NCBI GenBank assembly: GCA_963658405.1
Contig: CAVKQI010000003.1
Span: 60 to 64,059 of the forward strand
DNA length: 64,000 nucleotides
Direction: 5' to 3'
DNA from: a bacterium
GTDB taxonomy: Bacteria; Bacillota; Clostridia; Lachnospirales; Lachnospiraceae
A program made the translations under genes and the position numbers. The notes beneath the pieces were generated by a model. That model searched no databases. It saw nothing but the letters and a program-made list of their open reading frames with translations, and had not been told where the DNA came from. Shown piece after piece: positions 1-64,000 of the stretch (position 1 is its first letter; the number at the start of each line of letters is the position of its first letter).

Positions 1-1742
1 GTCCTTATAATACGCCAGTGTATCCGGCATGCCAATAGTCATTGCCAGCATCAGCATGACCAGCCAGATCCCCAGGAAAAGGATGCCATATCCGGGAACA
101 TTCTGCAGCATCACCCGCAGCCGGAACCGGGAGAGGAATTTCCACCGGGGAAGACGCATGGCTTTTTTGCGCCGGCTCTTTTTAAGGTCATGGCGAAGGA
201 ACTGCAGAGGCGTCGCCCGCAGCTGCACGGCAATGATCAGGAAATTTACGACAAACATAAGGATCAGTGGAATGACCGTGGTCTTGATAAAGGCTTCCGA
301 TGAAAAGACCGTCACATAGGTGGGCAGGCTGTAGCTGTTGTAGTACATACCCACCACAATATCCTTAAAGACCGTATAGCCCAATAGATTGCCGATCACG
401 GCAGAGAGAAAAGTCACCAGCATGGGGCACGTCATGTAATGCCGCAGCAGCTCGCCTCTGGTATAACCCGAAGCCCGCAGGGTACCGATGACGGAGGCTT
501 CCTTTTGAATCGTATTACTGATGGTCACCGCAAAGACAAAGGCCAGCACCGCGATCAGGATATAAAGGAGCACGCCGCCCATGGCCTCATCGCTTCCCAT
601 GTCATCCACGGTAAACTGCACCGCATTGTTGGCATAGACCGGCAGATAACTCTTCAGCTCATTATCGGCTGCCAGAGCCTGGGTGACGATCACCTTGGTG
701 GTCTCGTCGGACCAGCTTTTTTTGTCCGCATCTGCGGCAGGCGCGTTGGCGGCGCCGCTTCCCGCCTTCTCTGTATAACGGAAGGCATAATTGTAGTGCA
801 CGGCGCTGTCCAGTTTTTCAAAGCCTTCCTGCGTCAGAAGCCCCACATCAAAATTGATGGCATCGAACATGATCTCCGTGTTCTTTTCAAATAAGGTGCT
901 GTAGTCCACATTGGCCACCAGACCGGTGATGGTGAATTTCTCTCCTCCGGCGGTCAGCGTATCTCCCACGGAAAGCCCCACGTTGTCAGCATGCATGCGA
1001 TCTATGGCGATCTCATTTTCATCGGATGGTAATCTCCCTTCCATGACGCAGGGCAGGTTCATCCGCTCCCGCAGGGCATAGACGCGGATCTTTCCCTGAT
1101 CCGTCTTAGCATCGCCCCCGATCTTTTCCCGCTTTTCCGTCACATCTTTATAGAAGTTTTCGCAGATGGTCAGGGTGTGGATCTGCGCATCCTTCTCCTC
1201 CAGGGAGAAACGATCCTTTATCTTATCGTACTGCTCTTCTACTTCCGCCTGCGCTTTTTCGTATGCTTCCTCATAAATAGGCGCATAGGCATCCTGATAG
1301 GAGCCCAGCTGCTCTGTGAGCTGTTCCTCCACCTTTTCTCTGATTGTTTCTCAACTTCTTCCTGTGCTTTTTCGTATGCTTCCTCATAAATAGGCGCATA
1401 GGCATCCTGATAGGGGCCCAGCTGCTCTGCGAGCTGTTCCTTTACCTTTTCTCTGGCCTTCTGTTCATAATAGGAGAGCAGGTCCTCCTTTTCTCCGGAC
1501 TCGATCGCGGAAAGCAGGTCCTGATCTGCCTCCTCCTTCAGCTCGAAATGCCCGTCCTCCAGCTGGTACTTTTCCACGCTCTCCTCTGCCGCCTTCAGCA
1601 TACTGCCGTTAGCCACATACATGCCGGAGACAAAGCCGATGGTGAGGACCATAAATAAAGCAATCACAATATATTTTTTCCACTCTCCCGTCAGCTCCCG
1701 CAGTATCCGATGACGGAGGGGATTTCTTCTTTCTTTTTTCAC
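1..1742 (-). pseudogene. FtsX/MacB-type ABC transporter permease, frameshifted; 3' end runs off the window start
   Basis: ORF 1239..1766 has a probable GTG start at 1742, 6 nt after AGAAAGGA. It gives an N-terminal TM helix and the start of a large extracytoplasmic domain. The frame breaks at about 1335-1350. A second open frame continues 1350->1 with FtsX-like TM segments (..GTLRASGYTRGELLRHYMTCPMLV..); it is absent from the ORF track because it has no stop inside the window. The gene lies directly downstream of the ATPase at 1904..2614. Confidence 0.7.
1245..1454. repeat. Imperfect 113-bp tandem duplication inside the permease gene
   Basis: ..CTTTTTCGTATGCTTCCTCATAAATAGGCGCATAGGCATCCTGATAGG.GCCCAGCTGCTCTG.GAGCTGTTCC.. 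occurs twice. GTATGCT anchors at 1261 and 1374 give a 113-bp period, which is not a multiple of 3. The copies differ at several positions. The corresponding peptide (..QLGxYQDAYAPIYEEAYEKAQxEVE..) is read in frame in one copy and out of frame in the other. Confidence 0.85.
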
Positions 1743-1766
1743 AGCAGTCCTTTCTGTATATTCCAA

Positions 1767-1903
1767 TACTTGCGCCGCTGCCTGTCGGCGTCAACGCGAA
1801 GGGAATTTCGCGCAGGCGAATTCTCCTCGAGCCCCCGAAGGATGACGCTTGCGTCATCCTTCGAGTGAGACAGAAAAGCTATCAGGCTTTTCTGTCTCAC
1901 TTG
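1767..1903 (-). repeat. Four-hairpin intergenic module (family 1), full copy
   Basis: It lies between the ATPase stop (1904) and the permease start (1742). Components are a degenerate hp1 at about 1772-1792, hp2 GGGAATTTCGCG/GGCGAATTCTCC at 1801-1826, hp3 CGAAGGATGAC/GTCATCCTTCG at 1836-1863, and hp4 AGTGAGACAGAAAAGC/GCTTTTCTGTCTCACT at 1864-1901. Confidence 0.8.
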
Positions 1904-2614
1904 TTACCAATCCAGCTGCGCTGCCGGGATCCTGCATTCATTAAAGTCATTGTGGCGCACCAGGCCGTCCCGGAGGCGGATGCAGTGGTCGGCCATCTGC
2001 CGGATTGCCTCATTGTGCGTCACCATGATCACGGTATTGCCGTACTGCCGGTTGACCTTTTCAATGAGCTCCAGAATTTCCTTACTGGTCTTATAATCCA
2101 GCGCGCCGGTGGGCTCATCGCAAAGGAGCAGATCCGGATTCTTTACAATGGCGCGGCCGATGGAAACTCTCTGCTGCTGTCCGCCGGAGAGCTGGTTCGG
2201 CAGCTTGTAGCGATGCTCCCACAGTCCCAGTGTCCGCAGCAGCTCGTCCACCTCCAGAGGATCCTCGGAGAGATAGGCGCCCACTTCGATATTTTCCTTT
2301 ACATTCAGATTGCCGATGAGATTGTACATCTGGAATACGTATCCTAAGTGTCGTCTGCGGTACAGGGTCAGCGTCTTCTCATCCATGCTTTCCAATAGAT
2401 CTCCGTTTATGGAGATCTGACCGCTGTCCGCTCCGTCAATGCCGCCGATAATATTTAAAAGGGTCGACTTTCCGGAGCCGGAAGGCCCTAAGAGGACGCA
2501 GAACTCTCCCTTCTTCACGTCAAAGGAAAGTCCCCGCAGCACCTCCTGTCTGGTCTCTCCCTCTCCAAAGCTTTTCTTTAAATCCCGAATCTGCAAAAAA
2601 TACTGTTCGCTCAT
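1904..2614 (-). CDS. ABC transporter ATP-binding protein (MacB/LolD-like)
   Basis: 236 aa with Walker [10 protein letters not shown], signature LSGGQQQR and Walker [13 protein letters not shown]. It sits upstream of the FtsX-type permease. Confidence 0.9.
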
Positions 2615-2709
2615 TCTCCCTCTCTTTCTGTATGATTGACTTCTGTTATTTTGTCAGCTGCATTTATGCTTATATCTATCATTGTTAGTTATAGCTAACT
2701 TTTTCCATA

Positions 2710-2737
2710 AAAATACCATATTCAGGATATTTGTCAA
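2710..2737 (-). promoter_or_regulatory. Candidate sigma-A promoter for the MacB-like pair
   Basis: Minus-sense TTGACA (2732-2737), 16-nt spacer, TGgTATTTT extended -10 (2710-2715), about 95 nt upstream of the ATG at 2614. Confidence 0.45.
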
Positions 2738-2902
2738 TCCATATACCGTAAACCGGCGTACTTAATTACTTAATCTGTACAGGTTCTGGTATCTGCCTGG
2801 CAGGCGGCCAGAGTGCAGAGCGCCTCTAGCCAGAAACATCGGGGATCTGCGAAACTAATTCGAGACGAGTGAGTGCAGCATAGATACTTATAATGCATCC
2901 AT

Positions 2903-4807
2903 TCAGGATGCCTGGTTCTCGTCGAACTGGCTGTTGTAGAGGTCGGCATAGAAGCCGTTCTTTTCCATCAGTTCCTCATGCTTGCCGCTCTCGATGACAT
3001 CGCCGTCCTTTAATACCAGGATCAGGTCCGCGTTCTTGATGGTAGAGAGTCTGTGGGCGATGACAAAGGATGTCCGATTTTCCATCAGCTTATCCATGGC
3101 ATCCTGGATCAGCAGCTCCGTTCTGGTATCCACGGAGGAAGTAGCCTCATCCAGGATCAGCATGGGTCTGTCCGCGATCATGGCTCTGGCGATGGTCAGC
3201 TGCTGCTTCTGGCCCTGGGACAGGGTCATCTGCTCATTGAGCATGGTGTCGTAGCCATCCGGCAGCGTGCCGATGAAATAATCCAGACCTGCAGCCTTGC
3301 AGGCTTCCTGCATCTGTTCCTCGGTGACGTTCGGTGTGCTGTAGATCAGATTCTCCCTGATGGTACCTTCAAAGAGCCAGGTATCCTGCAGCACCATACA
3401 GAACTGGGAGCGCACCGCCTCTCTTCTGATCTGATCGGTGGGAATGCCGTCGATACTGATCTGACCGCCCTGCACCTCAAAGAAGCGCATGAGCAGATTT
3501 ACCAGTGTCGTCTTGCCGGCGCCGGTGGGACCGACGATGGCAATCTTCTGGCCCGGCTTTGCCTGGGCACTGAAATCGTGGATGATGACCTTCTCCGGGT
3601 CATAGCCGAACCTTACATGATCAAAGGTCACCTCGCCCTTTACATCCGTAAGCGCCGCTGTCTTGTCCTTCTCTTCTGGCATCTCCTCAGCCTCCAGGAA
3701 TTCAAAGACACGCTCGCCTGCTGCGGCGGCCTGCTGCAGGGACTGGATGACCTCGGTCAGCTGGGTCAGAGGCTGGGTAAAGTAATTGATATACATAAGG
3801 AATGCCACGATGGCACCAAAGGTGATCTGGTGACTTAATACGAGGGATCCGCCTACCACGCAGACAGCCACATAGCCAAGACTGCCTACCAAACTCATCA
3901 GCGGCATCATCAGGCCGGAAAGGCACTGTGCCATAAAGCCGCTGTGACGAAGATCATTGTTGAGTTCATCAAACTTTTCCTGCGCTGCCCTGGTGCCGTT
4001 GAAGGCCTTGACGACGGTATGTCCGCTGAAGACTTCCTCGATATGTCCGTTGATCTCGCCGATGCATTTCTGCTGTCTGCTGAAATACTTCTGGCTTCTC
4101 ATCATAATGAGGAAGATGACCGCAAATCCCAGAATGGATGCGCCCACTGCCGCCAGAGTCATCAGACCGCTGGTCACGATCATCAGCACAAGGCTTCCCA
4201 CGAACATGATCAGTGAGGAGATCAGGGTCGCAATACTCTGGTTCATGGTGCCGCTGATGGTATCCACATCGTTGGTCACACGGGAAAGGGTGTCGCCGAT
4301 GGTCTTATCGTTATAGAAAGACATGGGAAGACGGTTGATCTTATGAGAGATATCATCCCTGAGTCTCTGGGAAAAACGGAGCGTGATCTCTGCCATGATC
4401 CAGCCCTGAGCCGCAGAGAGGATCGCACTGAGCACATATAACCCGATCAGAAAGAAGCCGATCCTGCTCACGCCGGCCAGGTCCATGGAGGCATCCGCCT
4501 TCATTCCTGCCGTGATCGTATTGGTCAAGGATGAGAGCAGTCCCGGGGAGACCAGGGAAATCACTGTGCCTGCTCCGGAAAAGATCACCGCAATCACCAG
4601 CAGCGGAATGGAATTTTTGCCGTAGAGAAAGATCTTCTTCCAGGTTCCCATCAGATCCTTGGGCTTGCCGGAATTTCCGCCTTCGGCCTCTCCTTCTCCC
4701 GGTCCTTTTACTTTTTTGCGTCTTGCTTCCTCGAAAGCCTTCCTTCTGGCTTCTCTGGCCGCCTCTCTGGCCTCTGCTCTGGCTTTTTTCTTATTTTCAT
4801 TTTCCAT
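2903..4807 (-). CDS. ABC exporter, fused permease/ATPase subunit (canonical NBD) of a heterodimeric pair
   Basis: 634 aa with six predicted TM segments followed by an NBD. Motifs are Walker A GPTGAGKTT, signature LSQGQKQQ and Walker B MLILDEATS with the catalytic Glu. The N-terminus carries a roughly 50-aa Lys/Glu/Ala-rich extension. The start overlaps the stop of the upstream subunit. Confidence 0.9.
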   Translation of the reverse strand: MENENKKKARAEAREAAREARRKAFEEARRKKVKGPGEGEAEGGNSGKPKDLMGTWKKIFLYGKNSIPLLVIAVIFSGAGTVISLVSPGLLSSLTNTITAGMKADASMDLAGVSRIGFFLIGLYVLSAILSAAQGWIMAEITLRFSQRLRDDISHKINRLPMSFYNDKTIGDTLSRVTNDVDTISGTMNQSIATLISSLIMFVGSLVLMIVTSGLMTLAAVGASILGFAVIFLIMMRSQKYFSRQQKCIGEINGHIEEVFSGHTVVKAFNGTRAAQEKFDELNNDLRHSGFMAQCLSGLMMPLMSLVGSLGYVAVCVVGGSLVLSHQITFGAIVAFLMYINYFTQPLTQLTEVIQSLQQAAAAGERVFEFLEAEEMPEEKDKTAALTDVKGEVTFDHVRFGYDPEKVIIHDFSAQAKPGQKIAIVGPTGAGKTTLVNLLMRFFEVQGGQISIDGIPTDQIRREAVRSQFCMVLQDTWLFEGTIRENLIYSTPNVTEEQMQEACKAAGLDYFIGTLPDGYDTMLNEQMTLSQGQKQQLTIARAMIADRPMLILDEATSSVDTRTELLIQDAMDKLMENRTSFVIAHRLSTIKNADLILVLKDGDVIESGKHEELMEKNGFYADLYNSQFDENQAS

Positions 4808-6564
4808 TATGCAAGTTCCTCCCTGGAGAGCTGAGAAAGTGCGATCTCTCTGTAGACCTCGCAGTTCTCCAGCAATTCTTCGTGTTTGCCTATGCCGGCC
4901 ACTTTACCTTTGTCCAGAACCACGATCCTGTCAGCGTCCCGGATCGTGCCGATGCGCTGTGCCACGATGATCTTGGTGGCATCGCCGCATTTCTCGGAAA
5001 GTGCCTTTCGCAGTGCCTTATCCGTCTTATAATCCAGTGCGGAGAAGGAATCATCAAAGATCAGGATCTCCGGCTTGCCCGCAATGGCTCTGGCAATGGA
5101 CATTCTCTGCTTCTGGCCGCCGGAGAAGTTGGATCCTCCCTGTGCTACCGCCGCATTGCTGCCCTCTTCCTGCGCATCAATAAACTCACTGGCCTGGGCG
5201 ATATCCAGGGCCTCCTTTAACGCTTCCGGTGAAAGATCACCCTTGCCGTGATTGCCGTAGGAAATATTGGAGGCAATGGTTCCGCCGAACAGGAAAGTCT
5301 TCTGGGGCACATAGCCGATCTTATCCCGCAGGGCATTCTGCTCATAGTCCTTTACATCTACACCGTCTACCAGGACCTTACCTTCCGTCACATCATAAAA
5401 CCGGGGAATCAGATTCACCACGGAACTCTTGCCGCAGCCGATGGCGCCGATCAACGCCACGGTCTCACCTCTGCCTGCCGTAAAGGAAATATCTCTGAGC
5501 ACATAATCCTCTGCACCGGGATACTTAAAGGAGACCTGATCGAAGACGATCTCGCCCTTCTTTCCGTCCTTTCCTTCGGTGACATCGCCGTCCCTGATGG
5601 CTGCCTTCATATCCAGCACCTCCTGGATACGTCTGGCAGAAACTGCTGCCTTAGGGGTGATCATAAAGATCATGACCAGCATCATGAAGGCCATGACGAT
5701 CTGGGATGCATACTGGGAAAAGACCATCATATCGGAAAAGATCTGCAGCTTGTCGCCGGCAGCCGCCTCACTGATGAGCAGAGCGCCGATCCAGTAAATA
5801 GACAGCGACAGTCCGCTCATGATCAGGGAGATACCGGGCGACATCAGAGACATGATTCTCTGGGTGGAAAGGTTCATTTCGGTCATGGTGTCGTTGACCT
5901 TCTTGAATTTATCTTCCTGGTAATGCTCTGCATTGTAGGCACGTACTACGGAAAGGCCGTTCAGATTTTCTCTGGTGACCCGGTTCAGATCATCTGTCAG
6001 CTTCTGAATCTTTTCAAATCTGGGGATCACGATGGCCATGCAGCTGCCCACCAGCACCAGAAGCAGTACCACTGCCACAGCGGTGGAAAAGGTCCAGGCA
6101 GCTTTCTTGTGGTAGATCTTGATGATGGCCATGATCGCCATGATGGGCGCCATGATCAGGAGCTGGAGTCCCATGGTGATCACCATCTGCACCTGGCTCA
6201 CGTCATTGGTGGATCGGGTGATCAGGCTGGCTGTGGAAAAATGACCGATCTCTTCCAGAGAGAAATCCTGCACTCTGGCAAAGACCTTTCTGCGAAGGTT
6301 AGCCGAAAAGGAGGTGGAAACGCTGGCAGAGCACAGGCTGGACAGCACTGCCGTCACCAGGCTGGCCACTGCGCACAGCAGCATCAGCATACCCTCTTTC
6401 ATGATCTGTCCCACGGTGCTTCCCTCTGTCTGCACCATGGTGGTGATGTGGGCCATATGTTCCGGCATGGCCAGATTGATGCCCACCTCCGCTATGACAA
6501 AAACCAGGGACAGCACCATCAGCAGCCATTCCCGTTTTCTCAGGTTCCCAAATAGTTTTAACAT
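4807..6564 (-). CDS. ABC exporter, fused permease/ATPase subunit (degenerate NBD) of a heterodimeric pair
   Basis: The start was moved to MLKLFGNL (ATG 6564), preceded by AAGGAG. Motifs are Walker A GAIGCGKSS, signature FSGGQKQR and Walker B ILIFDDSFS, with Asp in place of the catalytic Glu. This matches asymmetric heterodimers of the BmrCD/TM287-288 type. Confidence 0.85.
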   Translation of the reverse strand: MLKLFGNLRKREWLLMVLSLVFVIAEVGINLAMPEHMAHITTMVQTEGSTVGQIMKEGMLMLLCAVASLVTAVLSSLCSASVSTSFSANLRRKVFARVQDFSLEEIGHFSTASLITRSTNDVSQVQMVITMGLQLLIMAPIMAIMAIIKIYHKKAAWTFSTAVAVVLLLVLVGSCMAIVIPRFEKIQKLTDDLNRVTRENLNGLSVVRAYNAEHYQEDKFKKVNDTMTEMNLSTQRIMSLMSPGISLIMSGLSLSIYWIGALLISEAAAGDKLQIFSDMMVFSQYASQIVMAFMMLVMIFMITPKAAVSARRIQEVLDMKAAIRDGDVTEGKDGKKGEIVFDQVSFKYPGAEDYVLRDISFTAGRGETVALIGAIGCGKSSVVNLIPRFYDVTEGKVLVDGVDVKDYEQNALRDKIGYVPQKTFLFGGTIASNISYGNHGKGDLSPEALKEALDIAQASEFIDAQEEGSNAAVAQGGSNFSGGQKQRMSIARAIAGKPEILIFDDSFSALDYKTDKALRKALSEKCGDATKIIVAQRIGTIRDADRIVVLDKGKVAGIGKHEELLENCEVYREIALSQLSREELA

Positions 6565-6906
6565 TCTTTCCTTGCTCCTTCTTTTTACTCTGAAAGTGTT
6601 GCCGGGCGGCCGGACAGACCGCGTGCCTGTACGAGAGGATGGCTGGGCATTTGGCAACCAGTCCTGTATGAGTACGTAGATTGCTCCGCACGCTGCGCTC
6701 CCGCAGGCGATTCTGCGTCAGGAGAATCCTCTTCCCCTGATACCTTTATCATTATACACGCTCCTTCTCAAAAAAACAGTTCTTACAAAAGCGCTTCCTT
6801 ATTCTCGCACAGCCTCCGTCCCCAAACCGTAACAGACACAGAAAGCATGGCTGCCCGCAGGCCACCTGCAGCAGCCGCGAACAGCCAAAACATTGCCCTG
6901 CCTGCA

Positions 6907-7650
6907 TCACGTGACCTCGATCCAGGCCCGGTAATATTCGTAGCGCTTTCCCGCTTCACTTCCCATCATCAGATACCGTCCGATCACCGTCCCCGGCCGC
7001 AGTCCCATGCTGCGCACCCGCGTCAGGGTATCCTGCAGATCATTCTCCTCCGGATCCTCACTTCCGGCTTTCAGGAGAAACTCCAGATATTTCCCGGTAT
7101 CCTTCCTTTGCCAGATCACCTCTGCATCGCTGTCTGCAAGAAAGATCCCTCTCTCTGCCTGCCCATGATGCGGACCGCCGATCCACAGGCAGATATCATA
7201 CGTATTCTCTAAAGAGGCCTGGATGGAGGAAAGATCAAAGGGATCCCGGCAGCAGAAGGCAATGTCCGGCACAGATTCTCTTAAGGGGCTCTCCCGCAGA
7301 CTCCGTATCCTGCGGATCATTTCCTTTTGCCTTTCCAGCCTGGCGAGAATCTCCTGCGTCCTGCGCAGCTGCTCCTGCAGTGTTTTCTCCTGCTCATCGT
7401 AACAGTTTTCTATGGCATCAATGTCGTCATGGATCAGTTTCCGGATTTCCTTCACCGGAATGTGCATTTCCCGGTAGAATACGATCTCCCATACATTCAT
7501 GATATCGGCCAGAGAAAACAGACGATATTGATTCTCCTGATTTCTCTGAGTCTCAAAAAGTCCCTCCTTTTCCCAGTAATGGAGGGTAGAGACGGGCAAT
7601 TTATACAAAGTGGCTACTTCATGGATATTTTTATAGAAATTCATGTGCAT
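6907..7650 (-). CDS. MerR-family transcriptional regulator with a C-terminal effector domain
   Basis: 247 aa. The N-terminal wHTH is ..IHEVATLYKLPVSTLHYWEKEGLF.. followed by a coiled-coil. AAAGGA lies 5 nt before the ATG. The gene sits between the ABC exporter pair and a divergent MATE pump. Confidence 0.85.
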   Translation of the reverse strand: MHMNFYKNIHEVATLYKLPVSTLHYWEKEGLFETQRNQENQYRLFSLADIMNVWEIVFYREMHIPVKEIRKLIHDDIDAIENCYDEQEKTLQEQLRRTQEILARLERQKEMIRRIRSLRESPLRESVPDIAFCCRDPFDLSSIQASLENTYDICLWIGGPHHGQAERGIFLADSDAEVIWQRKDTGKYLEFLLKAGSEDPEENDLQDTLTRVRSMGLRPGTVIGRYLMMGSEAGKRYEYYRAWIEVT

Positions 7651-7658
7651 GTTTTTCC

Positions 7659-7689
7659 TTTACTATAAAGTTACTTTATAGTTTATACT
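7659..7689 (+). promoter_or_regulatory. MerR-type promoter/operator with a 19-bp spacer, facing the MATE gene
   Basis: TTTACT (7659-7664), 19 nt, TATACT (7684-7689). The perfect dyad ACTATAAAGT-T-ACTTTATAGT (7662-7682) fills the spacer. Confidence 0.7.
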
Positions 7690-7791
7690 AAGCAATGTTT
7701 CACTGCAAGAAAGTATGCAGGCTGGCGGCAGACAGGAATCGGAAATTTCCGTCGCTTCTTCGCCGCTTTGCTGCTCAGAAATGAGGTATCT

Positions 7792-9117
7792 ATGAACCTT
7801 CTCAAAGACAACATCCGCAAACTTTATTTTCGTTTTCTGATCCCTGCCCTGGGCAGTGCCATGGTGATGTCCATTTATACCATGACCGATGCCATCGTCA
7901 TCGGCAAAGGCGTGGGGGCTGACGGTCTCTCCGGTCTTAACCTGACCACGCCGCCCATCAGCTTTATTTTTTCCATGGGCATCCTTTTCGGTGTAGGAGC
8001 TGCCGTACATATGAATGTGCACCGGGGCGCCGGCAACCACAAGCGGGCGAATCAGATCTTCACTCTGTCTCTGGCGGCCCTTTCGGTGGTATGCGTGATC
8101 CTGTGGATTCTTTTCCTTCTCTTTTCGGAAAATATCCTGCGCTTTATGGGCGCCAATGACACACTGCTTCCCTATTCCATGGGATACATGCACTATATCG
8201 TGCTCTTTTTCCCCTTTGCCATCTTCTCCAACTTTCTCTCTATCCTGGTGCGGGCAGACGGGGATCCGAACCGGGCCATGGCAGCGGTCATGTCCGGCGG
8301 TGTGCTGAATGTCATCCTGGACATTCTCTTTGTCTTTCCTTTTCAGTGGGGCATGGGCGGTGCTGCACTGGCTTCTGCCCTGGGCATGATCACCCAGTGC
8401 AGCATCAATATCACCCACTTTTTCACTGCCGGCAATACCATGCGGTTAGAGCGCCCCTCCCATATACTCCATAACCTGGGCACCGTCGCCGCCAGCGGCA
8501 TCTCCGGCTCTGTCAACGAGCTGGCCAATGCCATTACCGTCTTTCTCTTTAATATTCAGATGCTGCGCTATAACGGCAGCGACGCTCTGGCGGTCTACAG
8601 TGTCATCGCCAACTGCGCCATCCTGTTTAACTCCCTCTTTACCGGCGTGGGACAGGCAGTACAACCCATCATCTCCACCAATCTGGGTGCAGGAGAAAAG
8701 CAGCGGATCCGTCAGGTATCACGGCTCGCTTACCTGACAGCAGGGGCTATGGGCATCGTCTTCGCCCTCCTGGGCATCCTTTTCCCCAGACAGATCTGCC
8801 GGGTTTTCCTGACCATGACTCCGTCCCTCGATACGGTGGCCGACTACGGACTTCGTCTGTATTTCCCGGCCTTTCTCATGATGGGTCTCAATGTGCTCTC
8901 CTGCTATTACCTGCAGTCCATCTTAAAGACCGGTGCCTCCCTGGCGGTCTCTCTTTGCCGCAACCTGGTACTCTCGAGCCTTTTCATTCTGCTGCTGCCT
9001 GTCCTTTTCGGCGGCGGTATTCTCTGGGGCATCATGCCGTTGGTGGAGCTTCTCACCATCCTGCTCTCCGTGACACTGGTGCGCAGAAGCGGAGGGACGA
9101 CAGGCAGTCAAAAATAA
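7792..9117 (+). CDS. MATE-family efflux transporter
   Basis: The start was moved to MNLLKDNIRK (GAGGT 5 nt upstream). The protein is polytopic with a typical MATE N-terminus ..YFRFLIPALGSAMVMSIYTMTDAIVIG.. Confidence 0.85.
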   Translation: MNLLKDNIRKLYFRFLIPALGSAMVMSIYTMTDAIVIGKGVGADGLSGLNLTTPPISFIFSMGILFGVGAAVHMNVHRGAGNHKRANQIFTLSLAALSVVCVILWILFLLFSENILRFMGANDTLLPYSMGYMHYIVLFFPFAIFSNFLSILVRADGDPNRAMAAVMSGGVLNVILDILFVFPFQWGMGGAALASALGMITQCSINITHFFTAGNTMRLERPSHILHNLGTVAASGISGSVNELANAITVFLFNIQMLRYNGSDALAVYSVIANCAILFNSLFTGVGQAVQPIISTNLGAGEKQRIRQVSRLAYLTAGAMGIVFALLGILFPRQICRVFLTMTPSLDTVADYGLRLYFPAFLMMGLNVLSCYYLQSILKTGASLAVSLCRNLVLSSLFILLLPVLFGGGILWGIMPLVELLTILLSVTLVRRSGGTTGSQK

Positions 9118-9162
9118 ACGTATCTATTTATCCCGCATCTCGAATTTGCTTCGCAAATAAAC

Positions 9163-9212
9163 AAAAAAAGACTGTGTTTACGGATTTGTTTTCCGTAAAC
9201 ACAGTCTTTTTT
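9163..9212. terminator. Bidirectional intrinsic terminator between the convergent MATE and clpB genes
   Basis: 15-bp stem AGACTGTGTTTACGG/CCGTAAACACAGTCT (9169-9183 / 9193-9207), flanked by an A-run and a T-run. Confidence 0.85.
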
Positions 9213-9218
9213 CTAATC

Positions 9219-11855
9219 CTAATCCACCACTTCCGGTGTCTTTACCACATAGGCGCCCAGTGCGCCCTCCTGTACGTCGATCTGAATGGTGTCTCCCTGA
9301 TCGACTTCATCAGAAAGGATCAGCTTAGCGGACAGGGTCTCCACATACTTCTGGATATATCTCTTTAACGGTCTTGCGCCGTAGGAAGGATCGTATGCAG
9401 CATCGGCCACAAACTTCTTGGCCTCCTCGGTCAGCTCAATACGGATCTCTCTGTCTGCCATACGCTTATTCAGGTCGGCAATGATCAGGTCGATGATGTC
9501 GGTGATATTGCTCTTGGTCAGTGGCTTAAAGAGGATCGTCTCATCCAGCCGGTTTAAGAACTCCGGACGGAAGTGGGCATGGAGCTGATCCATGACTTTC
9601 TGCCGGGCCGCAGCGGAAATATTCTCTCCGTCCGCATTCCCGCCGGCCTCTCCGCCGGCTTCCAGGTCGTCCAGGATATCCTGGGCACCGATATTGGAAG
9701 TCATGATCAGGATCGTATTCTTAAAGTCCACGGTCCTGCCCTGGGAATCCGTCACACGGCCGTCATCCAGCACCTGCAGCAGCACATTGAATACATCCGG
9801 GTGTGCCTTTTCTATCTCATCGAAAAGCACCACGCTGTAGGGTCTGCGGCGAACTGCCTCTGTCAGCTGACCGCCTTCCTCGTAGCCCACATATCCCGGA
9901 GGCGCTCCGATCAGACGGGATACGGAATATTTCTCCATATACTCACTCATATCAATACGGACCATATTCTTTTCATCGTCAAAGAGGGCTGCCGCCAGGG
10001 CCTTGGCCAGCTCTGTCTTACCTACGCCGGTGGGGCCAAGGAACAGGAAGGAACCGATGGGCTTGGTGGGGTCCTTGATGCCGGCCTTGCTGCGCATGAT
10101 GGCCTCGGAGACCTTTTCCACTGCCTCATCCTGACCGATCACACGCTTATGCAGCTCATCTGCCAGATGCAGGGTCTTGCTGCGCTCGCTCTCCGTCAGC
10201 TTGCTGATCGGAATGCCGGTCCATCTGGAAATGATCCTGGCGATCTCATCCTCCGTCACACGCTCGTGCACCAGGGATAAGTCCTCATCCTTTGCCTTGT
10301 TTTCCGCTTCCTCCAGTTCTTTCTTCAGGGAAGGAAGTTTGCCGTAGGTCAGCTCGGCCGCCTTGTTCAGATCACCCTGCTGCTGTGCCTGCTGGATCTC
10401 TCCGTTGACAGCTTCGATCTGCTCACGCAGCTTGGAGAGCTTATCTACGCTTGCCTTCTCGTTCTCCCACTGTGCCTTTTTGACGGCAAAGTCATCCTGC
10501 AGCTCTGCCAGCTCCTTCTGCAGATCCGCCAGACGCTCCTTGCTCAGATTGTCGTCTTCCTTCTTAAGGGCAGCTTCCTCGATCTGCATCTGCAGGATCT
10601 TGCGCTGCTGCTCATCCAGCTCCGTGGGCATGGAATCCAGCTCCGTCTTGATCAGGGCGCAGGCCTCATCCACCAGGTCGATGGCCTTATCCGGCAGGAA
10701 ACGATCCGTGATATAACGATCCGAAAGAACGGCTGCGCTGACCAGAGCATTGTCCATGATCTTGACGCCGTGATAAACCTCGTAGCGGTCCTTCAGGCCA
10801 CGGAGAATGGAAATAGTATCCTCCACAGAAGGCTCTTCCACCATGACCGGCTGGAAACGACGTTCCAGAGCCGCATCCTTTTCAATATACTGACGATATT
10901 CATTTAAGGTAGTGGCGCCGATGCAGTGCAGCTCGCCTCTGGCCAGCATGGGCTTTAACATATTGCCCGCATCCAGAGCGCCGTCTGTCTTGCCCGCACC
11001 CACGATGGTATGAAGCTCATCGATGAACAGGATGATCTCGCCGTCGCTGTTCTTTACATCCTCCAGCACGGCCTTCAGACGTTCCTCGAATTCACCTCTG
11101 TACTTGGCGCCGGCTACCAGGGAACCCATATTCAGGGAAAAGATCTTCTTATTCTTCAGTCCCTGGGGCACATCGCCCCTGACGATACGCTGCGCCAGCC
11201 CCTCTACCACGGCGGTCTTCCCTACGCCGGGCTCACCGATCAGCACCGGGTTGTTCTTGGATTTACGGGAAAGGATACGGATCACATTGCGGATCTCCGC
11301 ATCTCTGCCGATCACCGGATCCAGCTTCTGCTCTCTGGCCTTTTCCACCAGCTCCTCGCCGTATTTGGCCAGGGTGTCATAGGTAGCCTCCGGATTGTCG
11401 CTGGTCACTCTCTGATTGCCCCGCACACTCTGCAGTGCCTGCAGGAACTTATCTCTCGTAATGCCGTAAGCGGAAAAGAGCTTTTTCACCTGACCGTCTG
11501 CATGCTTTAAAAGAGAAAGGAACAGATGCTCTACGGAGACATACTCATCTCCGAGGCTCTTTGCCTCATCCTCTGCATCCAGCAGGACCTTGTTAAGGCC
11601 GGTGCTCACATAGACCTGGGCAGAAGAGCCCTGCACCTTGGTCAGGGATGCCACTGCCTCCTGTGCCTGCTGCTGAAACTCTGTCGGGTCTATGCCCATC
11701 TTTTCCACCAGCTTTAAAATCAGGCTGTCCTCAATAGTCAGCAGACTGTAGAGCAGATGCGCCTGCTCGATCTGCTGGTTGCTGTAATCATAAGCCAGCT
11801 TTTCGCACTGGTTTACCGCTTCCACAGATTTCTGTGTGAATTTCTGAATATTCAT
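9219..11855 (-). CDS. clpB: ATP-dependent chaperone ClpB
   Basis: The start was moved to [10 protein letters not shown] (GGAGG upstream). Features are a Clp N domain, two AAA+ modules ([16 protein letters not shown]) and a long middle coiled-coil. Confidence 0.95.
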
Positions 11856-12149
11856 AAACTTGCCTCCTCTCCCGATGTGCTCTGCCAACGCAGATGCCCG
11901 TCGACTGTCCGATGCAGACTGCCCCGCTGCGCACTGCGCACCACTCGCCGCTGCCCGCTGCAGGATTCGTTTTTCTATCCTGTGCCGCCTCTGCGGCTCG
12001 TGGTGCCCGCTGCCTGGTGGCTTTCTTTCGTCTGCATTTTCTCAGGTAAGAACTTTTCTTCCTTGTTCTATTGGAACTATAACACATACACCAAAAAAAG
12101 CAACACCAATTTCTAAAAAAAACATAAAACTTTTAGAAATACCGGCAGC

Positions 12150-12200
12150 AAAAAAGGAGACATCCCGTGCAGAATTACCTGCAGGATGTCTCTCTTTTTT
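12150..12200 (-). terminator. Intrinsic terminator after the sortase gene
   Basis: Stem GGAGACATCC/GGATGTCTC (12156-12165 / 12184-12192), with runs of A and T on both sides. Confidence 0.7.
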
Positions 12201-12201
12201 C

Positions 12202-13047
12202 CTATAATGAATACTCGCCGCAGCTGACGCTGTGCACCAGAAAGCGCTGCGTTCCGCCCGCCGGGCCGCTGCAGGTGGAAAGGGTCAGAAGTGCCGGCCT
12301 TGGGCCGGTCAGCGCTGCGGTTAAATCTGTGCTTAAATATTTGCTTAAATCTGTGCCGCTTCCGGAAGCATACAGGGATCTCTCCTTCGCCTTCCGGACA
12401 TAGGCATCATAGTCTGCCTCATCCGCAATGCCCTGATAGGCATCGCTGTCTGCCTCTGTCACGTAATAGGAAAAGATCTCATATTTGCGGACCGTCTTCT
12501 CCGAATAGAAATAGAGATAAGGATCCTCCCTGCACAGGTTTTCCTCCTGGTACAGGCGCTTTAAGCTGCCGAACATGGTGCCGTTCTTCATATTGTGGCC
12601 GAAGAGAAAAGTATTGGCATCCGATAGGTCCGGACTGGTGGCTGTATCCATAAAGATGCAGCCGCTTCCGTTTTCCGTGCCGTAAAAGGTCTTCTTCAGG
12701 TATTCCGTATCGGTTTTCCCCTGCACCACCGGATAGCAAAGATCCAGGGAGGGAATGTAGAGGATGCCCACCAGATCCGGATTGATCCGGCGTATTGCGG
12801 CAAAGTCGATGTCCAGGTCAGGATAGGCCACCTTATCTGCAGCCGTATGGCTCTCGGACTCTTCTTTCTGCGTTTCTTCTTCCTTTATATACGAAGCCTG
12901 CAGCCCGGCATATTCCTCCCGGGCCTGCCGATAAGATAAAAGATCTCCCAGGATACGGCCGCCGGCCACACCGGCTGCCGTCAGACCTGCTGCGATACAG
13001 ACCGCAAGGAAACACACCGATATATGATCCGAAAGCCTTTTTCCCAT
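12202..13047 (-). CDS. srtB: Class B sortase
   Basis: Signal-anchor, His motif LFGHNM, catalytic TLSTC, and a distal Arg. The start was moved to MGKRLSDH (AGGAG 6 nt upstream). Confidence 0.8.
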   Translation of the reverse strand: MGKRLSDHISVCFLAVCIAAGLTAAGVAGGRILGDLLSYRQAREEYAGLQASYIKEEETQKEESESHTAADKVAYPDLDIDFAAIRRINPDLVGILYIPSLDLCYPVVQGKTDTEYLKKTFYGTENGSGCIFMDTATSPDLSDANTFLFGHNMKNGTMFGSLKRLYQEENLCREDPYLYFYSEKTVRKYEIFSYYVTEADSDAYQGIADEADYDAYVRKAKERSLYASGSGTDLSKYLSTDLTAALTGPRPALLTLSTCSGPAGGTQRFLVHSVSCGEYSL

Positions 13048-13099
13048 AGGCAGCTCCTGTCCTTTCACTCCTGCACTGCTTTCTTTTGCAAATGCCGCC

Positions 13100-14593
13100 C
13101 TACTGCACCATGATATTGGAATAACCCATCAGGCTCTTGTCCACTGCTCTGGCAGCCTCCAGGCCTTCCCGGATAGCCCATACCACCAGGGACTGTCCTC
13201 TGTGCATATCGCCTGCCACGAAGACTCTCTCTGCGCTGGTCTGGTACTGTCCTGCTTCGGTATTTACATTGGTGCGGGCATTCAATGCCACGCCAAAGCT
13301 GTCCGCCACATATTTCTCGGTGCCAAGGAAGCCCGCTGCGATCAGCAGCAGCTCACAGGGCAGTACCTGCTCACTTCCCTCTATGGGAGAAGAGACCAGT
13401 CTGCCGGTCTTGGGGTCCTTTTTCCATGCCAGCTTTACGATGGTCACGCTCTTTAAACTGCCGTTTTTATCCTTGGTGAATTCCTTGACCGTGGACTCAT
13501 AGATCCGGGGATCATGGCCGAAAACGGCGATGGCCTCTTCCTGGCCGTAGTCGGTCTTGCAGATCCTGGGCCACTCCGGCCAGGAATTATTCTCTGCTCT
13601 CTCATCCGGTGCCTTGGGCATCATCTCGATCTGGGTCACTGACTTGCAGCCGTGACGGATCGCCGTGCCCACGCAGTCGTTGCCGGTATCGCCGCCGCCG
13701 ATGATCACTACATTTTTATCCTTAGCGCTGACATAGCTGTTATCCTGCAGACCGGAGTCCAGAAGGCTCTTGGTATTTCTGCCCAGGAAATCCACGGCAA
13801 AGTAAATGCCCTTGGCATCCCTTCCCGGTGCCTGAATATCCCGGGGATTTTTGGCACCACAGGCCAGGAGCACACGGTCGTACTTTTTCAGAAGCTCCTC
13901 TGCCTTGATGTCCTTGCCGATATCCGCATTGGTGACAAACTCCACGCCCTCTTCTTCCATGATGCGCATCTTCCGGTCCACGATAGCTTTATCCAGCTTC
14001 ATATTCGGAATGCCGTACATCAAAAGGCCGCCGATCCTGTCATCTCTCTCATAGACGGTCACCTGATGGCCCCGCTTATTGAGCTTGTCCGCCGCAGCCA
14101 GGCCCGCCGGGCCGCTTCCCACGATGGCCACCCGCTTGCCGGTCCTCGTTCTGGGAGGATTGGCCTTCGCATAGCCATCCTGATAGGCACGCTCGATGAT
14201 GGCATACTCATTTTCCCTGGTGGTCACGGCCTCGCCGTGGAGACTGCAGGTGCAGGCTGCCTCGCACAGAGCCGGACATACCCGGGAGGTAAATTCCGGA
14301 AATACGTTGGTCTTTGTCAGGCGCTCATAGGCCTGCTTCCAGTTGCCGGTATAGACCATGTCATTCCACTCCGGGATCAGATTGTGCAGCGGGCAGCCGC
14401 TGGTCATGCCGTTTAAGGTCATGCCGGACTGGCAGAAAGGCACACCGCAGTTCATGCAGCGGGCGCCCTGCCGGCGCTGTTCCTCCTCGGAGAGGTGACG
14501 GTGAAATTCATTAAAGTTCTTGATTCTGTCCTTGGGAGCGATATCTGCCGATACCTCCCGCTGATATTCCATAAATCCTGTAGGCTTTCCCAT
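13100..14593 (-). CDS. gltD: Glutamate synthase (NADPH) small subunit
   Basis: 497 aa with N-terminal Cys clusters (CMNCGVPFCQ) and the dinucleotide motif GSGPAGLAAA. Confidence 0.9.
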   Translation of the reverse strand: MGKPTGFMEYQREVSADIAPKDRIKNFNEFHRHLSEEEQRRQGARCMNCGVPFCQSGMTLNGMTSGCPLHNLIPEWNDMVYTGNWKQAYERLTKTNVFPEFTSRVCPALCEAACTCSLHGEAVTTRENEYAIIERAYQDGYAKANPPRTRTGKRVAIVGSGPAGLAAADKLNKRGHQVTVYERDDRIGGLLMYGIPNMKLDKAIVDRKMRIMEEEGVEFVTNADIGKDIKAEELLKKYDRVLLACGAKNPRDIQAPGRDAKGIYFAVDFLGRNTKSLLDSGLQDNSYVSAKDKNVVIIGGGDTGNDCVGTAIRHGCKSVTQIEMMPKAPDERAENNSWPEWPRICKTDYGQEEAIAVFGHDPRIYESTVKEFTKDKNGSLKSVTIVKLAWKKDPKTGRLVSSPIEGSEQVLPCELLLIAAGFLGTEKYVADSFGVALNARTNVNTEAGQYQTSAERVFVAGDMHRGQSLVVWAIREGLEAARAVDKSLMGYSNIMVQ

Positions 14594-14674
14594 TACAATG
14601 TCCTCCTATGCCGCTGCATTGCAGCGGCAGCGCGAAGGGAATTTCGCGTAGGCGAATTCCCTGATGCGATCCTC
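14594..14674 (-). repeat. Family-1 module, hp2+hp1 only, filling the gltB-gltD spacer
   Basis: hp1 TGCCGCTGC-ATT-GCAGCGGCA at 14609-14629 and hp2 GGGAATTTCGC/GGCGAATTCCC at 14637-14661. In sense orientation hp1 is followed by TAGGAGGACATTGTA-ATG (gltD). Confidence 0.85.
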
Positions 14675-17600
14675 TTAATCTAACTTGCCGCTCTTGACTG
14701 CGTAGAATGCTTCGATCTGTGCCTGCTCCGCAGACAGACCCTTCTCTTCCATTTCCACGATGGCAGAGAGCATCTTTTCATAGTCATGGGGAATGATCTT
14801 CTTAAATTTAGGCAGGTAGTCCTTGAAGTTGTCCAGGATCTCCTTGCCCTTTACAGAACCGGTGAGGGAGACATGCTCCTTGATGATCTCCTTCAGTTCC
14901 AGGACATCGTACTTGTTGGTCAGCTCATAGGAGGAAACCATTTCCTTATTAAGACGCAGGTAAAGGTCATTTTCCTCATCCAGCACATAGGCGATGCCGC
15001 CGCTCATGCCTGCAGCAAAGTTCTTGCCGGTGCGTCCTAAGATGACCGCACGTCCACCGGTCATGTACTCACAGCCGTGGTCTCCCACGCCTTCCACTAC
15101 GGCAATGGCGCCGGAATTTCGCACGCAGAAACGCTCGCCGGCCACGCCGTTGATAAAGGCCTTGCCGCTGGTGGCGCCGTACAGTGCCACGTTTCCTACG
15201 ATGATATTTTCATCCTGCTTAAAGGAAGCGCTCTTCGGAGGATACAGGATCAGCTTGCCGCCGGAAAGTCCCTTGCCGAAGTAGTCGTTGGAATCACCCA
15301 CCAGCTCCAGAGTCAGACCGCTGGGAATAAAGGCGCCAAAGCTCTGTCCGCCTGCACCGGTGCAGTGGATCCGGTAGGTATCCTCTGCCACATGCTCGCC
15401 TAATTTTCTGGTGATCTCGGAGCCCAGGATCGTACCGAAGGCACGGTCGGTATTCTTGACTTCTACTTCCATGCTCATGGGCTTGCCTGCTGCAATGGAC
15501 TTGCCCATCTGCTTAAGCAATACGCTCTCATCCAGGGTCTTTTCCAGATGGAAGTCATACTTCTGCTTCGGATCGTAGATGACCGCTACATCCTTTCTGC
15601 CCGCATAGGGGTTATCCAGGATATTGCCCAGGCTGATCTGCTTCTGGGCAGGGGTCAGATCCTCTCTTACCTTTAAGAGGTCACTGCGGCCCACCAGCTC
15701 ATCCACGGTGCGGACGCCCAGTTTTGCCATATATTCCCGGAGCTCCTGCGCGATAAAGCGCATGAAGTTCACTACGTATTCCGGCTTGCCGGAGAAGTTC
15801 TTTCGCAGTTCCGGATTCTGGGTAGCCACGCCCACCGGGCAGGTATCCAGGTTGCAGACACGCATCATCACGCAGCCCATGGTCACCAGCGGTGCCGTAG
15901 CAAAGCCGAATTCCTCGGCGCCCAGCATAGCCGCAATGGCCACGTCACGGCCGCTCATGAGCTTACCGTCTGTCTCGATGCGGACCTTATTGCGCAGGCC
16001 GTTCATGATCAGGGTCTGGTGGGTCTCCGCAAGACCCAGCTCCCAGGGAAGTCCCGCATTGTGAATGGAGTTGCGCGGTGCTGCGCCGGTACCGCCGTCA
16101 TAGCCGGAGATCAGGATGACCTGAGCGCCGGCCTTGGCTACGCCGGCTGCTACGGTACCTACGCCGGCCTCGGAAACCAGCTTTACAGAGATCCTCGCCT
16201 CTGTATTGGAGCTCTTTAAGTCATAGATCAGCTCTGCCAGATCCTCGATGGAATAGATATCGTGATGCGGCGGCGGAGAGATCAGGGCCACACCGGGTGT
16301 GGAATGTCTGGTCTTCGCGATCCAGGGATAGACCTTGCCTGCGGGCAGATGACCGCCCTCGCCGGGCTTTGCGCCCTGGGCCATCTTGATCTGGATCTCC
16401 TCGGCACTCACCAGGTAGCGGCTGGTGACACCAAAACGGCCGGATGCCACCTGCTTGATGGCAGAGCACCGGTTCTTTCCGTCCTTGCCTATGGTCAGGC
16501 GCTCTTCTTCCTCACCGCCCTCACCGGTATTGGACTTGCCGTGGATCATGTTCATAGCGATGGCGAGGGTCTCATGGGCTTCCTTGGAAATAGAGCCGTA
16601 GCTCATGGCGCCGGTCTTAAAGCGGGTCACGATGGAATCTACACTCTCCACCTCGTCGATGGAAATGCCCTTTGCCGGGAAATTAAACTCCATCAGGCCG
16701 CGGAGGTTGCGGATGGAATCCTCTCTGTTTACCAGAGCGGTGTACTGCTTGAACAGGTCATAGCTGCCGGTTCTGGTAGAAGTCTGCAGCAGATGGATGG
16801 TAGCAGGGTTGTACATATGCTCCTCGGCACCGCTGCGCATCTTATGATCGCCGATGCTGTTGAGGTTTAAGTCTACGGACAGTCCCAGCGGATCAAAGGC
16901 CTGGCTGTGACGATTCTCCAGCTCCTTCTCGATATCCTTCAGTGTGATGCCGCCCACACGGCAGACAGTATTGGTGAAATACTTATCGATGACGCTCTTA
17001 TCCAGACCGATGGCCTCAAAGATCTGAGAACCCTGGTAGGAACGGATGGTGGAAATACCCATCTTGGAAGCGATCTTGACGATGCCGTGGAGGATGGCAT
17101 TGTTGTAGTCATCCACAGCGGCATAGTAATCCTTGTCCAGCATGTGGTCCTCGATGGCCTCGCGGATGGTCTCCTGGGCCAGGTAAGGATTGATAGCGCA
17201 GGCACCATAGCCCAGCAGGGTGGCAAAATGATGCACGGAACGGGGCTCTGCGGATTCCAGGATCAGTGCCACGTTGGTGCGCTTCTTGGTATTGACCAGG
17301 TGCTGGTTTAAGGCAGATACCGCCAAAAGGGACGGGATCGCCACGTGGTTTTCATCCACTCCTCTGTCGGAGAGGATCATGATGTTGACGCCGTCTCTGT
17401 AGGCTCTGTCCACTTCCACGAAGAGATGGTCGATGGCCTTCTCCAGGCTGGTATGGGTGTAGTAGGTGATCGGGATCACCTCTACCTTGAAGCCTTCCTT
17501 CTTCATGTTCTTGATCTTTAACAGATCGGTATTGGTGAGAATGGGATTGTGCACTTCCAGCACATTACAGTTCTTGGGATTCTCCTCCAGGAGATTGCCC

Positions 17601-19234
17601 TCAGAGCCGATATAGACGGTGGTGGAAGTGACGATCTCCTCACGGATGGCATCGATGGGCGGGTTCGTCACCTGTGCAAACAGCTGCTTGAAATAATGAA
17701 ACAGCGGGTGATACGCAGGGCTCAATACCGGCAAAGGGGTATCCACACCCATGGAGGCGATGGCCTCTGAGCCGTTGACAGCCATAGGCAGAATGCCGTC
17801 CTTGAATTCCTCATAGGTATAGCCGAAGGCCTTCTGCAGGCGATGACATTCCTCGTGGGTAAAGGAAGGAATGCGGCAGTTGGGGATCCGCAGGTCCTTC
17901 AGCAGCACCAGGTTATTATCCAGCCACTCGCCGTAAGGCTGACGCTTTGCATATTTTTCCTTGATCTCATTGTCGTCGATGATGCGGCCTGCCGCGGTAT
18001 CCACCAGCAGCATCTTGCCGGGACGCAGGCGATCCTTCAGGACCACGGAGGAATCCTCCAGATCCAGCACGCCCACCTCGGAGGAAAGGATCAGCTGTCC
18101 CTCCTCGGTGATCACGTAGCGGGAAGGGCGAAGACCATTGCGGTCCAGCACGGCGCCCACGATATCACCGTCGGTAAAGAGAATGGAGGCCGGGCCGTCC
18201 CAGGGCTCCATCATGGTCGCATAGTACTGATAGAAATCCTTCTTTGTCTGGCTCATGGCCTTATTGTTGGACCAGGGCTCCGGGATGGTGACCATCACAG
18301 CCAGAGGCAGATCCATGCCGCTCATGGTCAAAAATTCCAGGGTATTGTCCAGCATGGCAGAGTCAGAACCGTTGGTATTGACGACCGGCAGGATCTTTGG
18401 CAGCTGGTCATGGAGCTGCTCGGAATCGGTATTCTCTTCTCTGGCCAGCATCTTATCGATATTGCCGCGGATGGTATTGATCTCACCGTTGTGCACGATA
18501 AAGCGGTACGGATGTGCCCGCTCCCAGCTGGGGAAGGTATTGGTGGAGAAACGGGAGTGCACGATGGCAATGGCTGACTCATAATCCTTATCCTGCAGAT
18601 CCAGGAAAAAGGTGCGCAGCTGATTGACCAGGAACATGCCCTTGTAGATAATGGTGCGGCTGGAAAGGGACACCACGTAGGTATTATCATTGGACTGTTC
18701 GAAGACCCGGCGTACTACATAGAGCATGCGATCAAAAGGCAGACCCTTTTCCACCTTCTCCGGCTTCTTCACAAAGCCCTGCATGATACAGGGCATACAT
18801 TCCTTGGCCTTATTGCCCAGTACGTCCGGGGCATTGGAGACCTCACGCCAGCCAAGGAAGGTAAGACCCTCTTTTTCGCAGATGATCTCAAACATCTTCT
18901 TGGCCTGGTTACGGGGCAGCTCCTCCTGGGGGAAGAAGAACATGCCGACGCCGTACTCTCTCTCTCCGCCCAGATCAATGCCCTGCTTTTTCATGACCTT
19001 TGTCAGGAATTTATGGGGCACCTGGGTCATGATGCCGACACCGTCACCGGTCTTGCCCTCTGCATCCTTGCCGGCGCGGTGATCCAGATTTTCCACGATC
19101 TTCAGCGCATTTTCCACATTGCGGTGACTCTTGCGGCCGTGGATATCCACACAGGCACCGATACCGCAGGCATCGTGCTCGAATGAGGGATCATAAAGGG
19201 GCGGCTGCCCGAGGGATTTCTTTACATCAAACAT
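14675..19234 (-). CDS. gltB: Glutamate synthase large subunit
   Basis: 1519 aa with an Ntn amidotransferase start ..HDACGIGA.., followed by the FMN/central domain and the C-terminal GXGXG domain. Confidence 0.95.
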   Translation of the reverse strand: MFDVKKSLGQPPLYDPSFEHDACGIGACVDIHGRKSHRNVENALKIVENLDHRAGKDAEGKTGDGVGIMTQVPHKFLTKVMKKQGIDLGGEREYGVGMFFFPQEELPRNQAKKMFEIICEKEGLTFLGWREVSNAPDVLGNKAKECMPCIMQGFVKKPEKVEKGLPFDRMLYVVRRVFEQSNDNTYVVSLSSRTIIYKGMFLVNQLRTFFLDLQDKDYESAIAIVHSRFSTNTFPSWERAHPYRFIVHNGEINTIRGNIDKMLAREENTDSEQLHDQLPKILPVVNTNGSDSAMLDNTLEFLTMSGMDLPLAVMVTIPEPWSNNKAMSQTKKDFYQYYATMMEPWDGPASILFTDGDIVGAVLDRNGLRPSRYVITEEGQLILSSEVGVLDLEDSSVVLKDRLRPGKMLLVDTAAGRIIDDNEIKEKYAKRQPYGEWLDNNLVLLKDLRIPNCRIPSFTHEECHRLQKAFGYTYEEFKDGILPMAVNGSEAIASMGVDTPLPVLSPAYHPLFHYFKQLFAQVTNPPIDAIREEIVTSTTVYIGSEGNLLEENPKNCNVLEVHNPILTNTDLLKIKNMKKEGFKVEVIPITYYTHTSLEKAIDHLFVEVDRAYRDGVNIMILSDRGVDENHVAIPSLLAVSALNQHLVNTKKRTNVALILESAEPRSVHHFATLLGYGACAINPYLAQETIREAIEDHMLDKDYYAAVDDYNNAILHGIVKIASKMGISTIRSYQGSQIFEAIGLDKSVIDKYFTNTVCRVGGITLKDIEKELENRHSQAFDPLGLSVDLNLNSIGDHKMRSGAEEHMYNPATIHLLQTSTRTGSYDLFKQYTALVNREDSIRNLRGLMEFNFPAKGISIDEVESVDSIVTRFKTGAMSYGSISKEAHETLAIAMNMIHGKSNTGEGGEEEERLTIGKDGKNRCSAIKQVASGRFGVTSRYLVSAEEIQIKMAQGAKPGEGGHLPAGKVYPWIAKTRHSTPGVALISPPPHHDIYSIEDLAELIYDLKSSNTEARISVKLVSEAGVGTVAAGVAKAGAQVILISGYDGGTGAAPRNSIHNAGLPWELGLAETHQTLIMNGLRNKVRIETDGKLMSGRDVAIAAMLGAEEFGFATAPLVTMGCVMMRVCNLDTCPVGVATQNPELRKNFSGKPEYVVNFMRFIAQELREYMAKLGVRTVDELVGRSDLLKVREDLTPAQKQISLGNILDNPYAGRKDVAVIYDPKQKYDFHLEKTLDESVLLKQMGKSIAAGKPMSMEVEVKNTDRAFGTILGSEITRKLGEHVAEDTYRIHCTGAGGQSFGAFIPSGLTLELVGDSNDYFGKGLSGGKLILYPPKSASFKQDENIIVGNVALYGATSGKAFINGVAGERFCVRNSGAIAVVEGVGDHGCEYMTGGRAVILGRTGKNFAAGMSGGIAYVLDEENDLYLRLNKEMVSSYELTNKYDVLELKEIIKEHVSLTGSVKGKEILDNFKDYLPKFKKIIPHDYEKMLSAIVEMEEKGLSAEQAQIEAFYAVKSGKLD

Positions 19235-19271
19235 AGCTTTCTCCTTCTCCTGTTCTGATGAAACTACGGGA

Positions 19272-19317
19272 ATAAAAAAGAGCGCAATAGGGCCTTTTCT
19301 GCGCCCCTTTGCGCTCT
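19272..19317 (-). terminator. Intrinsic terminator hairpin in the gltB leader (or terminator of the upstream CPBP gene)
   Basis: Minus-sense AGAGCGCAAAGGGGC/GCCCTATTGCGCTCT (one mismatch, one G-U) followed by TTTTTTATT. It lies 40 nt upstream of the gltB ATG. Confidence 0.65.
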
Positions 19318-19328
19318 TCTTATTCTCG

Positions 19329-19357
19329 AATATAAACCTTCTCTACATAATTGTAAA
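19329..19357 (-). promoter_or_regulatory. Candidate gltB promoter
   Basis: Minus-sense TTTACA (19352-19357), 17 nt, TATATT (19329-19334). A direct repeat CTTTACAA x2, 17 nt apart, overlaps the -35 region. Confidence 0.45.
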
Positions 19358-19391
19358 GAAAAACACTTTGTAAAGTTTTCAGATTATTTGC

Positions 19392-20321
19392 CTATTTACT
19401 GTTTTTAGCTATTGTGTCAGAATATTCAAAGATAATTCCCGTTGCCGCGACCAATAAGAACGCTGTACCCCACAAAGGACTGACCAACCGGACCGTCACA
19501 CCAGTATAGGAAAAGAGTAAAACCACCAGGTTTACCATCCCGTGCAGTACAAAGGGCACGGCAAAGTGCCCGCACCGGACATAGGCCGCCCCAAAGGCCA
19601 TGCCCATCACGAAGGCATAGAATATCTGTGCGGGATTTCCATGGTAGATGCCAAAGACAAGGGCTGAGAGAAGAATGGCCTGTCCCAACGGCATGCATTT
19701 CCGAAGATTCCCCAAAAGGCTCCCCCGAAAGACTGCCTCCTCTGCAAAGGGAGAAACCATGCCGTAGACTGCCGCTGCCAGAAGGATATTGCCGCTGCTG
19801 CCCGACGCCCCGCTTTCGGTCAGCAATAGGATCAGAATATTGATACCCAGGGACAGGCAGATGCAGATCAGCATCCAGCGGGCACAGGCAGCGGCTGCTG
19901 ATCTGCCGCCGGAATCCTCTGCCGGCCGGTGCCGGTCCGGAAATTGGACTGCCCGGGAAGAATTACCTGCCGGAAAATAGCCTGCGGGAGAAGAAAACCG
20001 TGAGAGAAAATCCGGCCGCAGGATTTTCCGGGAGGGTACATACGCGATCCCCTCCCAGCTGCGGATACTGCGCTGCACCGATCCAAAGATCCACGGCAGG
20101 GCACCCAGCATGGCCACGGCGATGGAAAGTGCCTGCCGGTCTCCCGGCTCTACGCTCTGCAATGCGGTCAGAAAGCTGTTCCAGGGCCCGCTGCCATGTG
20201 TATAGATACCCCCATAGGCCCCCGCCTGCTGCCAGAGCCATTCCATAGCCGTCTGGAGCAATTCCTCCAGGAAAATAAACAGGATGGCCGGCGCCATCCC
20301 GTAGAGTAGTCTTTTTTTCAC
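19392..20321 (-). CDS. CPBP-family intramembrane glutamic endopeptidase (CAAX protease/Abi-like)
   Basis: 309 aa, polytopic, with motifs FAEEAVFRG, FGIYHG and HGMVN. Confidence 0.75.
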   Translation of the reverse strand: MKKRLLYGMAPAILFIFLEELLQTAMEWLWQQAGAYGGIYTHGSGPWNSFLTALQSVEPGDRQALSIAVAMLGALPWIFGSVQRSIRSWEGIAYVPSRKILRPDFLSRFSSPAGYFPAGNSSRAVQFPDRHRPAEDSGGRSAAAACARWMLICICLSLGINILILLLTESGASGSSGNILLAAAVYGMVSPFAEEAVFRGSLLGNLRKCMPLGQAILLSALVFGIYHGNPAQIFYAFVMGMAFGAAYVRCGHFAVPFVLHGMVNLVVLLFSYTGVTVRLVSPLWGTAFLLVAATGIIFEYSDTIAKNSK

Positions 20322-20437
20322 ATTGTCCTCATTTCTGCGCAGAAGTGCTGCGAGAAGGCGGTCGAAACTTCCGATCCTGCCTGCCGATTTTCGTCTGTCG
20401 GCTGTCCGGTTTTCCTGCTGCCGCGACCGCTTCTTCT

Positions 20438-21172
20438 CTATTCCGCAGGCTGCAGCAGCATTTCGGTCAATACCTCATTGTCAGCAGCCAGCGCATCTGC
20501 CCCTGCTGTCAGGAGTTCCTCGTCACTCCCGTAGCCGAACTGCACACCGATGCCGTAAACGCCGTTTTTCTTGGCACCTTCCATGTCGAATCTTCTGTCT
20601 CCTACCATAACTGTACGCTGATGGAAACTCTCACGGTCTTCGGCGACCTCGCTGCCGACGTTTTCGTTTCGTTTCTTTTCCAGCTCATAGAGCTGCTCCA
20701 GGGCATCTGCCACGATCTGTTCCTTATCGCTGGCCAGTATCTTGCCGTCCACCTCCCGGCTTATATCACTGCCCACCACCACGTCAAAGTACTCTTTCAT
20801 TGCAAAGCGCTCCAGGACACGCTCCACGTGGATCTGGGGTTTGCTGGAAGCCACTGCCAGCAGCAGGCCCTCTTCTTTGCAACGCTGCAGCATGGCAATG
20901 GTGCCGGGATAGGGAGAATTTTCCCAGATGCCCTCATCATCATAGAGGGAACGGAATTTCTCCACGGCGCTCTTGATCTGCTCCTCGTTCATTCCGTAAA
21001 AAGTATGGAAGGAATAATTAAGCGGCGGTCCCATAAAGCGGTTCAGCTTCTCCTGATCATTCTCCGTGATGCCGCAGCTCTCCAATGCCGCCTGCACACA
21101 TCTCTTGACGCCGGGACCCGAATCCGTCAGTGTTCCGTCCATATCAAATAATACATTGTTAAATCGGCGCAT
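20438..21172 (-). CDS. HAD-superfamily hydrolase (phosphoglycolate-phosphatase-like)
   Basis: Motif I FDMDGTLTDS, motif II ..AVASSK.., and a distal GDRRFDMEGA. Confidence 0.8.
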   Translation of the reverse strand: MRRFNNVLFDMDGTLTDSGPGVKRCVQAALESCGITENDQEKLNRFMGPPLNYSFHTFYGMNEEQIKSAVEKFRSLYDDEGIWENSPYPGTIAMLQRCKEEGLLLAVASSKPQIHVERVLERFAMKEYFDVVVGSDISREVDGKILASDKEQIVADALEQLYELEKKRNENVGSEVAEDRESFHQRTVMVGDRRFDMEGAKKNGVYGIGVQFGYGSDEELLTAGADALAADNEVLTEMLLQPAE

Positions 21173-21215
21173 GCCTGTACCTCACTTCTCCTTAGATTTT
21201 ATGTCTGACTTTTCT

Positions 21216-21243
21216 ATTTTAAGGCTGCACGGGGAAATGTCAA
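21216..21243 (-). promoter_or_regulatory. Candidate promoter for the HAD gene
   Basis: Minus-sense TTGACA (21238-21243), 16 nt, TAAAAT (21216-21221). Confidence 0.5.
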
Positions 21244-21249
21244 CATCAC

Positions 21250-21295
21250 CATAAAATCCCACCGCATGCAGCAGCGCCGCATACGATGGGATTTT
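21250..21295 (-). terminator. Intrinsic terminator after the amt gene
   Basis: Minus-sense stem AATCCCATCGTATGC/GCATGCGGTGGGATT followed by TTTTA. It has two G-U pairs in minus sense, which would be A-C mismatches in plus sense. Confidence 0.6.
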
Positions 21296-21393
21296 GTCTG
21301 AGGGCATTATAATTTCACAGGGTTCTTAAAACAACATCTGCTCCTTACCGGATGCAGTCCCGGAAATCTGCAAATTCTGACTGCAGAACCGTA

Positions 21394-23124
21394 TTATTCC
21401 ACATCCTGCAGAGCTGCGAGATCTTCCTCACCGGTACGAACCTTTACGACCTTTAATACATCGTAAACGAAGATCTTGCCGTCACCAATGTGACCGGTAT
21501 AGAGAACCTTCTTGGCTGTCTCGATGACCTTGCTTACCGGAATCTTGGCAATGATGACTTCCAGCTTGATCTTGGGAAGAAGCGTGCTGTCCATCTCAAC
21601 GCCGCGGTAGTATTCGCCGGAGCCCTTCTGGATGCCGCAGCCCATAACCTGTGTCATGGTCATGCCGGTAACACCGATGGCATTAAGCGCATTCTTCAGT
21701 TCTTCAAACTTGGAAAGTCTGGTGATGATAACTACCTTATGAAGGCCGGTAGCCAGGCTGGCCGGTGCCTTTTCCTCTACGACCGGAACAGCTGCGTTCT
21801 TCTGTGCCTCGGTTGCCTCTACATAGCGGTCCTCACCCAGATCGGTGTTTTCGTTGACAGACATGTCTGCCATAGCCACATCGGTGATGGAGAAGCCTGC
21901 ATAGGCGCTTGCCAGGCCGTGCTCGTGAATGTCAAGACCATCGATCTCCACCTGTGCCGGAACACGAAGACCTACGAACTTATCAATAAGCTTGTAAACA
22001 ATGGTAACGGTAACAGCTACCCAGACGATGACTGCAGCAACACCCAGGATCTGGATGCCGAGCTGCTTGAAGCCGCCGCCGTAGAAGAGGCCAAGACCTA
22101 CACCGTCAGCGCCGGTGGAGAAAAGGCCTACCATGATGGTACCCATAGCGCCGCAGACACCGTGTACGGAAATAGCGCCTACCGGGTCATCTACCTTGAA
22201 CTTCACATCGAGGATCTCTACGGAGAAGACGATCACGATGCCGGTAACGATACCGATGATGGCGGAACCTGCAGGAGAAACAGCGTCGCAGCCTGCCGTG
22301 ATGGCTACCAGACCTGCCAGCGAGCCGTTGAAAGTCATGGAAACATCGGGCTTCTTATAGCGGATCCAGGTAAAGATCATGACGGTAACAGTAGCTACTG
22401 CTGCGCAGAGGTTGGTGTTTACAAAGATCATGCTGGCGGAGATCACATTTTCGTCAGAGCTCATGGCAACCGTGGAGCAGCCGTTGAAACCGAACCAGCA
22501 GAACCACAGGATAAACACGCCCAGTGCCATAGCGGTCATGCTGTGACCTAAGATCGCATGGGACTTGCCGTCCTTGGAATACTTGCCGATACGGGGTCCA
22601 AGGATGATAGCGCCGATGAGTGCGCAGACACCGCCTACCATGTGCACGGCGGTAGAACCTGCGAAATCATGGAAGCCAAGCTGGGAGAGCCAGCCGCCGC
22701 CCCAGATCCAGTGACCGGAGATGGGATAGATGAAAGCGGAAATAGCCAGGCTGTACAGGCAGTAAGCCTTGAAGTTGGTACGCTCTGCCATGGAACCGGA
22801 AACGATGGTAGCAGAGGTAGCACAGAATACTGTCTGGAAGATCAGATAGCACCAGGTGGGCAGGGTGCCGAAATCATAGGTGCCGGTTACGAAGGGATCA
22901 AAGCCGCCGATCAGCGCGCCGGAGCCGCCGAACATCAGGCCAAAGCCCAGGAACCAGTATACGGGGGTGCCGATGCAGAAATCCATCAGGTTCTTCATCA
23001 GAATGTTGCCGGTGTTCTTCGCTCTGGTCAGACCGGCTTCACACATGGCAAAACCGGCTTGCATGAAGAAGACCATGGCTGCACCCAACAGGGTCCAGAT
23101 TACGTCTACAGATGAATACGTCAT
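21394..23124 (-). CDS. amtB: Ammonium transporter fused to a C-terminal P-II (GlnK/GlnB-like) domain
   Basis: The start was moved to [10 protein letters not shown] (GAGGAGG upstream). The Amt/MEP core spans about 410 aa, followed by a roughly 40-aa linker. The C-terminal domain of about 112 aa is ..[56 protein letters not shown].., which is the P-II fold signature with a T-loop YRG. Confidence 0.85.
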
Positions 23125-23225
23125 AATTACTTCCTCCTCATAAATGCAGTGCCGTGCCGCCGTAGGGCGGCGGGACATGATAAATGAAAGGCAGCTCTCA
23201 CCGACGGCCGATCGCTCCGAGGATG

Positions 23226-23259
23226 AAAAAAAGACGCCGGGAGAAAATCTCCCAGCGCC
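23226..23259 (-). terminator. Intrinsic terminator inside the amt leader
   Basis: Minus-sense GGCGCTGGGAGA-TTT-TCTCCCGGCGTC followed by TTTTTTT. It lies about 30 nt after the predicted TSS and about 100 nt before the ATG. Confidence 0.7.
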
Positions 23260-23292
23260 TTTGCTGTCGCCTGACCATTCATTTATGCGGTA

Positions 23293-23321
23293 AGTGTAGC
23301 TTATGTGAAATCATTAGTCAA
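23293..23321 (-). promoter_or_regulatory. Candidate amt promoter
   Basis: Minus-sense TTGACT (23316-23321), 17 nt, TACACT (23293-23298). Confidence 0.55.
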
Positions 23322-23330
23322 TAACTTTTT

Positions 23331-23344
23331 TTCACAATTGTGAA
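23331..23344. promoter_or_regulatory. Perfect 14-bp palindrome upstream of the amt -35 element
   Basis: TTCACAATTGTGAA, ending 9 nt upstream of the -35 hexamer. Confidence 0.4.
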
Positions 23345-23506
23345 GAATCTTAACGTATCTCTTCAAAATATCTCTGAACAAAATCTATAATTTTTATGCT
23401 GTTAACCGATTTCATCACCTTTTTCAGGTCATCATCCAAATCCAATAACCTTACCACGACTGAACCCCCTGCTGAGATCTAAGTCGAAAATGATTATGAA
23501 ACCTGT

Positions 23507-25447
23507 TTACTTCTGCTTCTCGTCCAGTGTCCGCATGGAATTAAGGATCGCCAGCACAGCTACGCCTACATCGGCAAAGACGGCGGCCCACATGTTGGCG
23601 ATACCCAGGGCACCTAAAAGCAGTACCAGGATCTTGACGCCTAAGGCAAATACCACATTCTGCTTTACAATGCGCAGGGTCTTCCGGGAGATCTTTACCA
23701 CGCCGGCGATCTTGCGCACATCGTCATCCATCAGGACGATATCCGCCGCCTCGATAGCCGCATCAGATCCCATGCTGCCCATGGCGATGCCGATATCCGC
23801 TCTGGTTAATACCGGCGCGTCGTTGATGCCGTCTCCTACGAACGCCACCTTATCCTTTTCATTTCTATCCTGCAGCAGCGCCTCTACTCCGGACACCTTG
23901 TCAGCAGGCAGCAGCTCTGCATGAAATTCGTCGATACCGATCTCGGAAGCCACTGCCGCCGCAGTCTCTTTCCGGTCGCCGGTGAGCATCACGGTCTTTC
24001 TGACACCCACAGCCTTCATATCGCGAATGGCCTCGGCTGCCCCTTCCTTAATGGTATCGGAGATCACGATGCAGCCCTGATAGATGCCGTCGGCTGCCAC
24101 ATAGACTACCGTACCGGCACTGCTGCATTCTTCACAGGCAATGCCATGATCCGTAAGCAGAGAGCTGTTCCCCAGAAGTACCTTCCGGCCGTCCACTACG
24201 GCTGACAGGCCGTGACCGGCAGTCTCCTGCGCCTCTTCTACTCTGTCTGTATCGAGCTTCTTTCCGTAGGCTTCCCGGATGGATTCTGCAATGGGATGGG
24301 TAGAGAAAGCCTCTCCCAGGGCCGCCAGTTCCAGTAAGGCAGCCTTTTGCTCCTCCTGCTGCTTCGTATCCAGTACCTGCTGACCGCCATTTGTTTTTCC
24401 GGCAGGTCTGATCTCCGTGACCTTGAATTCTCCCTTTGTCAGGGTGCCGGTCTTGTCAAAGACAATGGTAGAGACCTCTGCCATGGCCTCCAGATAGTTG
24501 CTTCCCTTTACCAGCACGCCGATCTTCGAAGCGGCGCCGATGCCGCCGAAGAACCCCAGAGGTACGGAAATGACCAATGCACAGGGGCAGGAAATAACCA
24601 GGAATGTGCAGGCTCTCTGGATCCAGTCTGCCCATACGCCGATCCCGGCGCCCGCAAAGAGCATCAGGCAAATCGGCGGCAGGACAGCCAGGATCACCGC
24701 ACCGATGGTCACGATGGGCGTATAGTATTTGGCAAAGCGGGTGATGAAATTCTCCATCTTTGCCTTCTTGCTGCTGGCATTTTCCACCAGTTCCAGGATC
24801 CTGGCTACCGTGGAATCCTCATAGGCCTTGGTGACGCGCACCTTCAGGGTGCCGCTGCCGTTTAAACATCCGCTGATGATGGGATCTCCGGTCTGCACCT
24901 TGCGCGGCACGGATTCGCCGGTCAGAGCGGCTGTATCCACAAAGGAACTGCCCTCCGTCACGATACCGTCCAGCGGTACTCTCTCTCCGGCCTTGATGAC
25001 GATGATGTCATCGATCTGTACATCGTCGGGATCCACTTCCTCCAGTGTGCCGTCCTTTTCCAGATTTGCGTATTCCGGGGCGATATCCATCATGGCAGTA
25101 ATGGACTGCCGGGACTTGCCCACCGCATAGCTCTGGAACAGCTCTCCCACCTGGTAGAAGAGCATGACGGCCACGGCCTCCAGATACTCCTGTACGCCGA
25201 ACGCGCCAAAGGTGGCGATCATCATCAGGAAATTTTCATCGAATACCTGCCCGTGGCGGATATTGATAAAGGCCTTCCGCAGTACATCGTATCCCACAAT
25301 CAGATAAGGCACCAGATAAGGGATCATCCGAAGCCATCTGTTGGAAATCTGCTCCATGGTGCCTGTCTTATCCAGGATAAGCAGGATCACAAACAATACC
25401 AGAGAGATCAGTATCCGCTGCAGGGACTGTTTCTGTTTTTTTGTCAT
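23507..25447 (-). CDS. P1B-type heavy-metal-translocating ATPase (Cd/Zn/Co type, CadA/ZntA-like), without an N-terminal HMA domain
   Basis: The start was moved to MTKKQKQS (GGAGA 5 nt upstream). Motifs are the TM6 CPC (SCPCALVIS), DKTGTLT and VGDGINDAP. Confidence 0.9.
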   Translation of the reverse strand: MTKKQKQSLQRILISLVLFVILLILDKTGTMEQISNRWLRMIPYLVPYLIVGYDVLRKAFINIRHGQVFDENFLMMIATFGAFGVQEYLEAVAVMLFYQVGELFQSYAVGKSRQSITAMMDIAPEYANLEKDGTLEEVDPDDVQIDDIIVIKAGERVPLDGIVTEGSSFVDTAALTGESVPRKVQTGDPIISGCLNGSGTLKVRVTKAYEDSTVARILELVENASSKKAKMENFITRFAKYYTPIVTIGAVILAVLPPICLMLFAGAGIGVWADWIQRACTFLVISCPCALVISVPLGFFGGIGAASKIGVLVKGSNYLEAMAEVSTIVFDKTGTLTKGEFKVTEIRPAGKTNGGQQVLDTKQQEEQKAALLELAALGEAFSTHPIAESIREAYGKKLDTDRVEEAQETAGHGLSAVVDGRKVLLGNSSLLTDHGIACEECSSAGTVVYVAADGIYQGCIVISDTIKEGAAEAIRDMKAVGVRKTVMLTGDRKETAAAVASEIGIDEFHAELLPADKVSGVEALLQDRNEKDKVAFVGDGINDAPVLTRADIGIAMGSMGSDAAIEAADIVLMDDDVRKIAGVVKISRKTLRIVKQNVVFALGVKILVLLLGALGIANMWAAVFADVGVAVLAILNSMRTLDEKQK

Positions 25448-25459
25448 TCTAATCTCCAT

Positions 25460-25617
25460 TCCGTAGGCGTCCGCGCCGGAGGAATCGCAAACCGAATCAA
25501 AGATTCGCTTCAGCGAATCTTTGATTCGGTTTGCGCTCAGGGCTATTTGTGACGCCTACGACACAAATAGCTGTGTACCCAATACGATAGCGATCGTATT
25601 GGGTACACTTCTCTCCT
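25460..25617 (-). repeat. Cluster of long perfect hairpins between the HMA gene and the ATPase gene
   Basis: 23-bp perfect stem at 25487-25534. Outer arms are CGTAGGCGTC (25462-25471) and GACGCCTACG (25551-25560). Hairpin GCTATTTGTG/CACAAATAGC (25542-25571) has the outer right arm as its loop. A 16-bp perfect stem GTGTACCCAATACGAT/ATCGTATTGGGTACAC lies at 25573-25608. Confidence 0.85.
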
Positions 25618-25836
25618 TTACCGAAGAATCCTGCAGTCCGGCTCTACTTTGGCGCAGACCTTCACCACTTCGTCCATGATGGCATCAAACTTCTCATCCA
25701 CTGCATCCACGGTCATCTTCTGCATCAGAAAGTTTACCGACGCGTCATTGACACCGTCGATCTTCTTGATGGCATCCTCCATCTTTGCAGCGCATTCTGC
25801 GCAGTCCAGGTCCTCGAGCTTGAATTTCTTTTTCAT
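25618..25836 (-). CDS. Stand-alone heavy-metal-associated (HMA) domain protein
   Basis: 72 aa with the ferredoxin-like HMA pattern and metal motif LDCAECAAK (CxxC). Confidence 0.8.
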   Translation of the reverse strand: MKKKFKLEDLDCAECAAKMEDAIKKIDGVNDASVNFLMQKMTVDAVDEKFDAIMDEVVKVCAKVEPDCRILR

Positions 25837-26010
25837 ACTTACCTCTTTCTGCCGCTGCTTTGCAGCGGCTGCATGAGGAGAATTTCGCGAAGGCGAATTC
25901 TCCGATGTGATCCTCCATGGATGACGCTTCCGTCATCCATGGGTTTGCAGGAAATGCCATCGGGCATTTCCTGCAAACTTGCCTCCTTCTGCCGCTGCTT
26001 TGCAGTGGCC
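25837..26010 (-). repeat. Family-1 module, full copy flanked by two hp1+SD copies
   Basis: Plus-strand order: hp1 at 25851-25869, hp2 GGAGAATTTCGCG/GGCGAATTCTCC at 25877-25903, hp3 CCATGGATGAC/GTCATCCATGG at 25915-25942, hp4 TTTGCAGGAAATGCC/GGCATTTCCTGCAAA at 25944-25977, and a second hp1 at 25991-26009 abutting the cadC-like stop. Each hp1 is followed in sense orientation by AGAAAGAGG or AGAAGGAGG. Confidence 0.85.
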
Positions 26011-26388
26011 TCACTCTTCAATGTGCTCCCGTCCCTGGGCAATGATCGTTGCCACATGGGCATCCGCCAGAGAATAAAGCACCTGTTTGCCATCCCGCCG
26101 ATTCTTTACCAGTGCCGACTGCTTTAGGATGCGCAGCTGATGGGATATAGCCGACTGTGTCATCTGCAGCGTCTGGGCGATATCGCAGACACACATCTCA
26201 CTCTGAAAAAGCACAAACAGGATGCGAAGGCGGGTGGAATCCCCGAATACCTTGAACAGATCCGCCAGATCACTGAGTTCGTTCTCCTCCGGCATACAGT
26301 CATGAACAGCCTGTACCTTGTCCGGATGGGTCTCGAAAATATCACAGCACTCGGCATCTCTCACCGGTCTCTCGGAATCGTTATGCAT
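26011..26388 (-). CDS. ArsR/SmtB-family metalloregulator (CadC-like)
   Basis: The start was moved to MHNDSERP (GGAGG upstream). The wHTH carries ..SEMCVCDIAQTLQMTQSAISHQLRILK.. Confidence 0.85.
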   Translation of the reverse strand: MHNDSERPVRDAECCDIFETHPDKVQAVHDCMPEENELSDLADLFKVFGDSTRLRILFVLFQSEMCVCDIAQTLQMTQSAISHQLRILKQSALVKNRRDGKQVLYSLADAHVATIIAQGREHIEE

Positions 26389-26403
26389 GATGGCCTCCTT
26401 CCT

Positions 26404-26476
26404 TTGAACGTTCAATCATATGAGCATTTATTCATATGATTGAGTCAAATATACCCCTTCTGTTTTCTCCTGTCAA
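26404..26476 (-). promoter_or_regulatory. Promoter plus ArsR-type operator of the cadC-HMA-ATPase operon
   Basis: Minus-sense TTGACA (26471-26476), 17 nt, TATATT (26448-26453). Immediately downstream is a 12-8-12 inverted repeat TCAATCATATGA/TCATATGATTGA (26412-26443), overlapped by the palindrome TTGAACGTTCAA (26404-26415). Confidence 0.65.
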
Positions 26477-26496
26477 GATAAATTATCTATCCGCGC

Positions 26497-27450
26497 CTAT
26501 TCCCTGATCAGCTTAAATACCGCGGAATGGGAATAGGTCACGCTTTCCGTATGGGCGAAAAGCACCACACCGGAAACCGGCGCTGTGATCTGGGTAAGCA
26601 AAGACGCATCCAGGGTGCTGTCGATCTGTGCCAGGATCTGGCCCTGCTGCACATACTCGCCGGGCTTTACATAGCCATGGAAGAATCCGGCTCTGGGTGC
26701 TCTGACCGTGATAAGATCCTCATCCTCTACGATCTTTGACTGTGCCGGCCTGTAGTCGCTGTATGCTGCTTCCTTTTCCTCGTCCAGGGCGGTGAGCAGA
26801 CCCGTCTGTTTCATAAAGTGCAAAATGGCAGAGACCGCCTCCTTGCTGCTCTTTCGATCCACCGTCTCCGTATTGGTGGTATACAGGGAAAAGGCATCCG
26901 TCTCCCAGATCTGCCAGTTGTAATTCAAGGTCGTGGTATCAAAGGGTCTGGGTTCTCTGACCATCACGTAAGGAAGACCGAATGCCCCGGCCAGCTCCTT
27001 ATTCTCAAAACCTGTCTTCATCACCCGGATATGGGGCATAAAGGAACCCTTCATGTAAAAAGAGGCGAACTGGATCCCCATGCGGTACTCTTTGATGCCC
27101 TCAAAGATTCCTGCGGCGATCCGCTGCGTGGTCTCCCCGGCGTCATAGCCGGGAAACATACGGTTGATGTCTGTATTGTCGATAGACCAGAACCGCTTCT
27201 TGATATTGAGCGAGGCGGGATTAGCACAGGGAATCACCAGGATCTCCTTGTCCTTTGCAAGTTTGCCCTCTGCCTCCAGTTCCTTAAGGCGCCCTGCCAG
27301 ATGCGCCGCCGTATACAACTGCTGATATTCATTGCCCCGCAGACTCCCCAGGACACAGAGTGCCTTTTCGCCGCTGCCGAAGCTAAGACCTTCTACCTTG
27401 AATTCATCCCGATATAAAGGATGAAAGGAATATATGATTTCTTTTTTCAC
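26497..27450 (-). CDS. AstE/AspA-family (succinylglutamate desuccinylase/aspartoacylase-like) protein lacking the zinc-ligand histidines
   Basis: The start was moved to GTG 27450 (VKKEIIYSF), after AGAAAGGGA. It is a paralogue of 27582..28502. GSLRGNEYQQ replaces GVHGDELEG, and IQFASFY replaces DIHASNIF. Confidence 0.65.
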   Translation of the reverse strand: MKKEIIYSFHPLYRDEFKVEGLSFGSGEKALCVLGSLRGNEYQQLYTAAHLAGRLKELEAEGKLAKDKEILVIPCANPASLNIKKRFWSIDNTDINRMFPGYDAGETTQRIAAGIFEGIKEYRMGIQFASFYMKGSFMPHIRVMKTGFENKELAGAFGLPYVMVREPRPFDTTTLNYNWQIWETDAFSLYTTNTETVDRKSSKEAVSAILHFMKQTGLLTALDEEKEAAYSDYRPAQSKIVEDEDLITVRAPRAGFFHGYVKPGEYVQQGQILAQIDSTLDASLLTQITAPVSGVVLFAHTESVTYSHSAVFKLIRE

Positions 27451-27581
27451 ACTTTCCCTTTCTATGCCGCTGCAGCACAGCGGCAGCATGCAGAGAATTT
27501 CGCGTAAGTGCATTCTCCGATGTAAGCCCTGCGGATGACGCCTACGGCATCCATGGGGATTACATCCTGCAGGTAAGCTCC
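27451..27581 (-). repeat. Family-1 module, partly degenerate
   Basis: hp1 TGCCGCTG-CAGCA-CAGCGGCA at 27465-27485, an hp2 remnant (GAGAAT/ATTCTC arms) at 27493-27517, and an hp3 remnant ..GGATGACG..CATCC.. at 27526-27557. Confidence 0.7.
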
Positions 27582-28502
27582 TTATTGCTTCAGAATCCTT
27601 CCCATCAAAGAGCCTACCTGCACCACCGGATATTCCCGGGTGGTAAACAGAAGACCCTCATGCTCTGCCTTTACAGTGCAGAGCTTTTCTCCGGAAAGAG
27701 GATCCACCAACACGCCCAGCACGGTGCCGGGCTGTACTCTGCTGCCCACTTCTTTTTCTTTGATGAAAATACCGGAAGCCGGTGCATTCAAAAAATCCAC
27801 CGCATCCGGCCGGTTGGAGACCAGGGGCTTTCGCACCGGGCAGTCCTCTCCCTGCCAGATGCCCATTTCCTTCATGGTATGCATAAGGCCGTCCACCAGC
27901 TGTATACCGTATTCTCTGGTAATGCGCATGCCTACACCCATCTCCACCACCAGAGTAGGCGTGCCCCGGCTGTTCAGGCTGTAGGCCAGCGTGGATTCCA
28001 GCACGGTGGAATTCTGGTGCACCCAGATAAAGTCCACATTCATCTGGGCCGCATAGGGCAGAAGATTCTTCTCATGGAGCTCATTGATGCGGATCTGCGG
28101 CATCTCTGTCAGGAAAATATTGCTGGCATGGATGTCCACCACCAGGTCTGCCCCCTGCAGATCCTCCAGGATCTCATCGGCGATATGCTCGTACATATCT
28201 CCTTCCTCGGAGCCGGGAAAGATCCGGTTCATATCGAGGTCAAAGGCCGGCAGTCCCCGCATAATGGTATCGATTCCCATGGGATTCATGGCTGGATAGA
28301 TATCCACGATGCCGGATAGAAGCTCCGGTGCCTCCTGCAGTCGTCTGGCCAGCTCATAGGCCACAAACTGGCCTTCCAGTTCATCCCCGTGCACGCCGGT
28401 GACGACACAGATCCGCCTGCCGCCTTCCTTCCCCAGCCGGTTCTTTCGAATACACAAATGCTCACAGACCGGCAATTCTACGCTTGTAATGGTTTTTATC
28501 AT
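27582..28502 (-). CDS. AstE/AspA-family zinc deacylase/carboxypeptidase-like protein
   Basis: 306 aa with the HxxE motif GVHGDELEG and a second His in VVDIHASN. Confidence 0.75.
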   Translation of the reverse strand: MIKTITSVELPVCEHLCIRKNRLGKEGGRRICVVTGVHGDELEGQFVAYELARRLQEAPELLSGIVDIYPAMNPMGIDTIMRGLPAFDLDMNRIFPGSEEGDMYEHIADEILEDLQGADLVVDIHASNIFLTEMPQIRINELHEKNLLPYAAQMNVDFIWVHQNSTVLESTLAYSLNSRGTPTLVVEMGVGMRITREYGIQLVDGLMHTMKEMGIWQGEDCPVRKPLVSNRPDAVDFLNAPASGIFIKEKEVGSRVQPGTVLGVLVDPLSGEKLCTVKAEHEGLLFTTREYPVVQVGSLMGRILKQ

Positions 28503-29383
28503 TTCGTCCTCATTTTTTGTTCCACAGACACCCTGACGATCTGCTGCTGCCGGATACTGCCGCAGCCGTAAAAGATTCCCTGGCTGATCCTGCAGTCCTC
28601 AAAATCTCTGCCGGCGCCGATCTTGATATGCGATCCTGCCACCGGACAGTCATTGGTGGGATCCAGTCCGTACCAGTACCGGCCAAGGGCCGCTTCCACC
28701 CAGGCGTGGCTTTCCCCTTCTCCCCGGAGCATCCCCGTCACATACCGGGCCGGGATTCCGGCCAGCCGCAGCAGGCTGATGAAGATATGGGCATAGTCCT
28801 GACATACGCCGGCGCCCCGCAGGAAAGCCTGCTCCGCCGTGGTAGTCACATCGGTGGCCGCCTTCTGATAGGCAAAGTCTGTATGTAGCCGATGCATCAA
28901 AGCAACGGCTAAGACTGCCTGATCAGAAAAAGGCATTTCCTGCTGCAGCGTCTCATAGTAGGCCTGTATTTTCTCTCCCGCTCTTGTAAGAGGCGTGGGA
29001 TAACGGTAAATGCCCAGTTTTTCCGGTCGTACTTCCTCTTCCGGGTACAGCGCACATCCTTCTGCACTTTCCGAAAAAGTACTTTCCGAAAAATCACTTT
29101 CCCCCGGGCATACACTTTCTCCCGCAGGCAGGATCGCCTCTCCTTCCACCTGCACGGAAAATCTGTCATGGGGCTCCTGCAGCATGCCCAGGATCTCCCG
29201 GTTGCCGAAGGCATCCCTCGATTCCCAGGCGCATCCCGCCGGAAGCAGGACCGTATCCGTCCGCAGGATCTGCTGACGCAGATTGGTCCGGGGCAGACAC
29301 TTCAGTGTATAGTGGTGGCGCTGCACCGGGCCGTCAAATACCAATTCCATTTTATATCGAAAGCTGTTCTGGCTCTCGTTCAT
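28499..29383 (-). CDS. Transglutaminase-like cysteine protease-fold protein
   Basis: 294 aa with the core ..GAGVCQDYAHIFISLLRLAGIPARYVTG..HAWVE..D.. (Cys-His-Asp). Confidence 0.8.
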   Translation of the reverse strand: MNESQNSFRYKMELVFDGPVQRHHYTLKCLPRTNLRQQILRTDTVLLPAGCAWESRDAFGNREILGMLQEPHDRFSVQVEGEAILPAGESVCPGESDFSESTFSESAEGCALYPEEEVRPEKLGIYRYPTPLTRAGEKIQAYYETLQQEMPFSDQAVLAVALMHRLHTDFAYQKAATDVTTTAEQAFLRGAGVCQDYAHIFISLLRLAGIPARYVTGMLRGEGESHAWVEAALGRYWYGLDPTNDCPVAGSHIKIGAGRDFEDCRISQGIFYGCGSIRQQQIVRVSVEQKMRTK

Positions 29384-29491
29384 GCCGGCTGTCTCCTTCT
29401 TACCTTTTGCTGCAGCGCCCGGGCTCTTTCATCCTCTCTGCTTTGCCCCGCAGGATGACCTTCTCATCCTATCTTGCCGGCCGGCACATTT

Positions 29492-30151
29492 CTACAGGCT
29501 CTCTACAGCCCGTATGATACCGTTATAGTCCGGCTCCGGCAGGGAGGCGTCCATCAGCATCTGCTCCAGCTGCTCGGGCGCATAGGGAAGTCCCGAGCGC
29601 TTTAATCTGGCCGATAGGCGCATGACAAAGCGGCGGATCTCTTCTCTTCCTACCCGAAGTCTGGCATACAGATCCACCCGCTCGATGCGGCGGCCTGTCA
29701 CCAGTATATCACGAACCTGCACATCGTCGATGGCATCATCTGCACTGCCCCAGAAAGCCACGATATTATCCATTACCTTCTGCAGCTCCATCATGGGCGC
29801 ATCGGACACCGCGGCCTTCTGCATCTCATAGGAAGCCAGCTGCACATAGCAGAGGGTTTCTGTCCCCAGCATTTCCCGGAGCACGATGGCATTGTCATAG
29901 GCTCTGGAAAGATTGCTGGCGATGGAATCCGTATTTTCCCTGTTGTAGCCGTAATTTCGAAGGAAATCCTCCTTGCCGCTGTAGATATCCGGTATCTCCA
30001 GTCTGGCGCAGAATTCCTGATGGATATCCTCCGGCGCATCGATCATGCGGTCATAGTATTTGGAAAAAAAGCGGATGGTGGTATAGACCCGCTCTGTATA
30101 TCTGCCCAGCCACAGTATGCTGTCCTTCTGTTCTAACGAGATAGTACCCAT
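29492..30151 (-). CDS. Alpha-E domain protein
   Basis: 219 aa and all-helical, with the conserved N-terminal WLGRYTER motif. It overlaps the upstream ATP-grasp gene by 19 nt. Confidence 0.7.
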   Translation of the reverse strand: MGTISLEQKDSILWLGRYTERVYTTIRFFSKYYDRMIDAPEDIHQEFCARLEIPDIYSGKEDFLRNYGYNRENTDSIASNLSRAYDNAIVLREMLGTETLCYVQLASYEMQKAAVSDAPMMELQKVMDNIVAFWGSADDAIDDVQVRDILVTGRRIERVDLYARLRVGREEIRRFVMRLSARLKRSGLPYAPEQLEQMLMDASLPEPDYNGIIRAVESL

Positions 30152-31458
30152 GTGTCCTTAAATCCTCCTCCCTGGGATGAATTGACGATAAACGAATCCG
30201 GATTGGTAGAATATCTGGTCAATCCGCTCTTCCATACCCTGGCCTGGTCACTTAACAGCACAAAGGCACGAAGATCTGCCTTCCGCGGCACCACGCCGGT
30301 CTTGTCCATGATATCGATATCCTGGAAATCAATGACCTCCTGGGCGATGAAACGTCTGGGCTCCCGCTTCAGAAGAGCGATGAAATCCTCCTTTTCCTTT
30401 GCCGTCATCCGGTCGGCAAAGACCACACCGTAGCCGCCGGCCTCTGCCACATCCTTCAGCACCAGCCTGTCAAAATGCTCCAGCACGAATTTCATATCGT
30501 CCTCATAATAAGGCAGATAGGTGGGCGCGTTTTTGAGGATGGCCTCCTCTCCCAGATAATACTGGATCATCTTCGGCACGAAATAGTAGATGCCCTTATC
30601 ATCTGCCACCCCGTTGCCCGGCGCATTCATAATGGCCACATTTCCCTTTTTATACACATCATAGATATGCGGGATGCCGATGAGAGATTCCGGATTGAAA
30701 TTAAGAGGATCCAGATATTCTGTGGAAATGCGGGAATATACCACGCCTACCTTCTGCTTTCTGCCGGAGTAATCTACGAAATAAAGATAATCATCCTCTA
30801 CGGAAAGCTCATGACCGTTTACCAGTACCGCACCGGTCTGCTCTGCCAGATAGGAATGTTCAAAGTAAGCCGCATTGTACCGACCCGGTGTCAGGATCAC
30901 CGGAATCCCGCCGGTGCTCACATAGTCCATGACCTGGCGCAGCATGCCGGGATAGTCCCGGTTGTCGGCGATGGGCACATCGTGGAAAGTATCCGGAGAA
31001 GCCTTCCGCTCCAGACTTCTGGCCATCAGCGGATAGGAAGCGCCGGAGGGAACCCGCAGATTATCCTCCAGGATGTACCAGGTATTGTCCTTGCCCAGGA
31101 CCAGGTCAATGCCGGCGATATGCGTGCTCACAGACTTCGGCGGCGTCACATCCTCGCACTGCGCCATATAGCCGCTGCCCGCATAGACGAATTCCTCCGG
31201 CACCACCCCGTCCCGGATGATCTTCTTGTCATGGTAAATATCCTGAATAAAACAGTTTAAAGCCGTCACGCGCTGGATCAGACCCTTTTCCAGATAATCC
31301 CATTCCTTCTTTTCGATGATCCGCGGAATGGGATCAAAAGGAAAGAGCTGCTCATGAAAAACGTTATTCTTATAAATGCCGAATTTCACGCCGTAACGGG
31401 CCAGCAGTTCGTTGATGCTCTCCTTTCTGTTTAACAGCTGCAAATTTGAATAATCCAT
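30133..31458 (-). CDS. Circularly permuted type-2 ATP-grasp protein
   Basis: The start was moved to MDYSNLQLL (GGGAGG upstream). Family hallmarks are ..LFPFDPIPRII..EWDYLEKGLIQRVTALNCFIQDIY.. and ..NAPGNGVADDK.. Confidence 0.75.
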   Translation of the reverse strand: MDYSNLQLLNRKESINELLARYGVKFGIYKNNVFHEQLFPFDPIPRIIEKKEWDYLEKGLIQRVTALNCFIQDIYHDKKIIRDGVVPEEFVYAGSGYMAQCEDVTPPKSVSTHIAGIDLVLGKDNTWYILEDNLRVPSGASYPLMARSLERKASPDTFHDVPIADNRDYPGMLRQVMDYVSTGGIPVILTPGRYNAAYFEHSYLAEQTGAVLVNGHELSVEDDYLYFVDYSGRKQKVGVVYSRISTEYLDPLNFNPESLIGIPHIYDVYKKGNVAIMNAPGNGVADDKGIYYFVPKMIQYYLGEEAILKNAPTYLPYYEDDMKFVLEHFDRLVLKDVAEAGGYGVVFADRMTAKEKEDFIALLKREPRRFIAQEVIDFQDIDIMDKTGVVPRKADLRAFVLLSDQARVWKSGLTRYSTNPDSFIVNSSQGGGFKDTWVLSR

Positions 31459-31584
31459 ACACAATCCTCCCTCATGCAAGCCAGCGCCTCTGTAACTCTG
31501 AATCTGCTGATACGAAAACATCTTCCTGTGTATGTGCTTTCCCACAGGACCATCTCTGTGTGAGAATGACCAGTTCAATGCTAC

Positions 31585-31618
31585 AAAAAAAGAACGTACA
31601 GATAATCTCTGTACGTCC
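31585..31618 (-). terminator. Intrinsic terminator inside the leader of the ATP-grasp cluster
   Basis: Minus-sense GGACGTACAGA-GATTA-TCTGTACGTTC followed by TTTTTTT. It has one G-U in minus sense, which is A-C in plus sense. It lies about 90-120 nt after the predicted TSS and about 125 nt before the ATG. Confidence 0.7.
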
Positions 31619-31711
31619 TTGTACGCTGTCTTTCTCTGATCCGGCAGCCCCATCTCAGCTAAAATATTTTTTTAAGCCTGACAGAGGAATTCCGGATATT
31701 TATATTCCCAT

Positions 31712-31740
31712 ATTATGCGCGAAACCGTGCAGTATGTCAA
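31712..31740 (-). promoter_or_regulatory. Candidate promoter of the ATP-grasp cluster
   Basis: Minus-sense TTGACA (31735-31740), 17 nt, CATAAT (31712-31717). Confidence 0.55.
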
Positions 31741-31843
31741 ACGAGATTTGCAAAACACGTAAAAACAGAATTGACAAAACAAGTTACAAGACCTAGGCAA
31801 ACGCATAGAATGAACGTGCTCTGCTGAAATCTGTGTTCACAAT

Positions 31844-32019
31844 CCAGCCGGACGAGGGAGCGGGTGGCCGGATGATGTCCGGCGCAGGGGCATGGCGACG
31901 CCTCGGTGCTTGCGAGCGTTCTTTGCGAGCTTAGCATCCGCTAGGCAGGAGCCCCTGAGCCGAGAGGCGTCCCCAAGCGGACATCGCCGACAGGACCCGC
32001 TCCCTCGGCCGGCGTCTGG
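31844..32019. repeat. Nested-palindrome element (family 2), long copy
   Basis: Outer arms are CCAGCCGGACGAGGGAGCGGGT and ACCCGCTCCCTCGGCCGGCG. Inner arms are GATGTCCG and CGGACATC. The core is about 85 bp. The flanks match the copy at 61599-61708. Confidence 0.75.
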
Positions 32020-32062
32020 GTAATCTATAAACCAGCCATAGAATCACTCAATCTTTGTGAGC

Positions 32063-33016
32063 TCAGTCCTCATACTCATCATACCACTCATCCTCCGCCT
32101 CATCATAACTGCGGTAAGTGTCCTTATTATCACTGTAATAAGAGTCCGGATCCTCGTCGTAATAGTCATCCCTGCTGCCGTAGAGCTGCTTGTAATGCTT
32201 ATTGCAATATCCCTTTCGATAATAGATCCCATAATTTCTGCATCCGGGATATTTACAGACGGAACTCGAGCTGGAAGAAGACTTCTTGGATGCTTCCTGC
32301 GCCTCTTTTTCTTCCGCTGCCTTCCGGGCTGCTTCTTCCTGCATCCTCTCATAACTCTTTCTTTTGGTTTCCCAATCTGGAAAGTCGCCCTGAGGATCCT
32401 TACTCTTATTCTTGCTGAACCAGCTGCATAGTCCCGCCGCCATCTCATCCCGTGTCATTATGTTGCTGCAGAACATTTCCGGTGTCAGCTCATCTCTGAT
32501 CTTCTGCCATTCCTGCTGTTGCTGCGAGGATAATTTCTCAGGCACAGACGCATAGTCCAGTATCAGCTTATCATCGGCGTCATTTGGCCCATAATCTCTG
32601 TCATAGGTAAACAACGTACCCAGATAGCACCAGTTTTCCTGGTCCTCCTCTGCCATGCGATCCTGTATATACTGATACATGGACACCCGGGCCACAGGAT
32701 ATTTGCCCTCTTTTGTCTTATAGCTGATCACCAGCGTGTAATTCTTATCACTGATGGAAGACTGACCATTGGACTTGTATCCTTTGTAAATTTCTCCCGT
32801 AGGCTCTGTTTCCGCTGTCACGCACCAACGCCAGTACATAGGGACACACAGATCATAATACTTCGTGCTGATCTCTGCATGATTGCCTGCCGTTACATGA
32901 ATCGGCCTACTCTTCTCAATGATCCAGAGTATGACAGGGATCAGGATTATCAGAAATACTATAACGATTCTGACGGATTTTTTCCTAGCGCGCTCCCGCT
33001 GATCTCCCCCATCCAT
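32063..33016 (-). CDS. Hypothetical membrane-anchored protein with a C-terminal Cys/Tyr-rich motif and an acidic tail
   Basis: The probable start is MDGGDQRER (GGGAG 5 nt upstream). It has one TM helix, and no family was recognised. The C-terminus is ..SSSSSSSVCKYPGCRNYGIYYRKGYCNKHYK.. followed by a D/E/Y-rich tail. Confidence 0.55.
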   Translation of the reverse strand: MDGGDQRERARKKSVRIVIVFLIILIPVILWIIEKSRPIHVTAGNHAEISTKYYDLCVPMYWRWCVTAETEPTGEIYKGYKSNGQSSISDKNYTLVISYKTKEGKYPVARVSMYQYIQDRMAEEDQENWCYLGTLFTYDRDYGPNDADDKLILDYASVPEKLSSQQQQEWQKIRDELTPEMFCSNIMTRDEMAAGLCSWFSKNKSKDPQGDFPDWETKRKSYERMQEEAARKAAEEKEAQEASKKSSSSSSSVCKYPGCRNYGIYYRKGYCNKHYKQLYGSRDDYYDEDPDSYYSDNKDTYRSYDEAEDEWYDEYED

Positions 33017-33044
33017 AGTTTCTCCCTTGTATCCATTCATGCCT

Positions 33045-33138
33045 GAAAGAAAAGCCATCCGGCTTTTCCTTCAAACCTGCCCCCTTGCCGCAGTATGCTG
33101 CGGCAGCACAAGGAGAATTTCGCACAAGCGAATCCTCC
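33045..33138 (-). repeat. Family-1 module (hp2, hp1 and an extra hairpin) after argS
   Basis: Extra hairpin GAAAGAAAAGCC/GGCTTTTCCTTC at 33045-33072, hp1 TGCCGCAG-TATG-CTGCGGCA at 33086-33105, and hp2 GGAGAATTTCGC/GCGAATCCTCC at 33112-33138. Confidence 0.75.
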
Positions 33139-33155
33139 GATATGATCACGAAAGT

Positions 33156-34934
33156 TTACATTCTCTCCGGTGCCTCAAAGCCCAGCGTATGAATGCATGT
33201 AGTCAGTGTGCGCTCTGTAAGAGAGAGCAATGCGATCCAGGATGCCTTCTTTTCCGCATCCTCTTCGGTCAGGATCTTGGTGGCATGGTAAAAGCTGTTG
33301 AAAGCATTGGACAGCTCATAGATATAAGCGCAGAGCTTATGCGGTGCAGTCTCCTCGTAGGCAGTGCGCATCACGGCATTGAACTGTGCCAGCTTCATCA
33401 TCAGATCCTTTTCCAGGCTGCTCTGCGCGCTGCAGATGGTAAGTCCGGAGAGATCCTCTATGCCGCTCTGCTCCCTGTACTTGCCAAGTATCGACTTGAT
33501 CCGTACGATGGTATAGAGGATATACGGGCCGGTATCTCCCTCAAAGGAGGTAAACCGCTCCATGTCAAAGACATAATCCTTGCTGGCCTGGTTGGAAAGG
33601 TCTCCGTATTTAAGCGCTGCCAGTGCCACCTGCTTTGCCGTCTTTTCCGCTTCCTCATCGCCGATCTCCGGATTGCTGCGGATCTTTCCCAGCATCTCTT
33701 CATTGATATCTGCAATGAGGCGCTCTAAGCGCATGACACCGCCCTCTCTGGTCTTAAAGGGCTTGCCGTCCTTGCCGTTCATGGTGCCGAAGCCGATATG
33801 CTTTAATACGGTATTCTCCTCTGTGAGGCCGCACTTTTTCGCGCAGCGGAATACCTGCACGAAGTGCAGCTCCTGGCGCTTGTCTGTGACATAGATGATC
33901 TCATCGGGATGGAAACGCTCGGTGCGCTGGAGAATGGTCGCCAGGTCAGTGGTGGTATACAGGGAAGCGCCGTCGGACTTAAGGATGATGCAGGGCGGGA
34001 TCTCCTTGGCATCTCCGGGGTCTGTCACATCTACCACCAGGGCGCCGTTGCTCTCGTAGGCATAGCCGCCCTCTTTCATCTTTTCTACCATAGGCGGGAT
34101 GGCGTCATGGGCATCGGACTCCCCCAGCCACAGATCAAAGTCCACATCCAGGTTGGCGTAGTTCTTTTTCATATCGGTGACGGAGACCGTCACGATCTGC
34201 TTCCAGAGAGCACGGAATCCCCGCTGTCCCTCCTGGAGACGGTGGGTATTGTCCATGGCCTCTGCATAGTAGGCCTCGTCCTCTTTGGACTTCTTGCTGG
34301 CAAAGGGATAGATCTCCTCTAACTCTGTCACGGTAAAAGGTGCCTCTGCGGGATACTCGCCTTCAAAGCTCTCATCGAAATAGGGGAGCTCCGGCTTTCT
34401 TCTCTTCAGCTCGGTGATGATCAGACCCATCTGCAGGCCCCAGTCTCCCAGGTGAATATCGCTGACGACATTCTCCCCGTTAAATCTGGCAATGCGCTTG
34501 ATGGCCTCGCCGATGACAGCGGAGCGCAGGTGCCCTACGTGCAGGGGCTTGGCCACATTGGGTCCGCCGTAGTCGAGCACGATGGTCTTGGGATTCTCAG
34601 AGCCGGACAGTCCCAGCTTTTCCTCTCCTGCCATTTTTCCCAGATACTCTGCCAGGAAACTTTCTTTGATCCGCAGATTCAGAAAGCCCGGTGCGACAGC
34701 CTCTGCCATGGAGAAAATGCTCTCCGGCTTTTCCTTCAGCTTATCCGCCACTTCTGCGGCGATCACAAGGGGTGCCTTATGATAGCGCTTTGCGCCGGCC
34801 ATGGCCCCGTTGCACTGGTATTCGCACAGATCCGGGCGGTTGGAGGTGCCCACTCTTCCGAGGTCTGCGTCATAACCTGCTGCCGCAAAGGCATCTGCCA
34901 TCTCCCGTGAGATGATATCCATTAATTTATCCAA
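33156..34934 (-). CDS. argS: Arginine--tRNA ligase
   Basis: Class I HIGH-type motif PLHVGHLRS plus the anticodon-binding DALR-type C-terminus. The start is uncertain: TTG 34934 (GGGGGA 5 nt upstream) or ATG 34922. Confidence 0.9.
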   Translation of the reverse strand: MDKLMDIISREMADAFAAAGYDADLGRVGTSNRPDLCEYQCNGAMAGAKRYHKAPLVIAAEVADKLKEKPESIFSMAEAVAPGFLNLRIKESFLAEYLGKMAGEEKLGLSGSENPKTIVLDYGGPNVAKPLHVGHLRSAVIGEAIKRIARFNGENVVSDIHLGDWGLQMGLIITELKRRKPELPYFDESFEGEYPAEAPFTVTELEEIYPFASKKSKEDEAYYAEAMDNTHRLQEGQRGFRALWKQIVTVSVTDMKKNYANLDVDFDLWLGESDAHDAIPPMVEKMKEGGYAYESNGALVVDVTDPGDAKEIPPCIILKSDGASLYTTTDLATILQRTERFHPDEIIYVTDKRQELHFVQVFRCAKKCGLTEENTVLKHIGFGTMNGKDGKPFKTREGGVMRLERLIADINEEMLGKIRSNPEIGDEEAEKTAKQVALAALKYGDLSNQASKDYVFDMERFTSFEGDTGPYILYTIVRIKSILGKYREQSGIEDLSGLTICSAQSSLEKDLMMKLAQFNAVMRTAYEETAPHKLCAYIYELSNAFNSFYHATKILTEEDAEKKASWIALLSLTERTLTTCIHTLGFEAPERM

Positions 34935-34972
34935 GGTAATCCCCCTTCTTTTATGATGATATACTATCGGGT

Positions 34973-35737
34973 TCAAAAGGAATCTTTGTCCCCGGCCGCT
35001 GCCGGATTGCTTTTCGCATCCTGCTCCCTCTGGGCTTTGGAAAATCCGCAGCCGCAGTAATTCTGTCTGTAAAGACCAAACTGCGCCGACAGCTCGATGG
35101 AGCGCTTATAGCCGTCCTTCTTTTTAAAGTCCGACGGCAGAAAGGCAACGCCGTATGCCGCGGCCAGTTCCTGTCCGATCTCATTGAGCTTTGCTGCATT
35201 TTTGAGCGGACTGATGGTCAGGGTCGTGGTGAAATAATCAAATTTCCCCTCCGCTGCCGCCTCTGCGGTCTTCTCAAGACGCAGTCTATAGCACCGAAAG
35301 CAACGCTCGCCGCCCTCCGGCACCGTCTCCAGCCCTTTGGACATCTCCAGAAAATGCGCCGGATCATAGGGAGCCTCCAGGACCCCTATCCTGTGGGCCG
35401 CCGGTGTGGAATGCATGGAAAAGGTATCGGCTTCCGGATGTTTCTCCCGCAGCGCTCCTGAAAGAGATTCTGTAAAGCACTGCTCCTCCACCTGTCGGTT
35501 GTAGATGTCGATGAGCTTTATTTCCTCTGCCTTTCGCTTTTCATACTCCGCCGCCTGGGTGATATTGGGATTGTAGTAATAGACGGTGATGTCAAAAAAT
35601 TCCCGGAGATATTCCAGGCAGTAACTGGAGCATGGTGCGCAGCAGCTGTGCAGTAAAAGACGGGGTGCCGGATCTAGTCCCTGCACCCTGTCTGTGATCT
35701 TTTCCAGTTCTTTGCTGTAATTGATAGATTGCTGCAT
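34973..35737 (-). CDS. queH: Epoxyqueuosine reductase QueH (DUF208)
   Basis: ..LLLHSCCAPCSSYCLEYL..YYYNPNI.. with a C-terminal CGCGFS. The start was moved to MQQSINYS, 13 nt after the carB stop, with a weak SD. Confidence 0.8.
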   Translation of the reverse strand: MQQSINYSKELEKITDRVQGLDPAPRLLLHSCCAPCSSYCLEYLREFFDITVYYYNPNITQAAEYEKRKAEEIKLIDIYNRQVEEQCFTESLSGALREKHPEADTFSMHSTPAAHRIGVLEAPYDPAHFLEMSKGLETVPEGGERCFRCYRLRLEKTAEAAAEGKFDYFTTTLTISPLKNAAKLNEIGQELAAAYGVAFLPSDFKKKDGYKRSIELSAQFGLYRQNYCGCGFSKAQREQDAKSNPAAAGDKDSF

Positions 35738-35750
35738 ATGGATTTTGCTG

Positions 35751-38700
35751 TTAAAGCTTTGCGATATCGATAATATCCAGATCTCTCCTGGACTGCTGTG
35801 CATGCTCTAAGCTGGAAACCAGTGCTCTGGCGGTATCCAGAGAGGTCAGGCAGTTCACGCCGGTCTCGATGGCGGTACGGCGGATCAGGAAGCCGTCTCT
35901 GCTCTTATCTCTTCCCTGGGTAGGCGTATCGATGACCAGATCGATCTTGTGACCGAGGAGCAGATCCATAACCGTAGGAGACTCCTGGTTGATCTTATTG
36001 ACCTGTCTGGCCTTGACGCCGGCCTCCTTCAGGGCATTGGATGTGCTGCGGGTCGCATAGATGATGTAGCCCAGTGCTTCAAAGCGCTTGGCGATCTCAA
36101 TGGCCTCGCCCTTGTCGGCATCCTTTACCGTGATGATCATCTGCTTGTGCTTCGGCAGGTTGTAGCCGGCACCCAGGAATGCCTTGTACAGGGCTTCATT
36201 AAAGGAAGCGGAAATACCCAGGCACTCGCCGGTGGACTTCATCTCCGGTCCTACGCTGATCTCGGCGCCGCGGATCTTCTCGGTGGAGAAGACGGGCATC
36301 TTGATAGCCACCAGGCCTGCCTCCGGCTGAAGGCCGGGCTTATATCCCAGCTCTGTGATCTTCTTGCCCATCATGACCTGTGCTGCCAGATCTACGATCG
36401 GAATGCCGGTCACCTTGCTGATATAGGGAACCGTACGGGAGGAACGAGGGTTGGCCTCGATGATGTAGACTTCCTCGCCCACGGCGATAAACTGCACATT
36501 GATCAGACCGATGACGTGAAGCTCTGCCGCCAGTCTTCTGGTATACTCCGCGATGGTCTCCTTTACATGCTCGCTCAGGCGCTGTGCGGGATAGACGGAA
36601 ATGGAATCGCCGGAGTGCACACCGGAGCGCTCGATATGCTCCATGATGCCGGGGATCAGGATGTTCTCGCCGTCGCAGACAGCGTCCACCTCTGTCTCGG
36701 TACCCTGCAGGTACTTATCTACCAGAATCGGGTGATCCTGTTCATAGCGGTTGATGATGGCCATGAACTCTTCGATCTCTTTATCGGAAAGGGCGATCTG
36801 CATGCCCTGGCCGCCCAGCACATAGGAGGGACGAACCAGTACGGGATAGCCCAGTCTGTTAGCCACAGTCTTGGCCTGCTCTGCCGTATAGACCGTCTCG
36901 CCGGCTGCTCTGGCGATGCCGCAGCGCTGCAGCACCTGGTCAAAGAGCTCTCTGTCCTCTGCCGCATCCACATCGGCCGCATCGGTGCCGAGGATCGGCA
37001 CGCCCATCTTCATCAGATCCTGGGTCAGCTTGATGGCGGTCTGTCCGCCGAACTGTACCACAGCCCCGTCCGGATGCTCGATGTCTACGATGTTGCGGAC
37101 ATCCTCCGGTGTCAGAGGCTCAAAGTAAAGCTTGTCGGCGATATCGAAGTCCGTGCTGACGGTCTCCGGGTTATTGTTGATGATAATGGTCTCGTATCCT
37201 GCCTTGGAAAATGCCCAGGTGGCATGTACGGAGCAATAGTCAAACTCGATACCCTGACCGATACGGATCGGGCCGGAACCCAGTACCAGGATCTTCTTGC
37301 GGTCTGTCACCTTGGAAGCGGCCTCGTCCTCATCCTTGGCATAGACAGAGTAATAATACGGGGTCTGTGCCTCAAACTCGGCAGCGCAGGTATCTACCAT
37401 CTTGTAGACAGCGGTGATGCCGTTGTCCAGGCGAAGCTCTCTGATCTCCTCTTCGTCCTTGCCGGTATATCTGGCGATCACATTATCCGGGAACTCCAGA
37501 CGCTTGGCCTCTGCCAGAAGCTCCGGTGTCAGGGGCTCTTTGCAGAGTCTCTGCTCGATCTTTACCAGGTTGTGAATCTTGTCAATGAACCACTCGTCGA
37601 TCATGGTGATCTCGTGAATGGTGCTGTAGGAAATGCCCTTGCGCAGCGCCTCAGCGATGACCCAGATGCGCTGATCATCCACCACCGTCAGTCTGGAGAA
37701 AAGCTCCTCCTTGGAAAGGTGGGAAAAGTCGTAGCTGGTCAGGCTGTCCACATGCTGCTCCAGAGAGCGGATTGCCTTCATCATGGCACCTTCAAAGTTG
37801 CTGCAGATGCTCATGACCTCGCCGGTAGCCTTCATCTGTGTGGTCAGGGTGCGCTTTGCGGTGATGAACTTATCAAAGGGAAGTCTGGGGAACTTCACCA
37901 CGCAGTAATCGAGAGTAGGCTCGAAGCTGGCGAATGTCTTGCCGGTAATGGCATTTTTGATCTCGTCCAGGGTATAACCCAGTGCGATCTTTGCTGCCAC
38001 CTTGGCGATGGGATAACCGGTAGCCTTGGAAGCCAATGCAGAGGAACGGGATACACGGGGATTTACCTCGATGACGCAATACTCAAAGCTGGTGGGATGC
38101 AAGGCAAACTGCACGTTGCAGCCGCCGGTGATCTCCAGCTCGCTGATGATATTCAGGGCTGCGGTACGCAGCATCTGGTATTCCTTATCGGAAAGGGTCT
38201 GGGAAGGAGCCACGACGATACTGTCGCCGGTATGCACGCCTACGGGATCGATGTTTTCCATGTTGCAGACCGTGATCACGTTGCCTGCACTGTCACGCAT
38301 CACCTCGTACTCGATCTCCTTCCAGCCGGAGATGCAGCGCTCTACCAGTACCTGTCCCACACGGGAAAGACGAAGGCCGTTCTCCAGGATCTTGCGCAGC
38401 TCTCCCACACTGTGGGCGATACCGCCGCCGCTGCCGCCCAGGGTATAGGCAGGACGAAGCACGACGGGATAGCCGATCTTTTCTGCAAAGGCCACGCCGT
38501 CCTCGATATTCTCCACCACCTGAGAAGGTGCGCAGGGCTCACCGATCTTCTCCATGGTCTCCTTGAACATGAGGCGGTCCTCAGCCTTTTTGATGGTCAG
38601 AGCCGTGGTGCCCAGGAGCTTTACATTGTGGGATTTAAGGAAGCCGGACTCCTCTAATTCCATGCCCAGGTTAAGACCTGCCTGGCCGCCCAGGGTGGGC

Positions 38701-38960
38701 AGAATGCTGTCGGGCTTTTCCTTTTCGATGATCTTTTCCAGTACCGGGATCGTCAACGGCTCGATATAGACCTCATCGGCGATATCCCGGTCTGTCATGA
38801 TGGTAGCGGGGTTGGAATTGACCAGCACTACCTCGATGCCCTCTTCCTTCAGGGAACGGCAGGCCTGGGTGCCTGCATAGTCAAACTCGGCAGCCTGTCC
38901 GATGACAATGGGACCGGAGCCGATAACCATTACTTTTTTTACATTGGGATTCTTTGGCAT
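35751..38960 (-). CDS. carB: Carbamoyl-phosphate synthase large subunit
   Basis: The start was moved to MPKNPNVKKVMVIGSGPIVIGQAAEFDYAG. It has two ATP-grasp halves and an MGS-like C-terminal domain. Confidence 0.95.
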   Translation of the reverse strand: MPKNPNVKKVMVIGSGPIVIGQAAEFDYAGTQACRSLKEEGIEVVLVNSNPATIMTDRDIADEVYIEPLTIPVLEKIIEKEKPDSILPTLGGQAGLNLGMELEESGFLKSHNVKLLGTTALTIKKAEDRLMFKETMEKIGEPCAPSQVVENIEDGVAFAEKIGYPVVLRPAYTLGGSGGGIAHSVGELRKILENGLRLSRVGQVLVERCISGWKEIEYEVMRDSAGNVITVCNMENIDPVGVHTGDSIVVAPSQTLSDKEYQMLRTAALNIISELEITGGCNVQFALHPTSFEYCVIEVNPRVSRSSALASKATGYPIAKVAAKIALGYTLDEIKNAITGKTFASFEPTLDYCVVKFPRLPFDKFITAKRTLTTQMKATGEVMSICSNFEGAMMKAIRSLEQHVDSLTSYDFSHLSKEELFSRLTVVDDQRIWVIAEALRKGISYSTIHEITMIDEWFIDKIHNLVKIEQRLCKEPLTPELLAEAKRLEFPDNVIARYTGKDEEEIRELRLDNGITAVYKMVDTCAAEFEAQTPYYYSVYAKDEDEAASKVTDRKKILVLGSGPIRIGQGIEFDYCSVHATWAFSKAGYETIIINNNPETVSTDFDIADKLYFEPLTPEDVRNIVDIEHPDGAVVQFGGQTAIKLTQDLMKMGVPILGTDAADVDAAEDRELFDQVLQRCGIARAAGETVYTAEQAKTVANRLGYPVLVRPSYVLGGQGMQIALSDKEIEEFMAIINRYEQDHPILVDKYLQGTETEVDAVCDGENILIPGIMEHIERSGVHSGDSISVYPAQRLSEHVKETIAEYTRRLAAELHVIGLINVQFIAVGEEVYIIEANPRSSRTVPYISKVTGIPIVDLAAQVMMGKKITELGYKPGLQPEAGLVAIKMPVFSTEKIRGAEISVGPEMKSTGECLGISASFNEALYKAFLGAGYNLPKHKQMIITVKDADKGEAIEIAKRFEALGYIIYATRSTSNALKEAGVKARQVNKINQESPTVMDLLLGHKIDLVIDTPTQGRDKSRDGFLIRRTAIETGVNCLTSLDTARALVSSLEHAQQSRRDLDIIDIAKL

Positions 38961-39050
38961 TGTACTCTCCATTTCTGTGCGGATCACGCCGGCCGGACAT
39001 CCAAAAACGCTTCTGCGGATGCCTGCCGTCTGATGATCTCCCGTCTCTGT

Positions 39051-40256
<1,206 letters not shown>

Positions 40257-40293
40257 GAATTACCTCCAGTTGCTTTGGTTGTCGAAATATAGC

Positions 40294-40662
40294 ATGCACC
40301 GGCTCGATTCCGCTTCGCTTCATCTCGCTGTACGGCTGTCGCCGTATACAGTCCGAATCCTAAATCCGGGCCGTCGTGCAGGCACGCGTCCGAATTTAGG
40401 ATCCGGACTTGTGCATATGCACCGGCTCGATTCCGCTTCGCTTCATCTCGCTGTACGGCTGTCGCCGTATACAGTCCGAATCCTAAATCCGGGCCGTCGT
40501 GCAGGCACGCGTCCGAATTTAGGATCCGGACTTGTGCATATGCACCGGCTCGATTCCGCTTCGCTTCATCTCGCTGTACGGCTGTCGCCGTATACAGTCC
40601 GAATCCTAAATCCGGGCCGTCGTGCAAGCACGCGTCCGGATTTAGGATCCGGACTTGTGCAT
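40294..40662 (-). repeat. 3 x 123-bp tandem structured repeat (family 3) between purL and carA
   Basis: Units start at 40294, 40417 and 40540. Each contains a 19-bp stem (unit 1: 40351-40369 / 40390-40408), a shorter stem CTGTACGGC/GCCGTATACAG, and a GTGCATATGCAC palindrome at the unit junction. Confidence 0.9.
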
Positions 40663-40672
40663 GGCTTGTAGC

Positions 40673-43600
40673 TTAAACAAAGTATCTTACTCCCGACTCA
40701 AACAGCTTCATATCCTGCTCGCCCACGATGTTCATGGCAACGCCTTCGCCGGCGCGCTCGCAGTGTGCCATCTTGCCGAGGATACGGCCGTCGGGAGATG
40801 TGATGCCCTCGATGGCGGCATAGGAGCCATTGACATTCCAGTTCTCGTCCATGGACACATGGCCCTCGGGATCGCAGTACTGGGTGGCCACCTGTCCGTT
40901 GGCAAAGAGCTTATCGATCCATGCCTTAGGTGCTACGAAGCGGCCTTCGCCGTGGGAAGCCGGTGTCACATAGACATCGCCCAGCTTCGTGCCTGCCAGC
41001 CAGGGAGACTTATTGGTCACCACCTTGGTATAGACCATGTGGGAAATGTGGCGGCCGATGGTATTAAAGGTCAGGGTCGGTGACTCCTCATCCTGTCCCG
41101 TGATCTCTCCGTTGGGCACCAGTCCTAACTTGATCAGGGCCTGGAAGCCGTTGCAGATACCCAGTGCCAGTCCGTCTCTCTTCTGCAGCAGATCAAGGAT
41201 GGCCTCCTTGATGCTCTCGTTGCGGAAGGCGGTAGCAAAGAACTTCGCGCTGCCGTCCGGCTCGTCGCCGGCAGAGAAGCCGCCGGGGAACATGATGATC
41301 TGGGACTTTGCGATGCTGTCTGCAAAGACGGCTGCAGATTCCCGGATATCCTGTGCATTCTGATTGCGGAATACCTTGGTGATGGTCTTGGCGCCGGCCC
41401 GCTCAAAAGCAGCGGCTGCGTCATACTCGCAGTTGGTGCCGGGGAATACCGGAATAAAGACCGTAGGCTGTGCGATCTTGTGAGAGCAGATGGTGATCTG
41501 CTTCTCTTCGTGCTGCGCTGCATCATACATAGGATAGTCTACTGCAGTCTGATCCTCATAGTCCTTGGTAGGGAAGATCTTCTCCAGCGGCTTCTCCCAG
41601 TTCTTTAATGCCTCCTGCAGGGAAAGCTGCTGCTCACCCCAGGTAAAGCGCGCGTCATCTCCTGCTGCGGTCACGGTACCGATGATCCGGTAATTGTCGA
41701 TCTCTGCTTCCTCCAGGCGGGCTGCTGCCTCAGGGCGCATTTCCACCAGAAGGTCGCCGATGCCGTTTTCAAAGAATTCCTTTAAGGCGATCTCGCTGTC
41801 AAAGGATACGCCGAAGTGATTGCCGAAAGCCATCTTGGCTGCTGCTGCCGCGGTGCCGTAAGCATCGGTCGCATAGGCTGCAGTGATGTGGCCGTCCCGG
41901 ATCAGCTGGGTCACCTTGCCGTAGAGCTCCAGTACATCCTCATAGACAGGCACATCGAACTCGTCCTTGTCGATCCAGATCTGTACCAGTACGTCGCCTT
42001 CTCTCTTGAGCTCCGGTGTGATCACATCGGAGAGCTCTGCCACGTCCACTGCAAAGGAAACCAGGGTCGGCGGTACATCGATATCATTGAATGTACCGGA
42101 CATGGAATCCTTGCCGCCGATGCTGGCGAGGCCGTAGCCGATCTGGGCATCATAAGCACCCAGCAGTGCCGAGAAAGGCTGACTCCAGCGCTCGGGATCC
42201 TGGGACATTCTGCGGAAATACTCCTGGAAGGTAAAGTGAAGCTTTCTGTAATCACCGCCTGCTGCCACGATCTTGGCGATGGACTCTGTCACGGCATAAA
42301 CGGCACCGTGATAAGGGCTCCAGGAAGAGAGATACGGATCAAATCCATAGCTCATCATGGTCACTGTGTCGGTCTTTGCGTGGAGCACCGGCAGCTTGGC
42401 GATCATGGTCTGGGTAGGGGTCAGCTGATATTTGCCGCCGAAGGGCATATCCACTGTCCCGGCACCGATGGAGGAGTCAAACATCTCCACCAGACCCTTC
42501 TGGGAGCAGGTATTTAAGTCGGAGAGCTGTGCGGTCATGGCGCCCTTAAAGTCATCGTCCTTTAAGTGCTCTGCCACTGCAGGGCTTGCGATCTTTTTGA
42601 AATAATTGTCGTCTACTCTGGGTGCTTCCACCTCTACGCTGGCTTCCTGATGCGCGCCGTTGGTATCCAGGAAGGAACGTGCGATATTGACGATGTCCTT
42701 TCCTCTCCATGTAAGCACCAGGCGGGGCTCCTTGGTCACTACAGCCACCGGGGTAGCTTCCAGATTTTCTTCTGCGGCATAGGCCAGGAACTTGTCCTGA
42801 TCGGCCGGTGCCACTACTACCGCCATACGCTCCTGGGACTCAGAGATAGCCAGCTCTGTGCCGTCCAGGCCTTCGTACTTTTTAGGAACCAGGTCCAGAT
42901 TTACGCGAAGGCCGGCTGCCAGCTCACCAATGGCTACCGATACACCGCCTGCACCGAAGTCGTTGCATTTTTTGATGATGCTGCTGACCTCTTCCCGGCG
43001 GAAAAGTCTCTGGAGCTTTCTCTCTGTAGGCGCATTGCCCTTCTGCACTTCTGCGCCGCAGGTGGAGAGGGATTTCTCGGTATGCACCTTGGAAGAGCCT
43101 GTTGCACCGCCGCAGCCGTCACGACCGGTACGGCCGCCCAGCAGAATGATGATGTCTCCGGGATCGGAATTCTCACGGATGACATTTTCTCTGGCTGCTG
43201 CGCCCATGACAGCACCGATCTCCATGCGCTTTGCCACGTAGTTAGGATGATAGATCTCACGGACATGGCCGGTAGCCAGACCGATCTGGTTGCCGTAGCT
43301 GGAATATCCCTTGGCTGCGCCGGTGACCAGCTTCTTCTGGGGGAGCTTGCCCTTTAAGGTATCAGCCACCGGAACGGTGGGATCTGCAGCGCCGGTGACG
43401 CGCATAGCCTGGTAAACATAGCCGCGGCCGGAAAGCGGATCACGGATAGCGCCGCCCAGGCAGGTAGCGGCACCGCCGAAAGGCTCGATCTCTGTGGGAT
43501 GGTTGTGGGTCTCATTTTTAAAGAAGACCAGCCACTCCTCGGTCATGGGTCCCTTGCCGTAGTCGATCTCCACAGGCACCACCACGGAGCAGGCATTGAT

Positions 43601-44503
43601 CTCGTCAGACTCTTCCATGTCTGTCAGCTTGCCGTCTGCTTTCAGGCGCTTCATGCCCATCAGTGCCAGATCCATCAGGCATACATATTTATCAGAGCGG
43701 CCGGCATAGAGCTCTTCTCTGGTATCTAAGTAGCTCTGATAGGTAGTCTCAATAGGAGTACGGTAATAGCCGTCCTCGAATTCGACATTCTTTAATTCGG
43801 TTGCGAAGGTGGTATGGCGGCAGTGATCGGACCAATAGGTATCGAGTACCCGGATCTCTGTCATCGTGGGATCCCTGTGCTCCTGCTCGCCGAAATACTT
43901 CTGAATGAAAAGAAAATCCTCAAAGGTCATAGCCAGGCCGAGAGAATCATAGAGGGTGCGAAGATCTGCCTGCGCCATGGAAGAAAAGCCGTCCAGTACA
44001 GCCACATCGGCCGGATCGGGATGGGTCAGCTTCAGGGTAGCGGGCTTTTCCATGCCGGTCTGACGGGAATCCACCGGGTTGATGCAATAGCTCTTGATCT
44101 TCTCAAGGTCTGCATCGGAAATATCACCCAGGATCATATAGGTGGTGGCTGTGCGGATCACAGGCTGCTGATTTTCGTCAATGAACTGCAGACACTGCTC
44201 TGCAGAATCCGCGCGCTGGTCGAACTGACCGGGCAGCGCCTCTACGCTGAATACCACTGCATTTGCCGGAATCTCAATCGTCTCTCTGTAAAGAATATCC
44301 ACCGGCGGCTCAGAAAATACAGTCCTGCATGCGGTCTCGAATACTTCATCGGATACATTCTCCACATCATAGCGGATAAAAATGCGGACATCCTCAAGAC
44401 TGCATACACCCAGGAAGCCTTCGATCTCTTCCTTCAGCTGTTTGGCTGCTACTGCGTAGGGTTTCTTCTTCTCGACATAGATGCGTTTGACACCAGTTGC
44501 CAT
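40673..44503 (-). CDS. purL: Phosphoribosylformylglycinamidine synthase, single-chain large form
   Basis: 1276 aa with PurS-like N-terminus, FGAM synthetase core repeats, and a C-terminal GATase (..LGICNGFQALIKLG..). Confidence 0.95.
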   Translation of the reverse strand: MATGVKRIYVEKKKPYAVAAKQLKEEIEGFLGVCSLEDVRIFIRYDVENVSDEVFETACRTVFSEPPVDILYRETIEIPANAVVFSVEALPGQFDQRADSAEQCLQFIDENQQPVIRTATTYMILGDISDADLEKIKSYCINPVDSRQTGMEKPATLKLTHPDPADVAVLDGFSSMAQADLRTLYDSLGLAMTFEDFLFIQKYFGEQEHRDPTMTEIRVLDTYWSDHCRHTTFATELKNVEFEDGYYRTPIETTYQSYLDTREELYAGRSDKYVCLMDLALMGMKRLKADGKLTDMEESDEINACSVVVPVEIDYGKGPMTEEWLVFFKNETHNHPTEIEPFGGAATCLGGAIRDPLSGRGYVYQAMRVTGAADPTVPVADTLKGKLPQKKLVTGAAKGYSSYGNQIGLATGHVREIYHPNYVAKRMEIGAVMGAAARENVIRENSDPGDIIILLGGRTGRDGCGGATGSSKVHTEKSLSTCGAEVQKGNAPTERKLQRLFRREEVSSIIKKCNDFGAGGVSVAIGELAAGLRVNLDLVPKKYEGLDGTELAISESQERMAVVVAPADQDKFLAYAAEENLEATPVAVVTKEPRLVLTWRGKDIVNIARSFLDTNGAHQEASVEVEAPRVDDNYFKKIASPAVAEHLKDDDFKGAMTAQLSDLNTCSQKGLVEMFDSSIGAGTVDMPFGGKYQLTPTQTMIAKLPVLHAKTDTVTMMSYGFDPYLSSWSPYHGAVYAVTESIAKIVAAGGDYRKLHFTFQEYFRRMSQDPERWSQPFSALLGAYDAQIGYGLASIGGKDSMSGTFNDIDVPPTLVSFAVDVAELSDVITPELKREGDVLVQIWIDKDEFDVPVYEDVLELYGKVTQLIRDGHITAAYATDAYGTAAAAAKMAFGNHFGVSFDSEIALKEFFENGIGDLLVEMRPEAAARLEEAEIDNYRIIGTVTAAGDDARFTWGEQQLSLQEALKNWEKPLEKIFPTKDYEDQTAVDYPMYDAAQHEEKQITICSHKIAQPTVFIPVFPGTNCEYDAAAAFERAGAKTITKVFRNQNAQDIRESAAVFADSIAKSQIIMFPGGFSAGDEPDGSAKFFATAFRNESIKEAILDLLQKRDGLALGICNGFQALIKLGLVPNGEITGQDEESPTLTFNTIGRHISHMVYTKVVTNKSPWLAGTKLGDVYVTPASHGEGRFVAPKAWIDKLFANGQVATQYCDPEGHVSMDENWNVNGSYAAIEGITSPDGRILGKMAHCERAGEGVAMNIVGEQDMKLFESGVRYFV

Positions 44504-44568
44504 CGAACTCTTCTCCTCCTGCTCTGCTTTAGCTTTGCTCTTTGTATTCGTTCTCTGTATTACTCCTG

Positions 44569-44608
44569 AAAAAATGCTTTCGGACGGCTCTGCCGTATTC
44601 CAAAAGCA
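44569..44608 (-). terminator. Intrinsic terminator in the purL 5' leader
   Basis: Minus-sense TGCTTTTGG..(inner hairpin ACGGCAGAGCCGT)..CCGAAAGCA followed by TTTTTT. It lies 66 nt upstream of the purL ATG. Confidence 0.7.
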
Positions 44609-44811
44609 CCTTCTTCATCCCTGATCCTCTTACCAGCCACTAACAGAAGGCATCTGCCTCCGCATATTCGGACGCACTTTCCCCCTATTGCAAACTGTTA
44701 GGAGTTATTATATATCACTCCGGCCGCTTTTGTACAGTCAAAGCAAAAACCACACTTGTATAATTTTTTGTGCAGATTGATGAACAATAGGCCCGTGCCT
44801 CTTTTTTTCGC

Positions 44812-44850
44812 ACAAAAAAATCGCATTCATCCGATACCGGATCAATGCGA
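44812..44850 (-). terminator. Intrinsic terminator after tRNA-Trp
   Basis: Minus-sense TCGCATTGATCCG-GTAT-CGGATGAATGCGA (one mismatch) followed by TTTTTTT. Confidence 0.75.
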
Positions 44851-44860
44851 CCTTGCAAAG

Positions 44861-44932
44861 CAGGGGAAGAGAGATTCGAACTCCCATGAACGGTTTTGGA
44901 GACCGTGATATTAGCCATTATATGATTCCCCT
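44861..44932 (-). tRNA. trnW: tRNA-Trp (anticodon CCA)
   Basis: Hand-folded cloverleaf in minus sense: acceptor AGGGGAA/TTCCCCT; D arm ATAT-AATGGCTA-ATAT; anticodon arm ACGGT-CTCCAAA-ACCGT; T arm GGGAG-TTCGAAT-CTCTC; discriminator G. The CCA end is not encoded. Confidence 0.85.
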
Positions 44933-44963
44933 GTGCGGCACTCTCTCGATTGCCGACTTAGGC

Positions 44964-44992
44964 AGTATAGCACATCCCATGTGGATGTGCAA
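44964..44992 (-). promoter_or_regulatory. Candidate promoter for tRNA-Trp
   Basis: Minus-sense TTGCAC (44987-44992), 17 nt, TGcTATACT (44964-44969), preceded by an A-rich UP-like tract. Confidence 0.55.
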
Positions 44993-45151
44993 GCAATTTT
45001 TTTATAGCGGAAAAGATGCCGGAAAAGACCTATAAGCAATTTTTTTATACCGGAAAAGATCCGGAAAAAGGCACTGAAGTGAAAACTTTATTTCCACTTT
45101 GAAAGAGAGAAAGTGGATTTTCGTCCTGCACCTGAAAAAAGCGCTTTCGCA

Positions 45152-45763
45152 TCAGACTGACTTCTGATACTCCATGCCGTAGCCCTCCGCGCAGTGTCTG
45201 CTGCGGCGCTTATACTGGTTCCGTCTCTTTCTGTGCTTTTCCATGCTTAAGGGGCGGAAAATGGTCTTTCTGCCGATGAAGCAGAAGAACTGGGAAACCA
45301 GGATCCCGGGAAATACGCCGATGCTGTCTATGCCCACATCCCGAATCGTGGAGGTCCGTCCCACGGTAAAACTCTGGTGATACTCATCCAGTCCCGCATA
45401 GCCCACGCAGATCGCGCCCGCGCAGAGCAGCAGCCAGATGCCCCGGACGCCGTAGACATAGAGCGGAACCGATACTGTCACGGCCAATGCGAAATATTCC
45501 GTCACATGGGCTGTCTTTCGCACGTAATAATTCATGCGCTCCACATAGTGGGCCTGCTCGGCCTCATCCCAGCCCATCTCCATGTGCTCGTTGATCTCTG
45601 CCACTACCTTCTGTGTCACCTTGGTGCTCAGTGCTGCGCTCTCTGCGCCGTCCTGGGCGGAAAAATTAAAGATCATGCACATCACCAGGATGGCCGGCAC
45701 AAAGGACAGGGGCTTTAAGAGAAAGCGGAGCAGTTTCTTTATAAAAAGCCAGAAATATCTCAA
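45152..45763 (-). CDS. VanZ-family membrane protein
   Basis: 203 aa, polytopic, with ..RKTAHVTEYFALAV.. typical of VanZ-like proteins. It overlaps the upstream gene by 4 nt. Confidence 0.7.
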   Translation of the reverse strand: MRYFWLFIKKLLRFLLKPLSFVPAILVMCMIFNFSAQDGAESAALSTKVTQKVVAEINEHMEMGWDEAEQAHYVERMNYYVRKTAHVTEYFALAVTVSVPLYVYGVRGIWLLLCAGAICVGYAGLDEYHQSFTVGRTSTIRDVGIDSIGVFPGILVSQFFCFIGRKTIFRPLSMEKHRKRRNQYKRRSRHCAEGYGMEYQKSV

Positions 45764-46173
45764 CCTTCATCCTCCATAACAGCGCCGATATCCTGCAAAT
45801 TCACGGTGCGGCGGCGGCGCTTGCTCTCCTCTGCGGCCTGATAGATGAAATCCTTGATCTCTCTGGCATTTCTGATATTGGTCAGGACCAGATTCTTATC
45901 TGTCACATCAGAGGTGAAGCAGTGCACAGTACCAAGGCCGAACATACGCTGGAACAGCGTCATGGTCAGCTCCACGTCGCTGACGCGGTACATGTAGCAG
46001 TCGTTTTCCTTGCTCGTCAAAAGACCTGATACGACCTGTATGTCATTGTCGTAGATTTTGTATACAGTAAAGGTAAAGGGCAGTCCGAAGAATCCCCATC
46101 TCTTGCGTTCTTCGAAGCGGAGTTCTCCTTTGGCATCCTCGGGCTCTCTTCTGTTTTTTCTCTTATCTTCCAT
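45760..46173 (-). CDS. Bacterial PH-domain (bPH_2/YdbS-like) protein
   Basis: The start was moved to MEDKRKNRRE (GGGGA upstream). Pattern: ..YKIYDNDIQVVSGLLTSKENDCYMYRVSDVEL..GTVHCFTSD.. Confidence 0.55.
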   Translation of the reverse strand: MEDKRKNRREPEDAKGELRFEERKRWGFFGLPFTFTVYKIYDNDIQVVSGLLTSKENDCYMYRVSDVELTMTLFQRMFGLGTVHCFTSDVTDKNLVLTNIRNAREIKDFIYQAAEESKRRRRTVNLQDIGAVMEDEG

Positions 46174-46304
46174 GTTAATCCCCATTCTGTTTTGATTTTC
46201 TAACTGATCAGGCGACAGTCTTATAAAATTTATACTCCAAACGAAGCTGTTTGTGAAGGGTTGCGGGGAAAATGTCACAGAATTTCCTTACATTTCGTGA
46301 TGGC

Positions 46305-46346
46305 TCGCAAAAGCATCAGCCGAGGTGAATCTTCACCTCGGCTGAT
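46305..46346 (-). terminator. Stem-loop after the LCP gene
   Basis: 14-bp perfect stem ATCAGCCGAGGTGA/TCACCTCGGCTGAT (46315-46346). The downstream T tract (GCTTTTG) is weak. Confidence 0.5.
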
Positions 46347-46359
46347 AAATACAAATTCT

Positions 46360-47442
46360 TCACGGTCTGTAGGGTTCTGCATCCTCCAGGACTTTCTCGC
46401 TGTATTCCTGCAGCTGGCTGCTGGGTTCGTACTCTTCGTCCTCGAACAGTAGCTCATGGAGCATGATCACATTTTCTTCCAGGGTCTCCGGCACGATACA
46501 ATTGCCGATGGCGCGGCTTAAGTTAAAGGCATCTCTGTGTCCCTCGAAGGGGAAGCCTTCGCTGTTCACCACCTGATACTGGGAAAGGGCGGACAGCAGG
46601 GAAATGATCTCATTGATGTCCAGGGAGGTGGAGACATTGCCCATGACAGCGGTCACGGCACTGGCCAGCTCTCCGGCCGAGACGGTCTTGGCTTTCTCGA
46701 TCATGGCGTTGATCACGGTTCGCTGCCGCTCTGTGCGTCTGTAATCGTCGCCGCCGCCATAGCGGATCCGGCAGTAGGCCGTGGCCTGCATGCCGTTCAG
46801 GATCTGTTTGCCGGGCTTCTTGACTTCGATGTAATCTACACCGAACTCATCCGCCATGGTCAGCTGATAATTATTCAGGTGCTGGATCTCCACTTCCTCT
46901 ACGTTGATCTCCACGCCGCCCAGCTGGTCGATGGCTTCGATCAGGCCCTCGAATCCCACGGTCACGTAGTCTGTGATGTCCAGGTCCAGGTTCATATTCA
47001 GCATATTGATGGCCTGTTCCGGGCCGCCCCGGGCATAAGCCGCATTACATTTATTATAGGTATCATCCCCGATATTCAGATAGGTATCCCGGTAGACAGA
47101 GATCAGGGAAATTTCCTTCTTGTCCTGATTGACCGACATGACGATATTGGTATCGCTTCTGGTGCCTGCCCCCAGTTCTCCATCTCTGGCATCCACGCCG
47201 AAAAGAGCGATATTGCGATAGCCAAGCTCATGTTTTTCGGTGGCATAGGAAACCGGCGTATTGATCACAATATTGGACTGGTCGATACCGATCTTCTCCA
47301 CGGAGCCGGTCATCTTGACCACGACCGCCAGTGCGCCTGCACATCCCAACAGCAGGACTGCTTCCAGAATCAGGAGAGGCAAATTGAACACAATCCGGAA
47401 ATGTTTCACTTTTTTGGTTTTCTTTGTCTTTAAGTCCATCAT
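46360..47442 (-). CDS. LCP (LytR-CpsA-Psr) family protein
   Basis: The start was moved to MMDLKTKK. It has an N-terminal TM anchor followed by ..IALFGVDARD..RSDTNIVMSV.. Confidence 0.85.
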   Translation of the reverse strand: MMDLKTKKTKKVKHFRIVFNLPLLILEAVLLLGCAGALAVVVKMTGSVEKIGIDQSNIVINTPVSYATEKHELGYRNIALFGVDARDGELGAGTRSDTNIVMSVNQDKKEISLISVYRDTYLNIGDDTYNKCNAAYARGGPEQAINMLNMNLDLDITDYVTVGFEGLIEAIDQLGGVEINVEEVEIQHLNNYQLTMADEFGVDYIEVKKPGKQILNGMQATAYCRIRYGGGDDYRRTERQRTVINAMIEKAKTVSAGELASAVTAVMGNVSTSLDINEIISLLSALSQYQVVNSEGFPFEGHRDAFNLSRAIGNCIVPETLEENVIMLHELLFEDEEYEPSSQLQEYSEKVLEDAEPYRP

Positions 47443-47550
47443 AATCGGAATTGTAACATGTTTGTGACAGGAAGTACACATTATTGTAACAATTGTGTAA
47501 GGGGCCACTGCCGTTAGTTTATAGACACACGGACGCCAGGCATGCGGCGG

Positions 47551-49089
47551 TTACTGCGGCTTCGCGCTGTCAATTGCCTTCTTATAAGGCGCCATCATGC
47601 CTTCGTTCATGGCATTGTTCTGCTTTTCCATGAGCTTCGTATGCCGCATCATAAAGCCTACCAACTGCATCATCAGCATTCGTCCCCGCTGTTTCTGCGG
47701 GAAGTCGTAGATGCCGTGCTTTTTATAGAATTCGTGGTCAGCCTTCATAAAGCCCCGCATGACCCAGATCAGATCCCGGAATATCTTCATGCCGCCCACG
47801 CCGTAGAAATTTCTGGGCTGCAGGTATTGATGCTCCAGCGCATAGCGGAGCCTGGAGAGCATAACCTGATCAGAGGAGAAATCCGTACCCACCCCAGCCA
47901 GGAAATTGTGTCCCACATCGCAGCGGGCTTCTATGACGGTGCGCAGGTTGGGCTCTCTCTCATAATCGCCGCAGACGATATAGCCAAAGGGCATGCCTTC
48001 CGTCACGGTGCGGTGACCATTGCAAAACTGGCGGTCGTCATACATCTTGAAGGTCGGCCCCATGGAATGGTCCTGAATGGTAAAGGCGTAGACGATGGCC
48101 GCATTGGTCTGGATCTGCTCCCGCAGGAAGGCATCGAATCCGTCTGTATAGACGCACTTCCCGGAAGCCGCGCAGTGAAAGCAGCCAAGGCAGCCGCCCT
48201 GAAAGGGATACTCTGCCAGGTTGATGAGTCTGGTGGGAAGGGGACAGGCCTGTCGGAAGGCCTCAATACGGGCCCTGAGGGCATTATCATCTTTTCTTAA
48301 ATCTGCAACGATAGCGATTGATTTGTTCGAACCATCAGCTGAATTACCACTGGCACGCGTTTTGTTTCCGGCACGCGTTTTGTTTCCGTCCCTGCTGCTT
48401 TCTATGGAAGCCTCTTTCTTATTGCTTTCTTTACTGTCTTCATTATTATATTGGTTATTGTCCTTATTGTGATCCTCGTCGCTATATTGGCTGCTGACTC
48501 CGCATTCATCTTTGCTGCTGCATGCATGATTATCTTCTTTGATATCTCCGCTGATAAGTTTCTCAGAAGATGCAGCCGGCTGCGCAGCAGTCAGGGGTGC
48601 TTTCTCACTGATCCCGTTTTCCACGCACCAGAGCACATAACGGAAGAAAGAGACCGCATCCTCCTGGCCTTTCTTTGTGGTGAGATCATCCATATCTGCA
48701 GACAGGCCGTGGATCACTCGCATGCCCAGATCAAAGCAGTTGTCTTCCACATAGCGATGGGCTGTCACATCATAAAAATGTTTGGAGGTGGTAATCTGGG
48801 TGACGAATTTCCCGGAGAGATCGGCGCCGCTTTCCTTTAAAAGCCGGATAAAGCGGTGCAGCTGACTGGGTGCTAAGAATGTATAGACCGGATAGGAAAA
48901 GATGATCAGATCTGCCTCGTCCATGGCCTTTAAAGCAGGCGTTAGATCCTTTTCCAGAGAGCGGATCTGAGCCGCCGCCAATACATAGGTAAAACTGTGC
49001 TGCGGAAAACATTTCTCCAGATAGCAGCTGGTCATGGATGTGATGGAATATATTCCTCTGGGGGAACCGTTCAGAATGCAGATTTTCAT
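47551..49089 (-). CDS. Two-domain flavodoxin-fold / NAD(P)H-dependent oxidoreductase-like protein with a low-complexity linker
   Basis: 512 aa. The N-terminus MKICILNGSPRG.. is of the FMN-reductase type. The second half carries GGCLGCFHCAASGKC. The linker is rich in N/D/K/S. Confidence 0.6.
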   Translation of the reverse strand: MKICILNGSPRGIYSITSMTSCYLEKCFPQHSFTYVLAAAQIRSLEKDLTPALKAMDEADLIIFSYPVYTFLAPSQLHRFIRLLKESGADLSGKFVTQITTSKHFYDVTAHRYVEDNCFDLGMRVIHGLSADMDDLTTKKGQEDAVSFFRYVLWCVENGISEKAPLTAAQPAASSEKLISGDIKEDNHACSSKDECGVSSQYSDEDHNKDNNQYNNEDSKESNKKEASIESSRDGNKTRAGNKTRASGNSADGSNKSIAIVADLRKDDNALRARIEAFRQACPLPTRLINLAEYPFQGGCLGCFHCAASGKCVYTDGFDAFLREQIQTNAAIVYAFTIQDHSMGPTFKMYDDRQFCNGHRTVTEGMPFGYIVCGDYEREPNLRTVIEARCDVGHNFLAGVGTDFSSDQVMLSRLRYALEHQYLQPRNFYGVGGMKIFRDLIWVMRGFMKADHEFYKKHGIYDFPQKQRGRMLMMQLVGFMMRHTKLMEKQNNAMNEGMMAPYKKAIDSAKPQ

Positions 49090-49790
49090 TTTATCCTTTC
49101 TGTGCCGCTGCAGAGCAGCGGCAGCGCGAAGGGAATTTCGCGAAGGCGAATTCCCTGATGCGATCCCTGAGGATGAGGCATAGCCTCATACTCGCAATGC
49201 CTTAAAATGACATCAGTCATTTTAAGGCATTTGTTTCCTTTCTGTGCCGCTGCAGCGCAGCGGCACCCTGAGGAGAATTTCGCGCAGGCGAATTCTCCGA
49301 TAGGATCTCAGAGGATGAGGCAAAGCCTCATCCTCGTAATGACATAAAATGACATCAGTCATTTTATGTCATTTTTTCTCCTTGCCGCTGCAGAGCAGCG
49401 GCAGCGCGAAGGGAATTTCGCGAAGGCGAATTCCCTGATGCGATCCCTGAGGATGAGGCATAGCCTCATACTCGCAATGCCTTAAAATGACATCAGTCAT
49501 TTTAAGGCATTTGTTTCCTTTCTGTGCCGCTGCAGCGCAGCGGCACCCTGAGGAGAATTTCGCGCAGGCGAATTCTCCGATAGGATCTCAGAGGATGAGG
49601 CAAAGCCTCATCCTCGTAATGACATAAAATGACATCAGTCATTTTATGTCATTTTTTCTCCTTGCCGCTGCAGAGCAGCGGCAGCGCGAAGGGAATTTCG
49701 CGAAGGCGAATTCCCTGATGCGATCCCTGAGGATGAGGCATCGCCTCATCCTCGTAATGCCTTAAAATGACATCGGTCATTTTAAGACGT
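49090..49790 (-). repeat. Tandem array of five family-1 four-hairpin units (2.5 x 280 bp)
   Basis: hp1 starts at 49103, 49245, 49383, 49525 and 49663. Segment 49103-49382 is identical to 49383-49662. In unit 1, hp1 is at 49103-49123, hp2 at 49131-49155, hp3 at 49169-49193 and hp4 at 49197-49230. Confidence 0.9.
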
Positions 49791-50739
49791 TTATTGCCTT
49801 TCGCACGGCTGCCTTATATTCCGGCATGCGCTGTGCCTTGCGGATCTCTTTGGCCAGGGAGGCGCCGTCCGGGCGTCCCTGAAGCATGAAATTCCACAGA
49901 TCCTTCATCTTAAAAAGGACATTCCTGTCATCGCCGATCACTTCCTGATATCGGCTCACCAGTGCATCGTGGAATTCCCGGAAGCGGTCATCCATAACCG
50001 GTACGGACACATTCTCTGCTTTTTCTACCTTCTCTGCCAAGGCGGGATCCCGCAAAAGTCCCCGTCCGATCATGACGGTCTCTGTCTGCGGAAAAGAAGC
50101 GGCAAACTCCTGCACCGCCTGCAGATCAAAGAGGTCCCCATTGTAAACCACCGGATTTTTGCTTTCCTGCAGGATCTCCCGGAAGACATCCAGGTGCACG
50201 GCACCTTTGTAGAATTCCTTCTGCACTCTGGGATGCACGATCAGTTCCTTTACCGGATACTGATTATAGATCTGCAATAGTCTCTCCCACTCCTGCGGAT
50301 CATTTCTGCCGATCCTGGTCTTGATGGAAACGGCAAACGCTCCCGCCGCCACAGAAGGATCTTTATAGATCTCATCTAAGAACCGGTCCAGTTCCTCCGG
50401 AAAGCCGAGGAATCCTGCGCCCTTCTTTTTGGCAGCCACGGTGCCGGAGGGACAGCCCAGATTTAGATTGATCTCCGGATAGCCCATGCCGGCCAGGCGT
50501 TTTGCTGTCTCCAGAAAGCCGCCGGCGTGATTGGTGAGAATCTGGGGCACCACCGGCATGCCCTCATTATTTTCCGGCAGCACGTCCCGCATTTCCTTTG
50601 TGCTCAGCGGCTGGTCAGGACGGAGGGATACAAAAGGAGTAAAGTACTTTTCCACACCCTTATAATACCGGTGATGAAGCTGTCTGTAGGTATAGGTAGT
50701 GATCCCCTCCATAGGCGCAAAATAGATATGCATAGCCAT
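49777..50739 (-). CDS. tRNA-dihydrouridine synthase family protein
   Basis: The start was moved to MAMHIYFAPMEGIT (AAAGGA upstream). It has a TIM-barrel FMN motif ..EINLNLGCPSG.. The stop codon lies inside the last hp4 hairpin of the array. Confidence 0.8.
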   Translation of the reverse strand: MAMHIYFAPMEGITTYTYRQLHHRYYKGVEKYFTPFVSLRPDQPLSTKEMRDVLPENNEGMPVVPQILTNHAGGFLETAKRLAGMGYPEINLNLGCPSGTVAAKKKGAGFLGFPEELDRFLDEIYKDPSVAAGAFAVSIKTRIGRNDPQEWERLLQIYNQYPVKELIVHPRVQKEFYKGAVHLDVFREILQESKNPVVYNGDLFDLQAVQEFAASFPQTETVMIGRGLLRDPALAEKVEKAENVSVPVMDDRFREFHDALVSRYQEVIGDDRNVLFKMKDLWNFMLQGRPDGASLAKEIRKAQRMPEYKAAVRKAINVLK

Positions 50740-50758
50740 AGTCCTTTTTCTGTATTTC

Positions 50759-51274
50759 CTATATTTCTGTGTTCGTTTGCTGCAGCTCTCTTTTGTAGGC
50801 TCTGCCCTCTTCCACATAGTGCAGCGCATTGCCCCGGTTAGACTGGATCTCCTCTTCCCGGAGACTTCTTTTTATCCTGGCGGGGCTTCCCATCACCAGG
50901 GAGCCGTCGGGAATGACTGTATTCTGCGTGACCAGCGCGCCGGCGCCCACGATGCAGTTCTGCCCGATGACAGCGCCGTTTAAGACGATGGCGCCCATGC
51001 CGATCAGCGTATTGCTCCCCACGGTGCAGCCGTGCACGATGGCGCCGTGACCGATGGTCACATCATCGCCGATGCTGACACTGTAGCCCTTATCCACATG
51101 GATGACGCAGTTGTCCTGCACATTGGTGCGGGCCCCGATCTGCACAGAGCCTTCTCCTGCCCGGATGGTGGCATGAAACCAGACGCTGCAGTCCTCTCCG
51201 ATGGATACTTCTCCGTAAACCGCCGCATCCGGCGCCACGAAGGCAGATGGATGTATCTGTGGTTTTTTCAGCAT
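50759..51274 (-). CDS. Gamma-carbonic-anhydrase-like / hexapeptide-repeat (LbH) protein
   Basis: 171 aa with left-handed beta-helix hexapeptide repeats and His ligand positions as in the gamma-CA/YrdA family. Confidence 0.75.
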   Translation of the reverse strand: MLKKPQIHPSAFVAPDAAVYGEVSIGEDCSVWFHATIRAGEGSVQIGARTNVQDNCVIHVDKGYSVSIGDDVTIGHGAIVHGCTVGSNTLIGMGAIVLNGAVIGQNCIVGAGALVTQNTVIPDGSLVMGSPARIKRSLREEEIQSNRGNALHYVEEGRAYKRELQQTNTEI

Positions 51275-51428
51275 AACGGCCTCCTATTCTGTGCAGTCTT
51301 GCTGCCCGAATATGATTTGCCCGGACACAATGCAAATTCGCCCACGTAAATATTTCCGGTCATTCACGAAAGGGTGCATCTGCATCGTCAACTGACTCTG
51401 AAAGAAATGTCCCGGTGTTTTGTTCTCT

Positions 51429-51731
51429 TTAAACCTCGAAATCCAGGCAGACACGGTTCTTGACATTGGGTCTTACCTTGCCGTTGGCCACGGCCACGTG
51501 CGCCGGATGTACGGAGTATCCCTTCAGGGATGCGGCATCTGCAAATTCTGTCTCCAGCATGGCATCTGCATTGGAGGAAGCCAGGCCGTTTGTATGTACT
51601 TCGATCTTTAAAAGACCGGGGATCTGTCCGGCTAATCCCTCCAGTCCTTCCTTGATGCCTGCCTTGATCTGCTCCTTCTCCTCTGCGGAAAACTCATCCT
51701 TTAACTGCCATAAAATAATATGTCTTACCAT
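51429..51731 (-). CDS. Dabb (stress-responsive A/B barrel) domain protein
   Basis: The start was moved to MVRHIILWQLKD (GGAGAG upstream). About 100 aa. Confidence 0.7.
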   Translation of the reverse strand: MVRHIILWQLKDEFSAEEKEQIKAGIKEGLEGLAGQIPGLLKIEVHTNGLASSNADAMLETEFADAASLKGYSVHPAHVAVANGKVRPNVKNRVCLDFEV

Positions 51732-51744
51732 GTTTCTCTCCATT

Positions 51745-51921
51745 CTGCCGCCATCGCTGCGGCAAATCTGATTTCATTCTTACCTTACTATGCCGCTGCA
51801 AGGCAGCGGCAGCACGAGGAGAATTTCGCGCAGGCGAATTCTCCGATGTGATCCCGAATTGATGACGTATGCGGCATCAATTCGCGTTTGAAAGAAATGC
51901 CATCGGGCATTTCTTTCAAAC
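51745..51921 (-). repeat. Family-1 module, full copy plus an extra hp1-like hairpin
   Basis: Extra hp1-like hairpin at 51746-51764, hp1 at 51791-51811, hp2 at 51818-51844, hp3 CGAATTGATG/CATCAATTCG at 51855-51884, and hp4 GTTTGAAAGAAATGCC/GGCATTTCTTTCAAAC at 51886-51921, abutting the ribF stop. Confidence 0.85.
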
Positions 51922-52851
51922 TTAACTTCTGTGATAGGTTCTGCCTGCTGCCACATCTGCCTCCATGGTTCTCTGCAGTTCTTCCATGCCGGAAAATTTT
52001 CTCTCCGGACGGCGGTAGGTCAGCAGCTTCGTGACCGCCTCTTTCCCATAGAGATCTCCGTCAAAATCATAGAGGTAGGTCTCTACCGTGATGGGAGGCT
52101 GTCCCGGATGCTCCTGTCTGGAAATCGTGGGCTTGCGGCCTATGTTCGTCATGCCTGTGTATTCTTTTCCCTCGATCTCCACTCTGGAATAATATACGCC
52201 GAAGGGAGGCAGTAGCTTACTCTCTGCCGGTGTCTGATTGATGGTGGGAATCCCCATCGTCCGACCGAGTTCGTTGCCGTGACAGATCACGCCTTCCACC
52301 CGGTAAGGCTCTCCCAGCATGGCAGATGCTTTCTCCATCTGTCCTTTTTCCACGTATAGGCGGATCAGGGTAGAACTCACTTCCTGCCCGTCTATCTTTA
52401 CCTTTTCCACCTTTTCGGAGGAAAAGCCGTATTCCTTCTCAAGGCTGCGAAGAAGGGCGAAATCCCCTGCGCCCTTGTCGCCGAAGGAAAGATCACTGCC
52501 CGCTGCCACGAATCCGGCATGCATCTGTCCTGCCATGATCTCGCGGACGAAGGCTGTCGGCTCCGTGGCCGCGGTCTGTCTCGTCAGCGGAAATTCCACC
52601 AGATAATCGATGCCGATCTCAGAAAGCACATGCCGCTTTTCCTCCGGTGTCATCAGTTCCTTTACATCCCCTTTTCCGAAAAAAACGGCCGGAGAGGGAG
52701 AAAAGGTAAAGACCGCACTGCGCAGGCCTTCTCTTTTCTGAATGGTCTCCAGGATTTTTCGGTGCCCCAGATGTACGCCGTCAAATTTGCCGATGGCCAT
52801 GGCGGTGGGCTCTTCTATATGAAAGTCTGTTGTACCGGATATTATTACCAT
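51922..52851 (-). CDS. ribF: Bifunctional riboflavin kinase / FAD synthetase
   Basis: The start was moved to MVIISGTT. It has ..GKFDGVHLGHRKIL.. and a C-terminal riboflavin kinase domain. Confidence 0.9.
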   Translation of the reverse strand: MVIISGTTDFHIEEPTAMAIGKFDGVHLGHRKILETIQKREGLRSAVFTFSPSPAVFFGKGDVKELMTPEEKRHVLSEIGIDYLVEFPLTRQTAATEPTAFVREIMAGQMHAGFVAAGSDLSFGDKGAGDFALLRSLEKEYGFSSEKVEKVKIDGQEVSSTLIRLYVEKGQMEKASAMLGEPYRVEGVICHGNELGRTMGIPTINQTPAESKLLPPFGVYYSRVEIEGKEYTGMTNIGRKPTISRQEHPGQPPITVETYLYDFDGDLYGKEAVTKLLTYRRPERKFSGMEELQRTMEADVAAGRTYHRS

Positions 52852-52876
52852 AATCTTTTCCACCGCTGTCTCAGAA

Positions 52877-53839
52877 TCAGAACATCTTTTCCACAAGCAG
52901 CATGCCCTTTCCCTGATCAAAGCGGTACAGTCCTCGGAAATTTCCGTCCTGTGCATAGATGCGCACCCGTTCCTGCTCCCGAAGGAAAGGCAGCTTTCCT
53001 TCATTCTCTTCCTGGCTGGTCACCTGGGAGAGGCGCAGGGCATTGCCGTTATCCAGAAAGCGCTGTCCTTCCTCTGTGACTGTCAGTGCCGGCGCATCGT
53101 CAAAGAAGCTGTCGATGGGCTGCACGTGTGGGCGAATCGCCGACTGTCTTTTCTCCGGGTCCGGATCCTCTTCCTGTCCCCGGGCGATTTCCTCGATCTG
53201 TCCCAGCGTCAGGGCATCCTCCAGAAGGAAATTCCCCACTCTGGTCCGAATAAGGCTCTCCATGGCACCGCCCACGCCCAGCTTCTGCCCCAGGTCATGA
53301 CACAGGGTCCGGATATAGGTGCCCTTGGAGCAGCGCACTCGCATCCTGACAAGAGGCAGATCGATCTCCAGGATCTCCAGCTCATAGATCTGAACATTTC
53401 TGGGCTTTCTCTCTACGGTCTGTCCCGCCCTTGCCAGCTCATAGAGCTTTTTGCCGTTTACCTTAAGGGCCGAATACATTGGCGGGATCTGGGCATAAGT
53501 CCCAAGGAAGGAGGCGGCCTCCCGGCGGATCCTTTCCTCCGTGACCGTCTCACTTACTTCCTGCTCCGGCTTCTGTGCCAGCACCTGTCCGCTCATATCC
53601 TGGGTGTCTGTCTCCACGCCCAGATGCAGCACCGCCACGTATTCCTTGTCCCGGTCAGCGATCAGGTCGCACAGCTTCGTGCCCTTTCCCAGGCAGACCG
53701 GCAGCACGCCGGTGGCATCCGGGTCCAGGGTACCGGTGTGACCGATCTTTTTCTGCCGCAGGATTCCCCGCAGCTTGGCCACCACGTCATTGGAGGTAAA
53801 ACCGGCCTCCTTATATACTGTCAGCATTCCGTCGAGCAT
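52877..53839 (-). CDS. truB: tRNA pseudouridine(55) synthase
   Basis: ..IGHTGTLDPDATGVLPVCLG.. with the catalytic Asp, plus a PUA-like C-terminus. Confidence 0.9.
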   Translation of the reverse strand: MLDGMLTVYKEAGFTSNDVVAKLRGILRQKKIGHTGTLDPDATGVLPVCLGKGTKLCDLIADRDKEYVAVLHLGVETDTQDMSGQVLAQKPEQEVSETVTEERIRREAASFLGTYAQIPPMYSALKVNGKKLYELARAGQTVERKPRNVQIYELEILEIDLPLVRMRVRCSKGTYIRTLCHDLGQKLGVGGAMESLIRTRVGNFLLEDALTLGQIEEIARGQEEDPDPEKRQSAIRPHVQPIDSFFDDAPALTVTEEGQRFLDNGNALRLSQVTSQEENEGKLPFLREQERVRIYAQDGNFRGLYRFDQGKGMLLVEKMF

Positions 53840-53862
53840 ATCTGTACAAATAACCTTTCTGT

Positions 53863-53881
53863 GCCGCTGCCTTGCTGCGGC
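53863..53881 (-). repeat. Isolated family-1 hp1 (imperfect) upstream of truB
   Basis: GCCGCTGC-CTT-GCTGCGGC. In sense orientation it is followed by ACAGAAAGGTT..ATG. Confidence 0.6.
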
Positions 53882-53892
53882 TGTCTGCGGAT

Positions 53893-54849
53893 CTATGCCT
53901 TCTTTAACTGCATATCAATACTCTTGGAAAGATTATTGATGATGTCGTGGTAAGGCGCCGATGTGGTAAAGCCGGCCGCCCGCATGTGACCGCCGCCGCC
54001 GTAGAACTTGGCGACTGCCGATACGTCCACGCTGCCGTCGGAGCGAAGGCTCACCTTGTAGGTCAGCGGTGCCACCTGGTACATAAAGATCGCACACTTT
54101 ACGCCCTTGATCAGCTTAAGCTGGCTGGCGATGCCCTCTAAGTCCTTGGATGTCACCTGATAAAAATCCATGGTCTTGCGCTCGATGACGCTGACCACGC
54201 ACTGCCCGTCCATGAAGCGGATGCTCTCTAAGAGCGCTCTGCCAAGGATCTGGGTCTGCCAGTAGGTCTTTTCATAAAAGATGCCGTTGATGATGCTGGT
54301 GAAATCAAAGCCATAGGAAATGAGATCGCCGGCGGCCGTCATGGTCTCCTTCGTGGTATTGGAATACTTAAAGACGCCGGTATCGGTCATCATGCCGATA
54401 TACAGTGCCCTGGCAATGGGCTCATCTAAAAGGCTGTGATCCAGAAGACGGTATACCATCTCGCAGGTACTGCTGGCCTTCGGGTCCACTTCGTTCACAT
54501 CTCCGTCTCCGGAATTGGTCACGTGGTGGTCGATATTGATCTTTTTTGCTGCCCTGTCAAAAAACGGCTTCGCCTCCCCCAGACGATCTGCCGTGGTATC
54601 AAAGGCGATAAAGACATCATACTGCTCTATGTTCGTCTGAAAATCAGAGCGGATCTGCTCTGTCCCAGGCATGTATTCCCGGATGGCATCCGAAAAATCT
54701 TCCAGAAAGACATCGATCCTTGCCTCCGGCAGGAGCTTTTTCAGATACAGGCAGGTGCCCATGCAGGCGCCGATACAGTCTCCGTCCGGATGCTCATGGC
54801 CGCCGAGTGCAATGGTTTTTGCTCCTTTTAATTCTTCTGCTAAATTCAT
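53893..54849 (-). CDS. nrnA: DHH-family phosphoesterase (NrnA-like oligoribonuclease/pAp phosphatase)
   Basis: The start was moved to MNLAEELKG (GGAGG upstream). Motifs are HPDGDCIG, DHH (NIDHHVTN) and GGGGH. Confidence 0.8.
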   Translation of the reverse strand: MNLAEELKGAKTIALGGHEHPDGDCIGACMGTCLYLKKLLPEARIDVFLEDFSDAIREYMPGTEQIRSDFQTNIEQYDVFIAFDTTADRLGEAKPFFDRAAKKINIDHHVTNSGDGDVNEVDPKASSTCEMVYRLLDHSLLDEPIARALYIGMMTDTGVFKYSNTTKETMTAAGDLISYGFDFTSIINGIFYEKTYWQTQILGRALLESIRFMDGQCVVSVIERKTMDFYQVTSKDLEGIASQLKLIKGVKCAIFMYQVAPLTYKVSLRSDGSVDVSAVAKFYGGGGHMRAAGFTTSAPYHDIINNLSKSIDMQLKKA

Positions 54850-54882
54850 ACTCCTCCAATCCGCACCGATAAAGTGCATAAA

Positions 54883-54917
54883 ACCGGTATCTTTCCCATT
54901 CAGAGACAGATACCGGT
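54883..54917 (-). other. Intra-operon stem-loop between rbfA and nrnA
   Basis: 10-bp stem ACCGGTATCT/AGATACCGGT with a 15-nt loop. In minus sense it is followed by TTTAT. Confidence 0.4.
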
Positions 54918-54952
54918 CTGCTTGCTCAGAGTCATTTAAGTTAAGACGCCGC

Positions 54953-55395
54953 TTACTCGTCTCCTGTTTCCTCTCCGCTTTGGGAAAGATCTTCCTCCTC
55001 GGGGACTTCATCCTGCACATCCCCTCTGGCGATCTCGGCTGCTCTGTCTGCTGCAGAGACCACGTCGATCTTGTGGCTCATGGCCACGCCGTAGGCGATG
55101 GAATCATCCAGGATGAAACGAAGCTCCGGGGTATTGCGCAGGTTGACCTTTTTGGCCAGTGCGCTGCGGATAAAGCCTTCCGCACTGCGCAGGCCGTCGA
55201 TGGTCTTCTTTCCTGCGTCGCCGCCGGAGTAGACGCTGATCCAGACCTTGCAGGTCTTTAGATCCGGCGCCACTTCTGCCTGCATGACACTGGCCAGCTT
55301 ATCTACCCGGGGATCCTTGATCTCCCGGCTGATGATCTCTGCCAGTGCCCGCTGCACTTCATCATTGATGCGGCGGTTCTTCACACTGTTTTTTC

Positions 55396-55399
<4 letters not shown>
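54953..55399 (-). CDS. rbfA: Ribosome-binding factor A
   Basis: ..[22 protein letters not shown].., with an extended acidic C-terminal tail. Confidence 0.9.
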
Positions 55400-58615
<3,216 letters not shown>

Positions 58616-58638
<23 letters not shown>

Positions 58639-58957
58639 TGCAACCTCTTTCTTCCTCGCTGCCAAGCAGCCTGATCATACTCTCCGCAAACCCTTTGTCT
58701 GTCACCGCCACGCAGGATCGGTACTCCTTGCCGATGGCGCCTCCCAGTGTCTCCTTTGTCCCGTGATGCCGCAGCGGCACCTCATAAAAGGAACACATAT
58801 TTCCAAAGCTCTTCTCTGTATTCTTCTGCGCATCCTCTGCCAGGATCACCAGGTAAGCCCGAAAGCCCTTGACTGCCTTTTCTGCAGCGAAGTTTCCGCT
58901 CTCTATCTTACCAGCCTTGGCGGCCAGTCCCAGAAGTGATAAAACTCTATCCTTCAC
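58616..58957 (-). CDS. ylxQ: L7Ae/L30e-family RNA-binding protein (YlxQ-like)
   Basis: The start was moved to GTG 58957 ([17 protein letters not shown]), after AAGGAGG. It overlaps both ylxR and infB. Confidence 0.75.
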
Positions 58958-59267
58958 AGTCAGCCTCCTTCCCGGCCTGCTCAATCTGCGGAGAGGCATG
59001 GGGAGATGCCCCCGCCAGGCTCTTCTCCAATGACCGATAGATCTCCGACGGCACACTCATGCCATAGGCCCGATTCAGTGCCTTTTTCTTTTCTGCCAGC
59101 TGCAGACAGGCTGTGCTTCTGCACAGATAAGCGCCCCGTCCGTTGGCCCGTCCTGTCAGATCCAGAGAGATCTCTCCCTCCGGCGAGCGGATGATCCGCA
59201 CCAGGCTCTTTTTTTCCTTCATCTCTCCGCAGCCAATGCATTGGCGCATCGGAATCTTTTTCGGCAT
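58947..59267 (-). CDS. ylxR: YlxR-family (DUF448) RNA-binding protein
   Basis: MPKKIPMRQCIGCGEMKEKKSLVRI.. ..GRGAYLC.. Confidence 0.85.
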   Translation of the reverse strand: MPKKIPMRQCIGCGEMKEKKSLVRIIRSPEGEISLDLTGRANGRGAYLCRSTACLQLAEKKKALNRAYGMSVPSEIYRSLEKSLAGASPHASPQIEQAGKEADCEG

Positions 59268-59288
59268 GCTGCTTCTGTTACCTCCATC

Positions 59289-59308
59289 TGCCGCAGTTTA
59301 CTGCGGCA
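59289..59308 (-). repeat. hp1-type hairpin upstream of ylxR
   Basis: TGCCGCAG-TTTA-CTGCGGCA. In sense orientation it is followed by GATGGAGGTAACAGAAGCAGC-ATG. Confidence 0.65.
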
Positions 59309-59337
59309 ACACTTAATCTGTATAGAAATCCGGAAGA

Positions 59338-60567
59338 TTATTCCTGCTCTTCCTCTGCGGTCTCTTCGACATCTTCTGCAGCAGATGCATCATCCTCTGC
59401 AAAATCTTCCTCTGTCTCCGATGCCTCGGAAGTCTCCTCGTCATATGCCTCCTCATCGTCAGCATATTCCTCGTCCTCTTCGTACTCGTCGTCCAGATAA
59501 TCCTCATAGCGGAAACCGGGCGCATCCTTTGCCTGGGTCTCGCTCTTGATGTCGATCTTGTAGCCGGTCAGTCTGGCTGCCAGACGTGCATTCTGTCCTT
59601 CGCGTCCGATGGCCAGGGACAGCTGATAATCCGGCACCACGACCTTGGCCGTCTTTTCTTCCGGATCAGCAAAGACTGCCACGATCTTTGCCGGGGAAAG
59701 GGCGTTCTGAATAAAGTTACCAGGGTTCTCATCCCAGTTCACGATATCGATCTTCTCGCCGTTTAATTCTTCCACGATGTTATTGACACGGGCACCGTTC
59801 ATACCTACGCATGCACCCACCGGATCCACATTGGGATCATTGCTGCAGACAGCGATCTTGGTGCGGCTGCCGGCCTCTCTGGCGATGCTCATGATCTCTA
59901 CCGTGCCGTCATGGATCTCGGTCACTTCCTGCTCAAAGAGTCTCTTTACCAGCTCCGGATGCGTACGGCTTACCATGATGCGGGGTCCCTTGGGAGTCTC
60001 TCTGACCTCCAGGATATAGACCTTGACTCTCTCTGTGGGACGCAGCACCTCACCGGGCACCTGCTCCTTCTCATTGAGGACGGCATCTGCCTTGCCCAGG
60101 TTGACAGTGATGCTCTTGGGCATGACGCGCTGCACGATACCGGTGACGATATCCTTCTGCTTTTCGTAGTACTCGGAATAAACGGCTCTGCGGTCCTCCT
60201 CGCGGATCTTCTGGAGCAGGACATTCTTGGCGATCTGGGTGGCGATGCGGCCGAAGGACTGGCTGTTGATCTTTACCTGCACCACATCTCCCACTGCTGC
60301 CGTGCGTCTGATCTCCTTGGCATCCTGCAGGGAAATCTCCAGCAGATCATCCTCTACATCCTCCGGCGTCTCTACGACAGTCTTCTCTGCATAGCAGCCG
60401 AAATCACAGGTGTCACGGTCGATTTCCACTCTTATATTATCTGCCTTGCCGTAGTTATTCTTGCAGGCTGTCAGCAGTGCATTCTCAATTGCCTCAAAAA
60501 GGGTATCCTTGCTGATATTTTTCTCTTTTTCCAGCGCATCCAAAGCTTCCTTGAGATCTTTATTCAT
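59338..60567 (-). CDS. nusA: Transcription termination/antitermination factor NusA
   Basis: The start was moved to MNKDLKEALD. It has the NusA N domain, S1 and two KH domains, and an acidic C-terminal extension. Confidence 0.95.
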   Translation of the reverse strand: MNKDLKEALDALEKEKNISKDTLFEAIENALLTACKNNYGKADNIRVEIDRDTCDFGCYAEKTVVETPEDVEDDLLEISLQDAKEIRRTAAVGDVVQVKINSQSFGRIATQIAKNVLLQKIREEDRRAVYSEYYEKQKDIVTGIVQRVMPKSITVNLGKADAVLNEKEQVPGEVLRPTERVKVYILEVRETPKGPRIMVSRTHPELVKRLFEQEVTEIHDGTVEIMSIAREAGSRTKIAVCSNDPNVDPVGACVGMNGARVNNIVEELNGEKIDIVNWDENPGNFIQNALSPAKIVAVFADPEEKTAKVVVPDYQLSLAIGREGQNARLAARLTGYKIDIKSETQAKDAPGFRYEDYLDDEYEEDEEYADDEEAYDEETSEASETEEDFAEDDASAAEDVEETAEEEQE

Positions 60568-60793
60568 CTTTGCTCCCATGCTCCTTTCCTTGGTGCCGGC
60601 CTGTCGCCGGGCATGTTCCTGTCCTGTATGTCTGTGCTTCTCTGTATTCTCGGTGATTTTCTGTATTTCTATGGTTCTCTGTATCTTCTATAATTCTCTT
60701 TAAATCTTTATTTCTGTGATTCTCTGCGTTTTTGTATCTGCCTGACACCTGTCCGGTTCCTATGAACCGGCTGTCCACAGATAAGATCCACAC

Positions 60794-61297
60794 TTAAAAA
60801 CCCAATGCCAGACGCAGCATGGCGATATTCTTGCGTCCAAAAACCTGTCTGGTACCGTCCGCAAGGACGATGGTGATCTGAAAAGCATCAAAGCTCTCCA
60901 GCTCCCCGGCAAATTCCTTGGGTCCCTTGGGTTCCAGAGGCTTGTAGAGCTTTAACTCCACCTGCTCTCCCAGGCTGTACTGCAGATGTCTGTCCTTGGT
61001 CAGTGCACGACCAAGCCCGGGACTGGATACTTCCAATACATAGGCCTCCGGGATAATATCCTCCTGATCCAGTACGTCGGAATAGGCTCTGCTGACTTCT
61101 ACGCAGTCATCGATGGTGACGCCGCCTTCCTTGTCGATATAGGCGCGAAGGTAATAATCGCTCCCTTCCTTCACATAATCCACATCGTAGATCTGCACGC
61201 CGTGCGCCTCTGCGATCGGGATCAGCAATTCCTCTGCCTTACGGGCATAACCGCCTTTTCCGGAGGATGTGCCTTTCTTATTACCCTGTTCTCCCAT
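60794..61297 (-). CDS. rimP: Ribosome maturation factor RimP
   Basis: The start was moved to MGEQGNKK (AGAGGA upstream). Pattern: ..LEVSSPGLGRALTKDRH.. Confidence 0.85.
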   Translation of the reverse strand: MGEQGNKKGTSSGKGGYARKAEELLIPIAEAHGVQIYDVDYVKEGSDYYLRAYIDKEGGVTIDDCVEVSRAYSDVLDQEDIIPEAYVLEVSSPGLGRALTKDRHLQYSLGEQVELKLYKPLEPKGPKEFAGELESFDAFQITIVLADGTRQVFGRKNIAMLRLALGF

Positions 61298-61357
61298 GTA
61301 ATTTCCTCTTAATTCTATGGCATTTCTGCTGTATTCGTCATCTCTATTTTCGGGCAT

Positions 61358-61384
61358 AGAAAAAGTGGACTTCGTCAGTCCACT
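61358..61384 (-). terminator. Intrinsic terminator in the rimP-nusA leader
   Basis: Minus-sense AGTGGACT-GACGA-AGTCCACT followed by TTTTT. It lies about 25-50 nt after the predicted TSS. Confidence 0.65.
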
Positions 61385-61410
61385 TCATCAATCCCTACGT
61401 CTACCATGTC

Positions 61411-61439
61411 ATACTAGCACTGTTTTTGCGGAAAATCAA
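61411..61439 (-). promoter_or_regulatory. Candidate promoter of the rimP-nusA-infB operon
   Basis: Minus-sense TTGATT (61434-61439), 17 nt, TGcTAGTAT (61411-61416). Confidence 0.55.
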
Positions 61440-61598
61440 GCATTTTCGGGGCTGCGGCGGCGTCAAAGTGCCGCAGATCAATCGCATAAACCATTTCTTG
61501 CAAACTTTTTACCTGCTCTTTACATTCCTGTGATGGTGATTTTCGCCGTCTGCGGTATTCTGTATATCAGCTGCACATAAAAGTTGCATCTCATAACT

Positions 61599-61708
61599 CA
61601 GCCAGACGTGCGAGCGGGTGGCGGATGATGTCCGGCGCACGAGCACTGAGCTGCAAGGCGTCCCCAAGCGGACATCGCCGACAGGACCCGCCCCTCGGCT
61701 GGCGTACG
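61599..61708. repeat. Nested-palindrome element (family 2), short copy
   Basis: It shares ..GAGCGGGTGG(C)CGGATGATGTCCGGCGCA.. and ..GGCGTCCCCAAGCGGACATCGCCGACAGGACCCGC.CC.TCGG.. with 31844-32019. The core is only about 20 bp and the left outer arm is degenerate. Confidence 0.7.
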
Positions 61709-61869
61709 GGTAGCAACCAAAAGCAACGGATTAGTTGTCAGCACAAATAAATATGCATAGCTGTAGTGCATTTAAATGCAAATAATTGTATAATTTGAAC
61801 AATACAACATTTTCATGCTGCGCAGCAAGGCAGCCACGTCTCCTCTGCCGCAGCGGAAAGGAATTTCAC

Positions 61870-62682
61870 ATGCCTGCAACTTATGCACATCATCGTTTCG
61901 GCGCCGATGTCCTGCGCTGTCTCCCCGGTCCTCTGGCCGCCGTCATTCTTCGGCATCGTCAGGTCTTTGACATCGGCCTGCAGGGGCCGGATATCTATTT
62001 TTATTACGAGCCTCTCCATCACAACCCCGTCAGTGCCCTGGCCGGGCAGATGCACGATGCACCGGCACTGCCATTCTTTGAAGAGTGCCGCCGCCACATC
62101 CTCTCCCTGGAAGATCCCGCACAGAAAGAAGCCGCCATTGCCTATGCCATGGGATTTCTCTGTCACTTCAGCCTGGATCATGCCTGTCACGGCTATATCG
62201 AGGAGCGGATCGGCAAGGGAGATGTAAACCATACCCAGATCGAGAGCGAATTCGACAGGCGACTCGCTGTCATGGACGGCCACGATCCACTGCATTATTC
62301 TTTTACTTCGGATTTCATCGCTTCCAATGAAAATGCACAGCTCATCGCCGGCTTTTTCCCGGATCTTTCTCCTAAAACGGTGCGCAAGGCGCTCGTATCC
62401 TTCCGGCAGTTTAATCAGATCCTGCAGACACCCAATCCTCTGCTGCGGGGCGCCACCATCGGCGTCATGAAGATGACCGGCAGCAGCTATCCATCTCTGC
62501 GGGGGCACCTCATCGAGCGCCGGCCCAATCCCGCCTGCACCGACAGCAATAAGCGTCTGGGACAGCTCTATCACGAAGGCCTTGAAAAGGCCGCTGCCCT
62601 GCTGCCCGCCTACGGATCCGCTCTGCAGGATGCTTCCCTTGCGCTGGATCCGTATCTGGAGCACACCTACGGTCCCAAGTAA
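61870..62682 (+). CDS. Zinc-dependent phospholipase C-like family protein
   Basis: The start was moved to MPATYAHHRFG (AAAGGA upstream). His-rich metal motifs include ..FLCHFSLDHACHGYI.. The family assignment comes from memory of the N-terminal HxxxG/H pattern. Confidence 0.5.
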   Translation: MPATYAHHRFGADVLRCLPGPLAAVILRHRQVFDIGLQGPDIYFYYEPLHHNPVSALAGQMHDAPALPFFEECRRHILSLEDPAQKEAAIAYAMGFLCHFSLDHACHGYIEERIGKGDVNHTQIESEFDRRLAVMDGHDPLHYSFTSDFIASNENAQLIAGFFPDLSPKTVRKALVSFRQFNQILQTPNPLLRGATIGVMKMTGSSYPSLRGHLIERRPNPACTDSNKRLGQLYHEGLEKAAALLPAYGSALQDASLALDPYLEHTYGPK

Positions 62683-62863
62683 AACACCAAATGATACACA
62701 GTCGGACAAAAAGCAAGGTGAAGCAAAGTGATACACAAACCAAGCTAAATGCAAAGTGATGCGCAGCCGGGAACGCAGACTTCCCGCAGCCGATACCCGT
62801 CACACCATGACAGATACTGTACAGGCACACCAAAACCATCCAAGTCTGCAGAACGGAGTTTAC

Positions 62864-64000
62864 ATGAAAAAGACCACCAAACTGGAAAAATCCTGGATCC
62901 TTTATGATGTGGGCAATTCCGCCTTCACATTGCTGGTGTCCACCCTTTTCCCCATCTATTTCAACGCCATCGCCGGCAGTGCAGGTATTTCCAGCGTGGA
63001 CTATCTGGCTTACTGGGGATATGCCACTTCCATCGTCACTGCCATCGTAGCCCTGCTTGGCCCCATTCTCGGCTCCGTCACCGACACAAAGGGTTTTAAG
63101 AAGCCGATCTTCATCGTCTCCCTTATGATCGGCGTCATCGGCTGCGTGATTCTCGGTTTTACCGGCAACTGGCTGCTCTTCCTGATCCTGTTCGTCATCG
63201 CCAAGGTGGGCTACTCCTCCAGTCTGGTCTTCTACGACTCCATGATCCACGATGTGACCACCGAGGAGCGCATGGATGATGTCTCCTCCAAAGGCTATGC
63301 CTGGGGCTATATCGGCAGCTGCGTTCCCTTTATCATCGGGCTTGTATTTGTGCTCTACGCTGATAAGATCGGCATCTCCCAGATGACCGGCCTGGCCATC
63401 GCCTTTATCGTCACCGCCCTCTGGTGGTTTGGCTGTACCGTACCGCTTCTTAAGAATTATAAGCAGCTGTACTTTGTAGATGCACCCAAGCACGTCATCC
63501 GCGAAAGCTTCGGCCGTCTGGGTCATACACTGGCCGGCCTTAAGAATGACAAGAAGGTGCTGCTGTTCCTTCTGGCTTTCTTCTGCTATATCGACGGTGT
63601 CTATACCATCATCGACATGGCCACCGCCTATGGCACCGCATTGGGACTGGATACCACCGGCCTTTTGCTGGCCCTTCTGGTGACCCAGTTCGTGGCCTTC
63701 CCCTTTGCCCTGCTCTTTGGCTATCTCTCCCACCGCTATCCCGCATCCAGGCTGATCCCCATCTGCATTGCCGCCTATACCGGCATCGCCATCTTTGCCT
63801 TCTTCCTGGATTCCCAGACCAAGTTCTGGATCCTGGCCGTGGTCGTCGGCATGTTCCAGGGCGGCATACAGGCCCTCTCCCGCTCCCACTTCGCCAAGAT
63901 CATTCCGGCGGAAAAATCCGGCGAGTACTTCGGCCTCTATGACATCTGCGGCAAAGGCGCATCCTTCTTCGGCACCATGCTCATCAGCATCATGAGCCAG
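62864..64000 (+). CDS. MFS transporter (UMF1/Atg22-like), 3' end outside the window
   Basis: ATG 62864 (GGAG upstream). The frame stays open to the window end and is therefore absent from the ORF track. It is polytopic: ..WILYDVGNSAFTLLVSTLFPIYF.. ..FFCYIDGVYTII.. Confidence 0.75.
   Translation, partial: MKKTTKLEKSWILYDVGNSAFTLLVSTLFPIYFNAIAGSAGISSVDYLAYWGYATSIVTAIVALLGPILGSVTDTKGFKKPIFIVSLMIGVIGCVILGFTGNWLLFLILFVIAKVGYSSSLVFYDSMIHDVTTEERMDDVSSKGYAWGYIGSCVPFIIGLVFVLYADKIGISQMTGLAIAFIVTALWWFGCTVPLLKNYKQLYFVDAPKHVIRESFGRLGHTLAGLKNDKKVLLFLLAFFCYIDGVYTIIDMATAYGTALGLDTTGLLLALLVTQFVAFPFALLFGYLSHRYPASRLIPICIAAYTGIAIFAFFLDSQTKFWILAVVVGMFQGGIQALSRSHFAKIIPAEKSGEYFGLYDICGKGASFFGTMLISIMSQ

Follow-up and report, generated by a model that had tools for sequence, protein, structure and literature searches.

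A four-hairpin repeat of about 140 nt that carries its own ribosome-binding site fills gene junctions in a gut Clostridia genome and appears to be an undescribed family within a known class, the bacterial intergenic repeats. The family is interspersed, modular and structured, and its unit reads hp4, hp3, a conserved linker (GAUCRYAUC), hp2, hp1 and a purine-rich Shine-Dalgarno (SD) tail. In the window, the whole 64,000-nt stretch of DNA analyzed, the four-hairpin module is found at 8 minus-strand gene junctions (a count that includes the copy at 25449-25612 and the array at 49087-49802) and solo hp1+SD pieces are found at 2 further junctions; in total, 10 of the 43 same-strand junctions are occupied, with the spacer filled from stop to start. 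The element is missing from spacers with the look of a promoter or terminator region. With slightly better than even confidence, we favor a modular, start-docked repeat that spreads by recombination or template switching, is nearly harmless and has a probable role at the RNA level.

The preliminary description of this DNA, made from the letters alone, had reported hp1 hairpins ending just before the SD of several genes; its observation is partly confirmed as real and its interpretation is partly supported. All of the hp1-SD-start strings that it quoted occur where it placed them, and its gene labels (gltD-like, HMA, AstE-like, FMN_red, Dabb and YlxR) were upheld. The exact hp1 pattern has 10 matches in the window, all intergenic, against 0 in 100 shuffles, and the asymmetric hp2 core has 11, every one on the minus strand. 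A covariance model built from 26 copies gives 12 strong matches in the window, on the minus strand only; its plus-strand matches (≤29 bits) are mere echoes of the palindromic stems and no match in the window lies within a gene. The same families (D2, D4, D6 and D7) emerge from an independent repeat finder, and TRF reports the array at 49087-49802 with a period of 142 (5.1 copies) or 280 (2.5 copies). Two proposed examples were lost: the plus-strand copy at 61870 lacks a model match and folds no better than shuffles (z = -0.41), and the GC-rich variant upstream of amt (23140-23170) reaches only 11 bits (E = 0.11).

All copies in the window, and nearly all of its genes, lie on the minus strand. 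Upstream of the HMA gene (25837-26010) the hp4-hp3-hp2 block is flanked by hp1+SD on either side, as had been described. The left (upstream) hp1 (25991..26009), whose AAAG loop is identical to that of the right copy at the site, is followed by the SD GAAGGAGG. Hp4 (25943..25978), a 16-bp stem with a CGAU loop in which 14 of 16 pairs covary, has TTG as its first letters, where a start codon would stand after the left SD, and hp3 (25915..25942; CCATGGATGACG-GAAG-CGTCATCCATGG) covaries in 10 of 10 pairs. Conservation within the family is highest in the hp2 core (25877..25903; GGAGAATTCGC-CTTC-GCGAAATTCTCC, which has a bulged A), where 9 of 11 inner pairs are invariant and a covarying outer 3-bp helix (CAC...ATG at this site) lies beyond an internal loop. 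The right hp1 (25851..25869; GCCGCTGC-AAA-GCAGCGGC) is followed at 25834..25850 by the purine-rich SD tail AGAAAGAGGTAAGT and the ATG of the gene (25836-25834).

Full modules are also present at 1758..1904 (R1 100.2 bits), flanked by the stop codon of gene 1904-2614 and the GTG at 1742, with hp4 at 1864-1901, hp3 at 1836-1863, hp2 at 1799-1828, a degenerate hp1 at 1772-1797 and the SD AGAAAGG farther downstream, and at 51776..51925 (R1 155 bits), immediately 3' of the ribF stop, with hp4 at 51886-51921, hp3 at 51855-51884, hp2 at 51818-51844, hp1 at 51791-51811, SD TAAGG and an ATG at 51776. The adjoining 51732..51775 holds a short hp1-like hairpin (TGCCGC-AGCGATG-GCGGCA, 51746-51764) and SD GGAGAG before the Dabb ATG (51743/51731), and this hairpin is common to L091. 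A 5'-truncated unit (14594..14674; 75 bits) occupies the entire gltB|gltD spacer with linker GATCGCATC, hp2 (14632-14667), hp1 (14609-14629), SD GGAGG and the ATG at 14593. The module of the AstE-like gene (27450..27582; R1 63.6 bits; GTG 27450) has a degenerate hp4, hp3 at about 27533-27552, hp2 with 3 mismatches at 27495-27515, hp1 at 27465-27485 and SD GAAAGGG, and a permuted fragment (33017..33155) runs hp2 (33112-33138), hp1 (33086-33105), SD and hp4 (33041-33076), after which come the gene's own SD and ATG (33016). The tandem array of 5 units (49087..49802), in which A and B types alternate in a 280-nt double unit, extends from within the Dus stop (TGA 49779-49777, inside hp4) to the FMN_red ATG at 49089, and its internal units begin with ATG mini-ORFs (ATG ACA TAA or ATG CCT TAA). 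A diverged four-hairpin module (25449..25612; R1 44.3 bits), which the earlier reading had overlooked, precedes a P-type ATPase ATG (25459) with hp4' at 25573-25608, hp3' at 25542-25571, a long hp2' at 25486-25535 and SD GGAG; a relative of this variant is present in L090. The two solo copies are an hp1 with an A.A mismatch (53863..53881) followed by ACAGAAAGG, with the truB ATG (53839) 24 nt on, and TGCCGCAG-TAAA-CTGCGGCA (59289..59308) followed by GATGGAGG, with the ylxR ATG (59267) 22 nt on. At these two genes hp1 is present as claimed, and its docking on a functional SD is loose because 13-14 nt separate the ATG from the SD-like purine run.

The family is also found in at least 15 other Clostridia assemblies, labelled Lachnospiraceae for the most part and including the cultured Lachnoclostridium sp. 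Marseille-P6806, on at least 87 stretches, and copies within one genome are barely more similar (75.7%) than copies of different genomes (72.6%). Among the matches listed from these assemblies, a long sense ORF stands at the 3' end of 95 of 110 copies; 76 of the 95 have their start within the final positions of the model (offset -2 to +1) and 85 use ATG, whereas the antisense control yields 40 ORFs without a positional peak. Hp1 lies 13-14 nt from the start codon in 41 of 41 terminal canonical copies, with a fixed spacing of hp1 - 4 nt - SD - 5 nt - AUG, and for the hp1-bearing subfamily the distance from hp2 to the ATG is 41-46 nt in the majority of terminal copies. The SD belongs to each tandem unit, and since the 3' end of the element adjoins the start codon, the downstream gene relies on the element's own SD. 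Most canonical copies also open with TTG, ATG or GTG, 4-5 nt past an upstream SD-like run; together with the SD and start at the 3' end, this makes each end of the unit resemble a translation-initiation region. The element occurs in sense orientation only, in spacers of co-oriented genes or in leaders. The rule that a copy follows its gene holds in other genomes, and on contig CAVBJS010000003 (L047, L049) both orientations are present, each copy matching its gene. The 13-14-nt precision of docking may need a targeted mechanism, beyond selection alone.

Compensatory changes are present in all four stems. Of 46 pairs in the model, 30 have double changes; paired cells amount to 95.5% versus 80.4% after shuffling (0 of 500 shuffles reach that value), double-change cells number 164 against 42 expected, and slid controls are at most 45.6% paired. 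The sense-strand fold has a z of -8.7, and the SD and AUG are predicted to be unpaired in the centroid structure. Sequence is conserved across genera in the hp2 core and the hp4 apex (AUGNC-YGAU-GNCAU), and the hp2 core is nearly invariant among genera whose orthologous proteins are about 30-60% identical, which points to a trans-acting factor or horizontal spread and suggests that passive recombination is insufficient. Hp1 is not among the conserved parts: it is missing in L088 at the orthologous DHH|truB and ribF|Dabb sites, and sister subfamilies have other hairpins in its place. G.U exceeds A.C modestly (125 versus 97), the balance is reversed in hp2, and the comparison is confounded by strand-specific deamination and the model-fitted alignment. 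Quasipalindrome template-switch correction at the DNA level could in principle also produce compensated stems, with no need for selection at the RNA level. The second of two readings offered earlier, that of a conserved 5' stem-loop with a role in processing or protection, is plausible.

The preliminary description had also proposed looking for empty sites in orthologous spacers, and in three close relatives such spacers range from empty through hp1-only to the full module, or have another number of units. The DHH|truB junction is empty in L088, has a full module in L090 and is hp1-only in the window. The ribF|Dabb module, full in the window, shows a 139-nt indel (insertion or deletion) in the conspecific L091, whose "empty" allele retains the first 11 nt of hp4, and is absent in L088. 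Dus|FMN_red has 5, 2 or 1 units (5 in the window, 2 in L091). Units are gained, lost and amplified both within and between species; since occupancy varies between relatives, the element is no fixed leader. The hp1+SD piece is usually present twice, flanking hp4-hp3-hp2, and the flanking copies of one site agree in site-specific variants (left/right score 15.0 within a site versus 9.6 between sites; permutation p < 1/5000), which fits the earlier idea of a duplicated target or unit boundary. A solo hp1+SD stands where a relative carries a full unit. The other earlier reading, of an element that is inserted at a hairpin and SD or carries its own, is supported by the SD in every tandem unit, the docking and the variable occupancy.

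We infer both the mechanism of spread and a function in RNA processing, protection or RBS insulation from these patterns. The repeat would be transcribed together with its flanking genes, and its TIR-like hp1+SD ends would be where recombination or template switching spreads and resizes it, with no classical cut-and-paste transposase involved; solo hp1 copies would be products of unit loss, much like solo LTRs. It would persist because it is nearly harmless, supplying a working RBS and having no U-tract in the sense strand. In the terminator scan, the reversed orientation (hp4 followed by the SD complement) looks terminator-like and the sense strand does not, which would account for the strict orientation. 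The hairpins probably insulate the RBS and serve as exonuclease barriers on the RNA, with hp1, 5' of the SD, expected to stop RNase J 5'-3' decay and hp4 and hp3 positioned as barriers on the 3' side of the upstream cistron. A putative protein probably binds hp2.

A possible though unlikely alternative is that a dedicated enzyme moves the repeat as a non-autonomous mobile element, which homes to translation-initiation regions and duplicates its hp1+SD target. The enzyme could be an HUH/Y1 protein of the IS200/IS605-RAYT type recognizing hairpins such as hp2 with its bulged A in single-stranded DNA, or a structure-specific recombinase acting at hp1. The near-invariant hp2, consensus hp4/hp3 shared by distant genomes (L088 versus L087), nucleotide-exact position relative to the ATG, direct repeats particular to each site, intact 3' ends of many 5'-truncated copies and presence/absence differences among congeners are consistent with such movement. 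However, terminal inverted repeats are lacking, the flanking repeats have no fixed length (about 10 to about 75 nt), copies of one genome are about 25% diverged with no near-identical burst, no transposase candidate was identified and the element is absent on phage contigs and plasmids. Copies that track genes on both strands of one contig are also not what a purely replication-strand-dependent single-stranded DNA mechanism would predict.

It is doubtful that the element is first of all a selected cis-regulatory RNA, mobile only secondarily, in which a global RNA-binding protein or endoribonuclease, with hp2 and/or the hp4 apex as its operator, processes polycistronic mRNAs at junctions or tunes translation of the downstream cistron. 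Compensatory changes in old, diverged paralogous copies, conserved asymmetric loops (YGAU, UAAA and CUNC), the bulged A in most hp2 copies, the fixed geometry around the SD and the occupancy shared at some orthologous sites by the congeners CAVBJS and CAVBBL argue for this reading. Against it, the downstream genes have no functional relation, close relatives freely have empty sites even at housekeeping junctions, one site ranges from 1 to 5 copies, decayed remnants exist (site A), the Rfam search returned no matching family and no candidate protein is known.

The mycobacterial MIRU is, by analogy, the closest counterpart, from a different phylum (Actinomycetota) and with no sequence relationship claimed. 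According to PMC12548453, which cites Supply et al. (1997), MIRUs are short gene-sense repeats between operon genes, form tandem arrays of variable number and reportedly insert at start codons, preserving downstream expression through an internal ORF coupled at -4; they are 40-100 bp and not defined by four covarying hairpins, unlike the present element, which has an SD in place of a conserved ORF. We give very little credence to a similar scheme here, in which a small ORF in each unit is translated and its stop overlaps the next start so that ribosomes are passed on by translational coupling. Most units do open with TTG, ATG or GTG at an SD-appropriate spacing, and certain units are open end to end (the L002 frame closes with ATGA at the gene start). 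However, across 26 units stops show no consistent position in any of the three frames, the unit (139-142 nt) is no multiple of 3, internal units in the window carry 2-codon mini-ORFs, the element itself supplies the SD and the frame analysis found no conserved peptide; after this analysis a coupled ORF is unlikely.

Next to no belief is merited by the view that upstream genes end in these hairpins, hp1 included, as ordinary intrinsic terminators or 3'-end structures that lie near starts by chance; the preliminary description had named the terminator reading as one that would count against its own, and it is refuted as a sufficient explanation. GC-rich hairpins do immediately follow stop codons, and hairpins 3' of a cistron can stabilize mRNA as in REP elements. 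Yet no U-tract comes after a module hairpin in the sense strand and the scan flags none of these hairpins, the spacing to the downstream ATG stays constant but that to the upstream stop ranges from -43 to about 200 nt, and the same hairpins follow promoters lacking an upstream co-oriented gene (L077).

Among known repeats, the element is not a classical MITE (no terminal inverted repeats), a REP (one shared orientation, 3' end fixed to the next start) or an attC site. The pneumococcal BOX (boxA-boxB(n)-boxC) is a modular Firmicute intergenic repeat with a variable number of internal modules, strongly folded transcripts co-transcribed with neighbors and no transposase of its own. The present element shares its modularity, variable module number, strong folding and lack of a transposase but differs in module sequences and host lineage; BOX is not known to be locked to start codons or to supply an RBS, and the present element does both. 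Firmicute 5' mRNA stabilizers, 5'-proximal stem-loops with a STAB-SD, block 5'-3' decay by RNase J. The stable hairpin just 5' of an SD-like sequence recalls this protective arrangement of Bacillus, although the stabilizers are single gene-specific leaders and the present element is a dispersed repeat with putative 5'-end processing at hp1 (for RNase J biology see PMC5419742). REP/BIME elements with RAYT are likewise abundant imperfect palindromes in transcribed intergenic regions, mosaic and modular, with a conserved bulged hairpin as a possible protein or HUH-enzyme site; they alternate in orientation within BIMEs, lie mostly 3' of genes (PMC2817692) and carry a GTAG-type 5' tetranucleotide absent here, whereas the hairpins of the present element all share one orientation and its 3' end is tied to the next start. 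ERIC/IRU and Correia (NEMIS) MITEs resemble it in length (100-200 nt), stable RNA structure and co-transcription (the last presumed here); ERIC affects flanking mRNA stability according to orientation and Correia elements are processed by RNase III (PMC2229807). With their terminal inverted repeats and TA target duplications, these MITEs fold end to end as one long stem (PMC2229807), whereas the present element, without such repeats, has four independent hairpins and carries an SD.

The exact pattern of hp1, the hairpin next to the Shine-Dalgarno (SD) sequence (TGCCGCWG-N3-8-CWGCGGCA), occurs ten times in the window against none expected from shuffles, and the asymmetric core of hp2 (GAATTCGCC-NN-CGCGAAATTC) is matched 11 times, on the minus strand every time. 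Read on that strand, the copies noticed in the preliminary description have a uniform order (hp4, hp3, a linker GATCRYATC, hp2, hp1, a purine-rich SD and the start codon) and make up a module of about 140 nt. The same repeat families came up independently with Tandem Repeats Finder and with a generic repeat-finding program. R1, a covariance model built from 26 full copies, has 12 strong matches in the window, all intergenic and all on the minus strand. At 49087-49802 (minus strand) five units stand head to tail as an array (period 142, or 280 when read as an A/B double unit), and a diverged module overlooked by the preliminary description is matched by R1 at 25449-25612 (minus strand). Family elements occupy 10 of the 43 junctions between co-oriented genes, and at all ten the element takes up the whole spacer, reaching from the stop codon of the upstream gene to the start of the downstream one; none is found in window spacers that read as promoter or terminator regions. 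The hairpin modules of the preliminary description are real, and its gene names are correct. Two of its proposed members fall away: the plus-strand copy at 61870 is without an R1 match and folds no better than shuffles (z = -0.41), and the variant ahead of amt scores 11 bits with R1 and is not a family member.

The family is also found in other genomes. A scan for the hp2 core, with one genome per species, returned at least 87 stretches; among the matches listed, at least about 75 fall in at least 15 Clostridia assemblies, mostly gut or rumen metagenome-assembled genomes (MAGs) labelled Lachnospiraceae and one from a cultured strain (Lachnoclostridium sp. Marseille-P6806), and the remainder are single chance matches within genes of unrelated phyla. 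R1 matched these loci 150 times, 110 of them with a score of at least 36 bits. Downstream of 95 of the 110 lies a long ORF reading in the same direction as the element; its start is between -2 and +1 relative to the model end in 76 of the 95, and it is an ATG in 85; the mirror-image control gave 40 ORFs and no positional peak. The 15 exceptions are mostly internal array units or copies before short ORFs (44 codons in locus L047). The distance to the start codon is 41-46 nt from hp2, and from hp1 it is 13-14 nt in 41 of 41 terminal canonical copies. The preliminary description held that orientation follows the mRNA, which the window alone cannot establish because the real copies are all, and the genes nearly all, on the minus strand. 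Contig CAVBJS010000003 (loci L047 and L049) carries copies in both orientations, each following its own gene, so the rule is right even though the plus-strand copy offered in its favor is not a member. Sister subfamilies retain hp2 and the hp4 apex (AUGNC-YGAU-GNCAU) and have hp1 swapped for other short hairpins; the family core is hp2 and not hp1.

The structure of the module was assessed with RNAalifold on a MAFFT alignment built blind to structure. Four helices with 46 pairs were recovered, and 30 of the 46 show compensatory double changes. A standard pair is formed in 95.5% of alignment cells, compared with 80.4% after column shuffling (none of 500 shuffles was as high), cells changed on both sides number 164 compared with 42 in shuffles, and sliding the 3' partner by 1-3 columns leaves at most 45.6% of cells paired. 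In hp4 and hp3 the sequence is free to vary while pairing is kept. The inner stem of hp2, with its bulged A, is almost invariant, and the outer 3-bp helix around the internal loop covaries (CGU/ACG, CAC/GUG and CGC/GCG). The sense RNA folds far beyond shuffles (z = -8.7), leaving the SD and AUG unpaired in the centroid structure. Since the antisense strand folds as well (z = -11.0), folding energy cannot name the strand. G.U pairs outnumber A.C mismatches in hp4, hp3 and hp1 together (89 vs 50) and not in hp2 (36 vs 47), an excess that is weak evidence and no proof of structure at the RNA level because mutation (deamination) bias and alignment or model fitting push the same way.

The ends of the unit resemble a translation start. 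Most canonical copies open with TTG, ATG or GTG at a distance of 4-5 nt from a preceding SD-like run, exactly at the expected start-codon position, and the unit ends 5 nt beyond the SD. A second hp1 plus SD precedes the leftmost full unit at 17 of 28 sites, and the left and right copies have site-specific variants in common (score 15.0 within a site vs 9.6 between sites; permutation p < 1/5000). The remark in the preliminary description that hp1 and SD stand on both sides of the block at 25837-26010 is therefore general. Many copies are truncated on the 5' side; the 3' end is nearly always intact. Copies are 75.7% identical within a genome and 72.6% between genomes, nearly the same divergence; they are old, grouped around a shared consensus and not derived from a recent burst. 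The likeness between two module-associated genes (1712-1755 and 27420-27463) does not stop at the SD and includes the initial codons (GTG AAA AAA GAA A...), which the start of hp4 (TTG AAA GAA A) resembles. The element may overlap the downstream gene by a few codons; alternatively, the likeness may reflect the usual lysine-rich codon usage of N termini.

Orthologues of window genes at the hp2-pattern loci (at least 87) were too few and too distant (28-56% amino acid identity) for a comparison of sites. Relatives were identified by their TruB homologues: a conspecific locus, L091 (98% amino acid and about 97.8% nucleotide identity), and two congeners, L088 (87% amino acid) and L090 (86% amino acid), the next relatives being at about 60%. 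At the DHH/truB junction (upstream gene first), the window and L091 have hp1 only, L088 has an empty 12-nt spacer and L090 has a full module with an expanded hp4. At ribF/Dabb, the full module of the window corresponds in L091 to a one-unit (139-nt) indel flanked by GAAAGAAAT/GAATGAAAT, in L088 to an overlap of stop and start, and in L090 to other sequence ending in an hp1-like hairpin and SD. The truB/ribF junction is empty in the window and L091 and holds a degenerate module in L088, the comparison covering these three as L090 has a run of N there. At Dus/FMN_red, the window has five units, L091 two, L088 one and L090 a diverged variant. In L090 the local SD region TGCGGAAGGGGGA(A)CA at rbfA/DHH is present twice, once on either side of a variant module; L088 has it once and lacks the module. 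The congeners CAVBJS and CAVBBL (81-92% nucleotide identity) keep elements at shared sites, differing by whole or partial units. The element is thus gained and lost, forming a variable-number array that is present or absent at orthologous junctions; the empty spacers that the preliminary description had proposed to seek exist in L088 at DHH/truB and ribF/Dabb. The enlarged hp4 before truB in L090 (5470-5600) contains an internal microsatellite-like repeat (GATAGCGTAAATGCTT x3), and in this assembly (GCA_963651585) the gene caller extended TruB across the element, so that it is 368 aa long, 48 residues more than the proper 320. At the site of the window's five-unit array, L088 (9150-9850) has three tandem antisense genes for hydrophobic peptides of about 33 aa (ATGATCACAAC...GGTATCGCCTATGTCTAC...), each with its own SD, and then a single module before the FMN_red gene.

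The element is a structured, SD-carrying repeat docked to start codons; the family is real, and its geometry and abundance are striking. On the most likely account the module would be co-transcribed with its flanking genes, hp4 and hp3 lying 3' of the upstream cistron, and would spread and change size by recombination or template switching between its hp1-plus-SD ends, which are similar to translation initiation regions (TIRs); hp1 copies that stand alone would remain from the loss of a unit. The module would be tolerated because it supplies a working ribosome-binding site and is no terminator when in sense orientation. The hairpins probably insulate the ribosome-binding site and block exonucleases, with hp1, 5' of the SD, acting against RNase J, and hp2 is the probable site of a putative protein. 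Of the observations, the invariance of hp2 across genera is explained least well by recombination or template switching. Two less probable accounts are its main competitors: a dedicated transposase that recognises the hairpins and homes to initiation regions, and a network of RNA operators whose role is regulatory in the first place. A further, rather unlikely reading is that of a self-propagating portable translation-initiation cassette that homes to start codons by TIR mimicry at both ends, the invariant hp2 and the hp4 apex being operators of a putative dedicated protein (an RNA-binding regulator or endoribonuclease, or a hairpin-specific ssDNA recombinase). If this were true, a quarter of operon junctions, in several genera of Clostridia, would belong to one post-transcriptional network.

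The nearest analogue is the mycobacterial MIRU, which is likewise a variable-number tandem repeat placed in gene sense between operon genes (the orthologous module array having 5, 2 or 1 units) and is said to insert at start codons (PMC12548453). MIRU preserves expression via a coupled ORF (-4 overlap) and not via an SD. A MIRU-type ORF or other coding unit is rejected, as stop positions are inconsistent in every frame, the length of the unit is not divisible by 3 and frame analysis found no conserved peptide or ORF in the module. BOX, REP/BIME, ERIC and Correia elements are of the same general kind (PMC2229807, PMC2817692) but are without the start-codon docking. The preliminary description had itself named ordinary terminators as the reading that would undo its own; no module hairpin in 44000-62000 is flagged with a U-tract on the minus (sense) strand, which excludes an intrinsic terminator. 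Five terminator-like flags fall on the antisense strand, where hp4 runs into the SD complement (a T-rich run). A reversed copy within an operon would be polar, which would be a simple reason for the strict orientation. A classical MITE (ERIC, Correia, RUP) does not fit: the two ends of the unit (AAGTTTGAAAG... and ...AGAAAGGAAAAA) lack complementarity, terminal inverted repeats are absent, the consensus folds into four hairpins independent of one another and no fixed short (often TA) target duplication occurs, the flanking direct repeats being SD, hp1 plus SD or hp2-hp1-SD (about 10 to about 75 nt, the length varying by site). Nor does REP/BIME, since orientation does not alternate; strong R1 matches at a locus all point one way, and opposite-strand matches are weak palindromic echoes only. 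An integron attC cassette is rejected because the genes on either side are housekeeping genes in a syntenic order (infB-rbfA-nrnA-truB-ribF) shared by four relatives and because the unit begins with GTTTGAA or AAATGAC, neither of which matches the core GTTRRRY, and a CRISPR array because the entire 140-nt unit repeats head to tail without unique spacers. With Rfam 15, only a tRNA in the window reaches the gathering threshold and a permissive E-value adds no family, the best sub-threshold match on the array being Pseudomonadales-1 (30 bits vs a threshold of 68). The hp2 pattern has no matches in viral contigs, the consensus unit has none among PLSDB plasmids, a literature search with the hp2 sequence turned up nothing but unrelated primers, and searches by concept did not find the family described.

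If the anatomy holds genome-wide, the problem of insertion into operons is solved by a carried ribosome-binding site and an end exactly at the start codon, a solution that differs from the ORF coupling of MIRU. The family offers a testable system for the effect of structured RNA directly 5' of the SD on initiation and decay in Clostridia, for target choice by intergenic repeats and for a protein reading hp2, and the cultured carrier makes experiments possible. Unit-number variation could serve VNTR-style strain typing of gut Lachnospiraceae, and the module is a natural candidate for a part insulating ribosome-binding sites in synthetic biology of anaerobes. The repeats mislead gene callers, as with TruB. 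Contig ends cut many copies (L003, L013, L023, L038, L054, L055, L057, L066, L076 and L078), so the repeats appear to break MAG assemblies; they probably fragment short-read MAG assemblies of carrier species.

Several other repeats lie in the window. A tandem repeat of another family (40294-40662; 123 nt x3, 98-100% identity) forms a long hairpin on the minus-sense strand (AGTCCGGATCCTAAATYCGG...CCGGATTTAGGATTCGGACT), takes up most of the spacer that separates an FGAR-AT-type gene (40673-44503) from the gene with its start at 40256, and stops about 35 nt before the SD of the latter. A GC-rich element of about 150 nt, without an Rfam match at gathering score, has two copies (about 31860-32030 and about 61560-61730, minus sense), both in long promoter-type intergenic regions, that share a 49-nt core at 92% identity (GGGTCCTGTCGGCGATGTCCGCTTGGGGACGCC). 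A small gene without a Pfam match (1239-1742) contains a 113-nt in-frame tandem duplication (1223-1448, 87% identical) within its coding region. The infB coding region (IF2 N-terminal part) contains a 30/60-nt tandem repeat (57342-57713) encoding a G/Q/N/R-rich low-complexity stretch, and IF2 varies in length from 1077 to 1106 aa in L088, L090 and L091. Close upstream of a solitary tRNA gene (minus strand, 54.6 bits) and its promoter-like site there is a 37-nt direct repeat pair (AAGCAATTTTTTTATAGCGGAAAAGATGCCGGAAAAG; 44964-45070 and 44861-44932, 89% identical). The rbfA/DHH spacer contains a hairpin (ACCGGTATC...GATACCGGTT) distinct from the module and conserved in all four relatives (window 54850-54952; L088 3950-4040; L090 4290-4350; L091 4340-4400); its behaviour is that of a fixed leader or attenuator, in contrast to the modules.

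Follow-up and report, generated by a model that had tools for sequence, protein, structure and literature searches.

An apparently undescribed four-hairpin repeat family at gene starts of gut Clostridia and its five-unit array between dus and a flavoprotein gene

The spacer between a dus gene and a flavoprotein gene was found to consist of a five-unit tandem array of a four-hairpin module. The module belongs to a dispersed family with more than 130 copies in the DNA of other Clostridia MAGs. The orientation of the family tracks the gene, and strains differ through gain, loss, and shuffling of its units and modules. The array is probably a recombination-driven, variable-number amplification within a modular REP/BOX-like family of gut Clostridia that is anchored at the ribosome binding site (RBS) and whose unit may insulate the downstream RBS and protect the mRNA. 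The repeat is apparently undescribed so far. The window referred to below is the whole stretch of DNA analyzed, 64,000 nt in length.

Structure of the Array

Tandem Repeats Finder (TRF) reported the array with a period of 142 (5.1 copies, 82% matches) and a second period of 280 (2.5 copies, 98% matches). By repeat search the units are contiguous, head-to-tail and about 140 nt long, with copies starting at the five hp1 positions of Table 1. Positions 49103-49382 and 49383-49662 are 100% identical, a perfect 280-bp duplication of one A+B pair. A preliminary description, made from the sequence alone, had reported this layout and the mismatch-free duplication, and both were borne out. The same was true of the four hairpins per unit, the paired changes between A and B units, the SD-like motifs, the real ATG and the two flanking genes. 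The flanks are a Dus gene (PF01207, 1.6e-35) and an FMN-reductase-like flavoprotein gene (FMN_red PF03358, 1e-09). Six genes were identified with Pfam beside the array between 46360 and 53004: Dus, FMN_red, hexapeptide transferase, Dabb, RibF, and LytR. The hp4 copy at 49756-49791 codes for the last Dus residues and the stop codon (49777-49779).

Each unit reads hp4-hp3-hp2-hp1-Shine-Dalgarno (SD) in mRNA sense and contains all four hairpins. A 296-nt stretch of the array folded at -156 kcal/mol compared to -86 ± 4.8 in shuffles (z = -14.8). No chance matches to the hp1 and hp2 patterns were expected in the window. The A and B units differ by paired changes in the arms of hp2 (GGGAATTC/GAAATTCCC vs GGAGAATTC/GAAATTCTCC) and of hp4 (CCT/AGG vs ACA/TGT). 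The best-conserved primary sequence of the family is hp2, which reads GAATTTCGCG-NN-GGCGAATTC on the + strand. In the last unit its stem is 11 bp with one bulged base (49131-49155), and its outer helix is 3 bp (49125-49127 paired with 49160-49162).

The SD-like motifs within the array are AAGGAG and AGAAAGGA. In the last unit, hp1 is followed at once by the SD AGAAAGGA (49094-49101) and then by the start codon. Of the 25 internal hp1-to-hp4 junctions, 24 carry an SD-like motif, which is an integral part of the unit, in line with the earlier proposal that the element carries its own ribosome-loading site. The same description had noted a two-codon start-stop ORF after each internal SD. These mini-ORFs (ATG ACA TAA and ATG CCT TAA) are present in the array. 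Non-array junctions have a TTG or a longer ORF in its place, or lack a start codon altogether, so the two-codon form is peculiar to this array; a conserved start-stop mini-ORF was rejected and the feature is incidental.

No terminator-like site was found on the minus (sense) strand between 48900 and 50000, and the array was rejected as an intrinsic terminator. Real terminators elsewhere in the window look unlike the element. Five terminator-like sites were predicted in the array on the antisense (+) strand only, with 1.0 expected. A sigma-70 promoter reading was also rejected, there being no such site on the sense strand of the array.

Table 1. Coordinates of the array, its hairpins and the other family copies in the window.
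Feature	Position	Strand	Evidence and remarks
Five-unit tandem array	49087..49802	-	TRF, repeat search, covariance model 107-140 bits per unit
Unit A3 (first in mRNA sense)	49802-49663	-	
Unit B	49662-49525	-	
Unit A	49524-49383	-	
Unit B	49382-49245	-	
Unit A1	49244-49090	-	
Flavoprotein ATG	49089-49087	-	
hp1, last unit	49103..49123	-	TGCCGCTGC-AGA-GCAGCGGCA; pattern search, sequence
Other hp1 copies	start 49245, 49383, 49525, 49663		
hp2 with outer helix, last unit	49125..49162	-	Pattern search; alignment and covariation for outer helix
Other hp2-core copies	start 49275, 49413, 49555, 49693		
hp3, last unit	49169..49193	-	GAGGATGAGGC-ATA-GCCTCATACTC, one mismatch; repeat search
Other hp3 copies	49311-49335, 49449-49473, 49591-49615, 49729-49753		
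hp4, last unit	49196..49231	-	16-bp AT-rich stem, sense loop YGAU; repeat search, ORF list
Other hp4 copies	49338-49373, 49476-49511, 49618-49653, 49756-49791		
Full unit with degenerate hp1	1756..1906	-	Covariance model 98 bits
Truncated copy, hp2 + hp1 + SD	14593..14675	-	Covariance model
Diverged three-hairpin relative, HMA to P-type ATPase spacer	25444..25614	-	Covariance model 46 bits
Full unit with extra upstream hp1-SD, ArsR-HMA spacer	25833..26010	-	163 bits; strain presence/absence
hp3, hp2, hp1, SD copy	27447..27584	-	Covariance model 61 bits; upstream of GTG start at 27450
hp2 + hp1 + SD-like copy	33071..33166	-	Covariance model 58 bits
Single full unit, ribF-Dabb spacer	51774..51927	-	Covariance model 159 bits; filled vs empty in same-species assemblies
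Solo hp1 + SD copy upstream of truB	53845..53893	-	hp1 pattern search
Solo hp1 + SD copy	59272..59338	-	Covariance model 24 bits

Distribution and Orientation of the Family

The unit is also found in 8-10 other spacers of the window, and about one in six gene starts in the window is preceded by a copy. The truncated copy at 14593-14675 takes up the whole gap from one gene's stop codon (14675) to the ATG of the following gene (14593). The copy at 33071-33166 is followed by an hp4 (33047-33070) and then by the gene's own RBS.

The covariance-model search of relatives that the preliminary description had proposed as a check gave 158 matches among the loci listed, and at least 87 stretches in genome contigs carry the hp2 pattern. 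The carriers are several uncultured gut Clostridia lineages. The genes flanking the copies share no common function. Dispersed copies within a genome are 62-94% identical and none are identical. Arrays of two or three units at 92-99% identity occur at four further loci (L019, L079, L084, and L031).

Nearly every copy lies in the sense of the downstream gene, with the hp1 and SD end abutting the start codon. Among the matches listed, 94 of 108 strong ones have a same-strand start codon at the 3' end (at the exact model column in 61 of the 94), and a same-strand ORF ends near the 5' end of the element in 108 of 117 evaluable ones. Upstream ORF ends were judged by a stop-codon test, since shadow ORFs made the longest stop-to-stop frame unreliable. 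Truncation affects the 5' side to varying degrees, with distal modules missing while the hp1-SD end stays constant. The element sits in the transcribed leader, most often between same-strand genes and sometimes just after a promoter-like site. Strong covariance-model matches within one spacer are all on one strand. Two loci (L077 and L049) have elements on both strands, and every one of these reads in the direction of the gene that it precedes. An orientation set by the replication strand was rejected on the basis of such opposite-strand copies within single 8-kb loci.

Variation Between Strains

Loci in the same species were reached via exact matches to the Dabb and HMA proteins; the flavoprotein and Dus had no exact match on record. 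The comparison of strains for copy-number polymorphism, a further check suggested at the outset, showed 1, 2, 2, or 5 units at the array locus, with chimeric A/B units, and two further variable spacers. The ribF-Dabb spacer has filled and empty alleles, and a 9-nt GAAAGAAAT repeat marks their junctions. At the one clean filled/empty site this direct repeat belongs to the hp4 arm of the element itself. The ArsR-HMA spacer has filled and solo-hp1 alleles, the difference being a whole hp1 variant and not a simple insertion. Hairpins in the HMA-ATPase spacer are swapped and deleted between strains. In a sister species the canonical element is near absent at orthologous sites. The presence/absence within the species and the near absence from the sister species argue against an essential function for the flanked genes. 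The suggestion that the element is possibly mobile agrees with these copies coming and going at the array, ribF-Dabb, and ArsR-HMA loci.

Some of the variation events coincide with short repeated segments, as would be expected of unequal or ectopic recombination and of hairpin-mediated slippage, a mechanism inferred from a few junctions. Several contigs end inside these repeats. The family is usable as a strain-typing marker, and assemblies of gut metagenomes probably break at its copies.

That the five-fold copy number is an assembly artefact, the element itself being real, we consider very improbable. The five-unit form at this locus comes from one assembly. The perfect 280-bp duplication, the one or two units in same-species short-read assemblies and the contigs that break inside the repeats would fit such an error, as would a scan of a metagenome collection with the A-to-B junction string and the array hp3 string, which gave no matches. 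However, short-read assemblers collapse such repeats and do not expand them. Unit A3 differs from the other units, the one- and two-unit alleles with chimeric units point to real length variation, and three-unit arrays at 98-99% identity were found in other genomes.

Covariation of the Hairpins

Compensatory double changes were found in 32 of 45 pairs in an alignment of 28 units from several genomes. In this alignment 96.3% of cells were paired, and the covariation score was 0.419 compared to 0.135 in shuffles and at most 0.081 in slid controls; none of 500 shuffles reached the observed value. It is strongly supported that the four hairpins are maintained via compensatory change, and the covariation supports the helices of a structured element.

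The pattern of a strand-specific RNA, in which G-U is tolerated and A-C is not, was not seen. Among 99 distinct copies the stems showed no preference for G-U over A-C (110 vs 91, p = 0.2), and the two strands of the array fold with like stability (z = -14.8 and -15.5). It is therefore possible that the hairpins are kept at the DNA level, template switching within palindromes being one conceivable route, and the case for an RNA-level role comes only from position and orientation. The initial idea of an mRNA processing, stability or translational-coupling cassette may hold, but the G-U counts lend it no strand-specific backing. If the hairpins are kept at the DNA level, the family would be a natural case of palindrome correction mimicking covariation and a caution for RNA-motif discovery pipelines.

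The sequence of hp2, its bulge and the flanking single-stranded GAUC..AUC were invariant in the 28 units while other stems vary, an invariance that is partly an ascertainment effect since the loci were found with an hp2 search pattern. Copies with diverged or missing hp2 were picked up by the covariance model. In a second subfamily hp2 is retained as part of a different multi-branch fold, and the SD lies in a small hairpin. The conservation of hp2, if real, hints at a specific protein partner that the preferred explanation does not name.

Origin and Possible Function

Under the preferred explanation the unit would be tolerated in one orientation only, because it is free of sense-strand terminators and either provides an accessible SD or keeps an existing one accessible. 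In mRNA the hairpins and SD-like sites probably block exonucleases. They probably also insulate the downstream RBS, which would separate the fates of neighboring cistrons. Five units would then be a stronger or a neutral version of one. A role in mRNA insulation or stabilization is thus only probable, as judged from the placement of the element. This reading takes as its working analogy the stem-loop and SD-like mRNA stabilizers known at 5' ends in Firmicutes, namely the aprE leader and cry3A STAB-SD. REP-mediated stabilization of upstream mRNA is known in E. coli, and the cip-cel operon of Clostridium cellulolyticum shows selective RNA processing and stabilization at intercistronic stem-loops.

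The most serious alternative, which we consider rather unlikely, is selfish mobile DNA with no mRNA function. The hairpins would then be what a single-strand HUH transposase (RAYT or IS200/IS605 TnpA type), or some other recombinase, recognizes. The hp1 hairpin looks like a recombinase core site, and in multi-unit copies there is one on either side of the unit. The orientation bias would stem from purifying selection against reverse copies, which would place hairpin and U-run terminators and anti-SD sequences in operon mRNA, and the antisense-strand terminator-like sites would explain this counter-selection. HUH-type transposases recognize bulged hairpins, which the invariant hp2 bulge recalls. 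The symmetric G-U and A-C counts, the equal folding of both strands, the presence/absence polymorphism with its patchy distribution and a direct repeat of 9 nt in one filled spacer all favor a mobile origin. However, orientation tracks the gene and not the chromosome strand, and the fixed distance from 3' end to start codon in most copies fits no known transposase target rule. The 9-nt repeat, as part of the hp4 arm, is not a target duplication, and the 62-94% identity of dispersed copies indicates no recent burst. The unit is without terminal inverted repeats, the hp4 start and the SD end not being inverted repeats of one another, and a MITE was rejected on these grounds together with the origin of the 9-nt repeat. 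The unit also has no GTAG or CGTC tag. A tblastn search of about 750 kb with two Y1 transposase sequences, a weak test, found nothing below E = 1. Plasmid and phage collections gave no blastn match to the A+B pair.

Spread could instead be a property of the translation signals. In this proposal, which is unlikely, the unit is a self-propagating RBS cassette, an SD-carrying structured element that spreads from start to start and is used by the host as a standard intercistronic insulator and processing module. Its spread would be anchored at the 3' hp1-SD-start end, by ectopic recombination primed on RBS homology or by copying through an RNA intermediate. The uniform 3' end and the uneven 5' end would both follow from this. 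If true, it would define a class of mobile or semi-mobile elements by translation signals and not by a transposase.

It is quite improbable that the element is a dedicated cis-regulatory leader in which hp2, with the hp4 loops, is the candidate site for a global RNA-binding protein or RNase controlling many unrelated genes as one post-transcriptional regulon. The invariant hp2 and its flanks suggest such a site, as do the retention of hp2 in the second subfamily and the occurrence of the element both between cistrons and just after promoter-like sites. Against this, the hp2 invariance is inflated by the search pattern and diverged or hp2-less copies exist, the flanked genes have no common function, presence varies at strain level, and the candidate protein was not found. 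Termination of antisense transcription, with hp4 and the T-rich SD complement stopping opposing RNA polymerase, is extremely improbable: the excess of + strand terminator-like sites fits it, but their T-richness follows automatically from the purine-rich sense SD, hp1-hp3, the fixed start-codon distance and the tandem amplification are left unexplained, and the window genes all run the same way, leaving little to terminate.

Comparison With Known Families

Rfam 15 gave no family match on the element in the window or at 11 further loci. The best sub-threshold match was Pseudomonadales-1 (RF03046) at 30.4 bits compared to a gathering score of 68, and Clostridiales-1 (RF01699) did not match the element. 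Both are multi-hairpin motifs from comparative genomics, like the present family. At one locus (L052) tandem Clostridiales-1 motifs lie near copies of the hairpin family. A literature search by sequence strings and keywords found no paper describing the family, and the main text of two catalogues of candidate RNAs (PMC8040213, PMC5737381) does not contain it. With the Rfam, plasmid, and phage searches, this upholds the initial view that the family had not been described. CRISPR was rejected, as the units are contiguous, there are no unique spacers and no cas gene is among the six genes beside the array; the absence of spacers had been recorded from the start.

The element had been called BOX/REP/BIME-like. 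A structured, dispersed repeat was confirmed by the copies in the window and in other genomes, and the word "like" matters. REPs are single 20-40 bp palindromes tagged GTAG or CGTC (PMC3733652). The 28-unit consensus has no conserved GTAG or CGTC at a hairpin foot, the only CGTC lying within the hp3 arm in part of the copies, and the units are head-to-tail direct repeats and not in alternating orientation. Membership of REP/BIME was rejected for these reasons. The likeness is in high-copy short palindromes in transcribed extragenic DNA, in composite arrays of variable number and in structure conserved above sequence. REP/BIME elements alternate in orientation, lie mostly 3' of genes and are RAYT-linked, whereas the present family is a sense-oriented four-hairpin module of about 140 nt that abuts the RBS of the downstream gene; the weak search of about 750 kb showed no RAYT. 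REPs act on upstream mRNA, which they stabilize.

The likeness to BOX of Streptococcus pneumoniae (boxA-boxB(n)-boxC) is architectural only, and no kinship in sequence is expected. Both have modular hairpin boxes with a variable number of internal modules, dispersed intergenically in a Gram-positive bacterium without a known transposase. BOX is suspected of influencing the expression of neighboring genes. It is not known to be bound to start codons or to one orientation or to carry an SD, and it repeats one internal box, whereas the present family repeats whole units in tandem.

ERIC/IRU and Correia (CREE) elements are likewise structured repeats co-transcribed with genes, and their orientation can alter mRNA stability or processing. 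They are single long imperfect palindromes, or have terminal inverted repeats and target duplications, and occur in either orientation; the present family lacks terminal inverted repeats and keeps to one orientation. The Bacillus aprE leader and cry3A STAB-SD and the cip-cel stem-loops share the ingredients of the unit, namely a hairpin upstream of an SD, gene-less SD-like sequences and intercistronic stem-loops. These are unique, locus-specific sequences, whereas the present element is a repeat family.

Although structured interspersed repeats such as REP, BOX, and ERIC were described decades ago, debate about their spread and function continues. The present family adds an unusually clean rule to this group, with gene-sense orientation, start-codon abutment, an SD per unit and truncation of modules on the far side. 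It also lends itself to experiments on whether repeats of this kind influence the stability and translation of operon mRNAs or are simply tolerated.

The array and its neighbours

The spacer between the Dus and flavoprotein genes is filled by tandem hairpin units on the minus strand. Tandem Repeats Finder resolved 49087-49802 as either a 142-nt unit repeated 5.1 times (82% matches) or a 280-nt unit repeated 2.5 times (98% matches). A repeat search found five 140-nt copies starting at 49103, 49245, 49383, 49525 and 49663. The preliminary description of a tandem array, of five units in this assembly, was borne out, as was its claim that the A+B pair is duplicated without a mismatch (49103-49382 is identical to 49383-49662). 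Read on the minus strand, each unit runs hp4, hp3, hp2, hp1 and then AAGGAG or AGAAAGGA. The mini-ORFs ATG ACA TAA and ATG CCT TAA are present within the array, the real ATG is at 49089, and A and B units show paired differences in hp2 and hp4, all as had been claimed. A 296-nt stretch of the array folded with z = -14.8 against shuffles, and the complementary strand folded equally well (z = -15.5). As an amplification of variable copy number the array is unremarkable; of greater interest are the family to which it belongs and the rule by which copies are placed.

On one side of the array lies the ORF of a Dus family protein, and on the other that of an FMN_red/flavodoxin-like protein. The Dus reading frame ends within the first hp4 of the array; the 5' arm of this hairpin (49777-49791) encodes the last Dus residues and the stop codon. 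The Dus C-terminus changes along with this hairpin between strains (INVLK-stop versus TNSLK-stop; window 49777-49791 and L092:7080-7130, a same-species locus). The flavoprotein gene contains a perfect 18-nt tandem repeat at 48352-48388 (GGCACGCGTTTTGTTTCC x 2.1), located in a low-complexity S/N/K/D-rich insert at residues ~165-265. Homologues of 426 to 512 aa suggest that this linker is also variable in length. Upstream of the flavoprotein gene the surroundings differ in a more distant relative (L090:3700-3860) and include a tRNA- or tmRNA-like 3' end (GGTTCGAATCC) followed by a terminator.

Structure of the unit

RNAalifold analysis of 28 units gave four hairpins and an outer 3-bp helix around hp2, with compensatory double changes in 32 of 45 pairs. 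Paired cells made up 96.3% of the total compared to 81% in shuffled and 36-45% in slid controls. The covariation score was 0.419 compared to 0.135 and at most 0.081, respectively. The hp2 hairpin is GGAGAAUUCGCC-UNC-GCGAAAUUCUCC with one bulged A. This hairpin and the preceding single-stranded GAUC..AUC were invariant in the 28-unit set, in part because an hp2 pattern was used to find the loci. The sequences of hp3 and hp4 are free to vary with pairing kept, and a YGAU loop is retained in hp4.

The hp1-SD end of the modules is constant and the far side ends at differing points, after hp1 only, hp1 and hp2, three hairpins, four hairpins, or four hairpins and part of another unit. Single modules are sometimes missing internally. 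The SD is part of the unit: an SD-like motif was present at 24 of 25 internal hp1-to-hp4 junctions, in agreement with the earlier claim that the unit carries its own ribosome-loading site. The two-codon start-stop ORF, also described earlier, is present in the array and is peculiar to it. A start-like triplet lies 3-9 nt past the SD-like motif in 19 of the 24 junctions (7 ATG, 11 TTG, 1 GTG) and the ensuing frames are unequal in length.

A second subfamily was found in some MAGs (CAVKEB, DAIMKA and CALEFO; loci L017, L044, L052, L063, L075 and others). It keeps the hp2 core, and its three hairpins are enclosed by a long-range helix (GGCAAAACCGC / GCGGATTTTGCC). Its SD (GAGG) lies within a small CCUC/GAGG hairpin adjoining the start codon.

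Dispersed copies

The hp1 and hp2 patterns were found again elsewhere in the window, where none were expected by chance. A covariance model was built from the 28 units and the whole window was searched without filters. All gene-like ORFs in the window (1-64000) and its single tRNA (44861-44932) are on the minus strand.

Copies of the four-hairpin family in the window outside the array
Feature	Position	Strand	Basis
Full or partial unit	1756-1906	minus	covariance model
Full or partial unit	14593-14741	minus	covariance model
Full or partial unit	25444-25614	minus	covariance model
Full or partial unit	25833-25984	minus	covariance model
Full or partial unit	27447-27584	minus	covariance model
Full or partial unit	33071-33166	minus	covariance model
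Full or partial unit	51774-51927	minus	covariance model
Weaker match, reads as solo hp1+SD	59272-59410	minus	covariance model
Spacer reading as solo hp1+SD	~53845-53893	minus	hp1 pattern / sequence

When the genome collection was scanned for the hp2 core, at least 87 stretches matched. Most of the matches listed came from a few uncultured gut MAGs, whose labels were Lachnospiraceae, 'bacterium', Clostridium sp. CAG:508, Acutalibacteraceae and Lachnoclostridium; about a dozen of those listed, in unrelated phyla, look like chance matches within genes. The covariance model gave 158 matches in the DNA around the hp2-core stretches listed. Together with the copies in the window, these confirm a dispersed repeat family in Clostridia. 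The window organism belongs to an uncultured Eubacteriales lineage: among named Lachnospiraceae or Eubacteriales proteins, those nearest to its TruB share only 58-60% identity with it.

Position and orientation

Among 108 strong matches, 94 had at their 3' end the start codon of a same-strand ORF of 60 or more codons; in 61 of these the ATG occupied the exact model column. The exceptions inspected were internal array units, locus edges, short ORFs, a gap of Ns, and one second-subfamily member at a gene 3' end ahead of a terminator. In 108 of 117 evaluable matches a same-strand ORF of 90 or more codons ended -250 to +80 nt from the element 5' end (median -13). Space for a terminator and promoter is usually lacking, and as a rule the element must then share a transcript with both neighbours. 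One copy in the Clostridia locus L077 lies downstream of a terminator and a promoter-like TTGTTT-17-CATAAT, so an element can also form the 5' leader of a primary transcript. L077 and L049 each carry opposite-strand elements within one 8-kb locus, each sense to its own gene; orientation is thus set by the gene rather than by the chromosome strand. This is a structured, modular, RBS-anchored repeat family, always in gene sense.

Turnover between strains

Same-species contigs were those encoding a Dabb protein identical to that of the window and a flavoprotein 95% identical. At the Dus-flavoprotein spacer the window has five units, L091 and L088/L093 have two each, and L092 has one. The alleles with fewer units are chimeric, combining A and B features, the outcome expected if units recombine unequally. 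A compensatory change in hp4 was seen within the species (AATGCC..GGCATT versus AATTCC..GGAATT).

In the ribF-Dabb spacer a full unit is present in the window and L097, L093, L095 and L098 have its 3' part where their contigs end, and it is absent from L091, L092, L094 and L099. The empty site has TTGAAAGAAAT once and still has an hp1-like hairpin, SD and ATG. The filled site has GAAAGAAAT at its left junction and GAAAGAAAT (L093, L098) or GAATGAAAT (window, L097) at its right. The element's own hp4 arm begins with this junction string, and the polymorphism looks like recombination between repeated element segments and not target duplication. In the window (51731-51795) the SD of this unit is followed by an ATG whose frame overlaps the true Dabb start out of frame; this ATG is AAG in L093 and L098.

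A second strain comparison used contigs encoding an HMA protein identical to that of the window. The HMA (CopZ-like) gene (72 aa; 25618-25836) lies between ArsR-like and P-type ATPase genes, and hairpin modules fill both its spacers (within 25444-26010), differing strongly between same-species assemblies. The ArsR-HMA spacer reads hp1-SD-hp4-hp3-hp2-hp1-SD in the window and L101; four other assemblies have a single hp1-SD in its place, with another hp1 variant. In the spacer after the HMA gene whole hairpins are swapped, or deleted across their stems, between strains. Between strains the family changes in unit number, module content and presence, the polymorphism for which the preliminary description had proposed a comparison.

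A sister species (flavoprotein 77% identical, same gene order) had no canonical unit at either orthologous spacer (best match 25.8 bits). Dispersed copies in one genome were 62-94% identical, no closer than the best inter-genome matches, and gave no sign of a recent burst. Other genomes carry 2-3-unit arrays of 92-99% identity, and several short-read contigs end within these repeats. A tandem array of hp2 and hp1 only (70 nt x 3.1) lies at L047:6201-6415, without hp3, hp4 or the SD-like stretch. From the few junctions compared, change would be homology-driven, by unequal or ectopic recombination and hairpin slippage, because units are chimeric, the repeat lies inside the element's own arm and deletions run across stems.

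Proposed function and origin

In Firmicutes a stem-loop beside the RBS and SD-like sequences both guard mRNA against 5' exonuclease attack, and the stem-loops between cistrons determine how operon segments differ in stability. REPs in E. coli shield the mRNA upstream of them. In mRNA the unit would form several stable hairpins in series, with no U-run, and leave the SD after them free. By analogy, the simplest model would give the unit a role as a barrier between cistrons and an insulator of the RBS, either as its function or as the reason why it is tolerated; such a role is suggested by its position between cistrons and at the RBS. If the unit were inverted, the mRNA would carry a hairpin plus U-run as well as an anti-SD, and selection would act against it; five hairpin-plus-U-run sites were found on the plus strand of the array. 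Such counterselection alone could explain the orientation rule.

G-U pairs were no commoner than A-C in the stems (110 versus 91) and both strands fold alike, which argues against an RNA-only view. DNA-level palindrome correction may thus be what keeps the stems near-perfect; alternatively, they may matter in single-stranded DNA. Candidates for the 3'-end anchoring at start codons are RBS-homology-seeded recombination, a recombinase acting at hp1 and an RNA-templated route. There is a smaller chance that the mode of spread is new.

Comparison with known elements

A CRISPR was rejected as the array is without spacers, and no cas genes were seen among the six genes examined next to it (46360-53004), in line with the earlier description. 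No sense-strand terminator or sigma-70-like promoter was found in the array, and the intrinsic terminator and promoter readings were also rejected. Searched in the window and 11 loci, the element matched no Rfam family at or above the gathering score, the best sub-threshold match being Pseudomonadales-1 (30.4 bits, gathering score 68). There was no match to the element in plasmid and phage collections, and no published description was found by sequence and keyword, consistent with the earlier view that it is not a described family. A different repeat, the Rfam Clostridiales-1 RNA motif (RF01699), occurs twice in tandem at L052:7387-7681 on the minus strand (116.9 and 66.2 bits, gathering score 48), in a MAG locus that also holds the four-hairpin family. 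A crude tblastn search of ~750 kb with approximate Y1 transposase sequences returned nothing. REP/BIME elements have a GTAG/CGTC tag and alternating orientation and MITEs have terminal inverted repeats, all of which are absent from the four-hairpin family. We rate the family as belonging, as to kind, with structured interspersed repeats, and the cautious earlier interpretation of a BOX/REP/BIME-like structured element was essentially right.
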